Part shown: piece after piece, positions 1-64,000 of the stretch | Numbering within the stretch: position 1 is the stretch's first letter | Layout of the letters: each line of letters opens with the position of its first letter | Assembly (NCBI GenBank): GCA_036785375.1 | Contig: JAWMAR010000027.1 | Location: forward strand, 4,588,001-4,652,000 | Origin: Leucoraja ocellata | Taxonomy: Eukaryota | Reading direction: 5' to 3' | DNA: 64,000 nucleotides | Made by a program: the position numbers and the translations under genes | Notes under the pieces: model-generated | Databases searched by the model: none | Told to the model about the DNA's origin: nothing | What the model saw: only the letters and a program-made list of their open reading frames with translations

Positions 1-759
1 TGCTTTTGTACTTGCCTTTTGTTTTGGTTAGAATATTGCTGATTCTTGACCTAAATTTAACAGTCTGCAATATAATTGAAAGTGCATTCACAATGCTTCA
101 TGCAATTAGCTGGTATCTTCCCCCATTCTAGTAAACAGATCTGTGCAACACAAATTTGCTTTTCCTTAGAGTGGTTGCAACTGACATCAGATTAGGCCTG
201 TCGGAAAACATTAACGTTTGTGCCTTTTTTCATTTTGGAGGATTCCAATGAGATGCTGACATTAATTGTGTCTTTGTAACCCCAAAAACAAAGTAAAATA
301 AATAAATAAGCACCTAATTTGTTGAAATGACAATATGACAAAATGGAAAGAAATCATTAGTTCTCAAGAGAATAAATAGAATCTAAAAGACTCAAAACAT
401 TAGTACAAATTCCCTGAAACAAAATTACAATTTAGTATCATTGGTCACCCGTACATTGTAACAGTTGATAAAACGGATGGAGCCAAGCAAATAGTCCCAT
501 AGATATTTAAATTCTGGAATGCCGTGTCATAAAAATTGAATTAATTTTATTCAGTGTGAAACTGGAGAAAATTATCCTTTTTCTGTAATTAGGTGTTCTT
601 AAAATTGCTCAGAAGGACAGATTAACTGAAACTGGTTATTGTTGGAGGATAACCCTAAATTTTGGACATGCTACAGTTTTGGCAATATTGGTGACAGTTC
701 AGTGTTCATTTTGTTTCTCACTGGTGGTGGATGGGTGAGGTCGTATTTCAATCAGTCAA

Positions 760-992
760 AGGGCCTGTCTCACTTGCTGGGTTTTTTTTTTTTCCCTGAG
801 ACTGCCGGCGTCATATCAGTGTCGCCAAAATATTTTTGCCATTTCAAAATCCAGCGGCGGGAAACAAAATGTTCCGACACTTGAAAAAACACCGTGTGTT
901 ATACATTGTCACGACGCGTATTTTTTGGTGTCCTGATATCAGTCAATGATGCCGGCAGTTACCGAAAAAAATCGCCAAGTGGGGCAGGCCCT
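760..992. mobile_element. PIF/Harbinger-like MITE
   Basis: Terminal inverted repeats agggcctgtctcacttg / caagtggggcaggccct, extended by inner inverted segments (actgccggcgtcat / atgatgccggcagt). Flanks caa/taa resemble a TWA target duplication. Confidence 0.75.
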
Positions 993-1074
993 TAAAGGAG
1001 CCCTTGGGGGCAGCATAGTTTGTACCAATGCGACCATGCAGCTCTGGCAAGCTTGGTCTCTTATCTTCTACTCT

Positions 1075-1230
1075 CTTCTACTGTTTTTCACGTTATTTCC
1101 ATTGTCATGTATCCATACACTGTGGATGGCTCAATTGTAATCATGTATTGGCTTTCCACTGACTGGTTGGTGGGCAACAAAAGCTTTTCACAGCACCTTG
1201 GTACTCATGACACTAAACTATCTGTGTAGT
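1075..1230 (+). mobile_element. Rex1/Babar-like LINE 3' end
   Basis: Same family as 45553-45880 (gattgtaatcatgtattg...caacaaaagcttttcac...). Confidence 0.6.
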
Positions 1231-2344
1231 GATGGCAGGCTTTATTTGTGATTGTATGGGTTTTCTCCTAGAGCTTCTGCTTCATCGCACTTCCAAATGA
1301 GTGTTGGGAGGTAAATTGGCTACTCTGAATTGGTGCTGATGTATAAGTGAGATATAGAGTGTGAAGGGTTTTGATGGTAATGTGGTGAAAACAAAAACCT
1401 GTAGGATTAGTGTAAAATGGATGCTTAATGGTCAGCACTGACTTGATGGGCCAACAGACCTGTTCTTTGCTGTATGATCTATGGTGTGATATTGCTCTTG
1501 TCTTCACCCCCATTGGATCAATGTTCTGGATCAATGGGATATCATCCAGGGAACGACTGTGGGGGGCAATAGCTGTTTCAGCTATGCTTGAAATTGAGTC
1601 TCAGTTCTGCCGAAATGTACTCAACTCTGCGTTATCAATGTTTGTAATAAAACAGTTAATTGCCCACCATCTGCATCAGTGATAGTTCAGGTTTTCTTTA
1701 TGGGTTTTATTTTTGGTAATTATCCCACTTAAGAGATCTTGCTTGCATATATACAGTTTTGAAAATCTTATAACCTTGAAGGCTTCTTAACTACTAACAC
1801 CGCCATCTCTGACACCATATCAACACATAAAGTTTCACGTGCTGCATTTAAAAGTTGATCAGTTACTGTGCATTTATTTCCCCCCATTAGAGACATATCA
1901 CGGAAATAGGCTATTCAGCCTGACTTGTTCATGCTGATCAAGTTGCCTATCTGAGCTAGTTCAATTTTCCTCTTAACATACCTATTTAATTGTATTTTCA
2001 ATTAGTAATTGTACCTGCCTACCACTTCCTCTGGCAGCTTATTCCACACCCCACCATCCTCTATCTAAGAAGGAAAGGTTGCTCCTTGAGTTTTCATTAG
2101 ATTTTTCTCAGCTTGCCTTCAATCTATGGCCTCTAGTTTTAGACTCCCTTTCCCCCGGGAAAACGTTTGTGACAATTAACATTCTGTGCCACTCATTATT
2201 TTGTATACCTCAAAATATTTTTAAAATCTCGTTGAAATGTAACATTTACGTTCTATTTATCGTCACCAATAAAGCCCGGGCATGTTGGAAAAATTATTCC
2301 AAAGTAAAGCAGTTTCAAATTCATCTCCTACCCTTCCTTCTATT

Positions 2345-2515
2345 CCAGTTTAGCTTATTATCACATGTACTGAGGTACAGTGAAAAGCTTTTGTTGCGTG
2401 CTAACCAGTCAACAGAATAACAGTGTTTAAGAAGCAACTGCAGATGCTGGATAACAATGCATGATTACAATCAAGTCATTTGCAGTATGCAGATACATAA
2501 GGGAATATTATAGTT
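2345..2515 (-). mobile_element. Rex1/Babar-like LINE 3' end with a small PLE tail fragment inserted (~2423-2452)
   Basis: tcacatgtactgaggtacagtgaaaagcttttgttgcgtgctaaccagtc is the reverse complement of the 3' UTR seen at 45780-45860. Confidence 0.6.
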
Positions 2516-3025
2516 AAAGTAAGAAATGGTGCTGTAGGTGTAGAGTGTGGAGCGATAGTAATATGTGATTGTAGATCTGCTTCTATGGCCAGCACGCAAC
2601 TAGTCGCCTGGGTTGTGCACCATTCTGTTTGTCTTTAATCTGCTCTTTCAAATGTTGATTCAACAGCACTCTGAGTTAAAGCAAAGATTTTCTCTCATGA
2701 TACATAGATGTCTTAGGATTCTGGCAACTTGCTCGAGTTGTCAGTACCCCATTTTCCCCTGCAGCTCTGTGTCTTTATACTTCCTAGTTCTTAGAGACAT
2801 GAATGCAGAATTGTGTTTCTGGGCAACGTTTGGTGGAAAATCTTCATTGAGATTCTGCAAGTTCTGACATCAAGACCTGACTGATAAAATTGCTCAAATA
2901 AAAATTCAGTATCAAGATTTTCATGAACTCGCCATGTACTATTTCAGCTTTTAAACTGCAATTCATGCCCATATTATTGCTAGTATTTGTTTTATCCCCA
3001 TTAAAATGTGTGTTTTTTTTTACAG

Positions 3026-3227
3026 GATATTGCACAGCACTCGAGCAGGATCTCCACTAACTGCAGTTGAGCTGCTGGCAGATGGGACCACACTGATGAT
3101 TGGATCCTCTCAGGGAAAGGTCAGCCTGTACGACTTCAGAAATATGGAATTTCCTGTAAAATCATCAAAGGTGCACAGCAGTGCTGTACGGTGTATTAAA
3201 CTTCAGACGGTGAGGGGAAAGCTACAG
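3026..3227 (+). CDS. NEDD1: NEDD1 internal coding exon (last WD40 repeats), phase 2 to 0
   Basis: Acceptor ttttttttacag|G and donor CAG|gtcagt. Encodes ILHSTRAGSPLTAVELLADGTTLMIGSSQGKVSLYDFRNMEFPVKSSKVHSSAVRCIKLQ, which matches recalled vertebrate NEDD1 PLTAVDFMPDGATLAIGSSRGKIYQYDLR..PVK...H...V.CI. Confidence 0.93.
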
Positions 3228-4280
3228 GTCAGTATCCTTTATTTACAATCACATTGCTCATCTGTCATTGGAATAGTTTCATCTTTTGTGTCAGTAAAGT
3301 TTTCATCATGTTGTCAATGTTTAATAGTGAATGTCACTGGTGCCACATCCTGCAAAGCCTCATTGCGTCCTTTCAATTTTTATGTCTGCAAATAGTTTAC
3401 TCGTCATGTATCTCTCGAACACATTGTATGTAGAGTTTAATTTGAAGAGGAATTTAGCACCGAAGAAGGGTCTTGACTCGAAACATCACGTATTCCTTCT
3501 CTCTAGAGATGCTACCTGCCCCCTGAGTTACTCTAGCGTTTTGCTAGAGTAACTCAATCTAAGTCTAGAGGGGGAGGGAGCCCCATGGTGACTGAATGTG
3601 TCCTGTTGGTGATAGCGGCCTAAAGAAAGAGCTGTCGGCCAGGGGCTACAACATGTGCTGCAATAACAGCCACCTCAACCAGACCATGCAGCAGCTAGTG
3701 AAAATGAGCTTGCTGGTGTAGACAAGTGACATCGGCTCCTAGTTTTAAGGTAAAACGGCACAAAATGCAGGAGGAACTCGGCAGACTGAATCAGTCTGAG
3801 CAAGGGTCCTGACGTCACCTATCCATGTTCACCAGGGATGCTGCCTGACCTACTTTCTTACAACACTTGTGATTTTTTTTTTTTGCCTGAGATTCCATCG
3901 TCTGCAGTTCCTTGTGCCTTCATAAAAGACTTACTACAAACTCTGTGCAATGTGCAATTCTCAGTGTGCTGGCTGCCACAATTTTAATTAAGAGTTGGGA
4001 AGATTTTGTTTGAACCCTAGCCAATATTTATCTCTCAATCGACATCAATAACATTGATGTTTGAAGAATTACCACATCACTGAGTGTAGATTAGTTGCTG
4101 TGTTTCTAACAATATACCATTAATTATACATCTACTTTTACCAGTGCACTGGCCCCTTCTGTACCGTTTGAGACAGTAAAATATTTTGTGCTATTCTAAT
4201 GCACAGCTGATTCTGCACTGTTGATTACTTGCATCTACGACAAGAGAAAAATTATTTAAATCTCTTTCATAAAATCGAAG

Positions 4281-4397
4281 GTAGACCCAAAATGCTGGAG
4301 TAACTCAGCTGGTGAGGCTGCATATCTGGAGAGAAGGAATGGGCGACGTTTCGGGTCGAGACCCTTCATTCTGAAGAAGTGGCTCGACCTGAATATT
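4281..4397. mobile_element. Penelope-like pseudo-LTR fragment with inverted junction and hammerhead-like cores
   Basis: gtagacccaaaatgctggagtaactcagc...gacgtttcgggtcgagacccttc is immediately followed by ctgaagaagtggctcgacctgaa in the opposite orientation. Confidence 0.7.
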
Positions 4398-5309
4398 GTT
4401 CTATCATATTGCCTGTCTAATACATGTTTTAGCCCATGTTCTAAAGTCTGCAGATGCTGTTCTCATAGGGAGTCAGTAAATGGGTCTCGAGTAACTAGAC
4501 AATGCTGAACTAAAATTACCTTTTCTGGTGGAAAAGATGACCATTTTTGAACCATTCCTGTTTTTTGTATTTTTTACCCCTTTATCAAATTTAACTTTGT
4601 TTCCAGTCAAATTAAGTCAGGAACAATGTATGAAAGATGATAATTAAAGAAACATAGACTTGATTATGTAATGAAGATCCAACTGAGGTTCAATCTCGTT
4701 TAAGGTGCTGATGATAACAAAGGTTACTTTTTTGTGTGGAGTCGAACCACTTTGATCAATCAACCATGCTCATGGATATTCCAGGCATGGAGTTGACTAA
4801 ACAATCTTTTGCTCATCCACTCACTAGCTCTTATTTCGAGGGGAGGAAATTCAGAGGGGTTCCTTTCTTCTTCTATAGCTATCTAAGGGAACTTTAAGGA
4901 TGGTCACAGAATGAACAGTATTGGGTTTGGCCTTCTCAGCACACAAATTAAATTAATTCCTTACCATGAAACTGAAGGGGATATGATGGTCATGAAAGTG
5001 TCACACAGTGAGCTGAAGGATTAATGGGGTGCACTTGTCGACTTCCTTGAGCTTGAGAACCAGGCCGTGCATAAAACTACAGAGTGTGCTGCATGACCCT
5101 ATTGCTTTGCTTAATCACACTGTCATCTGCAAAAGCACTAACTTCCAATGTGTGTGCTAATTTTCTGGAAGTATATTTGCACATGTCAGTGATAATCCTA
5201 TTCTTGCTCACTGTTGGAAAAAGCACATCGAAATGTGAACACGTTTTGGTCAGGATAAGCACTTTTATCGGGATGCATCAGTTTGTTTTTGGACCAGTTC
5301 CATCCCAGA

Positions 5310-5467
5310 GTGCAAGAAATTGCAGAGTTGTGGGTGTAGCCCAGACCAACACATAAACCAACGTCCCTTCCATTGATTCTAGCATAATCAAGGACCTGTT
5401 TCTCCCCCGTCACTCACTCTTCTCCCTTTTCCTGTCAGACAAGAGGTACAAATGTTTGAAAACGCAC
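5310..5467 (+). mobile_element. Rex1/Babar-like LINE ORF C-terminal fragment
   Basis: Translates in pieces to RVVGVAQT...IIKD...HSLFSLFLSDKRYKCLKTH, the family's typical C-terminal motif. Confidence 0.6.
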
Positions 5468-5693
5468 CCGACCTGGGCGCAACAGCCAGACCGGGGGCAA
5501 GCGAGCCAACCTGGGAACTGCAGCTATTCGCACGGTATGCAGCCGACTTGGGAACTGCAGCCATTCGCGGGACATGCAGCCGACCTGGGTGTCATAGTGG
5601 GACCTCGGACAAGCGAGCCGACCTGGGTGTCACAGCCAGTCCTGGGGCAAGCGAGCTGACCTGGACGCTACAGCCAGTTCCGTGGCACACAGG
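5468..5693. repeat. GC-rich minisatellite, 6 units of 37-38 bp
   Basis: Core ccgacctggg (or near variants) starts at 5468, 5506, 5543, 5580, 5618 and 5656. Confidence 0.85.
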
Positions 5694-6159
5694 CTTTGGA
5701 GGTGTGTGGCGGTTGTCGGCCAAGTGAGAATAGCAGAGAGAACTGTTGCCTTGTCAGCAGATGCGCACAAAAGCTGGTATTAGTTTTGAAATTCTCGTTA
5801 TCCCTATTTTTGACCTGGCTGGGTGACCAGACAGTGAGGGGACCAGCTCAAGAGCAAAGATCATAGAGCGGAGCGGGTCAGTGGGCGATGAATAACAGGA
5901 CAGCGGGCGGTGGAGCTTACTCCTGTATCAGTGCGAGTAACCTCAATTGTTATTGTTATTCAATAAGATCACAACTGATGTAACTTTTCCCGGTGTGCTC
6001 CCATTTTTCCCACCATCTGTCCACCTGCCATCGCCCTCCACCCCCCACCCATTCAGTCATTCAGAATGGAGGAGATCTGGAAGCCATGGGCAAATTAAAT
6101 TGTTACTTTCTTTATTTTTACTTTTTATTTTTATTTTTTTGAGCCTGAGAAATTCGATG

Positions 6160-6248
6160 TCCCGCCAGCCTTTTTTCAAAATGTAGCACCTCAAAATGGG
6201 GGTGTGTCTTCGATGCAGGTGCGTCTTCAGAGCCGGCAAATACGGTAA
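6160..6248. mobile_element. Right end of a Tc2/pogo-like DNA transposon
   Basis: ggtgcgtcttcagagccggcaaatacgg|TA; the reverse complement CCGTATTTGCCGG... is the typical Tc2-type terminus with a TA target. No matching left end found. Confidence 0.55.
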
Positions 6249-7110
6249 ATAAACTAAAGCTTAATACGACAATTATTCTGTTAATTTCTCCCCTCCAATC
6301 ATCCTATAATGTGAATATGTGGATTCCCTTTATTTTTCACCCTGAATATATCTGTATTCTATTTTAACAACTTAGTGAATCCAATTGAACAGTTATCATT
6401 AGGTTTTCCCTTGTCTGCTATAATTAACCAATCTAACGGCTGATGTAACTTGCCACATAGGTTTTTGCATGAACAGTTGTTACCATTATACACATAAGAT
6501 GCTTGCCTTTATATACATGCCTGCAGAATTGTACCATGCTAAGAAAAGAGTGGAGAGAGGGAGGGTGCATGTAGGATTAAAACCACCAACTGCTTTTAAG
6601 GATGTGGTTAGCCTGCTTTTTATCCCATCAATTTTTTTTTTACAGTTAAGAGATGTTTAAATCTCCAATTGTATTTGCTCTCTATCTGCTCCTTGGTTTC
6701 TGCTTTAGTGTTTAAAATACACCCTCTTGCATGCTCACACGCACACCTTTAAATATATTTTGTCGTCTTTGCCAGGAATAGGATTATGTTGCTCAGTTTC
6801 TGTAGCTATAATAATGATAGCGCTTACTTATTTTCTGAAAGTATAATAGGATTAATATTTCATTGCATGCTGTAAGTTTATAATCTGCAGCTCTAGTGCT
6901 TCAATATAATGACCCCACTTTTCCATGGTCTGAAGGCCCTCGAATGGAATAGTGTGCTCATTTGAGAAGCCAAATATTTATTCTTAATTTTTGTTCATAA
7001 TGATATTGTAGTGAGGAAGTACTGATATTTTGCCCTCTTGAGAGTGCACTATTTTATCAAATAATTTGTTTAATAGGCATTCATTCTTGTTTGTAGGCTA
7101 GTACTGTTGA

Positions 7111-7434
7111 TCTTTAGTTTAATTTTAGTTTGGAGAAAAACCAGGCCGATTGGCCCACCAAGTACTGACCATTGATTGCCTGTTCACACTAGTTCTATTA
7201 TTCTTTCCCCATTCAGCCGTTCCCCGCACATTTGAGGCAATTTTTATAGAGGCCAATTAACCTGCAACTCGCATGTCTTTGGGATGTGGGAGAAATCTAG
7301 AGCATCCCGAGGAAACCTACAGTCACAAGGAGAACGTGCAAACTTCACACAGACAGCATCCTGAGGTTGGGATTGAACCCGGGTCTCTGGCGCTGTGAAG
7401 CAGTAGCTCTATCAGTTGAGCCACTGTGCTGCCC
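7111..7434 (-). mobile_element. HE1-like tRNA-derived V-SINE (second degraded copy at ~7455-7655)
   Basis: tRNA-like head (gggattgaacccgggtctctggcgctg) and V-domain (ggagaacgtgcaaact; gggatgtgggagaaa) in antisense orientation. Confidence 0.8.
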
Positions 7435-8289
7435 TAAAATTTATTGATTGCAAAATATAGCATGGAAGCAGGCCCTTCGATTCGTTGAGTTTATGCCAAC
7501 TATCGATCTGTCGTTCACACTAGTTATGTTATTCCACTTTTACATCGACTCCCTACACTGTTGGGACAACATGCTGAGACCAATTAGCTTATAAACCCAC
7601 AAGTTATTGGGACGTGGGACAGTTTTTGGGAAACTAGAGCACCCGGATGGAACCCAAACCCAATTGTAGCCACTTAAAGTAGTGAAGGGTTGAACCAACA
7701 AAGGGATCTTTAGGGGGTGCTGCCTCATAAAGGGCCCACACCACCTTCGCCACGCTTGCTTTTCACTCCAGCCTTTGGGGGGGAAAAGATATAGGACTTT
7801 GAAAACCAGACTGGTTTAATTGCACCATGGCCACAAAATAGGATTTGGTTTGCTGCTTTGCCAGGAGGCAATTCCAGTTGTTAATATATGGCAAATACAC
7901 AAGTAATCTCATTCTGCCTTTGGCTTCCTGAAATTGGTAACCTGTGGATTGTGCACCTTGGCTCTGTCGCCATTCTTTTTAAAACGGGATCCTAGAGCAA
8001 ATGTTTGACTTGTGGTTAGTGGGATGGGAAATCTCAGCCATGAACCTGTCAGCAGAGATTACTGGAACAACTGCCATAGCAATTTTAGTTTCCTTTTCCA
8101 CCACTGTTTCCTGGGTGTAACTTGTCAAAGCTCAATTATATAAAAAATATAAGGACTGGGGACACTGGAACATCATCCACCACCCTGAATTTTAATTTCT
8201 TCCATGAGCAGTGTGCCAAAAAAAAGTGTATCATTTGCAATACATACTGTAGCAACACAGCAGGATTTCCTCAACAGCACCTTATAACC

Positions 8290-8650
8290 ATATAACCATA
8301 TAACAATTACAGCACGGAAACAGGCCATCTCGGCCCTACAAGTCCGTGCCGAACAAATTTTTTTTCCCCTTAGTCCCACCTGCCTGCACTCATACCATAA
8401 CCCTCCATTCCCTTCTCATGATCATCAAGAGAGAGAGTCAATTTAATTCATCCATATGCCTATCCAATTTATTTTAAAATGATACCAATGAACCTGCCTC
8501 CACCACTTCCACTGGAAGCTCATTCCACACCGCTACCACTCTCTGAGTAAGTTCCCCCTCATATTACCCCTAAACATCTGTCCCTTAATTCTGAAGTCAT
8601 GTCCTCTTGTTTGAATCTTCCCTATTCTCAAAGGGAAAAGCTTGTCCTTG
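8290..8650 (-). mobile_element. CR1 LINE 3' end
   Basis: (ccatataa)n tail followed by reverse-complement CR1 3' UTR and ORF2 end; a ~30-bp insert sits at ~8420-8450. Confidence 0.7.
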
Positions 8651-8769
8651 CAAAATCATGGTCACCATTTAGAAGGAAAAAAGCAGCAGGTTCTTGGGAG
8701 CACCACTAACCCTGACCTGAAAATGTTACTGAAAATGTTATTGATGCTAGAACTAAATATGTTCAGTGA

Positions 8770-9200
8770 TAGGAGCGGAATTAGTCCATTTGGCCCATCA
8801 AGTCTACTCTGCCATTAAATCATGGCTGATCTATCTCCCTCCTAACCCCATTCTCTTGCCTTCGCACAACCCCTGACACCCATATTTATCAAGAATCTAT
8901 CTCTGCCTTAAGTAGCCATTGACTTTGCCTCTGCAGCCTTCTGTGGCAATGAATTCCACGGATTCACTACCCTCTGACTAAAGAAATTATTTCTGAAGAA
9001 ACGTCCTTTAATTCTGAGGCTATGACCTCTGGTCCTAGTCTCTCCCACAAGTGGAAACATCCACTCTGTCCAGCCCTTCCTCTATTCGGTAAGTTTCAAT
9101 GAGGTGCCCCCTCATCTTTTTAAACTCCAGTGAACAGAGGCCCAGTGTTGTCAAACGCTCATCATATGTTAACCCACTCATTCCTGGGATCGTTCTCATG
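8770..9200 (-). mobile_element. CR1 LINE 3' fragment
   Basis: ORF 9035-9238 gives IPGMSGLTYDERLTTLGLCSLEFKKMRGHLIETY, the CR1 ORF2 C-terminus. Confidence 0.9.
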
Positions 9201-10789
9201 TGGGAACAAACTAGCCAACAGTATTGTGGGAGGACCACAGAGGCAGTCTAGATATGTTTAAGAAGACAGTTCCTACTGCCTTGTGGTAGGCAATTACGGA
9301 TGGGCAATAAATACTGTCTTTGCTGGCGGAGCCCATGTCTCATAACATTTTTGGAAGAAAACCAATGATGACATCTGCTCCTTTCCAGAGCTGATCTTTC
9401 TAATGGGCATATCTGTCATGGGTACCTTGATAGTGCCAGCTGTCTGCAGTTGGCCTTTGAAATCCATTGTGTTACAGCCATGGGAAACTAGGTCTGACTT
9501 CTGCACCCGAGAGTTCTGTACTTAAATTAGGAGTGTCCTGGAGAAGTTAATTGCTGAAAACAAATCTTGAGCAAAGGCCCACTGTTTCAGTTTGTCAGGC
9601 AGAGTAATGGAGTTCAGGAAAGTGCAGCTGGGTCTCCTTGCATTGGACAATTGTTTCAGATGATATTTACAGTGCTAACCAAACGCGATGAAGACAAAAC
9701 ATTCCATTCCCTCGGTGCCCATCATTTGAAGGAGGAAAAAAACATGCATGAAAAGTTCACTTCATGGGAAGAAGTAATGAGCTTGAAAACATTCTTGATG
9801 TGTTTCAGTTTTGGTGCATCTCAGTGTTTTTCAAGTACTGGATTCCTATGTTGGAGAAAGTATCTCCATGGTTAAGTGCTCTTCTTAATTGCTTCACCCT
9901 GAACACAGATGAAACTGGATTTCATTAAAATATATAGTTTTCGCATAATGTGAAAGCTGCTGATCTGGTTACAGATTTGCTTGTTTTGAAATGCATCTTT
10001 TTCTTGACCTGTATTGAAAGTGCTGAACACTTCTTTTACCTGTCACTATCTTTCATTAAATGCTGTAAATAAAGATAGAAGGGGTAATGTGCTCATCTTT
10101 CACTGTGAAGACTGGCCTCTTGCACAGAGATTGATTGTATGACCTTCAGAATTGGCCTTGGCATTTTTTTCTTCATGTGCCCACAGGTGCCACATTACAT
10201 TCAAAGATAATACAACAAAAACAAAATCCCTTGAGCCCAATGCTTTAAGTTATCACTTGGAACAGTGAAAACCACTGCTGTGTTATGGAACAGTTTAATC
10301 TTTCGAAGGATGAAAATAGAATGGGAATTAACTGCTGTTCCTGATGTCAAACCACCCAGTAGAAATGTTTATTTCCTGCATGGTGTTCAAATAGAAAAGG
10401 ATTTTTTTGCACGAAAATATGACACCAGCAATTCAGTTCAAATTAAGAGACATGAATTGCTTGGTTTTCGAGGTGTAGAGAATGGACATGATCTTGGTCT
10501 GTCACAGTGAGGTGTACCATGAACCATGTACATGCACACGATGCATCCTTTAATGCCTTTAGCACTGTATGGTAAACATTAGTCAGAAAATAATGGCTGT
10601 TCTGAAAAACATATATAGTTGAGGTGAGCAAAGAGGAAAAATCTGACCTTGTATTTTGCCACACAAGCCATTTAGTGTTTTTACCACAATCAATATTTTA
10701 AAACTGACATTCCAATCAATCATTTCCAATCTGACCAAATAGGATTCCCTCTACTAACCCTCTCCTGTGCCTGTTGGAACTCGTCCCCA

Positions 10790-11030
10790 ACAACTTCTTT
10801 CAACGACGATTAACTTTTGTCAGGTTGAAGGTGTACCTATGGGCACTCGAGTGTTGCCCAGCTATGCCTGCCTGTTTGTTGCATTCGTCAAACAAACCTT
10901 GTTCCAAACATACACTGGCATCATCTCAAAAAACTCTTTCCCTGCTACATTGAAGACTGCATCAAGGCTGCCTCCTGCACCCCTGCTGGACTCATTGATT
11001 TTGTTAATTCTGCCACTAACTTCCACCCAC
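10790..11030 (+). mobile_element. Penelope-like element reverse transcriptase fragment (degraded)
   Basis: QVEGVPMGTRVLPSYACLFV is a PLE RT motif (G.AMG...PSYA.LF); a YIED (YIDD-like) segment follows in another frame. Confidence 0.75.
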
Positions 11031-12140
11031 AGTATTGTCACAATATCGCCTATTCGTTCTCCAGAGAAGCTGCTTGACCACCGAGTTCCTCCAGAACTGT
11101 CTTAATTTGGCCATTTTGTTACTTATTCACGAGCCTTGCAGTCTGCTGCTGCATTTCCTTGTTTCAAAATTTACTGTAAATTTAGTATATAGTATATATT
11201 GGCTGTAAATGATCTGGGTGAATGTATGTCAATTTAACAATCTGGATGATTGTTATATACATTTTCTTTTAAGATTATATTAGGAACAAAACACAATTGT
11301 TGCTGTTTTATACATGTTTAGCTTTTTGATGATGCACTAGGAGTCTGCTAGTATATTTTTCATTTATGGCTTGTCGAAGATAAAGATTCAACTTGTGAAA
11401 ACATTTATTTTCTGTGAAGTATCTCTTGCAAAAACATTCCTGCTCCTTTCTGACATCCTAAATGCATGTTTGGCAATATAAAGTTTGACGGATATTGATT
11501 TTTTTTTTTTCACAGATCAATTTTTCAAGGTTGCTGGAACATAATTGGGCAATTTAGTTATCAAAATTGTTGACTTTTGCTACCAGTGGTTTTGTTGAAT
11601 CTCTTTCAAAAATTCCATTAGTGGTGTTTGGCTAATAAATATGTTACACTGTCTTTTCAAGCAAAGATGAGATCTTTATATTGAACACTTTGTTTGACAA
11701 AATGACATTTGACTCCAAATCCAGGAGGTATGCAATTAAAAATAGAAAATGCTGTAAATATACAACATGGCAGCATCAATAAAAAGAGAAACAGGTTGGT
11801 GACCTATTGCAGATATCGCCTTGAGAGTAGATCTTAAATATAAATGGGATTTACGTTTTTGCATATTTTCAATATCTGCAGTATTTTTATTTTCTAAAAG
11901 GTTTGCAAATGTTCATACTTAAGCGAGGTGGTTGTGGCTGATTATTTGAATGTGCTTCACAAATAATACAAGGCATGTCAGTGCTGTATCTGGAGCCGTT
12001 TTGTTATTTGAAGTTCTCTAAGCTGTGTGAGCCATCACCCAAATAAGACGAAACATTAAGCTTTTCCAGAAAACATTTAAAATTAGAATGCAAAGTTTCA
12101 TAAATCAATTTTATTTCCCCCTCACCCCCAAACTTTACAG

Positions 12141-12246
12141 GCTCCATGGCCCTCCTCTTGGAGTCGTGTCAAAGGCGAAGTCTACAATGTATCGGTGGCA
12201 AATGATGCCAGTAACAAAAATGTCACTTCAAACCCGAATGAATTGT
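12141..12246 (+). CDS. NEDD1: NEDD1 linker exon, phase 0 to 1 (APWPSSWSRVKGEVYNVSVANDASNKNVTSNPNEL)
   Basis: Acceptor actttacag|GCT and donor TGT|gtaagt. Open in the frame that joins the upstream phase-0 exon to the downstream phase-1 exon. The sequence itself is poorly conserved. Confidence 0.72.
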
Positions 12247-13136
12247 GTAAGTTTTTTTTTCCCCCTGTTATCAGTTTCTTTCATGTCCACCCAGTTTTCA
12301 GTTGATGAGATTCTGCATGTCATTGATGAGGTAATTTGCTCTAAACTAATGATGAGTGTAACAAAAATAACAATGACGTCTTCTGGGAGAGATGACAGAA
12401 TGGGGAAAGATGGAAGGTGAGAGGGTGGGGTTGGGTGGTGCATAGAAAAGGACCTGGAGCAAAGCTTTGCTATCAATTAGTTTTGAGATGCCCAGCATAA
12501 GATTGCGTAAGTGCGTGGCTGTAAAATAATGTTGCCCATCCTGAGGGAAGATAATCATCCCAATTGTTAGTATATCTGCTTGGTTATGCTCATTATTTAT
12601 GTTTGAGAGTTACTGTATTTCTGGTCTTTTATATTGCCTTCGGAAGTTGAAGTTCCACAAACCAAGCTTTCCTTGTTTATTTTGTAAACCATTTGGCCTC
12701 AGCAACACAAGGCCAAACAAACCTAGCCAAATGAGATGCTGAAGATGACAGGGATTTTGAAAGGATTTTGAGGATACATTTTAATTATTACTGGGTGGTG
12801 GACTCTTTGTTAAAACAGAATGTTCTTTGAATGGGGCAGACAAAAACTAAGACAGGACGAAACATTGTTCATCAAGATTGATATTTGACCATTTCTCCGA
12901 GATAGTCATTAATGGCATAAGATTTTTTTCTCTCCCTCCCCCTCATTATAATCCTTTCCATGGTCTAAAGGCATTTCCAATTATTAGTGACAAAAGTTTT
13001 AATTATTCCAGTCATTTTCTGATACCAAATTGTTAGCTTTAGTTTCCTGTTTAGTCCCTTAAATCTGCATTGATCTCTGTATTAAAGTGTATTGATGGAG
13101 GAGGTTACAAATCCCATGTTGATATTTCTTTTTCAG

Positions 13137-13247
13137 ATTCTTTGCAGGTTAGCAATTACACCACAAGCCAACCCCCTGCAAAATCCAGGAAAGTAATGTT
13201 TATTGCAACAAACAGCTTTGGGGAAATCTTTTCACCTATCAGATTGG
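13137..13247 (+). CDS. NEDD1: NEDD1 exon with the FSPIR phospho-motif, phase 1 to 1
   Basis: Acceptor ttctttttcag|AT and donor TTGG|gtatgt. Ends in NSFGEIFSPIRL, matching the NEDD1 SLGDMFSPIRD motif. Confidence 0.9.
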
Positions 13248-14029
13248 GTATGTAGCATGAATTATTTGTATTGCAGTTTCATGTTTCTTTCTTTGGCAGT
13301 GCTCATTGAGTTATCTGGCCCTATTGTGGATATTGGGACAACAATGTTATTTACTTTCAGCTGGGTGCTTCATTCTGAATTGTAGAAAACACTGTTTGCC
13401 ACGTTTTGGTCGCAATCTTCTTTACACACTTCTGTAATTTAAACGGTTGCTTTGTGAAGCTAGTGTTGGCTGTTGTTAGGTAAGAGAAGAATGTCTTGTG
13501 TATTTTGATGGGGTTTCTCTGGTAACTTGAATTGTGAAGCATGTACCATTGACACATTTAAGGGTTGTAACTTTTATTGCTGTTACATTCTTCAGTCTAA
13601 GGTGTGCCAGAAGCTATGCGGGAGTAACTTTGTTAAATGAAATAACTTTTTGTTGGATTAATTTAATGGGAGTCTTTGGTATCCGAGTGAGTGATGAGAA
13701 GATATTGAGATGTGACGGTCAGAAATACTAATTCATGAAATAATAACATTGAGGCCCATTGGCCAAATTTGTGTAAAATGAAATACTGAAGCGGGATACC
13801 TCCTCGTTGAGACAACATGTGGCCATGCACTTGGAGAGAGTGCTCTGGTTTTAGTTGAGAGAGAACAAACAATGGAACAAGTAATGAAGCCTGAGCCAGC
13901 TGTTTAAAGGTGGGAGGGAAGACATTGTACTCTGTTAAGCTGGTTGTGGCAGACAAACTCAACGGGACTAAACTAATAATTGATCTTAAAGATGGATAAT
14001 TGGGTTATTCTAGTCATAGGGTCAGAAAA

Positions 14030-14850
14030 TATAGCCTTGGGATGAACTTGTTTGTGCTGACCAAGTTACCAAATTCAGCTAGCCCTCTTGCTTGCACCTG
14101 GCCTATATACCCCCAAAACCTTTCATCCATGTACCTGTCTCAATGTATTTTTAAAAGTTGTAATTGTAGCCAACTCGATCACCTCCGCTGATAACTTGTC
14201 CCATACATGCATCACCCTCTGTGTGGAAAAAGTTGCCCTTCAGGTCCCTTTAAAATGTTTCTCTTCTCCTCTCTTAAACCTTAACTTTTAGACTCCCATA
14301 TCGCGGGGGGAGACTGGCTATGTACCTTAATTTATGTACCTTATGATTTTGTGAACATCTAAGGTTATCTCTCAGCCTCCTACTCTCCAAGAAAAAAAGA
14401 TTCTGCCTCTCCTTCATAACTCAAACTCTCCAGACCCAGTAATGTCCTTGTAAATCTTTTTGCATCCTTTTTAGTTTAATATTTTTGAATTTTAATGTAT
14501 CTTCTCTGCACCTGCTATCTTGTGTCCCTCCTGATTTTCCTGTCGGGTATATTTTATACCCTCTATACTCAATGGATTAGCTTGCCAAATCCTGGCATGC
14601 TTCCTTTTTCTTATCTTTTTCTTAACCAGAGCCTCATTGTCTTGTGTCATCCAATATTCCCTATTCCTCCCAGCCCTGACCATCACTTTAACAGGAACAT
14701 TCTCATCCTGAACTCGTGCTATCTCATATTTAAAAGCCTCTCCCTTGCTTGATGTCCCTTTACCTACAAACAGCCCCTCTCAATCGACTACTGAAAGTTT
14801 CAGTCAAATGCCATCAAAATTGGTCTTAACCCAAATATAGGAATTCAACG
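14030..14850 (-). mobile_element. Old CR1 LINE fragments (3' end plus an ORF2 N-terminal piece)
   Basis: Reverse-complement CR1 3' motifs (accctctgtgtggaaaaagttgccc) and an endonuclease-region-like segment. Confidence 0.6.
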
Positions 14851-14946
14851 GTAGACGCAAAATACTGGAGTAACTCAGCGGGACAGGCAGCATCCCTGGA
14901 GAGAAGGAATGGGTGACGTTTCGGGTCGAGACCATTCTTCAGTCTG
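14851..14946 (-). mobile_element. Penelope-like pseudo-LTR fragment with hammerhead-like core
   Basis: Reverse complement reads ctgaagaatggtctcgacccgaaacgtcacccattcc...gctgagttactccag. Confidence 0.8.
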
Positions 14947-15794
14947 AAGTTTGCACGGTGCTGCAGCGGTAGAGTTGCCTTACTATCGTTATTTTTTTTG
15001 GAGGGGGGAGAAGGAGCAAGAAAATTATTTGAGACTTTCCCCATTGGAACTGATGTTTGCGGATAATTGTAGATGAGCAGATATAAAGGGTTATTGCATT
15101 AATGATTGGAATATATGTGGAATTCAAGGTTCAACCTGAAGCAGTGGCTTTCATGCAAGGCATTGTTAACTGTAGATAAATGGTTGCTTGGAGTCAAAGC
15201 TTCAAAGTTATCCAAAGTTAGACTGTGAATGTTGGATTGTTTACACAAGCCACACTTGACAACAGGTAGAATTGTGCAAATACATCAAGGTTGCAAGTAT
15301 TGTGATGGCAATAGGAATATTGAAATGCCTGATATTTGGGAGGAAAGGTGTGTACAAAGTGAACTGGAAAATCAGTTCTGCCAAGTAAAAAATGAATGAA
15401 ATGGTGAAGAGACAGTCGTCAGAGTACCAGTTGAACGCCGTGTGCAAACACATGGTCTATTCTGTGGAAGAAGCACTTGCTTACGGGATCTATAGCAGTG
15501 CAATGGTAACCATTGACATTGTAACATGACATGGGACATTATGTAATGTTCACTCGAGGCAAGATATCAATCATGAGATAGTTGTTAAAAAACAAATGGT
15601 GCGATTTTGAAATACAAGTCAGCAGCATTGAAGCTGACTGAAAGGTGTTGCCTGCAGGCAGTTAATCTAAAGAATAAATGGAGCCATGATGACGATTGCA
15701 ATGTAGTAGCTCAGAAAGATGATCCATTTATATCTGCCACAGCACTGGCAATGTGCAGAGACCATTGTGATGCCAAAACCAGGCACCTTTTCCG

Positions 15795-16630
15795 TCCAGC
15801 ATAGCAGAGGGATTGTTCCCATCACAACTATTTTGGAATTTCATCTCCACCATCACCTCTTCCCTTTCTTGCACCACCATCCAATGCAACTGCAGGAGGT
15901 GTAATATCTGCTTTACTACGTCTTTCCTTCCCACCATCCAATGACCCCTGCAGGTAAAACAACAATTCACTTGTTATATTTCCAATTGAGTGTCCTGTTT
16001 GGTGGTCATATCATGATGTCCAGATGAAGAGGTTAAGGGATGACTTGCTTGTGGAGTTAAGTGGGGAAGGGAGGAGGATGGAGTTGGTGGGGGAGGATGG
16101 AGAAGAGAGGGAGATGAAAGTGAGTGATAGGTGGCAGATTAGAAAGGGGAATTAAAAAGCAGAGGGTCGGAAGGAGTATGGGGACAATGAATAGATAGAA
16201 GAGGAAGTTGCCCAAATTATGAAAATTCAATGCTCACTCCATTGGATTGTAAACTACTCGGGCAGAATATGAGCTTGAATCTCATCCTGGCAGTGAAGCA
16301 GTCCAAGCCTGGACAAGTTGCTGTGAGTTGGGAAGGGGAATTGAAATGGCATGCGGTTGTCTGCTGTGCTCAGAGCCCAAGTTCTATGTGAATCGATTGT
16401 CTAGTCTACACTTGGTCTCGCCATTGTATAGGAGGCCCATCGGGTGCAATAGACTAGGTTGTTTGTGTTTCACATGGAAGGCTTGTTTAGGTCCCTAGAT
16501 GGTGGAGAGAGAGGAGGTGCATGGACAAGTGTTGCATCTTCTGTGGTTGTAAGAAAGTATGAGGGGTTGGGAGGGAATGGGGATAGGGAGGCATGAGTGC
16601 ACCAATGTTACGGAGAGCTTGGTCCCTGTG
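15795..16630. mobile_element. Degraded Penelope-like GIY-YIG region fragments (+ at ~15795-16010, - at ~16060-16630)
   Basis: Both pieces resemble the cleaner copy at 55820-56560 (PCNCRRC...; caggtaaaacaacaattcacttg). Confidence 0.6.
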
Positions 16631-16823
16631 TGGATCTCCATGTCTGTGAACAAGACGATTTAAGCATCTGGTAAATGATTGTATCATCCATAAGTTGCTG
16701 GGCGCCAGTTTACTGCAGCATCTACAAAGATGTCCACTGCATTTGTGACTGAAATGGGAACGTAAACATATGGAGAATGTTACTAAATGCTGGAGTAACT
16801 CAGCAGGACAGCAGAAAAGATAG

Positions 16824-17270
16824 GTAGACAAAAGTGCTGGAGAAACTCAGCGGGTGCAGCAACATCTATGGAGCGAAGGAAATGGGCTACGTTTTGGGCC
16901 GAAACCCTTCTTCAGACTGATGTACGGTGGGGGGGGGGGGGGCTGGATGGGGTGAAAGGAAAATTGAAGAGGAGGAGCCCAAGGGCTGAGGGAGAGCTGA
17001 GAAGGGGAGGAGACAGCAAGGGCTACCGGAAACTGGAGAATTCAATGTTTATGCCACTAGGGTGCAGACTGCTCAAGCGGAGTATGAGGTGCTGTTCCTC
17101 CAATTTCCGGTGGTGCTCACTCTGGCCATGGAGGAGGCCCAGGACAGAAGAAGGGTTTCGGCCCGAAACATTGTCTATTTCCTTCGCTCCATAGATGCTG
17201 CTGCACCCGCTGAGTTTCTCCAGCACTTTTGTCTACCTTCGATTTTCCAGCATCTGCAGTTCCTTCTCTA
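16824..17270 (-). mobile_element. 5'-truncated Penelope-like insertion with inverted pseudo-LTR and 16-bp TSD
   Basis: The minus strand encodes the GIY-YIG end (HRKLEEQHLILRLSSLHPSGINIEFSSFR). Arms 16824-16916 and 17146-17237 are inverted. TSD acagcagaaaagatag (16808-16823) / acagcaggaaagatag (17271-17286). Confidence 0.88.
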
Positions 17271-17284
17271 ACAGCAGGAAAGAT

Positions 17285-17585
17285 AGCCGAGTCAAAGGAT
17301 ACGGGGTGAAGGCAGGAACAAGGTACTTACTACTGATTGTGGATGATCAGCCATGATCACAGTGAATGGCGATGCTGGCTCGAAGGGCCTACTCCTGCAC
17401 CTATTGTCTATTGCCTACATCTCTGGAGAGAAAGAATGGGTGACATTTCCGGTCGAGTTCCTTCTTCAGACCTGAAACGTCACCCTTTCCTTCTCTCCCG
17501 AGATGCTGCATGACCTGCTGAGTTATGCCAGCATTTTGTGTCTTGTCTTCAGTGTAAACCAACATCTGCAGTTCCTTGCTTGACA
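17285..17585. mobile_element. CR1 3' end (+) followed by an inverted PLE pseudo-LTR pair
   Basis: ggatgatcagccatgatcac...ctcctgcacctattgtctat, then tctctggagagaaagaatgggtgac...|...gaaacgtcaccctttccttctctcccgagatgctgc. Confidence 0.7.
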
Positions 17586-17777
17586 TAAGCATGTCCTACT
17601 TATGAAAAACAAAAGCAAATGCATTGATCAATGTTGTACTATCCTAAACAGAGCACTGTCTAGGCTATTTTAACATGGGTAATTTATTTTTCAAAAATAA
17701 AATATCAGCTTTTGAGCTTTTATTATTCTTTCAGTTGTTGTATTATGTGTGTGTGTTTTTTTTTTTTCCTTTTTCAG

Positions 17778-17929
17778 ATATGAGCTACACTAATATTTCA
17801 TTTACTGATGAGTTCTCCCTGACCTCAGCCTGCCAAGCCTTAAACTGCTGTACTCTCTCCAGAAGTGGAAGGCATATTGGTGATCTTTCAACAGTAGCTT
17901 TGAGGCCTGCAATCAAAACACCAGGGCCG
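17778..17929 (+). CDS. NEDD1: NEDD1 linker exon, phase 1 to 0 (DMSYTNISFTDEFSLTSACQ...AIKTPGP)
   Basis: Strong polypyrimidine acceptor ttccttttcag|AT and donor CCG|gtgaga. Open frame with phases compatible on both sides. Confidence 0.75.
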
Positions 17930-18479
17930 GTGAGATTCATTTCCACGATGAACCATTACAACTTTTAATGTTACGGATTCTGAATTTATCTTTTTCTTTT
18001 CCAAAGTGTGAATTTCTGGCCAGAGTGAGAGGTAGGAAATGTGGGCTGGTGGTGAAGTTTGATACTTTCCAGGAATTTTACTTGAGCTAAATTTTTACGC
18101 AAGATCTCCTTTATCTTCTTTGCTACAGTCCCTCCTGATTTTCCTGTCAGGTATAATCTATACCCTCTGTACGCAATGGATTTGAATAGGATATATATCG
18201 CTGAGATAGTTATATTTGGATTCTTGTTTTTGTTTTCCCCATTGTAGTGTGGTAACACCCAGATCTGGCCATGACTTCAGTTGGCTAGCTCTTAATGGTC
18301 TGATATTCCTCCAATGAGCACAGGCCAGGTAGAATTTACCATAGAAAAAATAGGTGGTGCATTTTTAAACTTAAACTTTCACAACAACAAAAATCAGAAG
18401 ATGCTGGAAATCTAAAACAAAAGCAGATCATTCTGGTAGTATTCAGCAAATCAGACATTATCGGAGCAGACACATATTC

Positions 18480-19515
18480 AGACTATACATGATTATAATC
18501 AAGCTGTCCACAAGAGTACAGATAAAAGATAAAGGGTTCAAGTGAGTTTATTGTCATGTGTCCCTGTATAGGACAATGAAATTCTTGCTTTGCTTCAGCA
18601 CACAGAACATAGTAGGCATTTACTACAAAACAGATAAGTGTGTCCATGTACCATAATATAAATATATACACACATGAATAAATAAACTGATAAAGTGCAA
18701 ATAGCAGAAAGTGGTTATTAATAATCAGAGTTTTGTCCAAGCCAGGTTTAATAGCCTGATGGCTGTGGGGAAGTAGCTATTCCTGAACCTGGTTGTTGCA
18801 GTCTTCAGGCTCCTGTACCTTCTACCTGAAGGTAGCAGGGAGATGAGTGTGTGGCCAGGATGGTGTGGGTCTTTGATGATACTGCCAGCCTTTTTGAGGC
18901 AGCGACTGCGATAAATCCCCTCGATACAACATTTAATGCAAGATAAAGTCCAATTAAAGATTTTTCAATGGCTTTAATGAGGGAGATGGAAGGTCAGGAC
19001 TGTACTCTAGCTCGCGAGAGGACCGTTCAGTTGCCTGATGATGTCTGGTAAGAATATTCTGCATCTGTGGGAGAAGAAATGGATTTTATGTTTTGGGGCG
19101 AACAAATGTTATAAACTTATTGGGTACAGAAAAACAGAACACGATAAATTAGTGGGTATTTCCGTAAATGTTTCGAGTGGCAGGACAAGTCAACTCGATT
19201 TAGTTTAGTTTATTATAGTCACATGTACTGAGGTGCAATGAAAAGCTTTTTGTGCATGCTGTCCAGACAAAAATAAGGCTATACATGATTAAAATCAAGC
19301 CACCCACAGTGTACAGATAAAGGATAAAGGGTACAACATTTAAAGCAAGATAAAACTCAATTAAAGATAGTTCTAGGTCTTCAAGGAGGGAAGGTCAGGG
19401 CCACTCTCTAAGTGATGAGAGGCCAGTTTTGTTGCCTGGGAAGAAACAGCTGGTAAGAAATTGTTCCTGAATCTAGAGATCTGTGCTTTCAAGCTTCTGT
19501 ACCGCTTGCCTGAGT
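18480..19515 (-). mobile_element. Cluster of Rex1/Babar-like LINE 3' ends, one (~18536-18925) nested in another
   Basis: The inner element's reverse strand encodes IIKDPHHPGHTLISLLPSGRRYRSLKTATTRFRNSYFPTAIRLLN. The outer copy's gataaaggg|tacaacattt is split, whereas it is intact in the neighbour at 19200-19515. Confidence 0.8.
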
Positions 19516-20463
19516 ATCTCTGTTTCTAAAGACATGGCCAGGGACTCCATCCGGGCCAGTTGCTTCCCGTGGGTTCACCCTCAGAAGGCCGATCTAACTT
19601 CTGCAGCAGTGATCCTGGGAAATAGCAGGAGATGAGACGGATACATCGCCCTGTTGAAAGTAGAGCGTAGAATGCATTAAGTTTATAAGGGTGGTCTGCA
19701 CTATTGCCAGTGACGCTGCCTGACTTTGCTTTGTAGCCAGTTATTGTATTCGCACCTAGCTACAGTCAACGGCCATTAACACAATTGTCAAGGAAGTATA
19801 TTAGATCTTGGGCATGATAAATTGTCACGGAAAGCAAAAGTCCATATGCTGTGCTGAAATATTAGCTTGTCTTGAGATTAGAATGTTGCGAGCATTTCTA
19901 TGATGGTGTTTGAATTCACCGGAAATGATACAGAAGAAAACAAATACTAGAATCGTTTTGCATTACTGGTGTGTGGATAAACAGAAGTTTTCAACTTGGA
20001 ACCATCAAAGTTAAGGAGATTTGACTGCAGCCTTTAAAATTGTGAAAGGATTACAGTAAATAGAAGAAACCTGTTTGCAAAGGTTGAAAAGTCAATTGTT
20101 GATTTAAGTTGACTAAGAGAAGAATTGAATGTGACGAGCAGAATTCTTCTAGTTAGGATCTAGAATACAATGTCAGAAGAGATGGTGGAAATAAATTGAA
20201 CAGCAGCATTCAATTCAAAAGACAAGATAATTGCGGAGATTTGAAAGTGGAAAAATTAAATAAATGAAAGAGCTAAACTGCTCTTCAAAAGCGATAATCA
20301 AACCCTTGATGCTTGATGGCCTATTTGCAAAGTTTCTAATTCTGTAAATCTCATTCTTGTTCTTGCTGTCATAAAAAAGAGTATATTTTAGTTATGTATT
20401 TGTCTTAAGGGAATGATGATGTACTCAAATACTTTCCAACTAATTTATAACTTTTTCTTCCAG

Positions 20464-20548
20464 TTCAGCGAAGTTTTCTGTTCAACAGCACAGAAATATG
20501 ACCAAGCACAGAATCTACACTGCTGTAATTCAGAGCTGAAATTGATTG
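20464..20548 (+). CDS. NEDD1: NEDD1 linker exon, phase 0 to 1 (FSEVFCSTAQKYDQAQNLHCCNSELKLI)
   Basis: Acceptor ctttttcttccag|TTC and donor TTG|gtaggt. Phase-compatible with both neighbours. Confidence 0.72.
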
Positions 20549-22558
20549 GTAGGTTATACTGTAATCTGCAATGCCTTAACTCTGACAGCACTGATGCTGG
20601 AGAATAATATATGACGGTGGATGCCTGTAATTATGCTCATGTAATTGTGGTGAAATATTACTGATCAGTCAAAGGCTTATATACTTGGTGAGTAGTATTT
20701 GCATTTCCAAAAAAATGTTTTGTGTGCTTTGGTTTGTTTTGTTGAAGAAGCACACAAAGTTTAGTACTGTTATTAATATTTCATATTTTTAACACTTGGA
20801 TTAATGGGGAAAAATATCCTTGGAGGTGAGATTGCTCTTCTGAAAATTTCCATCACAAACAAACAAAATAACACCATAAACTGACACCAGGGAATTTTCT
20901 GTCCTTGAGGTATGTCATTCTTAAGGTATTCTTAAAGTATGCTCCCCCTTCTGTGTACAAATTATTATAATATCGTTTTTCAGGAAATTGGACAAGATGA
21001 AATACTAAGCATGTATTTTTTTTAATTAATGAACTAAATCAGCATGGATAAATAACTGGATCTATTTCTCCTGAGGGAAGTTATGCTTTGAGTCGGAGGA
21101 TGTAGGCAAGGTACTAAATGAGTGTTTTGCATCTGTATTCACCAAGGAAATGGAGGAAAGTGAGATCAGAATGGGGATATGACTGTGGTAGGGCGGTTTG
21201 AGATCAAGAAGGTTGTGCATGTGTGTGTTCCGTTTGCGTCCACTTAATATGCAAATTACTAAGTATGTACATTAGCGGAATTGTGCACAAAAAGGTGCTA
21301 ATTATGTAATCTAACTTGTAAGATTTTGCCAGCTCAAAATGCTCTCAATCCGAGCACGTGGAAATATTTAAAATATGATTTCAGTTTTATTATCAGAAAT
21401 CAGGGATCACTGCTACTTTAAAGTAAAAAGCCAAATTAAAATAATTAATTATAGATGCAAAAATGTCAAATTTAACTACTCTATTTTCTAAAGTCTTTCC
21501 CAGTACTGTTCTATTAATTTTTTTTAAATCAAGACTACTTCAGACATAAGAGTTCTGCACAGCTCTCTATTGCTGGTTTATTTTACCCTTCACTGTTCTG
21601 TACTCTATGATCACAGATTAGTAATATTCAATGGTCTTAATGAAACACCACTCAAAATATTTTTTTTTTCTGTGTACTTGCTACTAAGCACAAGATCAGA
21701 AGTTGTGTGGCGATTAGAATATTAAAGAGCATTTACTTGGATGGTAAATCCTGATGGTGGTCCCCTGATATCAGTAATTCGTAGACATTTGGAATATTTA
21801 TAGTATTGAAGGAAGTTTTGATGAAAAGTAAAAACGTGCAGTGAAATGTAGTTTTTCTAACGAGGGAATACCAACCAGAAATTCACAATGAATGAAGATA
21901 GTCACTCGACTAATCATTAGTGCAAGTACTTTTAATCATACACACGGTCTGCATGCTGTTATGTCTCAGACAATCCATAACCAACACCACCAGATGTCTG
22001 CTAATATTATACTGTAATGTAAATTTCCTGTAATGGTGCAGTTAGTGGGTGTTTTTCTTTTTTGAATCCCTTCTGTGAGTCAGAACGTCTTCAAAGGGGA
22101 CGCAGGCATGCTTTGAGATAAAATTGTATACTGCCAAAGTTAGTGCTTGCTTTCATTATTTTAACTTTTTTTATTTTAGATCACTCATGAAGCCAGAGGA
22201 GTTGGATCAAAGCTTGTGAGCAAGGCTTTGTATTTTCTTTTTTCGAAATATTGCACTTGGGAATTGTGTGAAAAGATGAGCGGCAATCTTCTGATGAAGA
22301 GTCCTGGCCCTGACATTTTAACTGTTTCTCTTTCTGCAGAAGCTGCCTGAGCTACAAAAGTGTTTCTTGTATGGAATGTATTTATTTCAGATTTCCACCA
22401 GATGCCTTTTAATTTTTTTGAAGTATTAAGTAGTTTCTTATTTAACCGCTAAGTTTTCTGAGTGTGTCATATTTCGTTGATCACAATTTCTAGTGCTGGT
22501 AATGTCGGTCATAATCCCAAATGTCTGTGAATCAAAAATCTATTTATGTTTGCCATAG

Positions 22559-22706
22559 AAAAAGAAACTAATCCCAAGACTGTGGCCAAACCTCTCAGTC
22601 ACCCGTCTATCCGGCCAAGCAAAGAGGGGGAAGACAAACCAGCTGTGCCTTTGCTGGTCAAGCGGTTACTGGAAAATCTATTGAAGGGTGTCCTGGAGAA
22701 GTTCAG
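22559..22706 (+). CDS. NEDD1: NEDD1 exon leading into the C-terminal helix, phase 1 to 2
   Basis: Acceptor tttgccatag|AA and donor CAG|gtttgt. Ends LVKRLLENLLKGVLEKF, matching the pattern of NEDD1 IQIRFIQNMIQETLDDFR. Confidence 0.85.
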
Positions 22707-23339
22707 GTTTGTTAATCTCATGCACACAATTTAAGTATTTGCCATCAGGTACTTGGATTTAATCTATTGGATTGAGGGAGTGTTTTACTGAAGCGTTCAT
22801 AACAATGGGCAGTGAAAAAAATCTTGGAAATGATTGCACTGTGCTAGATTGTCCTCACTCCAACAGACCATAAGATGTAGAAGCAGAATTAGATCATTCG
22901 GCCTATCGCGTTTATGGCTGATCTATTTTCCCCTCTCAACCCCATGGGGGCTACTTGGCATAGGCCTTGAGAGGCACCATTCAATGAACATCTTGCATAC
23001 AATGGAGGTCCTGCAACAACAAAGTAGCTATCAACATTAAAAAGTCCAGGAACACAGCTATCTAGGGCAATGAGAGAAGTCATCGGCTGGAATAAGAGTG
23101 TAAAGTATGGGGAGCCCTCTACAAGAGGACAGGTGTGGCAAACATCTGTGATGAAATGATGCGTGGGATAAAAGTATTTTGGCCAATTTCATCCATTCAT
23201 TGCACCTTTTAATGCTTTGCTGTCTTGCACATAAGATGTAACATTTTACCTGTGCTGTGTTAGAACTTTAATCAGCAACCCCCTTAAGACTTTCCATTGA
23301 GTTACGTTCAATCTCTGGTTATTTCTTGCATGTAACCAG

Positions 23340-23406
23340 TGAGGTGCGCCATAGAGAAATTGTTGAACTGCAACTGGCCATGATTCAGGAATTTCAAAAA
23401 CAGCAG
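23340..23406 (+). CDS. NEDD1: NEDD1 penultimate coding exon (EVRHREIVELQLAMIQEFQKQQ), 67 nt, phase 2 to 0
   Basis: Acceptor gtaaccag|T and donor CAG|gtatgc. Matches NEDD1 EACHRDIVNLQVEMIKQFHMQL. Not shown in the ORF track. Confidence 0.92.
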
Positions 23407-25609
23407 GTATGCCTATAATTCTCTTCCTTTAAAATTGTATTGTGGTAATTTACTACCATCATTTGGTAGTTTGCCCAGCCACATTGTGCTATGTATTTGT
23501 TTGTTAGGATGAAGCGATTCTATTCAGTGAATCTAAGGTACAGTAAAAGCAGAACATTGTTGTAGATAATAACTGGAATATGTTTACGATAGGAAACACA
23601 AAGCAACATTTTTAGACTGATTCTGCAATATTTATGAAGTTTTTCTCTAACATCCCAGATGTGGATTGTTCATTGCATTCCATTATCACCATTCAGCTCC
23701 TATAACCAACTTGACTGTATATAAACAAAAGATCTCACAAGGGGAGTGAGTGGAAAAGCATAGCATAAAGAAGCTCAGTCTTGTCTTGTGGTGTTTTCTT
23801 ATCTTAGCATTTGACATGCAAAAGCACAACATTGTATCTTGGAGTAAATTTGCTAAGAAACATAAAAGCACATTGTGCAGTCAAAATAAATTCAGATCAG
23901 ATTATGGCTGAACATTTGTGTTGTGAGTGATTCTCTCAGTTTCAAAATGTATCAGTGACTTTGGGAATATTGGACTGGCAGCCTGCCACCTGCTGAAAGC
24001 TGATCAGCTACTTTTCCCCTCACCATTCACTGGTTGGAATTGTCCCCTGCAAGTGAAGTGAGGTTATCATTGCTGCAGAAGCATTTTCCTGAAGGTCTGG
24101 TCTGCCCTCTCTTGGCAGTGAACATTAAGGGTAATGCGTCTTTTAATGGACCCTAGTTTATATCTAATAGTGTGATCTTGAAGATCCCAGTAAAATCTGC
24201 TGGCAATTTTAGGAATGTTAAATTTGATTTCCTCCAAAGCAAAATCTAGAGTACTGAACTACTTTTAAAAATCTTTTATATCATCTGTTTAATCTCCCCC
24301 TTTTCTACCTCATTCTTATCTTTCACTTTATTGATGATTTACATTTTATTTATCTTCTACACTTCCAGTGTCCATTCTACTTTGCTCACCAGTGATTCTT
24401 CATATCTTGCTCTAGTCCTTGCTATATTTCCCAGTCATTAAATAATTACTTGCACAATACAAAATGAAGGCACTGAGTTGAATCAGACAAGACATTAGGA
24501 AATGCATGTCCTCAAAGTGAATGATGAACACCATTCTTTCACTGCAAATCCCCAAAACTGGTTTATTAACCTTATATGGGCTTCAGTACAAACCCACCAG
24601 AATAATTTTAGTGATTAAAGATTAAACTGAGTTTGTTTTCTAAATTGGGTTCTCCCTTGAGTTTAATGGATATTGAGCTATCTTACTCAGTATTTAAAAT
24701 GATAATGAGATTTGGTTGCATTTTCTCCAACAGTGTAATTTCAGAATTTGTTCCCTAAAAGGTTTCTTATGAGGAGGGTCAAATAAAGTTTTCAAAGTTA
24801 TATTGCTTTATTTGAATTATAAAGGATATTGAAAACATTGGTATGCAGGTAATTTTGTTTAATGGAGTAGCTGAATAGGCTGGATACAAAATGGCCTAAT
24901 ATGTTCCTTTGTGTGCTAATAAGTGTAGTTTTGAATAATGTTCTTAAATTCTAAGAATTTGATTTGAATATCCCTTTCACCAAACAGTTTCTACAGTTTT
25001 GCTGTAGGGTTATCTCATGAGTATTCCTTATTGAAGATTTTACATGTAGGATTAATCACATTGTTATATATGACTGACATCATGTTGTACCAAGATAGCA
25101 TTTTTTTCTGGACCAGCTTGGCATACTACTCGTATTTGGTCATCGTTTAAAAATATATATTTGGATTATCTTGGTGTTACAGATATGTTTTGCATTGCAA
25201 ACTAATTCTCAAAATTGGTTCACTTTGGGGAAAATAATTCTCAACAAAACACAACTTATTTTCAACTACTGGCACCATGAAGGAAGCTGCTGTCTCTTAG
25301 CTCTTGCAACCTGACCTTGGGTTTTGGTTCTTTGAAGTGTGCATGTATTGGGATCTAGGGGAAGTTGTGAATGTGAGGAGAATATGAAAAGAAAGGGATT
25401 GGTGGGGGTTTGAGGATCAGCGCAGAGCCCATTGGCCCTGACATTCAATGCTTTCTAACACTCTGATTGTCCTTGTTTAGTCAAATAATTTTCCTCCCAT
25501 AAATAGTGCTGCCAATAACCTGTTGTAAGTCATACTGATGCACTTCCTAGATTTTCAAATAAAGGAATCTAAAACTGCACAAAGTAATATATAAATAGTC
25601 TATAAGAGA

Positions 25610-26340
25610 TGGACAGCACAGAAACAGACCTTTTGGCCTTCAACTTCCATGCCAGTCTTTTGGCCCATGTGCACTGATCCTGTTGGTCCATATCCTCCTT
25701 TTGCCTGTATGTTTACATGGTTCATTAAATGTCTCTTTAAACTTGTTGATTGTATCTGATTCCACCAACTCTTTTGGCAGTAAGTTCCAGATATCCACCA
25801 TTTGGTGAATATTTTTTAAAAACTTGCATCCGACTTTCCCTTAGAACAGGAGAGAAAAAAAAAGAAAAGATTTTGGCTGTTACCCCATCTTACCCTGCTA
25901 TAGCCTTAAGCACATGATTGGTCTCCTTCACTCCAATGTAATCAAACTCTGCTTTTTCATCTCTCCCTATAACTAAAGTCCTCCAATCCAGGCAACCTCC
26001 TTGTTATTCTCCTATTCACTCTCTCCGGCACAGCGGCATGTTTCCTATTGTGCAACAACCAGAACCGCACATATTACTCCAAGCGCAGCGTAACCAGTGT
26101 TTTGTAACGTTGCAATATGATGTCCCAACATTTTTTTCCTATGCCTGACCTATGAAGGAAAGCATACCATATGCCGCCTTCACCGCCCTATCGACCTGCG
26201 TTGCCACTTTCGGAGAACTGTAGATTGAAACCCAAGATCCCTCTGTTCATCACCATTTCATAGCACCCTACCACTATTTGACTTCCCAAAATACGTTACC
26301 TCACGTCCGTTGGGATTAAATTCTATCTGCCAACTTTTGG
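25610..26340 (-). mobile_element. Old CR1 LINE 3' fragment
   Basis: Reverse-complement CR1 ORF2 end (HLEYCVRFW-like segment at ~26050-26090) and 3' UTR. Confidence 0.7.
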
Positions 26341-26594
26341 AAAATTCTCTGAGCGTATATGTGTTTGAATTGAGGCTTGAAAATGATCTAATTGAGAGGA
26401 CTGAAATTTAGCTGAAAACCCCCAGTTCTATTTATTTTAATGCCATTACAGGAGAATGTCAAAACGAATGGCTATTTCTGAGAATGGGTATTTCAGGTAC
26501 AATGAGCTCCTGTGAGTGTTTATCCCACGAGTTGTGATAGCTCAATCATATTCAAGTGTTAGGAGACTGCAACATTGACCAGCCAATGTAAAGT

Positions 26595-26786
26595 ATAGAC
26601 ACAAAACGCTGGGGTAACTGGGTCAGGCAGCATCTCTCACCCCCTGACTCTCAGTCTGAAGAAGAGTCTCGAGCTGAAACATCACCTATTCCTTTTCTCC
26701 AGAGATGCTGCCTGTCCCGCTGAGTTACTCCAGCATTTTGTGTGTATCTTAGGTGTAAACCGGCATCTGTAGGTCTTTCCTACACT
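26595..26786. mobile_element. PLE pseudo-LTR insertion with inverted ends, just upstream of the last NEDD1 acceptor
   Basis: tagacacaaaacgctggggtaac...ggcagcatctct (26596-26637) is inverted relative to agagatgctgcc...gttactccagcattttgtgtgta (26701-26746). Hammerhead-like core at 26656. Confidence 0.8.
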
Positions 26787-26818
26787 AATAATGCAGAGTA
26801 CCATTTGCTTATTTTCAG

Positions 26819-26926
26819 ATTTCAGTAAGTGATATTGTACTTAAGCACTTAGTAGTCCAAGAAGAACTAATGAAGGAATTTGTGACCTTAAAAGAAGAAA
26901 ATCAGAAGTTGAATATTTTTCGCTGA
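26819..26926 (+). CDS. NEDD1: NEDD1 last coding exon (ISVSDIVLKHLVVQEELMKEFVTLKEENQKLNIFR*)
   Basis: Acceptor ttattttcag|ATT and TGA at 26924-26926. Coiled-coil ending LKEENQKL resembles NEDD1 LREENKRL. Not shown in the ORF track. Confidence 0.88.
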   Translation: MSVSDIVLKHLVVQEELMKEFVTLKEENQKLNIFR

Positions 26927-27991
26927 TGTGTGTTCAAAGTACATCAAGTACCGCAAGCTATAGTATCCTAGAGCTGTGCTGATGTTGTATTGTTATCTAA
27001 GATTTACTCTGATTGTATTCAGATGCTAACTGTTTTAATGTTTGGAAATGGATCCCTTTCTATAATTACATTACAAGATCAATACTATGCAGCAATTGAG
27101 CTGAGAATTTCACAGCTGACGATAAGACTCGTATGCTTTCCTGAACGATTGTAAGTGGTAGCCCATCCAAGTCGAAGATTTGAGCCAGTGTAGAGGATAT
27201 TTCTACCTCTAAACAGTTTTTTAATAAACCAATTAGCATAATTTCCATAAAGTCTGGTTCCATTAATTCATCGGATAATGAGTGAAAACAGTGGTTAACC
27301 TCTGAGGTTAGCTCAGTGGCAACGGCACCTTTGTTTGCAGATTTTTTAAAAGATAAATTAGTAAAAAAATTACTGCACTCTCACACGGTGAGTCATGATG
27401 GAGTATCAGCAAGTTTAAACAGTAGGATGCTGCATATTGTGGATCTCCTGACAATGACTGTCAAAATACAATTAATCTGCCTACCAGCTGAAAATCTGTG
27501 AATTTCTCAAAGGCTGTTCGTCTTTTTCGACACATTGTTAGCTGACAAGGAAAAATTAACTATGTGTACATTACTCCTAAGTTGGGGAGTGGATTAAAGA
27601 AGGGAAGTTGTCAACTTTTGACAAATGATTACTTGCATGAATATACTTTTTTCCAAAGCATGTGTTTTAATATCCCTCCTGTTATCTGAGTTGAAGGCCC
27701 TGTATGTACAATCATGATTGACAAACTAATATTCTAGTATAGGTATAGCTACTCTCAATATCAATGGAATAGAAAAGGTTTCAAAGAAACCTAAGTAATT
27801 TGGATTTGGAAACTAAAGTTCAAGCTTCTACTTTGCTCTTTGTAAATTTACATGATCCTTTGCCTTTATGCACAATTCATGGGCTCTTTAAGACCGCATT
27901 CTATATTTGCAGATAAATAATGAATTATATCAACGAATGCACAATTTGTATATAGTTTATACTTTATAGTGTTGCCTCCTTTTTTTTGCAC

Positions 27992-27997
27992 AATAAA
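27992..27997 (+). promoter_or_regulatory. Candidate NEDD1 polyadenylation signal (a proximal AATAAA also lies at 27223-27228)
   Basis: AATAAA followed about 20-35 nt later by a T/GT-rich tract (ttttttgattggtgatttt), ~1.07 kb after the stop codon. Confidence 0.4.
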
Positions 27998-28569
27998 TGA
28001 GCAGTTGAAAATATTTTTTGATTGGTGATTTTATAAGATACATCTACGTAAGGTTCCTTGTTAACTCTATCTTTAATGATGTGTTTATATCTGGGGGGAA
28101 AAGAACACAGATTTGAGGTCAGTTATGGTAATTTATGAATTTACCAGATCTTTTCAGCTAGAACTGGTGAATGTTGTGGCTTTGTGGGACTACTTTATCT
28201 TTCCTGTGAAGAATGATAACATTGAAAATTGGCTTCCATTGTAGTTCCACCCTTTCCTGACCATCTTGCCTCATAGGTGAACTTCTTCCCATTATTTTGA
28301 AAGGTTATTCTTGGATAATCATTCTTCTGAACACTTGGTCATGTCATTCAAATTAACTCAATGTAGAAATTTATAAAAAACAATGAAGTTCCATTTGGCA
28401 TTTGGAAAACAAATTCTCATTGTGGAAGGATTTAAAACAAATTAATATTTTCTGTCAAACCACCAAAGTGCATATTTGCTGTCACTTGGATAAAATCACT
28501 GAGACATTTTATTTGAAGAAACAACTTTAATTTCAGGAAGCATTGTGCAAGAAGATGGGCCGCTAGTAG

Positions 28570-28930
28570 TGAAAGGCTTGGATAGAATGGATGTGGAGGG
28601 GATGTTTCCACTCGTGGGAGAGTCTAGGACCAGTGGTCATTGCCTCAAAATGAAAGGATATTCCTTTAGGAAGGAGATGAGGAGGAATTTCTTTAGTTAG
28701 AGGGTGGCAAATCTGTGGAGTGTATTGCCACAGTTGGCCATGGAGGCCGTCAATGGGTATTTTTACGGCAGATATAGATAGATTCTTGATTAGTGCCGGT
28801 GTCTAGGTTTATGGGGAGAAGGTGGGAGAATGGGATTGAGGGGGAGAGATTGATCAGCTATGATTGAATGGTGGAGTAGACTTGATGAGCTGAATGGCCT
28901 AATTCTGCTCCTATCACTTATGAACTTAAA
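28570..28930 (+). mobile_element. CR1 LINE 3' end
   Basis: ggcttggatagaatggatgtggaggggatgtttcca...aatggcctaattctgctcctatcacttatgaact. Confidence 0.85.
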
Positions 28931-31159
28931 ACAGAACTTTAAAGAACGTTGAGTGTTCACAAAAGGAAAAAAAACGAATGTTATACTCAATGCAGTAATT
29001 TCTTTTTAAAATGAGCAAGGATGAAATAAACCTGACTCTATGTTGTTGGCTAGATGTAATCCATGAACAGGAGTGGAATTTTGCTTGTGATCTATAATTT
29101 GCCTTGTATATGAAACAACAATTGGATTTAATGCTGATAATTTGGGAAATAACGAGGATTTCTACAGCATTTGAAGAGAAAATATGTGCAGTAGCACAAT
29201 AAATGGAATGTAGTGGGATTATTGTAAAGTATGAATGAAAAGGTATTCTGAGTGAATATGTAAGGCTGAGAGGGGGGCAAGCAGATTTGATACGTTGGAA
29301 GAAATGGAAGTTAAGCATCTGAAAGAAAGATGTGATCTGAAATAATGTGGCGTTGAGAGTATCCAGAACACAAAATAAAACAAAACTTTGGACTGCCCAG
29401 ACTCGTTTCTGGCCAGAAGCACAAACGATGTGCCCCTCTATTCCACAGGAACAGTGTTGATGTATGTCTGTGAATGGAAAGTAACCGTATTGCCGTGACC
29501 ATGGTATTGCCTGAATTATGTGGGGAAGCCTATTGTATCGGACCAAAAATTTGGAACTCTAATCATTAACATATTATCTAATTTTAACTGTTTGGGGTTG
29601 AGCCCACCACTGCCACCCATTCTTAGGCACATACATAAATAAATTAAGTGTTGAGGAAACCAAGAAAAAAAACCCTCCCCAATCCCCCACCCAACACTTC
29701 CCTGTTCACAACAAATTAATATTTGTAACTGGCAATGGTAGTCTTCCTTAGAACTTTGTTCATTTTTTGTTTCTAAAAATGGTGCAGAGAATTTGTGGTT
29801 ATCTGTTAATCTGTTCAAAAAGAAAATGGTTTGGACCTATGCAGATATGAACATTTTTATGTGAGCCTTTGTATGTTACTGAATAGTTTGCTAGACAACA
29901 TGAAGTGTTGGAAGGAGTTACATATGAGCAAGACCAGTTTGACAGCCAAGTTGATTAGTATGCTATTACCAAAACTGTCTGATTTAAATGGCAACTAATT
30001 TTTAAAAACAATTTGTAGATTTGATTTTGACACTTTCTCCAGATATCTATTTGTAATTGCATATCCATATTAAATAGAATGCAACATTATGCATAGCATG
30101 GAGGAATTAGTCAGTAATACTGCACAGAAACAGACCATTTAGTCCTCTGAGTCCCTGCTGAATATCAATTAGCCTCACATTTCGACCATTTCCCCAAGAT
30201 TCTACAATGCTCCCAATGCACTAGGGATAATTTAGTAACAGATTAACCGACCCACGTGCACTTTTTTGAAATGTGAGCCTCAATTTAATTGACTTCACAC
30301 TTTTTCAGCATCGTAAACTGATAGTATAGTATATCTATTTACATTGTGGACTTAAATCTAAGATAAATAGTAACTACCAACATCTAATCTAAATCTCCAT
30401 TAAAATATTTTACATATATTTATAACATATGACCAGATCTTCCAACTGGTATTTGATTCCCTTAGCCCTCAAATCCTATGCTTCATTTTGGCTGTGTCAA
30501 TCTGATCGTCTCCAAGTCTATTTCTTAATTCTCCAATGAAAAGAGCCCTTTTGACTTGGCACTCTGAGCATAAAAAATGAGAAATAACTTCATGAGTTCA
30601 TCGTTTTTGTTTGTTGCTCTTCACATCATAATGTTGCAGATGGGAACAAAAATTGGACGCAGTTCTCCAAAGTGTGTTTGTTGCAAAGCATTTCAAAGTA
30701 ACGTACAGTTTTATATTTCACAAATCATGTGGATTTTTCTTTTTCCGAGTATCTTGTCACCTTGCTATGGGTGTTTTAATAATTTGTCAACGATGATCTA
30801 CGAGTGTTTCTGCAGTTTACTGTAAAATAATTGATGTTGAAGAACACATTGACCACATTTCAATTTTTGTTCTGGATGGAAGAACGGAATGTTCCTTAAA
30901 AAGTAAAATATGTAATTAACAGTGGAGTTTTATGTTGTTGGCGAAGTAATGTTGATATGCAGCAAACATAGTTTTGTTTTGTGATCCTTCTTAAGATTGA
31001 TTGTTGTTGGGGAGGTGGGGGTATGAAAGCTGAAAGAGATGATATCCCTTTTCTCCAGAGACGCTGCCTGACTTGCTGATTTCTTCCAGCATTTTGTGTC
31101 GATCTTCAGGAAGGACAAAGCCTGGCAGGTAATAGGCCTTGAATATGACATGTGCTTTC

Positions 31160-31300
31160 ATGACTGAAGATCTAAGCCAGGTTGACTTGTTTCCTCTGTA
31201 GTTTTTATGGGTGCTGAGGAGACTGAAGAGACCAACGTGGGATCCGCAAACTCTTCTATAGATGGGGTAGGAATCTGGGTACTTTATTAATAAGTGCAAT
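31160..31300 (-). mobile_element. RTE-clade LINE 3' end (degraded)
   Basis: Minus strand YRRVCGSHVGLFSLLSTHK resembles the RTE C-terminal zinc-finger-like CGR.CGS.IGL.SH motif; a similar + strand piece lies at ~45370-45440. Confidence 0.5.
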
Positions 31301-31371
31301 CGGTACACTAGAGAGCACTGTTAAAATTACCATTGGCCTAGAGCATTGAATGTCATACCGCAGTTAATGGA

Positions 31372-31772
31372 AGGATGGCCGCCAGCGTTGAATCTCCGCC
31401 CAGCGCGGCCCTTGGACTTCGGGAGCCGCGGACTCTGGAAGGAGGTGGCCGATTCGGATGTCCAAGCTAATGAGGTTCTCCCGTTCCGACGTCGGAGTTC
31501 CATCATCCCGTCGAGAGGGCCTGAGCATCGAGCCACCTGTAGCGCCGACTGCGGAGGGCTCGGGAGGCCCCGACCACGGGTGTACATCAAAGAACATCAA
31601 AGAGGAGAATGACTGAACTTTGGGCCTTCCCTCTCAGTAGGAAACTTTGATTCCGCCGTGCAGGGGATGTTTATGTTAAAATACTATTGTGGTTTTTTTT
31701 TTAATTCGTATGATGACCCCAAATGGTGTATCAGTTGGTGCATGTGACAATAAATGTCCCTTGAATCTCTTG
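31372..31772 (+). mobile_element. GC/CpG-rich young retroelement 3' portion with gtgacaataaa signal and short repeat tail
   Basis: CpG-rich body ending ...catgtgacaataaatgtcccttgaatctcttga; architecture resembles the insert at 63372-63651. Confidence 0.5.
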
Positions 31773-33794
31773 AGTGAAAGTATTGAGCATGATCCTAATT
31801 GCTAGACTACATGAAGGTGTGCTGAACTAAAGGAAACTTATTTAAAATACTGGACTTGATTTTTTTAATTCCGTTCAAGTAGATATAAAGTAAATGAATT
31901 TTGTTGGGTTAACTGGATTCATGAGCTAGATTAAAAAAAATCCTTGTGCAAGGGCTTTGGCTAACAAAGCTGTGCCTGTAGTTCTGAGAAGGTACTTTAA
32001 GTGAATATTTTGTGCGTTCTGAAGGGCTTGCTGAGCTTCATTGAGCTAACGTTTGCCATTTGGACCGAAATTGCATCTTGGCCTGACCACATAGATGTGA
32101 CATCTTTAAAGGATGAAATGAATCTGATTATTTGGAATGATTATTGTATTATTTATTCTGCTTGCATGATCTAATTACACAACTTGTAACAAAAATTAAA
32201 ATCGCTTTCATTTGGTTTCTAATCTGGTGTTATAATTTGCTACTTCTGTACATCTAATCAGAATAGACTTCATTGCAATGAGGTGTTGACTATTTCAACA
32301 TTTTCAGATAATTAATTGTTGCTTGGACATTGTTAAATTGATGGGAAAATGTGTATTTTGCACACTTTAAGCATCTTGTCCATTGATAAAATATTAAGTT
32401 AATTCCTTTTCCAAAGTCTTCATGAACTACAAGATTCTACTTCTGACAAAAGTCTTTCAACCTAAGAATTTAACATAGTTTCTACTCCAACAGATGCTGC
32501 CTGACTTGCAGAGTGTTTCCAACGTTTCCTATTTCTATTACATGATTCCAGTAGCTGACAACTATTGTATTAATTGTGGGTTTTCTAAACGTCATAATTT
32601 GGAAATGATCTTCTGTGCATTTTTTTGTTATAAATTGGGAAAATATGTCTTCCTCAAGTCCCATTCCATGTGTAAAGTTGCAATAATTTTAGATTATTGT
32701 TAGTATTTGTAGGAATGCTGTTGACTGTGAACGACTAAACAACTATTTTATGACCAGTTATATAAATGAAATTTCTCTGCATTTATATTTGCTTTTATAA
32801 ACTCATTTTGCTTAGTTCATTAAAACTAATTTGTTCCGCCGATATTTCTTATCCAGACATGCTCATTACTATGTCTAAGGCAAACCACTGATGATCTGTG
32901 CAGTATTAAATGTCTATTATCTCTGAAATTACTTCCTCTTTGTATCCAGAAACACATTTACGGTATTTATGTAAGTTGATATGCCTTTTAGAAAGATTCT
33001 ACTTCTATTTTCCCTTTTGTCTTCTACATGTTCGTGCACCTTGGTTCCATTTGTGAAGCTGCTTACTCATCTAACCATACATCTCCATACATTTCAGAGC
33101 AAGTGATATCTGTTCAAATGACAATCGTAAAGTGGGCACTATGTGATTAAGTAATGTACCGCTGAGTGATTTGTTACTTTTTAAACTATAATTTATTTTA
33201 AAAATTGGGTAATTTTATTTGAAGTAGTGGAGCCAGCTTGGTCTTTACTCTGTGAACAACCGAGGCATGAAAAGGCACAACTGAGATCACTATAAATGAG
33301 CTTGAAATTATATGTCCTGTGAACCCAAATGGGTGTGTAGGTAGGGTGCACCAGTCAGTTCCAAGGATGCACACTAAGAAGAACATCATCTGTTGTTCGG
33401 CGATGATCAATTCTGTGAGAGATTTGCTTTTGTAAGCCTGGTCTTTCAGTGCAACAAAATACTAATAGCTGATGTATGTAGACTGTCACATATCGAAGGT
33501 CCAAAACTTTTCCCAGAAAGTTAGATAGAATGGTAAAGATGGATTTTGGCACGAAGGCCTTCATCGGTCAAGGAATAGAGTATAAAAGTTGGGATATTGT
33601 TACAGTTGTACACTATGTTGGGCGGGGGCACACTTGGAGTATCATGTTCAGTTTTAGTCACCCTGCTGTTGGAAAGATGCCATTAAACTTGAATTGAAGA
33701 TTTACAAGGACGTTGTCAGGACTTGAGGGCCTGAGTTATCAGGTGAGGTTAGCAGACTAGGACTTTATACCTTGGAGCAGAGGAGACTGATTAG

Positions 33795-33927
33795 AATCTG
33801 AAGAAGGGTCTTGACCCAAAAAGTCACCCATTCTATCTCTCCAGAGATGCTGCCTGTCCCCCTGAGTTACTCCAGCTTTTTGTGTCCATCTTTGGTTTAA
33901 ACCAGTATCTGCAATTCCTTCCTACAC
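33795..33927 (+). mobile_element. PLE pseudo-LTR/tail fragment with 11-bp TSD
   Basis: TSD agactgattag at 33784-33794 and 33928-33938; ctgaagaagggtcttgaccc at 33798. Confidence 0.8.
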
Positions 33928-33938
33928 AGACTGATTAG

Positions 33939-34246
33939 TTTATTCAGTTTAGAGATACTGCGCAGAAACAGACCTTTCGGACCATATAGTTTGCATCGAC
34001 CAGCAATTCCCGCACATTGACACAATCCTACACACACTAGGGACAATTTACACTTATACCAAGCCAATTTACCTACATACCTGTACATCTTTAGTGCGTG
34101 AGAGGAAACCGAAGATCACAGAAAACCCACGCAGGTCACGGGGAAAACATACAAATTCCATAGATACAGCACCCATAGTCGGGATCGAACCCGAGTCTCT
34201 GGAGCTGCAAACACAGTAAAGCAACAACTCTCCCGCTGCGCCAGTG
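33939..34246 (-). mobile_element. HE1-like V-SINE
   Basis: Full antisense copy with tRNA head (gggatcgaacccgagtctctgg), V-domain and CR1-like tail. Confidence 0.85.
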
Positions 34247-36412
34247 ATGTTGTAGAGGTGTATAAAATCATGAGTGACATTTATTAGAATCAATGCATAT
34301 AATCTATTTCCCAGAATGGGAGATTCAAGAATTAAAAGACAGGTTTATAGTGAGAGAGAAATATCATAATAGGAACCCGAGGGACAACCTTTTTCTCACA
34401 GTGTGATGGGAATATGGAATGAGATAATAGGAGAAATAGTTGAGCCAGGTACAGGAATAAGATTTAAAAGACACTTGGGTAGTTACACTGGTAGAAAAGT
34501 TTTAGAGGGATATTGGCCAACCACAGGTTAATAAATGGGACTTGGGTTAGATGGAGCACCATTGTCAGCATGGACAGGTTAGGTCAAACAGCCTGTTTGC
34601 CTGCTGAATGATGTGAAGACTAAATTGTGCGGGATCCATTTTGTACAAAAGCTGTGTAGCAAAAGGCACTGCACACTGAGGGGCTGGAATCTAAATGAGA
34701 ATACTGGTGTCGGGGGCTGTGGGGAGAAGGTAGGAGAATGAGGCTAGGAGGGAGAGATGGATCAGCCATGATGGCCATTTAGATTGGTTGGCCCATATCC
34801 CTCTAAAACGTTTCTACCCGTGTAACTACCCAAATGTCTTAAATCTTATCCCTGTACCTGGCTCAACTATTTCTCCTATTATCTCATTCCATATTCCCAT
34901 CACACCGTGTAAAAAAGGTTGTCCCTCTGGTTCTTATTATGATATTTCTCTCTCACTTTCAACCTGTCCTTTAATTATTGATTCTCCCATTCTGGGAAAT
35001 AGACTGTGCATTGATCCTAATAAATGGCTGAATAGACTTGATGGGCCAAATGGCTGAATTGACTTGATGGGCCGAATGGCCTAATTCTGCTCCTATCACT
35101 GATGAATATGAATATCTTTGATTTGTTTCTCAAAGAAATTATGGTGAAGAAAAATTAATATCAGGCAGACGATGTAACTCTTCGAAATAATTAGAATGGC
35201 AAGCCTTGTACTGCGAATGGTTACATTAATTTCATGTATTCATAAATTTTAAAAATCATAATGACGTATAACTTTGAAAGAAAATTCCGGCACTCCACAC
35301 ATGCTTGAATCACAAGGGACAATATGCATTTTTAGGACTGAATGACTAGAAAGCAATTAATTTCTGGCAGTTTCCTTGGTAACCATCAGCTGCATCCAGC
35401 TCCATTCAGTTCAATATAATGACCAGATCTGAGTTTAATCAAAGGTAGACAAAAATGCTGGAGGAGCTCAGCGGTGAGGCAGCATCTATGGTTAATCAAT
35501 ATCTGTTCAGGTAAATATTGGCTTGGACACTGGGGAGAATTTTTCTATTCTTCTGGGAAGTTGGTAATGGAATAAGATGCCTCAAATGTTATCTCTTGCA
35601 TCCAGTCAAAAGATTAGCAGGATGTGTGGTTCAATACCACGTCCTTCAATTGTTGAAGTGCTCTTGTTCTTATTTTAGCAATGTGAATGGTAAGTGTGGT
35701 CGAACATTATGTAGCTATAAAAACTCTATCTTATTCTCACGGAGATTAAATAAGATGACTTCGGTGAAAGATAAAAGTTGAAATGTGCAAAGTATTCACA
35801 ACAAACTGGATGATTTAATAGTATTGGTAGAGATAAATGGAATTGAATTTGCCGAGCTATCAAAGAAGGAAAAACAATACCCAATAGACAGGTGGTATTG
35901 TTTTCACACTTTACCCTTCCTTATCTCTGGATCTTCCTCTCCCCTGACTCTCAGAATGAAGAAGGGTCTCGACCTGAAAGGTCACCCATTCATTTTCTCC
36001 AGCGATGCTGCTTGTCCCGCTGAGTTATTCTAGCATTTTGTGTCTATCTTCGGTGTAAACTAACATCTGCAGTCCCTTCCGACATACAACCCAGATACTT
36101 TAATAAGAGTTAAGCAAAATAGAAAATGGGTATGGGTAGTTTGCCCTGATAAAGGATTGACCAAAGGCAATAGAGAAATGATCTTGAGGAAAATAACATG
36201 TTTGTAGAATTAGTTTTGGTACCACCAGGAAACAAAAAGATACAGAAGGCATCAGTGTGAATAATTTCCAGGCTTGTTAACAGTCTCTGTGATGACAGAT
36301 GGAATATAAATCAGGAAAATGTTAATGTGTAATACAGCAGTCAAGTGTTTCAGTCCAACTGGATGGAGCAAATCTACAGTCGCTTGTGTTTTGTGAATTT
36401 GTCCTCTGCTTT

Positions 36413-36631
36413 CATAGAAACATAGAAATTAGGTGCAGGAGTAGGCCATTCGGCCCTTCGAGCCTGCACCGCCATTCAATATGATCATGGCTGATCATCC
36501 AACTCAGTATCCCGTACCTGCCTTCTCTCCATACCCCCTGATCCCCTTAGCCACAAGGGCCACATCTAACCCTCTTAAATATCGCCAATGAACTGGCCTC
36601 AACTACCCTCTGTGGCAGAGAGTTCCAGAGA
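36413..36631 (-). mobile_element. Young CR1 LINE 3' end
   Basis: catagaaacatagaaattaggtgcaggagtaggcc...; near-identical reverse complement of 38457-38676. Confidence 0.9.
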
Positions 36632-36930
36632 ACGTTTAGTTCATGTTTCAGTTTAGTTTTTATTGTCACATGTACCGAGGTACAGTTAAAAGCTTTGGTT
36701 GCATGCTAACCAGTCAGCAGAAAGTCATGTCAAAGAACCAACATGGAAATGTGCTGCTTTTGTACTGGGATTGTACAGTTAAACAGTTAATCAATAATTC
36801 TGTATTGAAAGGGCATCTGAGGAGAGAATGCACATGATAACATTTATAGACAAAAAAAGCTGGAGAAACTCAGCGGGTGAGGCATTATATAAATCAAATT
36901 TATAATCAGATCAAGTAATTAAGACTAATA

Positions 36931-37110
36931 CAGGTCCTCCCTAGCTTGTAAATGTCTGATATAATATACAGCCCATACATACAAAGTAGTATATGGGAGG
37001 ATGGATTTGCTGTCTTGGTAGCACAGATCATACCATAATTCCAATTTATAAACGGTTCAGGTCATAAATCATTCTCGTGAACGGAACCATTCACAACCTG
37101 GAAGGACCTA
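36931..37110. mobile_element. Tigger-like (Tc1/mariner-pogo) MITE remnant
   Basis: TA|caggtcctccc ... ggaaggacct|a inverted ends. Confidence 0.45.
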
Positions 37111-37744
37111 CAGATGCCATGAATCTAAATAAAGTAGATTACATAAATTTGGAGGTGTATTGAATATGGCCAATTGTGAAGCTTGATTAAAAGGCATGGC
37201 AGTAAATAAATAATGGTTGACATTGAAAGGAATGAGCAATTTGCATTTTATCACTTCCATTTAAAGTGATCCAACTGTTCATTCTTAATGATGGTAATGA
37301 GTTTTAGATTAAAGGCTGACGGTGGATGACGGAGTATTTTGGAATTCAGGAAGTGCATTGTGTCTCTTACTGATTTACAGCATCCTATTTAATGCATGTA
37401 AATTAGGGAAAGTATCCCATGGCATTTTACTGACTGTTGCATGTATTATCAAAGAACAATTGATGCTAGGACTGATAACCAAATGCTGGGTTGAATAAGA
37501 AGGAATTAAGAGTGTATTCTCTATATTACAGCATAATATATACTCTATATTACAGCATGGAAACAGGCACTTCAGCACCAACATGCTCCATCTATACCAG
37601 ACCCACCTGCCTGGGTTTCGTCCATATCCCTCTAAAGCTATCCTATCCATGTACCTGCGTACCAACTATTAGTAGCATATTGTATTGACCTGTCTCTTGG
37701 TGACAAAGACAAGAATGAATGTTTCAACAACAGGTTTAGTGAGG

Positions 37745-38676
37745 TAGAGGCGGATGACAAGAAGCTGGGGGGCAGTGTTAGCTGTGAGGAGGATGCTAGG
37801 AGGCTGCAAGGTTACTTGGATAGGCTGGGTGAGTGGGCAAATGCATGGCAGATGCAGTATAATGTGGATAAATGTGAGGTTATCCACTTTGGTGGCAAAA
37901 ACAGGAAAGTAGACTATTATCTAAATGGTGGCCGATTAAGAAAAGGGGAGATGCAACGAGACCTGGGTGTCATGGTACACCAGTCAATGAAAGTAGGCAT
38001 GCTGGTGCAGCAGGCAGTGAAGAAAGCGAATGGTATGTTAGCATTCATAGCAAAAGGATTCGAGCATAGGAGCAGGGAGGTTCTACTGCAGTTGTACAGG
38101 GTATTGGTGAGACCACACCTGGAGTATTGTGTACAGTTTTGGTCTCCAAATCTGAGGAAAGACATTCTTGCCATAGAGGGAGTACAGAGAAGGTTCACGA
38201 GACTGATTCCTGGGATGTCAGGACTTTCATATGAAGAAGGACTGGATAGACTCCGCTTGTACTCACTAGAATTTAGAAGTATGAGGGGGGGATCTTATAG
38301 AAACTTATAAAATTCTTAAGGGGTTGGACAGGCTAGATGTAGGAAGATTGTTCCTGATGTTGGGGAAGCCCAGGACAAGAGGTCACAGTTTAAGGATAAA
38401 GGGGAAATCCTTTAGGACCGAGATGAGAAAAACATTTTTCACACAGAGAGTGGTAAATCTCTGGAACTCTCTGCCACAGAGGGTAGTTAAGGCCAGTTCA
38501 TTGGCTATATTTAAGAGGGAGTTAGATGTGGCCCTTGTGGCTAAAGGGATCAGGGGGTATGGAGAGAAGGCAGGTACAGGATACTGAGTTGGATGATCAG
38601 CCATGATCATATTGAATGGCGGTGCAGGCTCGAAGGGCCGAATGGCCTACTCCTGCACCTATTTTCTATGTTTCTA
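37745..38676 (+). mobile_element. CR1 LINE, 5'-truncated, ORF2 C-terminus frameshifted in a G-run near 38285
   Basis: WQMQYNVDKCEVIHFG...LVRPHLEYCVQFWSP...; second frame RGHSLRIKG...FFTQRVVNLWNSLP; tail ttctatgtttcta. Confidence 0.95.
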
Positions 38677-39451
38677 AACCCAATGAAGTTCTTGTGGTGG
38701 AAATACACATTTTCAAGTATAAGATATAGCCGCAGTCCAAATGTGATTCCAAGTTACAGACAGTTTGTTTGAAGAGGGATGGAGCTGGTGTTCTCCCGAG
38801 ATTCTACTAGGGAGCCCAAATGAGGAATGTGCAGTCGTTTCTCAGCTCTCATTAAACCGGATTGTCAGCTAATGAGTGACTACAAATTCTGGACCAATGT
38901 TATTGGGAAGGGTGAACTGTGATTTTGTGTTTAAAGAAAGGTCTCAATCTGAAACGTCAACCATTTCTTCTCACCAGAGATGCTGCCCGTCCTACTGAGT
39001 TATTCCAGCATTTTGTGTCTAATTGGGATTTTGGTGCAGATAGCAGATAAATGAGGAGGACTCAATGGATGGTCACTTCAAGAAATATTTAAGTTGCCCA
39101 GATGGAGCCATTGGGGTTGGGGTAATCTTGCATTGTTTCAAGATTGGTGGAATCAAAATTTAGAGTGTAGAAATGTAATTTTCAGGTTGATGGGCTGTAA
39201 CAGATGTTCAGATCAATTTTGGTCCCAATTGTTGCAGTCCAACTGAAAGTTCCTGATCTGAAACATTGCCTATCTATGTTCTCCAGAGATACTGCCTGAC
39301 CCCCTGAGTTGCTCCAGCACTTGATGTCCTTTTTTGTAAACTAGCATTTGTTGTTTCTTGCTTCTGCATATCTCTTTAATCAATCTTTTGATGATCTGCT
39401 CATGTGACTCGGTATAAAATGTTGTTGCCTACAGAGGGGAAGGAAAGTTTT

Positions 39452-39699
39452 ATCTTTGTGTTTTTTTTACATTTATATGTTTCCTTTTAAAGATTTAACT
39501 ATATTTACATAGAGACCGGGAGGTCTATATTCATTGTGTATTTTGACACTGGTCTCATATTAGGTTATACCTGTTATTAATGTAATCCTGATCCCTATGT
39601 ATCAATACCATTGTTATGTTTATCATTATTCTTTTTGCTCTTTTTTATGTTTTATTTTTGTATTTTTTGAAAAAAAAAACAATAAAAAGATTTTAAAAG
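39452..39699 (+). mobile_element. L1/Tx1-like 3' UTR insertion with TSD
   Basis: T-rich body ending aataaaaagattttaaaagg; flanks gaaggaaagtttt (39439-39451) / gaaagaaagtttt (39700-39712). Confidence 0.5.
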
Positions 39700-41329
39700 G
39701 AAAGAAAGTTTTGTTAAGTGAAAGCACTCTGTGAATGGAAACTGCTGTTATTTCTCTTGTATTATTGTGATATTTGGGTTTAAAGACATTGTGTCCACTG
39801 TGTATAATTCCCTTGTTTTCTTTTATGGTTAAGTTTCACCAAATAACTTTATATCAACTTATTTAAAAAAATTACGATTAGAACAGATCCAGTAGGAATA
39901 TTAATGCCTCATTTACAGTCCTTTAGTTGCAATTGGCTTTTCCTATTTTCTAGAGCTGAAGTCATCTTGCAACGCAGAGTTCTGAATATAAGAAACAAGG
40001 TCAGGAATAGGACATAGCGTGAATCAGAGGGAGGTTTGGTTGCTGCAGGCACGAGGTGGGGCCAGAATTAGACCACACTTCCTCGACCAAGAATCAGTTC
40101 ATTCAGATCTCTAGGCAAGGCCCCTTTTTCTATTAGATCATATTTGATCCTTCATGTTTATCATCATGAGGTACAGAAGAAGTATGAGTTTAATACATTA
40201 GAGATTATGTTTCTACATCTATTCCTCCTTGAACACCATTAAGTTCTTTGAAATGTACCCGTGTCCTCACTTCAGCCATGGTTCAGAGCTAATGATCTTA
40301 TTGTGCAGGAATAAGGATTACTAGTTTAGTTCTAAAATGGCCCTTTACTGCCCTGAACCTGTCTCAATGCATTTCAAAATATTATTCCAGTTTTCTGCTC
40401 TCAATCTTGTTAATTATCTTGTATTCCCATAAAATCACATCTGACATACCTTTCTTCTTTGATTATGGAGAACAAAGATTATTAAGTAATTTCTCACACT
40501 TGATTACTGTAACATTAAGGTTCAGTCTTGGGTTTGACTCCACATTATTCTGAAATGTTGATAGACCTGTTATGTTATATTAGGGTGATGGACTCCAGTG
40601 ATCAGAGTAATGTGCAGCTTTTGCATTTGAAAATTTGCATTGTTTTTTCAATATATATTTGGTAGCTTGAGCGGACATAATGTATTGCTACTCATAGCAA
40701 TCTTCCAACTTGTCACTCTCCTACTCATTCATACAGCGCATATACAGTACCTCTAATTCATATTCTGAGTGTATTTTGTTTGTACTGAACTTCATTTGTC
40801 AGTAATTATCAAGTATAATTAGGCCATTCTATTATTTTAATTAGCTAATAATGCAGGTAGCTTTGTAAATTTCCTATGCAAATCACAATATGGAGCATTC
40901 AAATATCTGAACATTTGGTTGTCATCTCTCTTAAAAGTATTTTATAGTACCAATGAATTATTCCTAATCATAGCACGGACTGCTCTTCATCAATATAGCC
41001 CATATTTAGTTCCAGTTAAATGACAGTATTTATCAATGTTCCAATATCCATTGTCTGTCACGTGATGTGTATCTAAATTACCTGTAGGATCAGCAATGTA
41101 GTAAATGTATGTATGGTCAGTAGAAAGAGTTTGAAAAAAATGTTCTCAAGTCAAAATTGCATGCATGGAGCAAACCTAGTTAATCAGAAGAAACCAGAGA
41201 GGAGCATTTATTGTTCAGGAGAAGATTGGGTTTGAATTGAATAGCTTTCAGATGGATAGAGGTTTTTGAATCGATGTAAAAAATAAAGGAAGTTGAAAAC
41301 AGTTGTCCCGTAAATGTGACACTGAATGT

Positions 41330-42290
41330 AAGACAACATAGAAAACAGGCAAAATGCTCAGGCTGGAAAAAGATAACTAGTGGAGTACCCCAGGATCAGT
41401 TCTTGCCGCTCAATTGTTTACTATTTACATTAATGACTTGGATGAGGGAACAAAATCAAGGTTTTTGAGTTGACCAATGGTACAAAAATGTATGGAAAAC
41501 CTTATGGCGAGGGCATTGTGATTCTGCAATGGGAGAGAGATAGATGGAGTGATTGGACAAAAACTGACAATTGGAACTCACTGCAAGGGAGTTAAGTTCA
41601 GGGGGATCTAGGCATTCTAGTGCATAAACTACAAAATGTTAGCAGGCAGGTCCAGCCAGACATTAAAAAAGTAAGCAGCATTTTGGTCTTTATTGCGAAG
41701 GGGTTAGTATTAAAAACTCGGGCGGTTTTGTTAGTCCTACAGGGTGTTGAGGATGCCTCACTGGGAGTACACAGTACACAGCTTGTCCGCTTCTCTTAAA
41801 GGATTATGAAGAGATTCACCAGATTAATAAAAACACACTGCTGGAGGACCTTTTGGTGGCTCAGAAAATGTCTGATATGAGAACATTGTCCTATTGAGTG
41901 AGGCTAGAAGAGTTTGGGTTACAATTTCTTGAAGTTCAGAAGAATATTGAAACGCATAAGATCCAAAGTGGAGGATGGACACAAAATGCTGGAGTAACTC
42001 AGCGGGACAGGCAGCATCCCTGGAGAGGAGGGATGGGTGAGTCGCAATGAAAGGGAACATAGGTACAAGATAAGGAGCTGGTCATTTAAAACTGAGGTGA
42101 ATAGAAATTTCTTCTCTGAGGGTAGTGAATTTCTGTAATTTTCTGCCACAGGATGGTTGAGGTCAGACCGTTAGATATAATTAAGATGGGAATCTTGCGC
42201 AGAAGTGGAATCGAGGTTAGTGCAAATAAGCTGTAATTACATTGAAGGCTGGGCAGGCCTGCTCCTGTTCCTAGTTTTTTGTGTTCTTGC
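41330..42290 (+). mobile_element. Old CR1 LINE RT-to-3' fragment with a PLE fragment inserted (~41977-42040)
   Basis: agtggagtaccccaggatcagttctt...tttacattaatgacttggatgaggg (SGVPQGSVL...YINDLD). Confidence 0.8.
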
Positions 42291-42949
42291 ATTCATGAAG
42301 TGTTGAAAAATCTCTATTAGTCAGAGAGGTTATATGGAAATAAAATTAACATTTCAGACTCTTTGTCTGTTTGTACTTCCAGAATTTGCTACTTTTATTT
42401 CAGATTTTCAGGATCAGAAATGTTGTGCACTTATTATGAACATCATGTGTCTTGCATTATTATCATAACATTTCCGTGTTTCACACAATTTTAAGGTGAA
42501 ACGTGGTTCTACTTGCAAACAGAAACCTGCTGTTTATATTCCTATTTGTCTCAGAAACTGTTATTTGATCAGAAGATTGGATGCATTTGCTTCCTGGAAT
42601 AAAGTATCTCTTTAGGAATTTCTAGTTTCCGCTGTAGATTCCTGGATTTGAAATCCCAGTCCAGGTTCTTGCTGTAGTGTCAATTGTACTTTTCCCATCT
42701 GCTACAATACTCAAAGAAACAGCAAGCTATATGCAAATGCGTGAAGTGTCCAGTTTAATGATATGGGCAGTTTGCTTGCAAGATTATGCTTAAGTAATTT
42801 CTTGTGTCAAGCAGTCCATCAAGAGTGGATTCATGAATTAAGCCACAAAATTCCTACGGGAAGAATAATAATCTATTTGCAAATGGAGTCGATTTTTAAA
42901 TGTGAAATATTAGAACATGTCCCTTATGGTGCATGAATGCACAACATAA

Positions 42950-43800
42950 GGACATAAGAATAAGAAACATGAAAAGGCCATTTGGCCCTGCATGCTTGCT
43001 CTGTCATTTTAATAAGATATTGTATGATCCTTTACCTTGATGCTACTTTCTTGCAATAATCCTCCATGGTTCATGCCGTGGTTCCCTTAATATCTGAAAA
43101 TATATGGATCTCTAGAATATAATCAGTAGCCAAGGTTCTTTAGCTGTCTTGAATAGTGAATCCAAAGATTCACTCTGTCCTGAATGTTTGACGTCTTGCA
43201 TTGTGATTAAAGATAGATGCAAAATGCCGGAGTAACTCTGGAGAGCAGGAATGGATGACATTTCAGGTTGAGACCCTTCTTCAGTCTCTGAGATTGTGAT
43301 AGCGGATTCTAAACACTGCAGTTGGGAGAAATGTCAAATATGTATTTGCCCTGTGAAGCCCTTAAGAATTCCGTAAGATTCAAGTAGATTACGAGAACCT
43401 CTTCTAAACCCTAGAGAGAATAGACCCAGTTTGCTTAATCTCTCCTCATCCGACAAATTCATCAATCTAGTACATTTTCATTGCACTTCCTCTATTTCAA
43501 GTATATAGTTTTTTGATTTAGGAGAACATAACTATACTAATGCTGTCTCATGAGGTCTCTATATTATCGGCATAAGATATCTCTATTCTAATGCCGAATA
43601 TTTTTGTAATGAAGGCCAACATACCAATTGCTTCTTAATTGTGTACTTAAACTGAGAACTAACTTCCATTCATTTATTGACATCGAAATCCAGGATCTCT
43701 GAACAAAGACTCCTTTAGATCTCACCGTTTAAAAAATAATTTGTCTCTATTTTTCCATATTTGGATAACCCCTCTTTTTCCACATTGTGTTCCATCTGCT
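42950..43800 (-). mobile_element. Old CR1 LINE 3' fragment with a PLE fragment inserted (~43212-43288)
   Basis: cataagaacataag-type tail and reverse-complement ORF2 end; the insert is flanked by attgtgat repeats. Confidence 0.65.
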
Positions 43801-44539
43801 ACATACGTTCAGCTAGTCCATCTGTACTCGCTGAATTCTTGCAGCCCAGTATGATGATTTGGTTTATATTAAAAGTAAACGCAATTGGAGAGGTACAAAA
43901 TAGAATCAAGTGCGTTAGCCCACCAAGTTCACACCGTCAAGCATCCAAAATAACAATCACCCCACACTGACCATTTCATTATTACTCTACTGTTATACTT
44001 GGTGTGTGGCATCAGAGTGTGTTTACTGGGATCAACCTTACTAAAACTGTAGCTAAATCATTGTCTCACAGTAGCTGGTATACAGTGAACCAGCTCAAAT
44101 AATACACTTCAACAGTAACAAAGAATAAAATATCATGATCTTTTTATTTGTTGCCTATCATTGAAAATGACAACTACCTTAAACAGTTTTGCAGATTTGA
44201 AAGATCCAGCAACAAAAAAAGTTTATTTGTGGAATCTGGGTGTCCAGCCTGAGTTGGTGACAGATTCTATGACAATGCAAGCAAATGTGATAAGATGTGA
44301 AGCTATTCAAAACAAGGCTATAAATGTTTATCCAACAGGTAGGTGCTGGACAAAAAGTAGAACAAGAAAACTGCAGACAAGGTGTTGCAGACTAGCTGTT
44401 GGTAGAACTGTGGACACTAATTTCAATGGTTAAAGAAGAAACACCATGCATTTGGGGAGGTGGAGGGAGGGAAGGAGCACAATGTGGATTGGAAAATCAT
44501 TTGCACATGTAGTGTGCAAAGAAGAAGAAATCAAACCTG

Positions 44540-45030
44540 CATGCACTGGGTGAAATGAGTTGTTCAGGGACCTAGGCTCAGTCAGAGAATCAGTTGAATG
44601 CAATGCCCCTGATACCATACAAAATTATTCCAATGGAAGGTAGATAGACTGATCTACCTACGCCAAAATGGTGTGATAATGACGATCAGTAAGGAATAAC
44701 TTTTTTTTGTGCTGTAATCATAAGCCCACTTGAGGTCACTGATTTAAGCCTTTCCAAAAGAGAACAAAATGGTTGCAGTAAATGCAGAGATGATGCTGGT
44801 GTACAATGTACAGGTTTGGTATTGTCCAGGCAAAGACATGCATGTGACCAATATGCTTAGCCCAGCCTATCCCAAGGACATCAGGAAAGCCAATGCTACA
44901 GAGTTTGGACCAACAAGGCATCGAGTCATATTCCAATTTCTCAGCCTTGTTTTGCAGGAAATTGAGGGAACTGCTGGACAGGTTGATGTGATGCAACGGC
45001 ATTGGCAAAGGATTTCAACAAGATGGAATT
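44540..45030 (+). mobile_element. Degraded Ty3/Gypsy LTR retrotransposon pol fragment (RNase H end)
   Basis: HKPL..., then ...YNVQVWYCPGKDMHVTNMLSPAYP, matching the Gypsy RNase H C-terminal YxPGKxMxxADxLSRA motif. Confidence 0.55.
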
Positions 45031-45552
45031 AAATGCAACATGATGCTGAACCAGTTCTCAGACTGCACTTGGGCAAGGTGGGCCACGCACTTTGGGGGCC
45101 TGATTGTTAAAGTACGAGTGTCTACAAATCTATACAAAAGATCCAAGGAAAGGAAACTTCACATTCAAGACTTAGATCTTGGGCCAAATTGGGTCAGATC
45201 AGTTTCACCAAGATGGGAAATTGATTTGTTTTCACATTATTGTCCAATTTATCAGTCATTCCAGTTGGCATTGACAACCTTAAATCCTTGTGTTGACAGT
45301 ACAAGGAAACTCAATGTAAATGATGGAAGGAACACATCCACCAACCCCCAAACCACCCACCCTGTGTACCCAAACCTCACCTTTTCTACCTGTGTAGAGT
45401 CTGCGGTTCCTATGTTGATCTCATCAGCCCCCACAAAACTGGAGTGGGAGTAAGTTATACTTCTTCCCAGGGGAGAAGATAAAGGTTTGAAACTCGTACC
45501 ATTTCAAGTGTTGGAGGTACAGTAAGAATGAGGGCAAAATCATACCAGTGCC

Positions 45553-45880
45553 GAAGTGTGAAAATGCACACCACCAGATTCAGGGATAGTTTCTTCCCAG
45601 CTGTTATCAGGCAACTGAATCATCCTACTACAACCAGTCAACAGTGCTGAACTACTATCTACCTCTTTGGTGACTCTCGGACTATCCTTGATCAGAGTTT
45701 GCTGGCTTTACCTTGCACTAAACGTTATTCCCTTATCACGTATCTATACACTGTAAATGGATTGATTGTAATCATGCATTGTCTTTCTGCTGACTGGCTA
45801 GCGCAGAACAAAAGCTTTTCACTCCACCTGAGTACACGTAACAATAAACTAAACTGAACTGAAACTGAAAAACTGAACTG
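45553..45880 (+). mobile_element. Rex1/Babar-like LINE 3' end
   Basis: Encodes TTRFRDSFFPAVIRQLN; ends aataaactaaactgaactgaaactg. Confidence 0.85.
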
Positions 45881-48329
45881 TGGCAGAGGCCAGTGTTGAC
45901 TTGACACACATCACACTCCAGATGATACCCCATCATGAAGGAGGAGGATGCCCTGTATTGGAGGAACAGGTGCCATTGCAAGAAGACCCTTGAAGAGGCT
46001 TAAAACTGGTATGAAGATATGCATCAGTGCACTACTAATTCTGCAGATGAAGAATATTTCAAATTTTCTTTTGACGTAAGAAAGCCCCAACAGTTGGAAC
46101 CAACTTTGGAAGCACAGTTTGTTCAGTACCAAATACTTTATGCCAAAGTAAAGCATTTGGAGACTATTTTGGATGCATTTTCCCTCCTTTTTTCTCTCTT
46201 TTGCTAAATAAAATATATTTGTTAGTCGAGTAGCTGAGAGCCCATTTTCTCAGTAAGTGAATGAGAAAAATTACCGAGACTACCTCCATACAAGGGATGG
46301 CTGCCTGCCTTTTACAGAGGTTTCTCAATCTTGGGTTAAACGAGCAAATGTACAGTCTTCCTTATGATGACAAAAGAGGAATTTTCTACTCGATACTGTA
46401 GCCTTTTCTATAACGTGGTATTGACATGTAGGATTTTCAGTGTTTTTATTAATGTTACTGGTTTACCTTGTAAAGAATATATGCAAAGTGTTGCCATTGA
46501 GTTTGCTCCTTGTTGAGGACACGCAGCAACTATTTTGATAGAAAGCTTCTTCAGCAATCAACATCGCCTAAATCCCTCCACTTTTGGCTGAGAATTTAAT
46601 CAAGTAACAAATCCGTGAGCTGTAGCCACTAAATCATTCATCCGGCCGTACAGTGCAACTGACCTGAAGAGATATATAATTTACATGGATGTGATTAGCT
46701 TCTGGAGCGCAATGCGGTCTCTCGAGAAACTGGGGCTGATGAAAATTTCATATTTTAAGACTTGATGAGCGTTTCTTAAATTAATGGTTGGATCAAGAGC
46801 ACGATTGAACTGAAAGTTCAGGCTTGATAGTTGGATATTCGTGTTCAGAATTGCCTTAATTAGCCGAGCCAGTTGAGTTATAATTGGGATAAAAATATGA
46901 CAGATTTTTGGGAAACATTATCGCCCAATGTTAATTGCCAATGTCCTCAAACAACAAGCTTGATAAAAAGACAAATTTAAGCATTTAATAAAAAAATTCA
47001 TTCTGCATGTTCCGATTCGGTTCTGCAGCACTTCAGTGAAATTATTAGGTTTTAGTTTGCTGTTAATAATAAATGTTTTCATGATTTATGATGAGGTTCA
47101 GGTTAATGGCTGAGTAATTTTGTTTCTTGCAATTCTATGTACATGGGTCTTTCTCGTAAAAGTAAAATTTGACATTGGACCAATTACTTATTATTTTGCA
47201 TGCATTATTGTGTTTCCCTTAGCCATTAATTTTTAAGAGTTTTTGCTTTTTGATTCCCCCCCTTGGTTCATTATCTTTATAAGTGTCAGCCATAGCTTAA
47301 TATGAACTCTCTCTTGGCCCAGAGGCAGAAAGTTGTAGTTTTCATGCCCCGTTGCAAAAAGAACAATTGTATCGGTACATCAAAAGAAAAAAAGTTAATT
47401 GGATGTAAGCTACGAAACATACAAGCTGCTTTATTAATGAAGGTCTTTCTTCTTTGGGTTTAGATTGTATCTTTTACTCCAGACCGCATCAGTATTTTAA
47501 CTTTGATTGCTCTAACCTTTCATAAAGATGCACTTTATGCTGTACTATAATCAGCATACAACACAGTACGGTCGATGAAGTCCAGTCAAAGCACTTCTAA
47601 ACCTTTTTGCTGTAGTGGAGATAATGCTGTATTATTGGAAATGCTTCCCTTCAGAGGGGATATTAAACCAAGGACATTTGTCTTGTAAGAATTATACCAC
47701 CATATGAGTATGGAATTATCTTAAAGGACACAAGATGCTGGAGTAACTCAGCGTGTCAGGCAGCATCTCTGGATAACATGGATAGATAACCTTTTGGGTC
47801 GGGACCCTTCAGACTCGCGAATTCTTCAGGAAATCTCTTGAAGGAGAAACTAACAGGTTAACTGGCTAGTTTTTCATTGTGTGTGGGACTGATGTAAAAA
47901 CATTAGTTGCGTTTTTCAAGTACAAGGTAGAAATTTAATTTTTGCAACGGTTTTTATAAAAGAGAAAATGTGAAATGTTTGCGTGTAATTTGAGGTATTG
48001 GCTTAGCAAGTAATTTCAATTACTGATTCACTTCCTTATGCATTAATATGATGAGTCTAATCTGCTGCTGTTGTTCTAATCTGCATTCGTGATCATACTT
48101 CTGCCAGTTCCAGTTTTGTATCACTGTGTAGATTAAGCAGCACGGTGTTTGTATGTGTATTTAGGTGCACATTTGAAGCCTTTTGCCAGAGTGCAGTAGA
48201 ACTAAATTCTGCTGAAAATATTATTGGAGGCCTTCATATGTATGTGATGTTCACGTATTTATTATACATGTATTTTGATGTTTTTTACACTGATCTTTGC
48301 TGAAATTACCTCTGGTTTGTGTGCAATCA

Positions 48330-48580
48330 CTTCTAGGACCAAAGGCCCTAACCTCAGAATGAAAGGACCTACCTTTGGAAAGGAGAAGAGGAGGAATTTC
48401 TTTGAGGAGGAGTGAATCCGTGGAATTCATTGCCACAGAAGGCTGTGGAGACCAAGTCAATAGATGTTTTTAAGGCAAAGATTGATAGATTTTTGATTAG
48501 TACGGGTGTCGGGGGTTATGGGGCAAGGCAGGAGAATGAGTTTGAAAGGGAAAGATAGATCAGCCATGAGCTCATTGTTG
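48330..48580 (+). mobile_element. CR1 LINE 3' fragment
   Basis: ctaggaccaaaggccctaacctcagaatgaaagga...gatcagccatga. Confidence 0.8.
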
Positions 48581-48952
48581 AGCGCCTGGTCATTTTTTTT
48601 ACACCTACTCTGGTACTTGGTGGAAGAACCAAGAGTCTCTTCACATGCAGTTTGGTCGATTTCATGGAAGCACATTCATTGTGAACACTCTCCATGACTC
48701 TTGTTGGAGTGATCAAATTGTTTGCAAATTGGTGCCTGAGACAAACTACATTTGTTGGATCATTGAAAGCTTTGACGTGGCCTATTTTTGTACCAACGTT
48801 TTTGTTGATGCTGGTATTTTGAGATAGGATTGATCGAAGTAATAGATCAAATTAGGTAGTGGTTAATTCTGCTGCAATCTGCACCAGTCATGTTACAGGT
48901 GTGTGGATATTGCGGCAAAAGCAACATAACTGCAGGTCACCCATCAGTTCCA

Positions 48953-49520
48953 AGCTGTAGCTCAGTTGGTAGCAATCTCCATCTCTCAACTAAACATTTG
49001 TGAATTCAAAGGCCATTCTAGAGATTTGAGCATAGAAATGTAGGCTGGAACTATAGGCTTATACTGAGGATTGGCACAAAATGCTGGAGTCACTCATGCA
49101 GCATCTTTGGAGAAATGGTATAGGTGATGTTTCAGGTCGACACCCTTCAGACAGAGTCGGGGGAGAGGGAAACTAGAGATATGAAAAGGTCCAAAGAACA
49201 AAAAAATGAAAGGTATGAAAAGAACAAATCGAGGCTAGCAAGGATGGATGTTCAAGGAAAGGTGGAGCCCACAATGGTCCATTGTTGGCTGTGGAAGAGG
49301 TGATAACTAAGGGGTATAAACAGTGAAACTAAGCAGGATGTCAGTGCAATGTGGAACGGAAGAGTACTGAGTAATACTGAGGATCTGTTGATGCAACTGA
49401 TAAAGTGCCATATTTTAGATGAGATGTGCAAATTGAAGAGAGTACTCTTGTAAAGTATAGTTGATTTCTGGCTGTAGTCATGGGTAACATTTATCCATTA
49501 ACCAAATAAAGAAATCTACA
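48953..49520 (+). mobile_element. Ancient tRNA-derived Deu-domain SINE (SacSINE1-like), split by a PLE insertion at 49072-49373
   Basis: gctgtagctcagttggtagc...gagatttgagcatagaaatgtaggctg...atactgagga, continuing gtgccatattttagatgagatg. The PLE insert is flanked by TSD atactgaggat (49061-49071 / 49374-49384). Confidence 0.55.
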
Positions 49521-50708
49521 CTGAAACAGGTGGTGCTATTCTGAGAGTGAGGCTAAAGGACTAATTTACCAGCCAAGGGAATATGTTTCATAGAGGGGTT
49601 TATTAGAAGGGTACCCTTCGAGTAGCAATGAAGCATAACTGTTGCGATTATATATTTCATTTTTAATGATCTCAGTCAAACTTTCTGATTGAGGATATCG
49701 ATTGTGTCTGGAAAGTTGGCATGATTAACCAGGTTGCAAAGACCCTGTGCATTTTATAATATACTTAAATATCTTTGGCCTAGCATGTTTTTGATTGTTG
49801 CTTTGGGGCAGCTAATTATAGTAGGTCGCCTTTTAGCACAGCTCCGTGTACAATTAGGGTGGAGTTGCCCTTTAATACATGCCACACAAACAAGAGAAAG
49901 CAAGAATCAAATCGGCTAATCTGTAAAGTGCCTCTGCATACATTAAACAAGCACAAAGAGTGGATGGAATGTATGCTGGGCATGGAAATGAAATAATTTA
50001 CAGTTTATTGCATGGCTGCTGCCAAAGCTGTGATTGACAATTGAAAGTACAAAGTATACTTGTGCATGCACTGAATGTTAATTTCTAATGTTAATTTTTC
50101 CTTGGGCCTTGGCTTCTGACTGTAACTACTAGAACTGAGTTCTTTATTACCAGACCATTTTTTATATATCAGGTGCATTTTTGCACTTTCTAAAACCTTA
50201 AAGGGCTGATTGCCAATTAATAAATCAGACAGTTTTAATCTTCTTTCTTGTTTAATGCCTTTGTGAACACATCGGCTCAAAGTGCAATGTAGTTTAGTAT
50301 TTAAAAAAACAGATAATTTAATTCTTTGCCGAAATAGTCATGTTTTAAGCTAGACTGCATTTTGGTTATAGAAACTTTATTATTGGGGTATTAGAATTAA
50401 GCATGCTAATTTTTGAGCTTTAAGAAGTTCATCATTTGATGGCAGAACTAATTCTGCTCTAAAAAACATTGTTCGTGTGCCAAATGCATTTGAAGTTGTG
50501 GGCAAAGCTGAGCAGTAGTGTTCAACATATACACGGATGACACATAAAGTTTTCCTGCAGATGGGTAACTCCTGATGAATGTGGCCTGCCCTTGTACTGG
50601 CACTGTAATCTATGTGAGTAATGAAATGGCAGTGGGAAATGTGAAGGGGCCCACCTGATTTGGTCTGATGTCATGAAGCCACTTTTTGAATTTTCTGACA
50701 AACGGATT

Positions 50709-50962
50709 GTTTAGTTTAGTTTAGAGGTACAGTGCGGAAACAGGTCCTTCGGGCCACCGATTCCTCATAGACCAGCGATCCCCGCATACTCTCATTATGC
50801 AACTCGCATTGGGAGCAATTTACAAATTATACCAAGTTAGAAACCCATACGTCCTTGGAGTTTGGGAGAAAACCGGAGCTCTGGGAGAAAACCCACGCAG
50901 GTCACAGGGAGAACGTACAAACTCCATACAGACAGCACCCGTAATCAGGATTGGACCCGTCT
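50709..50962 (-). mobile_element. HE1-like V-SINE
   Basis: (ttag)n tail and aaacccacgcaggtcacagggagaacgtacaaactcc. Confidence 0.85.
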
Positions 50963-51924
50963 CTGCCTCTTATTTGCCGGTTTCACCTGCGTTTCCATGG
51001 ATATGTGCCAAATAATTCTAACCCCCCCAGATATTTGTTCAGTATCCTCCCACCAACCTCTCTCCGAACCAGCCCCTTAAGGTCCTGAAGACCACTTGAC
51101 TGAAGCCTCAATGAATCTCATCTCTACCAATGGTGGAAGGAATGGCTTTTGCTTGCGTTCGGTTGTGCAAGGCCGGTTCTGTGAGCGAGATGTACTTAAA
51201 CCATGCTCAAACCATGAGCTTACTCCCCTGTACATCATGTAATGTATCTTAACTGATGCACAATTTTCAGGCCAATGAGTCCAACTTTTCATCGGCATAA
51301 GATAGACACAAAATGCTGGAGTAACTCAGTGGGACAGGTAGCATCTCTGGAGAAAAGGAATGGCTGACATTTCAGGTTGAGACCCTTTCATAGGCATATT
51401 TACTTTTTGTGCATCAAATAAGAAAGCTTCTCACTCCATATGTGATGCATTTCAATTCCAGTGTATTGTAAACCAACGGGAACCAACTCTTTGCTAAGTT
51501 GCAGGACATTATTTGGAGAGAGATGTATATTTTGTTAATGTTTGATCCCATCCTGTGCAAATCGATGTTTTAGACCGATGAAAACGGGGAAAATGGATTT
51601 CACAAGTTTGGCCATATTACCAACAATCTCTCTGGGCAGTTTTCACTCTTTTTCAGACGTGTGATGATTTTAAATTACGAATATTGGCAGCAAAATAGAT
51701 TTCCCTTTGGGAATTTCTCTACACGGAGCACTGAGATGTATCATCTGCTACACCACAAGTCCATCTGCTGCACCAGGACTTCAAATCTGCATCAGCAACA
51801 ATAAAATATATCCTTTATCTCTGATTGTTGGACCACGTTCCTGCTAAAATGTCCAAAGCCCTTTGCCTGAGTGGGTGGAAAACAGTAATCACGATGCATC
51901 ATTACCTTTCTGAACCAGCCTATG

Positions 51925-52180
51925 GGATCTGTAATTAGCTTTTTTTCTTCTTTTTCACTCTCCTTTTCATCTCCAGCCTTCTCCACCCAACTTCCAATCA
52001 AATACCCGTCACCAGGCATTGTCTCGCTCCCACCTCTTTTCCAGCTTTCTTTGTTTCCCCCTCCCCCCCCCACCCGACTATAACCGGTCTGAAGAAGGGT
52101 GGCGACCCGAAATGTTGCCAATCTACATCCTTCAGAGACACTGCCTGACCTACTGAATTACTTCAACACTTTGTGTTTTA
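51925..52180 (+). mobile_element. PLE pseudo-LTR with hammerhead-like core at 52089
   Basis: Pyrimidine-rich pLTR, then ccggtctgaagaagggtggcgacccgaaatgttgcc...ctgcctgacctactgaattac. Confidence 0.7.
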
Positions 52181-54085
52181 CTTCAATGTGTGTGAAATGT
52201 GGCCAAATCATCTGCTGAGCTGTGGGACACATGAGCTTGCCAATTAAATCTGCTCTTTGCTTGAGCAGGTGGAGCAAACATCCTCCCAGAATCGGGTCCA
52301 ACCAACTTGGCACAGTGCGGAGCCCTCCCATTGTAACGCTCCAGGAGGCAGGGTTTACATGCCGCTAGTTGGAACTAACTATCAAAAAGCTATAAAGCTC
52401 ATGAAAGTGTCTGACATTTCCGAACATTGAAAAAACTTCAAAATTTTGGACAAAAAAACTTCTGTTCCATTTAAAAAAAAAAAAAAGATAATCCTATAAA
52501 CAACACAAACTCTAAATAATTGAGATGCATTAAATTCTGTTTAAGTTAACAATTCAATGAAAAAACATGTCAATCACCTCATGCAGTCTACTGATGCAGG
52601 TCTGGATGGCAATTTACTCGGATTTCCATGATTCCAACATTGGACTGTAATTGTAAAATTGACACTTCCAAGTTTGGGCTGAACCTTTCCACAGTTGTAG
52701 AGGCAAGTTACAAAAGTTCACTGCAGAAGTTCCTGCATTTCTGAAGATAGTGGCTCCAATACATCATTCATCACTTAAACTGGAACCATTTTTTCCATTT
52801 TGATATATTAGAGTGGTGGTGGAAATGAGAAACTTAAGTTACGTGAAGTTAGAATGATTCTCCTTGAAAGAAGATTAACAGGAGATTTAATAAAAAGGCA
52901 GATAGGGGGAAAAACTGTTAAAGAAATTTATGCCTACAGGTTCAGCATAGTTTATCAAAGAAGCAGAGGGAAAATTGAGGTCTTTTTTAATTAATTTTAT
53001 AATTTAGAATGCATTGCTTGAAGGGATGATGGAAGCAGACTTAACACTATCATTCAAAATGAAAAGAGCTCACTGCTTAAATAAGACAAGATACAGAGTA
53101 GAGGTATGATGTGGATATCTCTTTTTGAAATACGTACCAAACAGCAACCCTAATGGACTCTCCTGTACTGCATGAAAAGATCTCTACCCTCTTTTGGCTC
53201 TTTTTTTTTTGCAGAATGGACTGGTTTGCTTTTCTTGCAGTTGCTGCGGATTGCTTTTAATGTCTTCACCCGATGTTTCTATCACAGTGTATTCTTGGTT
53301 CACCTTTTGACTCTAAGCATAGACTGGGCTTGGCTGTTCTATGCAGAGGTGAAAACCTTCTCTATAAGCAATGGTGTGGAATGCTCATGGGAGTAATCTT
53401 GGAGGTCCGCTTTCTCTGTTAATTCATGACACTATCTTTGTTTGTTGATGTACTTCTCTTCTTTACTTCTCTTAAAAGTCTATTTTTGGTGCCTAGTTCA
53501 ATATCTTGTTTGCAGGCCTAAGTGACCATCTTGAATCCACCTCATAGGTTTGGGTGGAGGAAGGAGTTTTTGCCTAGCCTACAGGATTGTGATTGCAACA
53601 ATGCAGCACATGCATTTGCCATGGCATGCTGAGGTGTACTCATGTGCCTGGAGCTTGAGCCATCTGGAAAGGTTAGACACGGTGTTAACTTCATTACTGT
53701 TTTGGATGGGGAATGCATTTTCTTGTGTCTGAATGTATGTAGACTGCCATCTTGACACAATGCCCTCCATTTTATGTTGCATGTCAGTGTGGAGTCATCT
53801 TGGCCAACAGGAACTGCCAGTAGTCAGAGCACCAATGTGGCACCTCATGCGCACTGACAGAAACATTAAGAACTAACATGTTTAGTAATGATTGTAACAA
53901 TTCCCAGTTGAAAGCCTAGACCATTCAAGAGTCATAATCACATCTGGATTTGAGTGAATTTTCTATGTATCCTTTATAAATCCTGTTGCCCATCTTCAAT
54001 AGCTCTACTCCCTTGAGCGGTAGATTTGAAGCTGAAGAGCTCAAAATCATCAAGCCATTTCTCAGTGCTTATCCTCTCTATTAGC

Positions 54086-54372
54086 CTTGTTCAGTTTAGT
54101 GATACAGCATGGAAACACTCCCTTCGGCCCACTGAGTCCATGCCAACCAGCAATCACCCATGCATTAGTTCAATCCTGTCCTAGGGCCAACTTACAAAAG
54201 CCAATTAACTTACAACCCTGCACGCCTTTTTGGGACAAAACAGGAGCACCCGGAGAAAACCAAGGCAGTCACAGGGAGAACGTACGAACTCCGTACAGAC
54301 AGCACCTGAAGTCGGGACTGAACCTGGGTCTCTGTCGCTGTAAAGCAGCAAATCTGCTGTGCCATACCATGC
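54086..54372 (-). mobile_element. HE1-like V-SINE
   Basis: Same family as 33939-34246 and 62162-62458. Confidence 0.85.
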
Positions 54373-55819
54373 ATTATGCCCTGTTGCCATTGATATATCT
54401 GGGAATTGCAAGGATTCCCTTCTGCTATGAAACCCATTGTGTACATCTTCCTTGAAGTAAGATGTGGATTTCTCTGCTAAAATGTTTTGAATATTATGAA
54501 GTGAATTTGTTTCAAACATCTGTTACCATTCACATGTCTGTGAGGAGGTCAAGTGTTTCCCTGTGTGTATTAAAGCCAATATTTCAGTACATATTGAGGA
54601 TACACACTCTTGTGCATCAGAAAATAGATGCATGATTCAACTCTTATTATTCATAACTCGTATAAATATATCCCTGTAAAAAACAAAGCAAAATATTAAT
54701 GGCTATCAGTGCAATGGAGTGTATCGTGGACTGCATTTTCTTGGGTCACTCATCTTTTCATGGTCTGCTGTACGAGCAGTGTTGAGAATCTAACCTTTCC
54801 GCATGTACTCTTCTTAATCACTCAAACTGCTTTATTTTCTGAGATTTTGTGGTTATGTTAATAGCCCTCTTGTTTAATTTATTTCTACGTTAACCATGGC
54901 AGGTGGTATTTATCTCATCGTAGCTGCTATCAATAATCGCAGTTCTGATTTTCTCAATTCTGTCACATTCATCGAAGCAGCCAGACATTCCCCATTAATG
55001 GACACTGTCCTATTAATCATAACCCGCATCTTAATGTGTGCCCAATATAGATCTTTGTATCTAAAATTAACAGCTAATTCCTTGATGTGATGGTCCTAGA
55101 AAGTGTGATTAAAGTATATCCTTTGCAGAAACTGCTGTCATGTTTTTTTTTAAAGAGATAAACAATACCCAAATGGTGAGTATTTCAACTATGGATCCAA
55201 TATCTAGCATATATCCCTTGTGTGTCCAATAACTAGAAATATATTGCAGCATTCAAATCTGTCTTGATCTTTAGATTACGTACCTTGTATCTGTGTACAT
55301 CATAGCTGCATAATAGCAAAATACAAAACAAAACCACATTGTGTTGGCAGTTATTGCACGGATGAGCTGATAATGGAGATGGTTGTTGTCCTAGAGGAAA
55401 AATCTGTAAGTGTACACAACAAGTGTCCCATGGCCGATGTGTGCTATTTTGAGGCCTATGTTCTAAAGTATATTCTTTTCATGGCAAAGGAGCACTCTGA
55501 TGCTCAAACTCTCAACTCCATTAGCTGCTTCATCCTACTTTAGCATTCAGTTGATTCAATTTTTCCTTACTTGAATTTTACTGTATTGTGATTCTTGGCA
55601 ACAACAATCCTCTGGGGTGGTTAACGCGATTATCTTGACCTGAAACATATTTGACCCAAGGCACCACCTGAAGCAATTTAACTATACCAGGAACAGCATC
55701 CTGGAGAACCAAGGAGTATGTGCTTTGAGAACAGAGCATTGTGATCACTAACACTTGTCCTGAAGGTTAGGACCATTTTGATTTCAAACTCAAGTAAAGC
55801 CTTGATCTGGACTGCACTT

Positions 55820-56558
55820 CGTCCCACCCTGCTTCCTGTAAGGACTCCATCCCCTACTCCCAATTCCTCCGTCTATGCCGCATCTGCACCCAGAATGAGG
55901 TGTTCCACACCAGGGCGTCGGAGATGTCCTAATTCTTCAGGGAACGGGGGTTCTCCTCTTCTGCTATAGATGAGGCTCTCACCAGGGTTTCTTCTGTACC
56001 CCGTGACTGCTCTCTTCCCCCCCCCCCCCCCCCCCCCACTTGCAATTAGGGCAAGTCCCCCTTGTCCTCACATTCCAACTGACCAGCTGTCACATACAAC
56101 AAATAATCTTCCAACATTTTTGCCACCTCCAACGTGATCCCACCACTTGCCACATCTTCCCATCTCCTCCCCTGTCTGCTTTTCGCAGAGACTGCTCCCT
56201 CTGTAACTCGCTGGTTAATTTGTCCCTTCCCTTTTAGAACCACCCCCTCTCCGGGCACTTTCCCTTCCAACCGCAAGAAATGCTACACTTGTCGCTTTGC
56301 CTCCCCTTCCTTTCTGCTCTGAAACTCATTGTGTACATCTTCCTTGAAGTAAGGAGTAAGGACCCAAGCAGTCTTTCCAGGTGCGGCAGAGGTTCACCTG
56401 CACCTCCTCCAACCTCATCTATTGCGTCCGCTGCTCTAGATGTCAGCTGCTCTACATCAGTGAGACCAAGCGTAGGCTTGGCGATCGCTTCGCCGAACAC
56501 CTCTGCTCGGTTTGCAATATCCAACCTGATCTCCCGGTGGCTCAGCACTTCAACTCAG
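55820..56558 (+). mobile_element. Penelope-like element ORF fragment (RT thumb to GIY-YIG endonuclease)
   Basis: SIPYSQFLRLCRICT...; RQRFTCTSSNLIYCVRCSRCQLLYISETKRRLGDRFAEH...PVAQHFNS, a GIY-YIG domain with CxxC. Confidence 0.92.
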
Positions 56559-57311
56559 CACATTAAATACATCCATGCTGATATTTGTCTTATAGTCAAA
56601 GTGCAACCAGGCTGATTTTATATGTCTGGAAAACACGAGATATTAAATTTGCATAATTTACAGAATTTGCCTCGGTTGGCACAGGAGCAGAAATATAACC
56701 TGGATTTATGTTGATGTTTGATTGGCGCTACAGGGAAGAATTAGAATAGTGACTGTGGGAATATATATTATATAAATTCTGCACATTCGTTGTTTACCAA
56801 TATTAAATATTAAATATAGGAATTGAGATGAAGGAAAATGTGTTAAATGGAATGATGGTTCAGCATACTAATTAGGAAAGACGTGAGATTATTATGGGCA
56901 GGTGCATGTAGCAGCCAACAGTGTCTGCACTTTTAAAAAGGCAAATAGCATACTGAGTTCCTTTAACTGTCAATCAAATCAGGTTTAATTATGAGTTCAT
57001 AAAAGACAATCTCAGGGCATATGGAATCATTTCAAAGGCTCTTACTTGATAGAGAAATGCCTGTTAAAATTTGTGTTTACAGTGAAGTCTTTTCTAAGTT
57101 GTGGTTTAAGTGCAGGTTAACAGGTTATCTGGGTTTCAGGTTTTCCGACCTTGGGATTTTTATGTGAATGACGGTGGTTGTAATTAAGGTCATTGATGGT
57201 AAGGGAAGGTGGCTCAACTCTCTCCATAGACGACCATTACCATAAACAATGTGAATGACGCAAGCGACATTTGCTCAAGATTGGAAATCGCTCCAGTCGA
57301 GCACATAAGCA

Positions 57312-57660
57312 AAGATATGCCCAAATGGCTGGAATAACTCAGCGGCTCAGGCACCATCTCCGGAGAAAATGGACAGGTGACTTTTCGGGTCGAATCCCTT
57401 CAAACTCTCATTCCCCTGAAAGTCAGGGGAGAGGGAAACTGGAGGTAAAAAAAATGTTCAGAACAAATCAGAGCTGGCACCGGTGACCAAGGAAAGGTGG
57501 AGCCCACAATGGTCCATTGTTGGCTGTGGAAGAGGTGATAATGAAGGTACATATGTGAACAATGGAAATGGCAGGACAACTAAGGTGGGGGAGGGATGGA
57601 GTGAGGGGGAATGTAGGGGTTACCTGAAATTATAGATATCAACATACATACTGCTGCTAG
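57312..57660 (-). mobile_element. PLE pseudo-LTR plus ORF end
   Basis: Shares caaggaaaggtggagcccacaatggtccattgttggctgtggaagaggtgataa with 49253-49306. Confidence 0.75.
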
Positions 57661-58937
57661 AGTAACACAGCGGGATTGGTGCTGCGTTGCTTCATTATTG
57701 GAGATGAAGGGAACACTTCAATTCAACACTTTCCACCCCCCCCCCCCCTCCTGACTTCATGTGGGATGTGATGGGGTCCACTGTTAATCAACGGCTTATG
57801 AGACGGCCTTGTCTTAAGCCTAAAATGTTGGTTTCCTGTCGCAACGCATGTTCTATCGTAAAAATTCAGAGAGTTGTACAGTAGCAGAGCCATCTTGTTG
57901 GAACGGTGGAAAATTAAACTAGTACTATAGTACAAAATGGCTGTGGCTACCACCAACCATTTGCCCCTCATCCTTGGCTGTCCTGAACTCCACATTTTTG
58001 TTCTGTTTATTGCATTTCACTTGATTGTCATCCTACTGGGGCACACTCAGCAATACTGCAGGTTTTACATCTATATCTCTGTCCACTTTTTGTCCATGAC
58101 AAACGTGTCATTGAATTGCATTGTTTTGCATTCAAGGATGCCTTCCCTCCACTCTTTCTTGAAAAGGAGGCACGCAATGGCGTAAACAGCAGTCATCCAG
58201 TACAGTACAGACATGACCTTGCCCACATGGAAGAGACTGTTCAGTTTTACCAAAGCATCTATTACTGAGGGTGCAGCAGGAGGACAGAAAGCATGCTCTC
58301 TGATCAAATCATCTTTCTCATATTCCACTGGCCCTCATCCACCTGACTGTTCTGATTTAGAAGCTCAATTTGGTGTAAATCAGCACTTCATCATTATCTC
58401 TACTTTGTCCCAATGACTTTGCTGGGCTATAGTAGAAGAACAAGACTACCACATAGATGAAGAACTACCATCAGTCTATTAGAAATACTCAGCCAGGCTC
58501 AGATACTGACACTGTGTATGTAATTTTGGGTAAGCTTCCTCAGTGGGATCTGCTGGATGACCACACATCTCACCACCTCAAAGGATGGGGCTTCCTGCAG
58601 AAGATTTGGATGAAGATTTTGATGGGGATAGTTTATGAAAAGTGCATTAGTACAATGAAACATTAGGTGTAAAGGCAGCCTTGTCAGAATGCCTGTGTGC
58701 AAAGTCATGGAGTATGGAGGAGTGCTGCACATGGCATTGTGCAGAGTTTGGAAATGTTTGTCTACGCCAATAACTCACTCACAGGCACAATCCAAATCCA
58801 GTGTTTGATGGCCCAATGCCCCAGGTGCATTCCAAATAACACAAGCAGCAGCTTGTGTTAACACATTTTGCCATTGTGTTAACTTATTAATTTTCTCCCA
58901 GCCACTGAAAGTATTGGAGGCAAGTTAAAGTGTACTC

Positions 58938-58972
58938 GGTCTGAAGAAGGGTCTTGACCCTGAAACGTCACC
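58938..58972 (+). ncRNA. Minimal type-I hammerhead ribozyme-like motif in a PLE pseudo-LTR (58938-59032)
   Basis: ggt-CTGAAGA-[aGGGTC tt GACCCt]-GAAA-C-GTC-acc: intact catalytic core, paired stem II, 3-bp stem I (ggt/acc) and palindromic ACGT stem III. Activity is untested. Confidence 0.6.
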
Positions 58973-60523
58973 TATTCTTTTTCTCCAGAGATGCTGTCTG
59001 ACCCGCTAAGTTACAGTAGCTTTTTGTGTCAATCTGAGGTGTGCTATCATTGGTAAGTAAAGCATGGGGATTCTCCAACATCTGTGACACCTCTCATTGA
59101 ATGAAACCCACTTAATTTGTGATGCCTTGCAATTTGGAATGCACCTGTAGACTAATGGACTGCAGTCGCAAACCCATTCCACCATCTCAAGGTATGGAAA
59201 CCATTGTTTTGAAAAGCCCGTTATTTTTATTTAAATTTTGTCAGTTATTTTAAATGTACAGCATTTGTGCCCTTCTTAACAGTGGCTGGTAAATTAAGAT
59301 GTTGGAAATATGTCCCTTCTATCATCTGTATCGCCATTTGCAATACAGCCCTTGCTCTGCTCCAAGGTGCAGCTGTATCTAAAGCAGGTAACAGATTGAA
59401 ATGTGGGCTTCTGACTGAGGTACAGGGATCTTGCATATTATTGAGGTTAAGATAGGAAAAAGATTACTCCCTAATATTGCATCTCACACTGAAAATGTAT
59501 GCAGCTAGAAAAAAAAAACTGATATCGTATCAAACATGAGGCCTCCATATTTTGAATTATATGCAAGTCTTTTTTCCATATTTTTGAATAGGATTTGTAA
59601 TAAGTGGACTAGAATTGGCACTTGGATGCATTGGCATTGAATGTATTGACAGCTTTTACTGAGAGTGCCTCTGCATGTATGGGGGTTGACACGAAGACAT
59701 ACAGAACCGGAGATTTTACTCAGCATGTTCTGTAAGCTACTCGTGTGGATAGCAGTGGAAGAAATGGATTGTTATCCTATGACCTTTGTAATCCTGCCAA
59801 TTTCATTTTGTTTTTGGATGCACAATTATAAACTACATGCATCATTTAATTGATACCCTGACTTGCACCAGAACGAGTCAAGATGGCAAAACTCATTCTA
59901 AAGCTGTGTTAAGTCTTATTTGCCAGTAGAATTTAAAATTAAATATTTCTCTTTATGTGGAACTTAATGGTTTAGTACGGTATTTTTTTTAAATATGCTA
60001 CCTTTTGTGTCATTGGCAAATTTTGTAGAAATATCTGGGTAGTGATTAACTGATCTATGGCCATTTCCTGTATGCCACTCCAATTGGCTTTCATGCTGCT
60101 GTCCCATGGTTGTTTTGGAGGGATAATAAGGTTTGAAGGTGTAAATATTAGAACAGCGTATAAATTGCATGTTTAATCTAGCACCTTCAACCCAGTAGAA
60201 TATGCAGTGTTATAAAACATAATGACATATGTGATTGAAGTTATAAGTGCATCATGTGCAAATGTGAGTTCGTTATTTGAATCCATTGTGAAATGCCTGC
60301 TTTTATGATCTTTTATGTAATGATTTTAGCTCTGGATTTGTAACCTTGAACATTATCAATTACAAAACGTACAGATATGTACGTGATGCAAAGTCTCTTT
60401 TGGCTTTTGGAACTTTCTATGCATCATTGCTCCAATCCAGAGTGCTCTTGGTTGCATTTCACCATTCAGCATGCCAGCTGAAAGGTAATGATCATTTTTA
60501 CAAGCAGTATTACATATACTGCA

Positions 60524-60679
60524 GGTACACAAAAATGCTGGAGAAACTCAGCGGGTGCAGCAGCATCTATAGAGCGAAGGAAATAGGTGACGTTTCGGGC
60601 CGAAACCCTTCTTCAGACTGATAGGGGGTGGGGGGGGGGGGGGGGGGAGAAGGAATGAAAAAGGGGAGGAGCTGCAATA
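60524..60679 (-). mobile_element. PLE pseudo-LTR insertion with intact hammerhead-like core and 13-bp TSD
   Basis: Reverse complement cagt-CTGAAGA-a-gggt ttcg gccc-GAAAC-GTC-acct. TSD tacatatactgca at 60511-60523 / 60680-60692. Confidence 0.85.
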
Positions 60680-61269
60680 TACATATACTGCAACTACTTT
60701 TGAATTATCCTTTTGGTGCAATTTCTCTCTCGATTTTCCCCTTTGGGTAAAATCTTTCCACGATTCCCTTTCAATTTCTTCCATGCATTTTTCTCTCTTG
60801 GCCCATGTTATATTAGCTGGTCATTTATCTCGTCTCGCTGTCTTGCACTCAGTGCTGAATTTTGAAATGGTGTTCAATATTCATTGGGTGCGAAGCATTT
60901 TGAGATGTTCTTTGAATGTGATAAAGTACAATATATTCTCTGCTTGTCTACACACATGCATATTTATGCATGAACCAGTGCGATAAATAGCGAAGTATAT
61001 AACCATTGAACAATGGCTGAAATTCATTTCCCATGTCTTTCTGAAAGATGCAAGGTGGATTTGTCATGCTGAACACACATTTTAGTTTTCTCGAAAACAA
61101 GGCTGATTGAAATATGGTAACTGCGCTAAAAGCACAGGGGAAGATTGTACTTAACTCTGCCGAGTGTTTGACTCCTCATTCACACAATTGCAATAAACCT
61201 TTGCATCTGCATGATTCCTGCAAATCCTTGAAGTGTGAAGGCACAGTAGTTCAGTTATTCGTGCTCCTC

Positions 61270-61562
61270 TGACAAGGGTTCGGTTTTGTCTCCGACATTG
61301 TCAATGGTGAGTTTGCACATTCCCTTTGATATCATGTGAGAGTCCTCTGGGTGCTCTGGTTTCCTCCCACAGCCCAAAGGCAGGTAGTTTTGTAGGCCAA
61401 TTGTCCACTGCATACTGTCCTTAGTGTGCAGATTAGTGGTAGAATTTGGCAAGATTTGATGGGAATGTGGTAGAATAAAATAGGATTTGCTCGGACTAAA
61501 GTGTTTGATCATTGCAGCTGACAGTTGCCCAAGGGCTCGTTTTTGTGCTGTATGATTCTATG
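61270..61562 (+). mobile_element. Degraded V-SINE
   Basis: gagtttgcacattccc...gggtgctctggtttcctcccacagcccaaag...tgtgctgtatgattctatga. Confidence 0.7.
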
Positions 61563-61648
61563 ATTACGGCCATCCCTTGAAATGGAAAAGTCCCTGAGAA
61601 TCTCAGGCAATGGCTTTTATTTTCAATACTTGGCATAGAGAATTGGCT

Positions 61649-61808
61649 GTACACCAAAATGCTGGAGAAACTTCAGACTGAAGAAGGGTTTCGGCCCGAA
61701 ACGTTGCCTATTTCCTTCGCTCCATAGATGCTGCTGCACCCGCTGAGTTTCTCCAGCATTTTTGTGTACCTTTGATTTTCCAGCATCTGCAGTTCCTTCT
61801 TAAAAAAA
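61649..61808 (+). mobile_element. 160-bp PLE pseudo-LTR/tail insertion with short inverted end and perfect 15-bp TSD
   Basis: TSD catagagaattggct at 61634-61648 / 61809-61823; core ctgaagaagggtttcggcccgaaacgtt at 61678. Confidence 0.9.
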
Positions 61809-62161
61809 CATAGAGAATTGGCTTCTGGGTTCAGTCCTGATGACACCAGGTGGCTGAGGCCATTTCTATTGTAGCTGAATGTCTATGAAACTATTGCAAC
61901 CAGTATATTGAAAAAGTTTAAATACATTCAAATGACTTTATAAAAACAAATTATTGAAATAATGACACTTATTTCAAAACATGATCTTGTGTAAATTATG
62001 TAAAACCATTATTAGTGACGTTAGAAAGAGTAAATTCCCACCAAGCTTTACTTGTGTTTTAAATAATGGTTGGTGACCACAATGTAATGGATGGGGTTGC
62101 ACAAGAAATAGTTGATCTATAACATCAGCCAGATATGAACCATAATTCGGTCCTTCAGTTT

Positions 62162-62458
62162 AAATTTAGTTTAGTTTTGAGATACAGCGCGGAAACACGC
62201 TCTTTGGGCCCACCGAGTCTGCGCCAGCAATCCCCACACTATCCTACACACATGAGGGATAATTTACATTTATACTCAGCCAATTAACCCCCAAACCTGT
62301 GTATCTTTGGAGTGGGGGAAGAAACCGAACATCGTGGAGAAAACCCACAGTCACAGGAATAACGTACAAACTCCGTACAGCCAGTACCCATAGTTGGGAT
62401 TGAATCCGGATCTCCAGCGCTGTAGGGCAGCAACTCTACCGCTGTGCCGCCATGCTGC
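62162..62458 (-). mobile_element. HE1-like V-SINE
   Basis: gatacagcgcggaaacac...gggattgaatccggatctccagcgctgtagggcagcaactctaccgctg. Confidence 0.85.
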
Positions 62459-63124
62459 CCATTAAGAAACTGCCATTGAACTTAGTGCTGAAAGCAGCAG
62501 TAGGTGAGAGACGAGAGATGCTGCCATCTGATCTCCACTACATTTTGTACTTCTGTAGACTAGTATGTGGCGTGCTCTGGCTCCAGCTGGCTGCCAATTC
62601 CCTGTGGAACTGCTGGCTAAAAATCTGCATGATCCAGCCCATAACAAACACCTGTCCAATATTTTTCTCGCAGCATTCAATCTTTAGTACTCAGTTTGAA
62701 AATGGTTCACATCAAACTGTCACATGTTGATGTATCCAGATTACAAATGTACATGAATATTGACACTTACTGAAGCTTGATACATATCTGAGTGACAACA
62801 GAGTGGAACCTTGCTGTGCTCGCTGTTATGCCTGATACTTCACTTAGCTTGTTGGCATTACAGGATTATTATTTTTTAAAACTGTAGTTTCTAAATTATC
62901 ATTCTGCCTGTGTTTTCCCATTACGCTTGTCCTTGACTAGGATTTCTTTGGTTTGTTTTCAAAACTACAGGGAATGAGGGGTAAAGCTTCTTTGAAACTG
63001 ATCTGCATGATGTTCACTACAGGTTTGTTAGTATAGTTTCACGAGCTGTGGCAATGCAAGCAAAAAGGCATTGATTTTCCATTCTTCATTACCCTTAGGA
63101 AGCCTGTGGTTAGTTGATTCCCAG

Positions 63125-64000
63125 GTAGAGGAAAAAAATTAGTTGACAAATATGTGTCCCTTGATGACAGAAACAAGTGAATTTATTATGGGGAACGAGG
63201 AAATGGCAGACAAGTTGACCAGGTACTTTGGATCCGTCTTCACTAAGGAAGACACAAACAATCTCCCAGATGTACTAGTGGCCAGAGGACCTAGGGTGAC
63301 GGAGAAACTGAAGGAAATTCACATTAGGCATGAGATGGTGTTGGGTAGACTGATGGGACTGAAGGCGGATATATTGTATTGTATTGTATTCAAATTTATT
63401 GTCATTGTCTCAATTAGAGACAACGAAATGAAATTTTCCTTACAGGCAGTATCATAAAAATAAATAAATAATAAATAATAAAACATATTAAAAATAAAAT
63501 TGAATTGAATTAAAAAAAGAAAAGCACAAACACAGAAAGTCCACGACACAACACAACACAACACAGTGGCACCAAGGTGAGGAAGGCACCATAGTCCAGC
63601 CAGCCTCCCCTCCGATCTTCCCAGATGTTCATCGGTGGTCTGGGCCTTCCCAAATCCCCAGGGCCTGGTGGGCTGCACTCCATGGTACTTAAGGAGGTGA
63701 CTCTAGAAATTGGAGATCATTTTCCAATGTTCTATTGATTCAGGATCAGTTCCTGTTGATTGGAGTATAGTTAATGTTATCCCAATTTTTAAGACAGGTG
63801 GGAGAGAGAAAACAGGGAATTATAGACCAGTTAGCCTGACATCAGTGGTGGGGAAGATGCTGGAGTCAATTATAAAAATGAAGTAGTGGCACATTTGGAT
63901 AGCAGCAACCTGATTGGTCCGAGTCAGCATGGCTTTACGAAGAGGAGATCATGCTTGACTAATCTCTGGAATTTTTTGAGGATGTAACTCGGAAATTGAT
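63125..64000 (+). mobile_element. CR1 LINE ORF2 (runs off the window), interrupted by an antisense GC-rich retroelement at ~63372-63651
   Basis: EMADKLTRYFGSVFTKED...LKAD|KSPGP...ANVIPIFK.G..E..GNYRPVSLTSVVGKMLE...QHGF...SCLTNL. The insert has a (tattg)n tail and tttattgtca. Confidence 0.9.

Follow-up and report, generated by a model that had tools for sequence, protein, structure and literature searches.

Dispersed hammerhead motifs in a batoid genome as probable 5′-truncated insertions of an endonuclease-bearing Penelope-like element

The hammerhead-bearing repeats dispersed through the window, the whole 64-kb stretch of batoid DNA analysed here, are very probably 5′-truncated insertions, belonging to several lineages, of a Penelope-like element (PLE) that encodes an endonuclease and has a Neptune/Nematis-type linker. 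The initial annotation had listed 21 hammerhead-repeat sites, and a family member is present at all 21. The motif it placed at 22271 actually lies at 22291, ~20 nt further downstream. The refined nhmmer list contains 20 of the 21 positions with E-values from 1e-34 to 2e-4, and the match at 4371(+) was weak (E = 0.023). Over the 64-kb window the refined search gave 37 matches at E ≤ 1, tail-only pieces counted too, while five shuffled windows gave two matches altogether, the best with an E-value of 0.27. The exact core pattern CTGANGA-N13-GAAANNTH matches seven times, compared with 0.03 expected by chance and none in 100 shuffles; the motif at 58941 has one extra base and was caught by a gapped pattern. 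The motif density is ~1 per 3 kb, and the inserts measure ~33–450 bp, consistent with the 60–450 bp suggested before. A very high-copy population had been proposed, and the density of hammerhead-bearing PLE sequences is confirmed within the window, but the retrozyme/SINE-like nature attached to it is not. The PLE remnants comprise several lineages differing in age, and their source elements are inferred from 22 motif-bearing copies. Our literature search on cartilaginous fishes found no paper on the present PLE family, which Repbase or Dfam may hold. What the window adds is limited to copy density and insertion breakpoints; element class, dimer model and insertion anatomy have been published previously.

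The motif is tied to its element by a head-to-head insertion of subfamily B at 16824..17270, flanked by a 16-bp target duplication (TSD) with one mismatch (16808/17271). The minus arm (17148–16824) encodes a GIY-YIG C-terminus ending at a stop codon (17023–17025), followed by a ~107-nt pyrimidine-rich 3′ UTR and a motif at 16915–16888 with G12 mutated and a short 3′ end. The plus arm (17142–17270) is an inverted copy with motif and tail. The order across the insertion is GIY-YIG C-terminus, stop, 3′ UTR, hammerhead and tail, with the pseudo-LTR (pLTR) placed 3′ of the GIY-YIG stop codon (16824–17148, minus strand). Because these parts share one insert, the hammerhead motif belongs to a PLE. 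The earlier reading as a minimal type-I hammerhead in a PLE pLTR is thus borne out by the attached C-terminus and by the PLE insertion anatomy. The GIY-YIG segment matches Leucoraja P0007 with 78% over 40 aa (tblastn, E = 5e-14). A short tail-region piece at 16774..16815 (minus) was apparently the target of this insertion.

Other coding remnants agree with this affiliation. A broken fragment at 55807..56560 (plus) contains the RT thumb, a decayed CX4CxxC linker (first Cys decayed, at 56248) and the N-terminal part of GIY-YIG, has no hammerhead, and aligns to P0001 with E = 9e-49 (tblastn). A broken RT core fragment (10815–11029, plus) is joined within 10815..11098 to a plus-strand pLTR piece that starts ~6 nt before the predicted cleavage site. 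Older fragments with linker and GIY-YIG were found by tblastn at 15769–16001 (plus) and 16154–16644 (minus). The fragments at 10815, 55807–56560 and 17026–17148 align to P0001, P0005 and P0008 (tblastn), and the best protein relatives are batoid. These relatives have Pfam GIY-YIG and RVT_1 matches, mostly below the curated cut-off; a Pfam search with the window fragments by themselves gave no match. The CX2-5CxxC linker between RT and EN is intact in P0001, P0002, P0005 and P0008 and at 15876. Judged from sequence, the element is an EN+ PLE with a Neptune/Nematis-type linker, the clade being assigned from the linker alone. It has in common with EN+ Neptune/Nematis PLEs (PMC8557442; PMC3846280) the RT, the CX2-5CxxC linker and the C-terminal GIY-YIG, as well as 5′ truncation, an inverted 5′ copy with a palindromic junction, TSDs and an optional 30–40 bp tail at one end, whereas the 64-kb window holds no full-length copy.

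The consensus of the copies fits the PLE minimal type-I core (CUGANGA, GAAA, NUH, extra base at 9.1) and agrees with the published CUGANGAH-G..C-GAAAN-palindrome-NUH (PMC4209133). With the metazoan PLE hammerheads of that study it shares CUGANGA with the extra 9.1 base, G10.1–C11.1, GAAAC–GUC, the palindromic 15.2/16.2 positions without loop 3, a pyrimidine-rich 5′ flank, the position 3′ of the endonuclease, and occurrence mostly as dispersed single copies of truncated elements. Helix II of 4 bp and helix I of mostly 2 bp place the present motifs, spaced here at about one per 3 kb, at the short end of the published range. Table S1 and the Figure S3 alignment of Cervera and de la Peña (2014; PMC4209133) include no cartilaginous fish.

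Most of the listed cores are broken. Among the 22 aligned motif-bearing copies, eight retain all invariant core bases, eight retain the ACGT palindrome of the consensus, and three retain the core, the palindrome and all four stem II pairs. Palindrome losses are for the most part CpG transitions; 26 of 83 CpG sites have changed, 21 of them by transition. Stem II comprises 4 bp capped by a tetraloop, which corrects the hairpins given earlier; its cells are paired in 89% of cases, and pair 10.1–11.1 is GC in 10/22 copies and GU in 7/22. The stem II of the two proposed subfamilies does not covary: the difference is a one-sided change from U–A to U–G plus a loop change. A covariation test gave 0.152 for stem II versus 0.157 in shuffles (293 of 500 equally high), a test low in power because the copies derive from few sources and have decayed, and a search for a consensus fold among the copies found none. 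Helix I has 3 bp in three copies, 2 bp in five and 0–1 bp in 14, several of the 5′ strands being junction or flank; the weak stem I noted before holds, with 2 bp as the commonest form and 3 bp at 58941. An Rfam scan of the whole window gave three matches, none of them a hammerhead, and a scan of 58800–61900 gave nine, again without a hammerhead; the Rfam hammerhead models expect a stem III hairpin.

The best motif (58941–58969) lies in a solo copy at 58935..59042 (plus), with an intact core, ACGT, a 3-bp stem I and an extra C in stem II. In a subfamily B copy at 60524..60679 (minus; ~60 nt of 3′ UTR, no tail, 13-bp exact TSD at 60511/60680), the motif at 60616–60589 retains core, palindrome and stem II and has a 2-bp stem I. 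An older plus-strand copy with ~120 nt of 3′ UTR (51959..52190) combines an intact core and a 3-bp stem I with a mutated C15.2. Subfamily A copies lie at 3458..3556 (plus; U4 of the core mutated, 3′ end with a 13-bp fold-back), 14842..14956 (minus; intact core, mutated G10.1, stem I absent, inverted 5′ stub of 7 nt) and 35913..36087 (plus; 3′ UTR and tail, C3 mutated). An old divergent lineage is represented by decayed plus-strand copies at 22288..22366, with a CTGATGA core, and its kin at 32440..32528. A long-3′-UTR lineage comprises the minus-strand copies 49057..49338 (core AAG missing) and 57306..57724 (5′ core disrupted). Near 57630–57650 the latter has an endonuclease-like C-terminus by eye only; tblastn gave no match. 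Further decayed plus-strand copies are 31028..31110, with most of the motif gone, and 39242..39359, an older copy with a tail and a decayed core.

The ends of the insertions follow the PLE pattern. TSDs are 8–16 bp, and six inserts are head-to-head, plus one stub, with the tail on a single arm in five; all three features, tail, inverted copy and TSD, have been published as typical of PLEs (PMC8557442; PMC3846280). Besides 16824..17270, two-armed inserts occur at 61649..61808 (subfamily B; tail on the plus arm only, TCAG-W-CTGA junction, 15-bp exact TSD at 61634/61809; plus motif 61678–61705 with core and stem II intact and stem I absent), 3747..3913 (palindromic junction, GAAA deleted, plus-arm tail), 4271..4398 (two decayed motifs, 4345 and 4371), 17418..17582 (GAC junction; stem II of the minus motif broken; plus arm with a tail, lacking the 5′ core) and 26590..26787. 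Relative to the predicted cleavage site, and with hand-set values of which that of 49057 is ambiguous, the 3′ ends of 35 arms fall at +60 to +75 (19) or +94 to +105 (nine), none at +76 to +93, and seven are shorter. This defines two 3′ end sites, ~+65 and ~+100, ~35 nt apart. Minus-strand pieces at 35443..35491 (~48 nt, sequence downstream of the motif only; 10-bp TSD, one mismatch), 36846..36888 (short, downstream of the motif) and 2424..2457 (~33 nt, tail only, +66 to +99) were also found.

The 5′ ends, counted from the predicted cleavage site, lie anywhere between −282 and +66 and extend into PLE coding sequence. They cluster just upstream of the core at the palindrome, where 16 of 35 lie at −37 to −26 against ~1.3 expected, a window picked after data inspection and with many breakpoints placed by hand. 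A single 5′ end falls within 4 nt of the predicted cleavage site, and only the copy at 41967..42040 (minus) starts at the site itself (−2). One minus-strand copy is cut within the core and starts at stem II (51300..51387; 13-bp TSD, one mismatch). Since the ends gather just upstream of the core and about one lies at the cleavage site, the template would have been uncleaved RNA. The breakpoints resemble those of the anole Poseidon element PAc (Frangieh et al., 2024; PMC11167929), which likewise has two tail-defining reverse-transcription starts downstream of the hammerhead and insertion ends off the cleavage site; PAc differs in clade and in an ORF that begins within the hammerhead.

The cluster could also mean that part of the population is a non-autonomous, SINE-like solo-pLTR family that has its own start ~30–36 nt before the cleavage site, is expressed from the pLTR and is mobilized in trans, or, as a variant, that the clustered breakpoints correspond to the 5′ terminus of the PLE mRNA, which would be copied if reverse transcription began in the 5′ pLTR. 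That 16 of 35 arms begin within one 12-nt window fits such a start, as do three non-inverted cluster copies with TSD-defined ends: 33795..33927 (plus; tail, start at −30, G12 mutated, 11-bp exact TSD at 33784/33928), 38928..39023 (plus; core decayed, 10-bp TSD with one mismatch) and 43208..43292 (minus; start at −36, intact core, broken palindrome, internal deletion of 20 nt, 8-bp TSD). Adineta pLTRs can, moreover, act in cis on unrelated sequence (PMC3846280). However, the starts spread across 12 nt and are common to several lineages, a mostly unresolved tree does not separate short from long copies, seven arms reach further upstream, one of them into coding sequence, and the palindrome accounts for four junctions of the cluster. 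We consider this reading unlikely. The retrozyme/SINE-like reading of the whole population finds no support, tandem units being absent from the window and the 5′ end not being fixed. The window contains eight tandem-repeat rows, none involving the hammerhead unit, and the sequence upstream of that unit is PLE 3′ UTR. No tRNA gene and no Rfam match to a pol III head (tRNA, 5S, 7SL) was found in searches that decayed heads can escape.

Still less probable is a non-LTR retrozyme whose monomers these copies would be and which would spread through small circular RNAs and rolling-circle copying. Retrozymes consist of 150–450 bp units in tandem, with two or more complete hammerheads in succession, usually of the canonical form, and are expressed in circular form (PMC7229834; Li et al., 2026 preprint). 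The present copies share with them (Cervera and de la Peña, 2020, PMC7229834; Li et al., 2026) the type-I hammerhead, short units and pLTR ancestry, and pLTR-derived retrozymes, many of them monomeric, are reported in 20 of 31 vertebrates, one of them a chondrichthyan (bioRxiv 10.64898/2026.07.22.740005). In the present window, in contrast, the unit is not tandemly repeated, the motif is minimal, four same-strand pairs 309–553 nt apart are decayed or partial, and the ends follow PLE rules, lying away from the cleavage site with inversions and tails that indicate PLE-type insertion.

The source-element motif may be catalytically dead as well, because stem I has 2 bp in its commonest form and the active fold is strongly disfavoured, lying 24–34 kcal/mol above the minimum-energy fold even as an artificial tandem dimer. 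Under this reading, which we consider less likely than not, the motif has ceased to act as a ribozyme in the source elements as well and is kept for protein binding, as a self-priming palindrome, as a splice acceptor or similar. Most readable copies have CAG instead of CGG at stem I, leaving 2 bp (CGG is found at 58941 and 52089), A at position 2.1 abolishes stem I in several, and one AAG core unit is absent in 47812 (insert 47724..47815, minus), 49150 and 57402, and probably in 4371. Against it, lineages A and B differ at none of 11 invariant core positions and at 3/28 motif positions, while 16/65 downstream and ~19/40 upstream flanking positions differ, a comparison of two lineages and 11 sites in which the downstream block is in part equally conserved. 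The old lineage varies at N7, a free position. Helix I of 2 bp also occurs in published Drosophila virilis, Culex and Oikopleura PLE hammerheads (PMC4209133). Mutating the hammerhead of the anole PLE leaves insertion normal, and its cleavage requires protein (PMC11167929). Within lineage A there is no excess core conservation (7/104 changes versus 7.4 expected), and the core decays neutrally after insertion.

This decay extends to the copies in the host gene. The NEDD1-like gene (3027..26923, plus) begins upstream of the window and has exons at ~3027–3227, 12135–12242, 13139–13243, 17772–17926, 20464–20547, 22555–22704, 23338–23409 and 26819–26923. At least seven intronic copies, several in sense, had been reported, and we count 11 motif-bearing arms inside the gene, seven in sense. 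Some of these might have been co-opted to cut or regulate host pre-mRNA, and one sense arm belongs to the 26590..26787 insertion, which ends ~30 nt before the last exon. Yet none of the seven is intact, the core lacks excess conservation and there is no intact partner nearby to form a dimer, and we regard co-option as extremely improbable. An effect on the NEDD1-like gene appears unlikely from the sequence, because the single sense-oriented copy whose core is intact (26656–26683) has a broken palindrome and pairs 2/4 in stem II.

Taken as truncated PLE insertions, the copies suggest the following course. The PLE protein would nick the target and, by analogy with the anole PLE, reverse transcription would start internally at either 3′ site on an RNA that is usually uncleaved. 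Most often, synthesis would stop or be resolved where the TCAG-W-CTGA palindrome lies immediately 5′ to the core, and this palindrome would also link the two arms head to head. The motif would be under constraint in the source elements, where its cleavage would need a dimer and probably the help of protein, and the scattered copies would be neutrally decaying passengers, almost all inactive.

Tentatively, batoid genomes may hold 10^5 to 10^6 PLE hammerhead remnants, a figure obtained by scaling the 3, 8 and 22 motifs found in 64 kb up to a skate-sized genome of 2.2 Gb, with breakpoints that would record an uncleaved RNA template. Such numbers would greatly exceed the counts of 4,000 in coelacanth and 9,000 in Xenopus, which required helix I and are therefore not like for like. 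The lineage may also have exchanged the third stem I pair for a TCAG-W-CTGA palindrome over the 5′ strand of the ribozyme, priming or joining the inverted arms; if so, a ribozyme sequence would have gained a second role at the cDNA level. The findings bear on what the hammerhead does during PLE transposition; this ribozyme is dispensable for insertion in vitro (PMC11167929) and absent from Naiad elements (PMC8557442). With a PLE end every 2–3 kb, such genomes would offer very many breakpoints for computational tests of cleaved RNA copying and inverted-arm formation.

The coding piece at 17026–17148 is decisive for the link between the hammerhead motif and Penelope-like elements (PLEs). On the minus strand from this piece, the C-terminus of the endonuclease is followed by a stop, a pyrimidine-rich UTR of ~107 nt and the motif at 16915, and this arm reaches its 3′ end at 16824. 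Joined to its 5′ end is a second, inverted copy that also has the motif and carries the tail, and both arms together are flanked by a 16-bp duplication with one mismatch. The initial annotation had assigned the motif to the PLE pseudo-LTR (pLTR), and the order of these parts within one insert bears this out. Using the frame 56360–56563 as the query, we found nine relatives among 13 candidates, the best in Mobula and Leucoraja (79%). The relatives carry the reverse transcriptase (RT), a CX4CxxC linker and the GIY-YIG domain, with Pfam scores mostly below the cut-off. As queries against the window, these relatives locate broken coding pieces at 10815–11029, 15769–16001, 16154–16644, 17026–17148 and 55807–56560. 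The linker type points to a probable place in Neptune or Nematis (PMC8557442); Neptune and Poseidon are the PLE groups found in vertebrates, according to a survey preprint (10.64898/2026.07.22.740005). The gene model of a zebra-shark query protein, P0005, reads through a PLE 3′ UTR, and its C-terminus (SLMKGLRPKR) resembles the translated motif in a weak alignment (E 0.016), a faint hint that sharks may carry the motif at the same place. At 10815–11098 (+), an RT-core fragment directly adjoins the pLTR at a point close to the cleavage site, which suggests a large internal deletion or a template jump. An ORF start within the tail was also considered and rejected; by eye, the frame from the ATG stays open in lineage B and is closed in lineage A, the two pLTR subfamilies with different stem II hairpins.

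A loose core pattern gives five matches in the window against 0.98 expected, and the exact core with a 13-base spacer gives seven against 0.03, all seven being family members. A profile built from the window copies finds 37 matches at E ≤ 1, compared with two in five shuffled windows (best E 0.27). All 21 positions listed in the initial annotation hold the motif or its remnants, although one coordinate, 22271, is corrected to 22291. The Rfam scan returned no hammerhead match in the whole window or in the region 58800–61900. Positions with a sign are distances from the site where cleavage is predicted, 3′ of H17, so that core C3 is at −28; residue numbering and the NUH rule partly follow general usage. 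An arm is a single oriented piece, and a head-to-head insert has two. We aligned 22 motif-bearing arms, leaving aside the weak 4371 (+), the partial 17469 (+), 31028, 32440 and the tail-only pieces. All invariant core bases are kept in eight of the 22, and the core, the ACGT palindrome and four stem II pairs in three: 58941 (+), 60616 (−) and 61678 (+), in which stem I has 3, 2 and 0 bp, respectively. The core lacks one AAG unit in 47812, 49150 and 57402 (−), and probably also in 4371 (−). These copies are not grouped in the tree, and the loss is either a slippage hot spot or a sign that sources were mobile with an incomplete core.

PLE-derived DNA occupies ~5.7 kb in 31 intervals, or 9% of the window. 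Exact target duplications (TSDs) of 11, 13 and 15 bp flank the inserts at 33795, 60524 and 61649, and TSDs of 10–16 bp with one mismatch are found at 16824, 35443, 38928, 49057 and 51300. Matches of 7–9 bp are common by chance (79 of 400 random pairs) and those of at least 10 bp are rare (4 of 400), so only the longer duplications are informative; among the 28 regions examined, many older loci have no duplication above chance. The 3′ ends of the 35 arms, placed by hand, fall at +60 to +75 in 19 cases and at +94 to +105 in nine, with none between and seven shorter; 49057 fits either group. The two groups reflect an optional PLE tail of 30–40 bp. The arms of six inserts lie head to head (3747, 4271, 16824, 17418, 26590 and 61649), and the copy at 14842 bears an inverted stub of 7 nt. 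The tail is restricted to one arm in five of the head-to-head inserts, matching published PLEs (PMC8557442, PMC3846280). A perfect 13-bp fold-back at 3530–3556 joins a copy's 3′ end tail to tail, whereas the usual form is head to head. A tail-only insert of ~33 nt at 2424–2457 (−) sits within another repeat and has a 6-bp flanking repeat.

The initial annotation also described these copies as retrozyme- or SINE-like. Tandem units, which define retrozymes in the preprint 10.64898/2026.07.22.740005 and in PMC7229834, are absent from the window. The fixed 5′ end of a SINE is likewise absent, as the 5′ ends range from −282 to +66. Sixteen of the 35 fall between −37 and −26, with a frequency of 0.083 per base at risk compared with 0.006–0.008 elsewhere; the size of this excess is rough because the interval was picked post hoc and detection is poorer for short pieces. 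The flanks of the clustered copies have pyrimidine fractions of 0.28–0.60, compared with 0.80–0.96 for the UTR of longer copies, and three of the clustered copies have TSD-defined ends. Since the flanks do not continue into a strongly pyrimidine-rich UTR and three ends are set by TSDs, the truncations are real. A subset could still be non-autonomous solo-pLTR copies, because the cluster might instead be the start of an RNA.

One of the 35 5′ ends comes within 4 nt of where the ribozyme is predicted to cleave. This scarcity is consistent with findings on an anole PLE, which uses mainly unprocessed RNA as substrate and whose ribozyme mutants insert normally (PMC11167929). Four inverted junctions (3791, 4371, 14942 and 61673) fall on a palindrome, TCAG-W-CTGA, that shares bases with stem I and C3–A6; palindromic junctions in Adineta PLEs are interpreted as self-priming (PMC3846280). 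In 14942 (−), 26656 (+) and 60616 (−), for example, a pyrimidine tract precedes a CAG at −31, and a second such tract, with CAG or TAG at its end, lies 16 nt 3′ of the cleavage site. By sequence, both sites look like possible 3′ splice sites. An intron of Drosophila virilis Penelope has its end at helix I (PMC4209133). A shared exon 5′ of the short copies, as expected from a spliced template, was sought and none was found.

The window consensus agrees with the published metazoan PLE hammerhead consensus (PMC4209133). Lineage A has 11 copies with a mean identity of 81%, and the younger lineage B has four with 93%. The two differ at none of 11 invariant positions and at 3 of 28 motif positions, all at tolerated sites, compared with 16 of 65 downstream and ~19 of 40 upstream; the divergent old-lineage copy 22291 is variable at N7. 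These few copies suggest that the motif may have been constrained in the source elements. Protection of the core after insertion was considered and rejected. Trimmed ranges gave 2/99 against 49/580 changes (p = 0.02), a biased comparison in which 5′ trimming excludes core mismatches, and the effect disappears with inclusive ranges and base-specific rates (7/104 against 7.4 expected, p = 0.84; 4/94 against 6.3 without the junction copy). CpG sites are changed in 26 of 83 cases, and three lie within the motif. The covarying stem II hairpins that had been proposed do not hold up: covariation is no higher than in shuffles, and RNAalifold on 22 copies returned no pairs and no consensus fold. Stem I is mostly 2 bp. 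In three single-copy folds, the probability of stem II is at most ~0.01, since the downstream pyrimidine tract takes up the purine-rich core by pairing with it, and the folds support neither a distal extension of stem I nor a conserved downstream helix. The double-hammerhead fold lies 24–34 kcal/mol above the minimum, in folding models that handle multiloops poorly. Published minimal hammerheads are inactive as monomers and little active as dimers (PMC4209133), and one of nine Xenopus dimers cleaved (preprint 10.64898/2026.07.22.740005). The window holds no close pairs of intact same-strand motifs.

The host gene on the plus strand has eight exons from 3027 to 26923. Exon 3027–3227 shares 90% identity with a sawfish protein and, along part of the exon, 89% with a skate protein, which makes a batoid the most likely host. 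The matching proteins are annotated as NEDD1-like in sharks and rays, and the gene may be the NEDD1 orthologue or a paralogue. Copies had been placed in its introns, several in sense; the introns do hold 11 motif-bearing arms, seven in sense, and none of the seven is intact. The insertion in 26590–26818 stops ~30 nt 5′ of the acceptor of the last exon, with a branch-point-like CTAAT at its boundary, and another intron contains a GC-rich tandem repeat of 19/38-bp period (5504–5678). On the minus strand of 26926–64000, open frames at 27069–27380, 48519–48851, 55581–55766, 58074–58334 and 59248–59463 are possibly exons of a large gene converging on the NEDD1-like gene; Pfam, protein and Atlas searches gave it no identity. 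If this gene is real, the near-intact motif 60616 would lie in sense within one of its introns. Among other repeats, LINE RT 3′ ends at 37636–38676 and related pieces near 17331, 28596, 35023, 36415, 41300 and 63143 are presumably CR1/L2-like. A second dispersed family of ~270–300 bp, probably a SINE, is found at 7244–7434, 33938–34242, 50698–50965, 54087–54363 and 62165–62460, with one copy adjoining the PLE insert at 33927.

Extrapolated from this one window, 3, 8 and 22 motifs per 64 kb correspond to about 1, 3 and 8 × 10^5 copies at 2.2 Gb, the size of the little skate assembly (PMC10115646). Coelacanth and Xenopus have 4,000 and 9,000 hammerheads by a descriptor stricter than that of our counts (PMC4209133). 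Among the matches listed, no paper treats this PLE family in cartilaginous fishes, Repbase and Dfam being outside the comparison; relevant to novelty, the supplements of the preprint 10.64898/2026.07.22.740005 name a chondrichthyan species and its families. In summary, the feature is real, its kind was rightly recognised and it belongs to a class known since 2014; the parts that merit genome-wide attention are the breakpoint pattern and the density.
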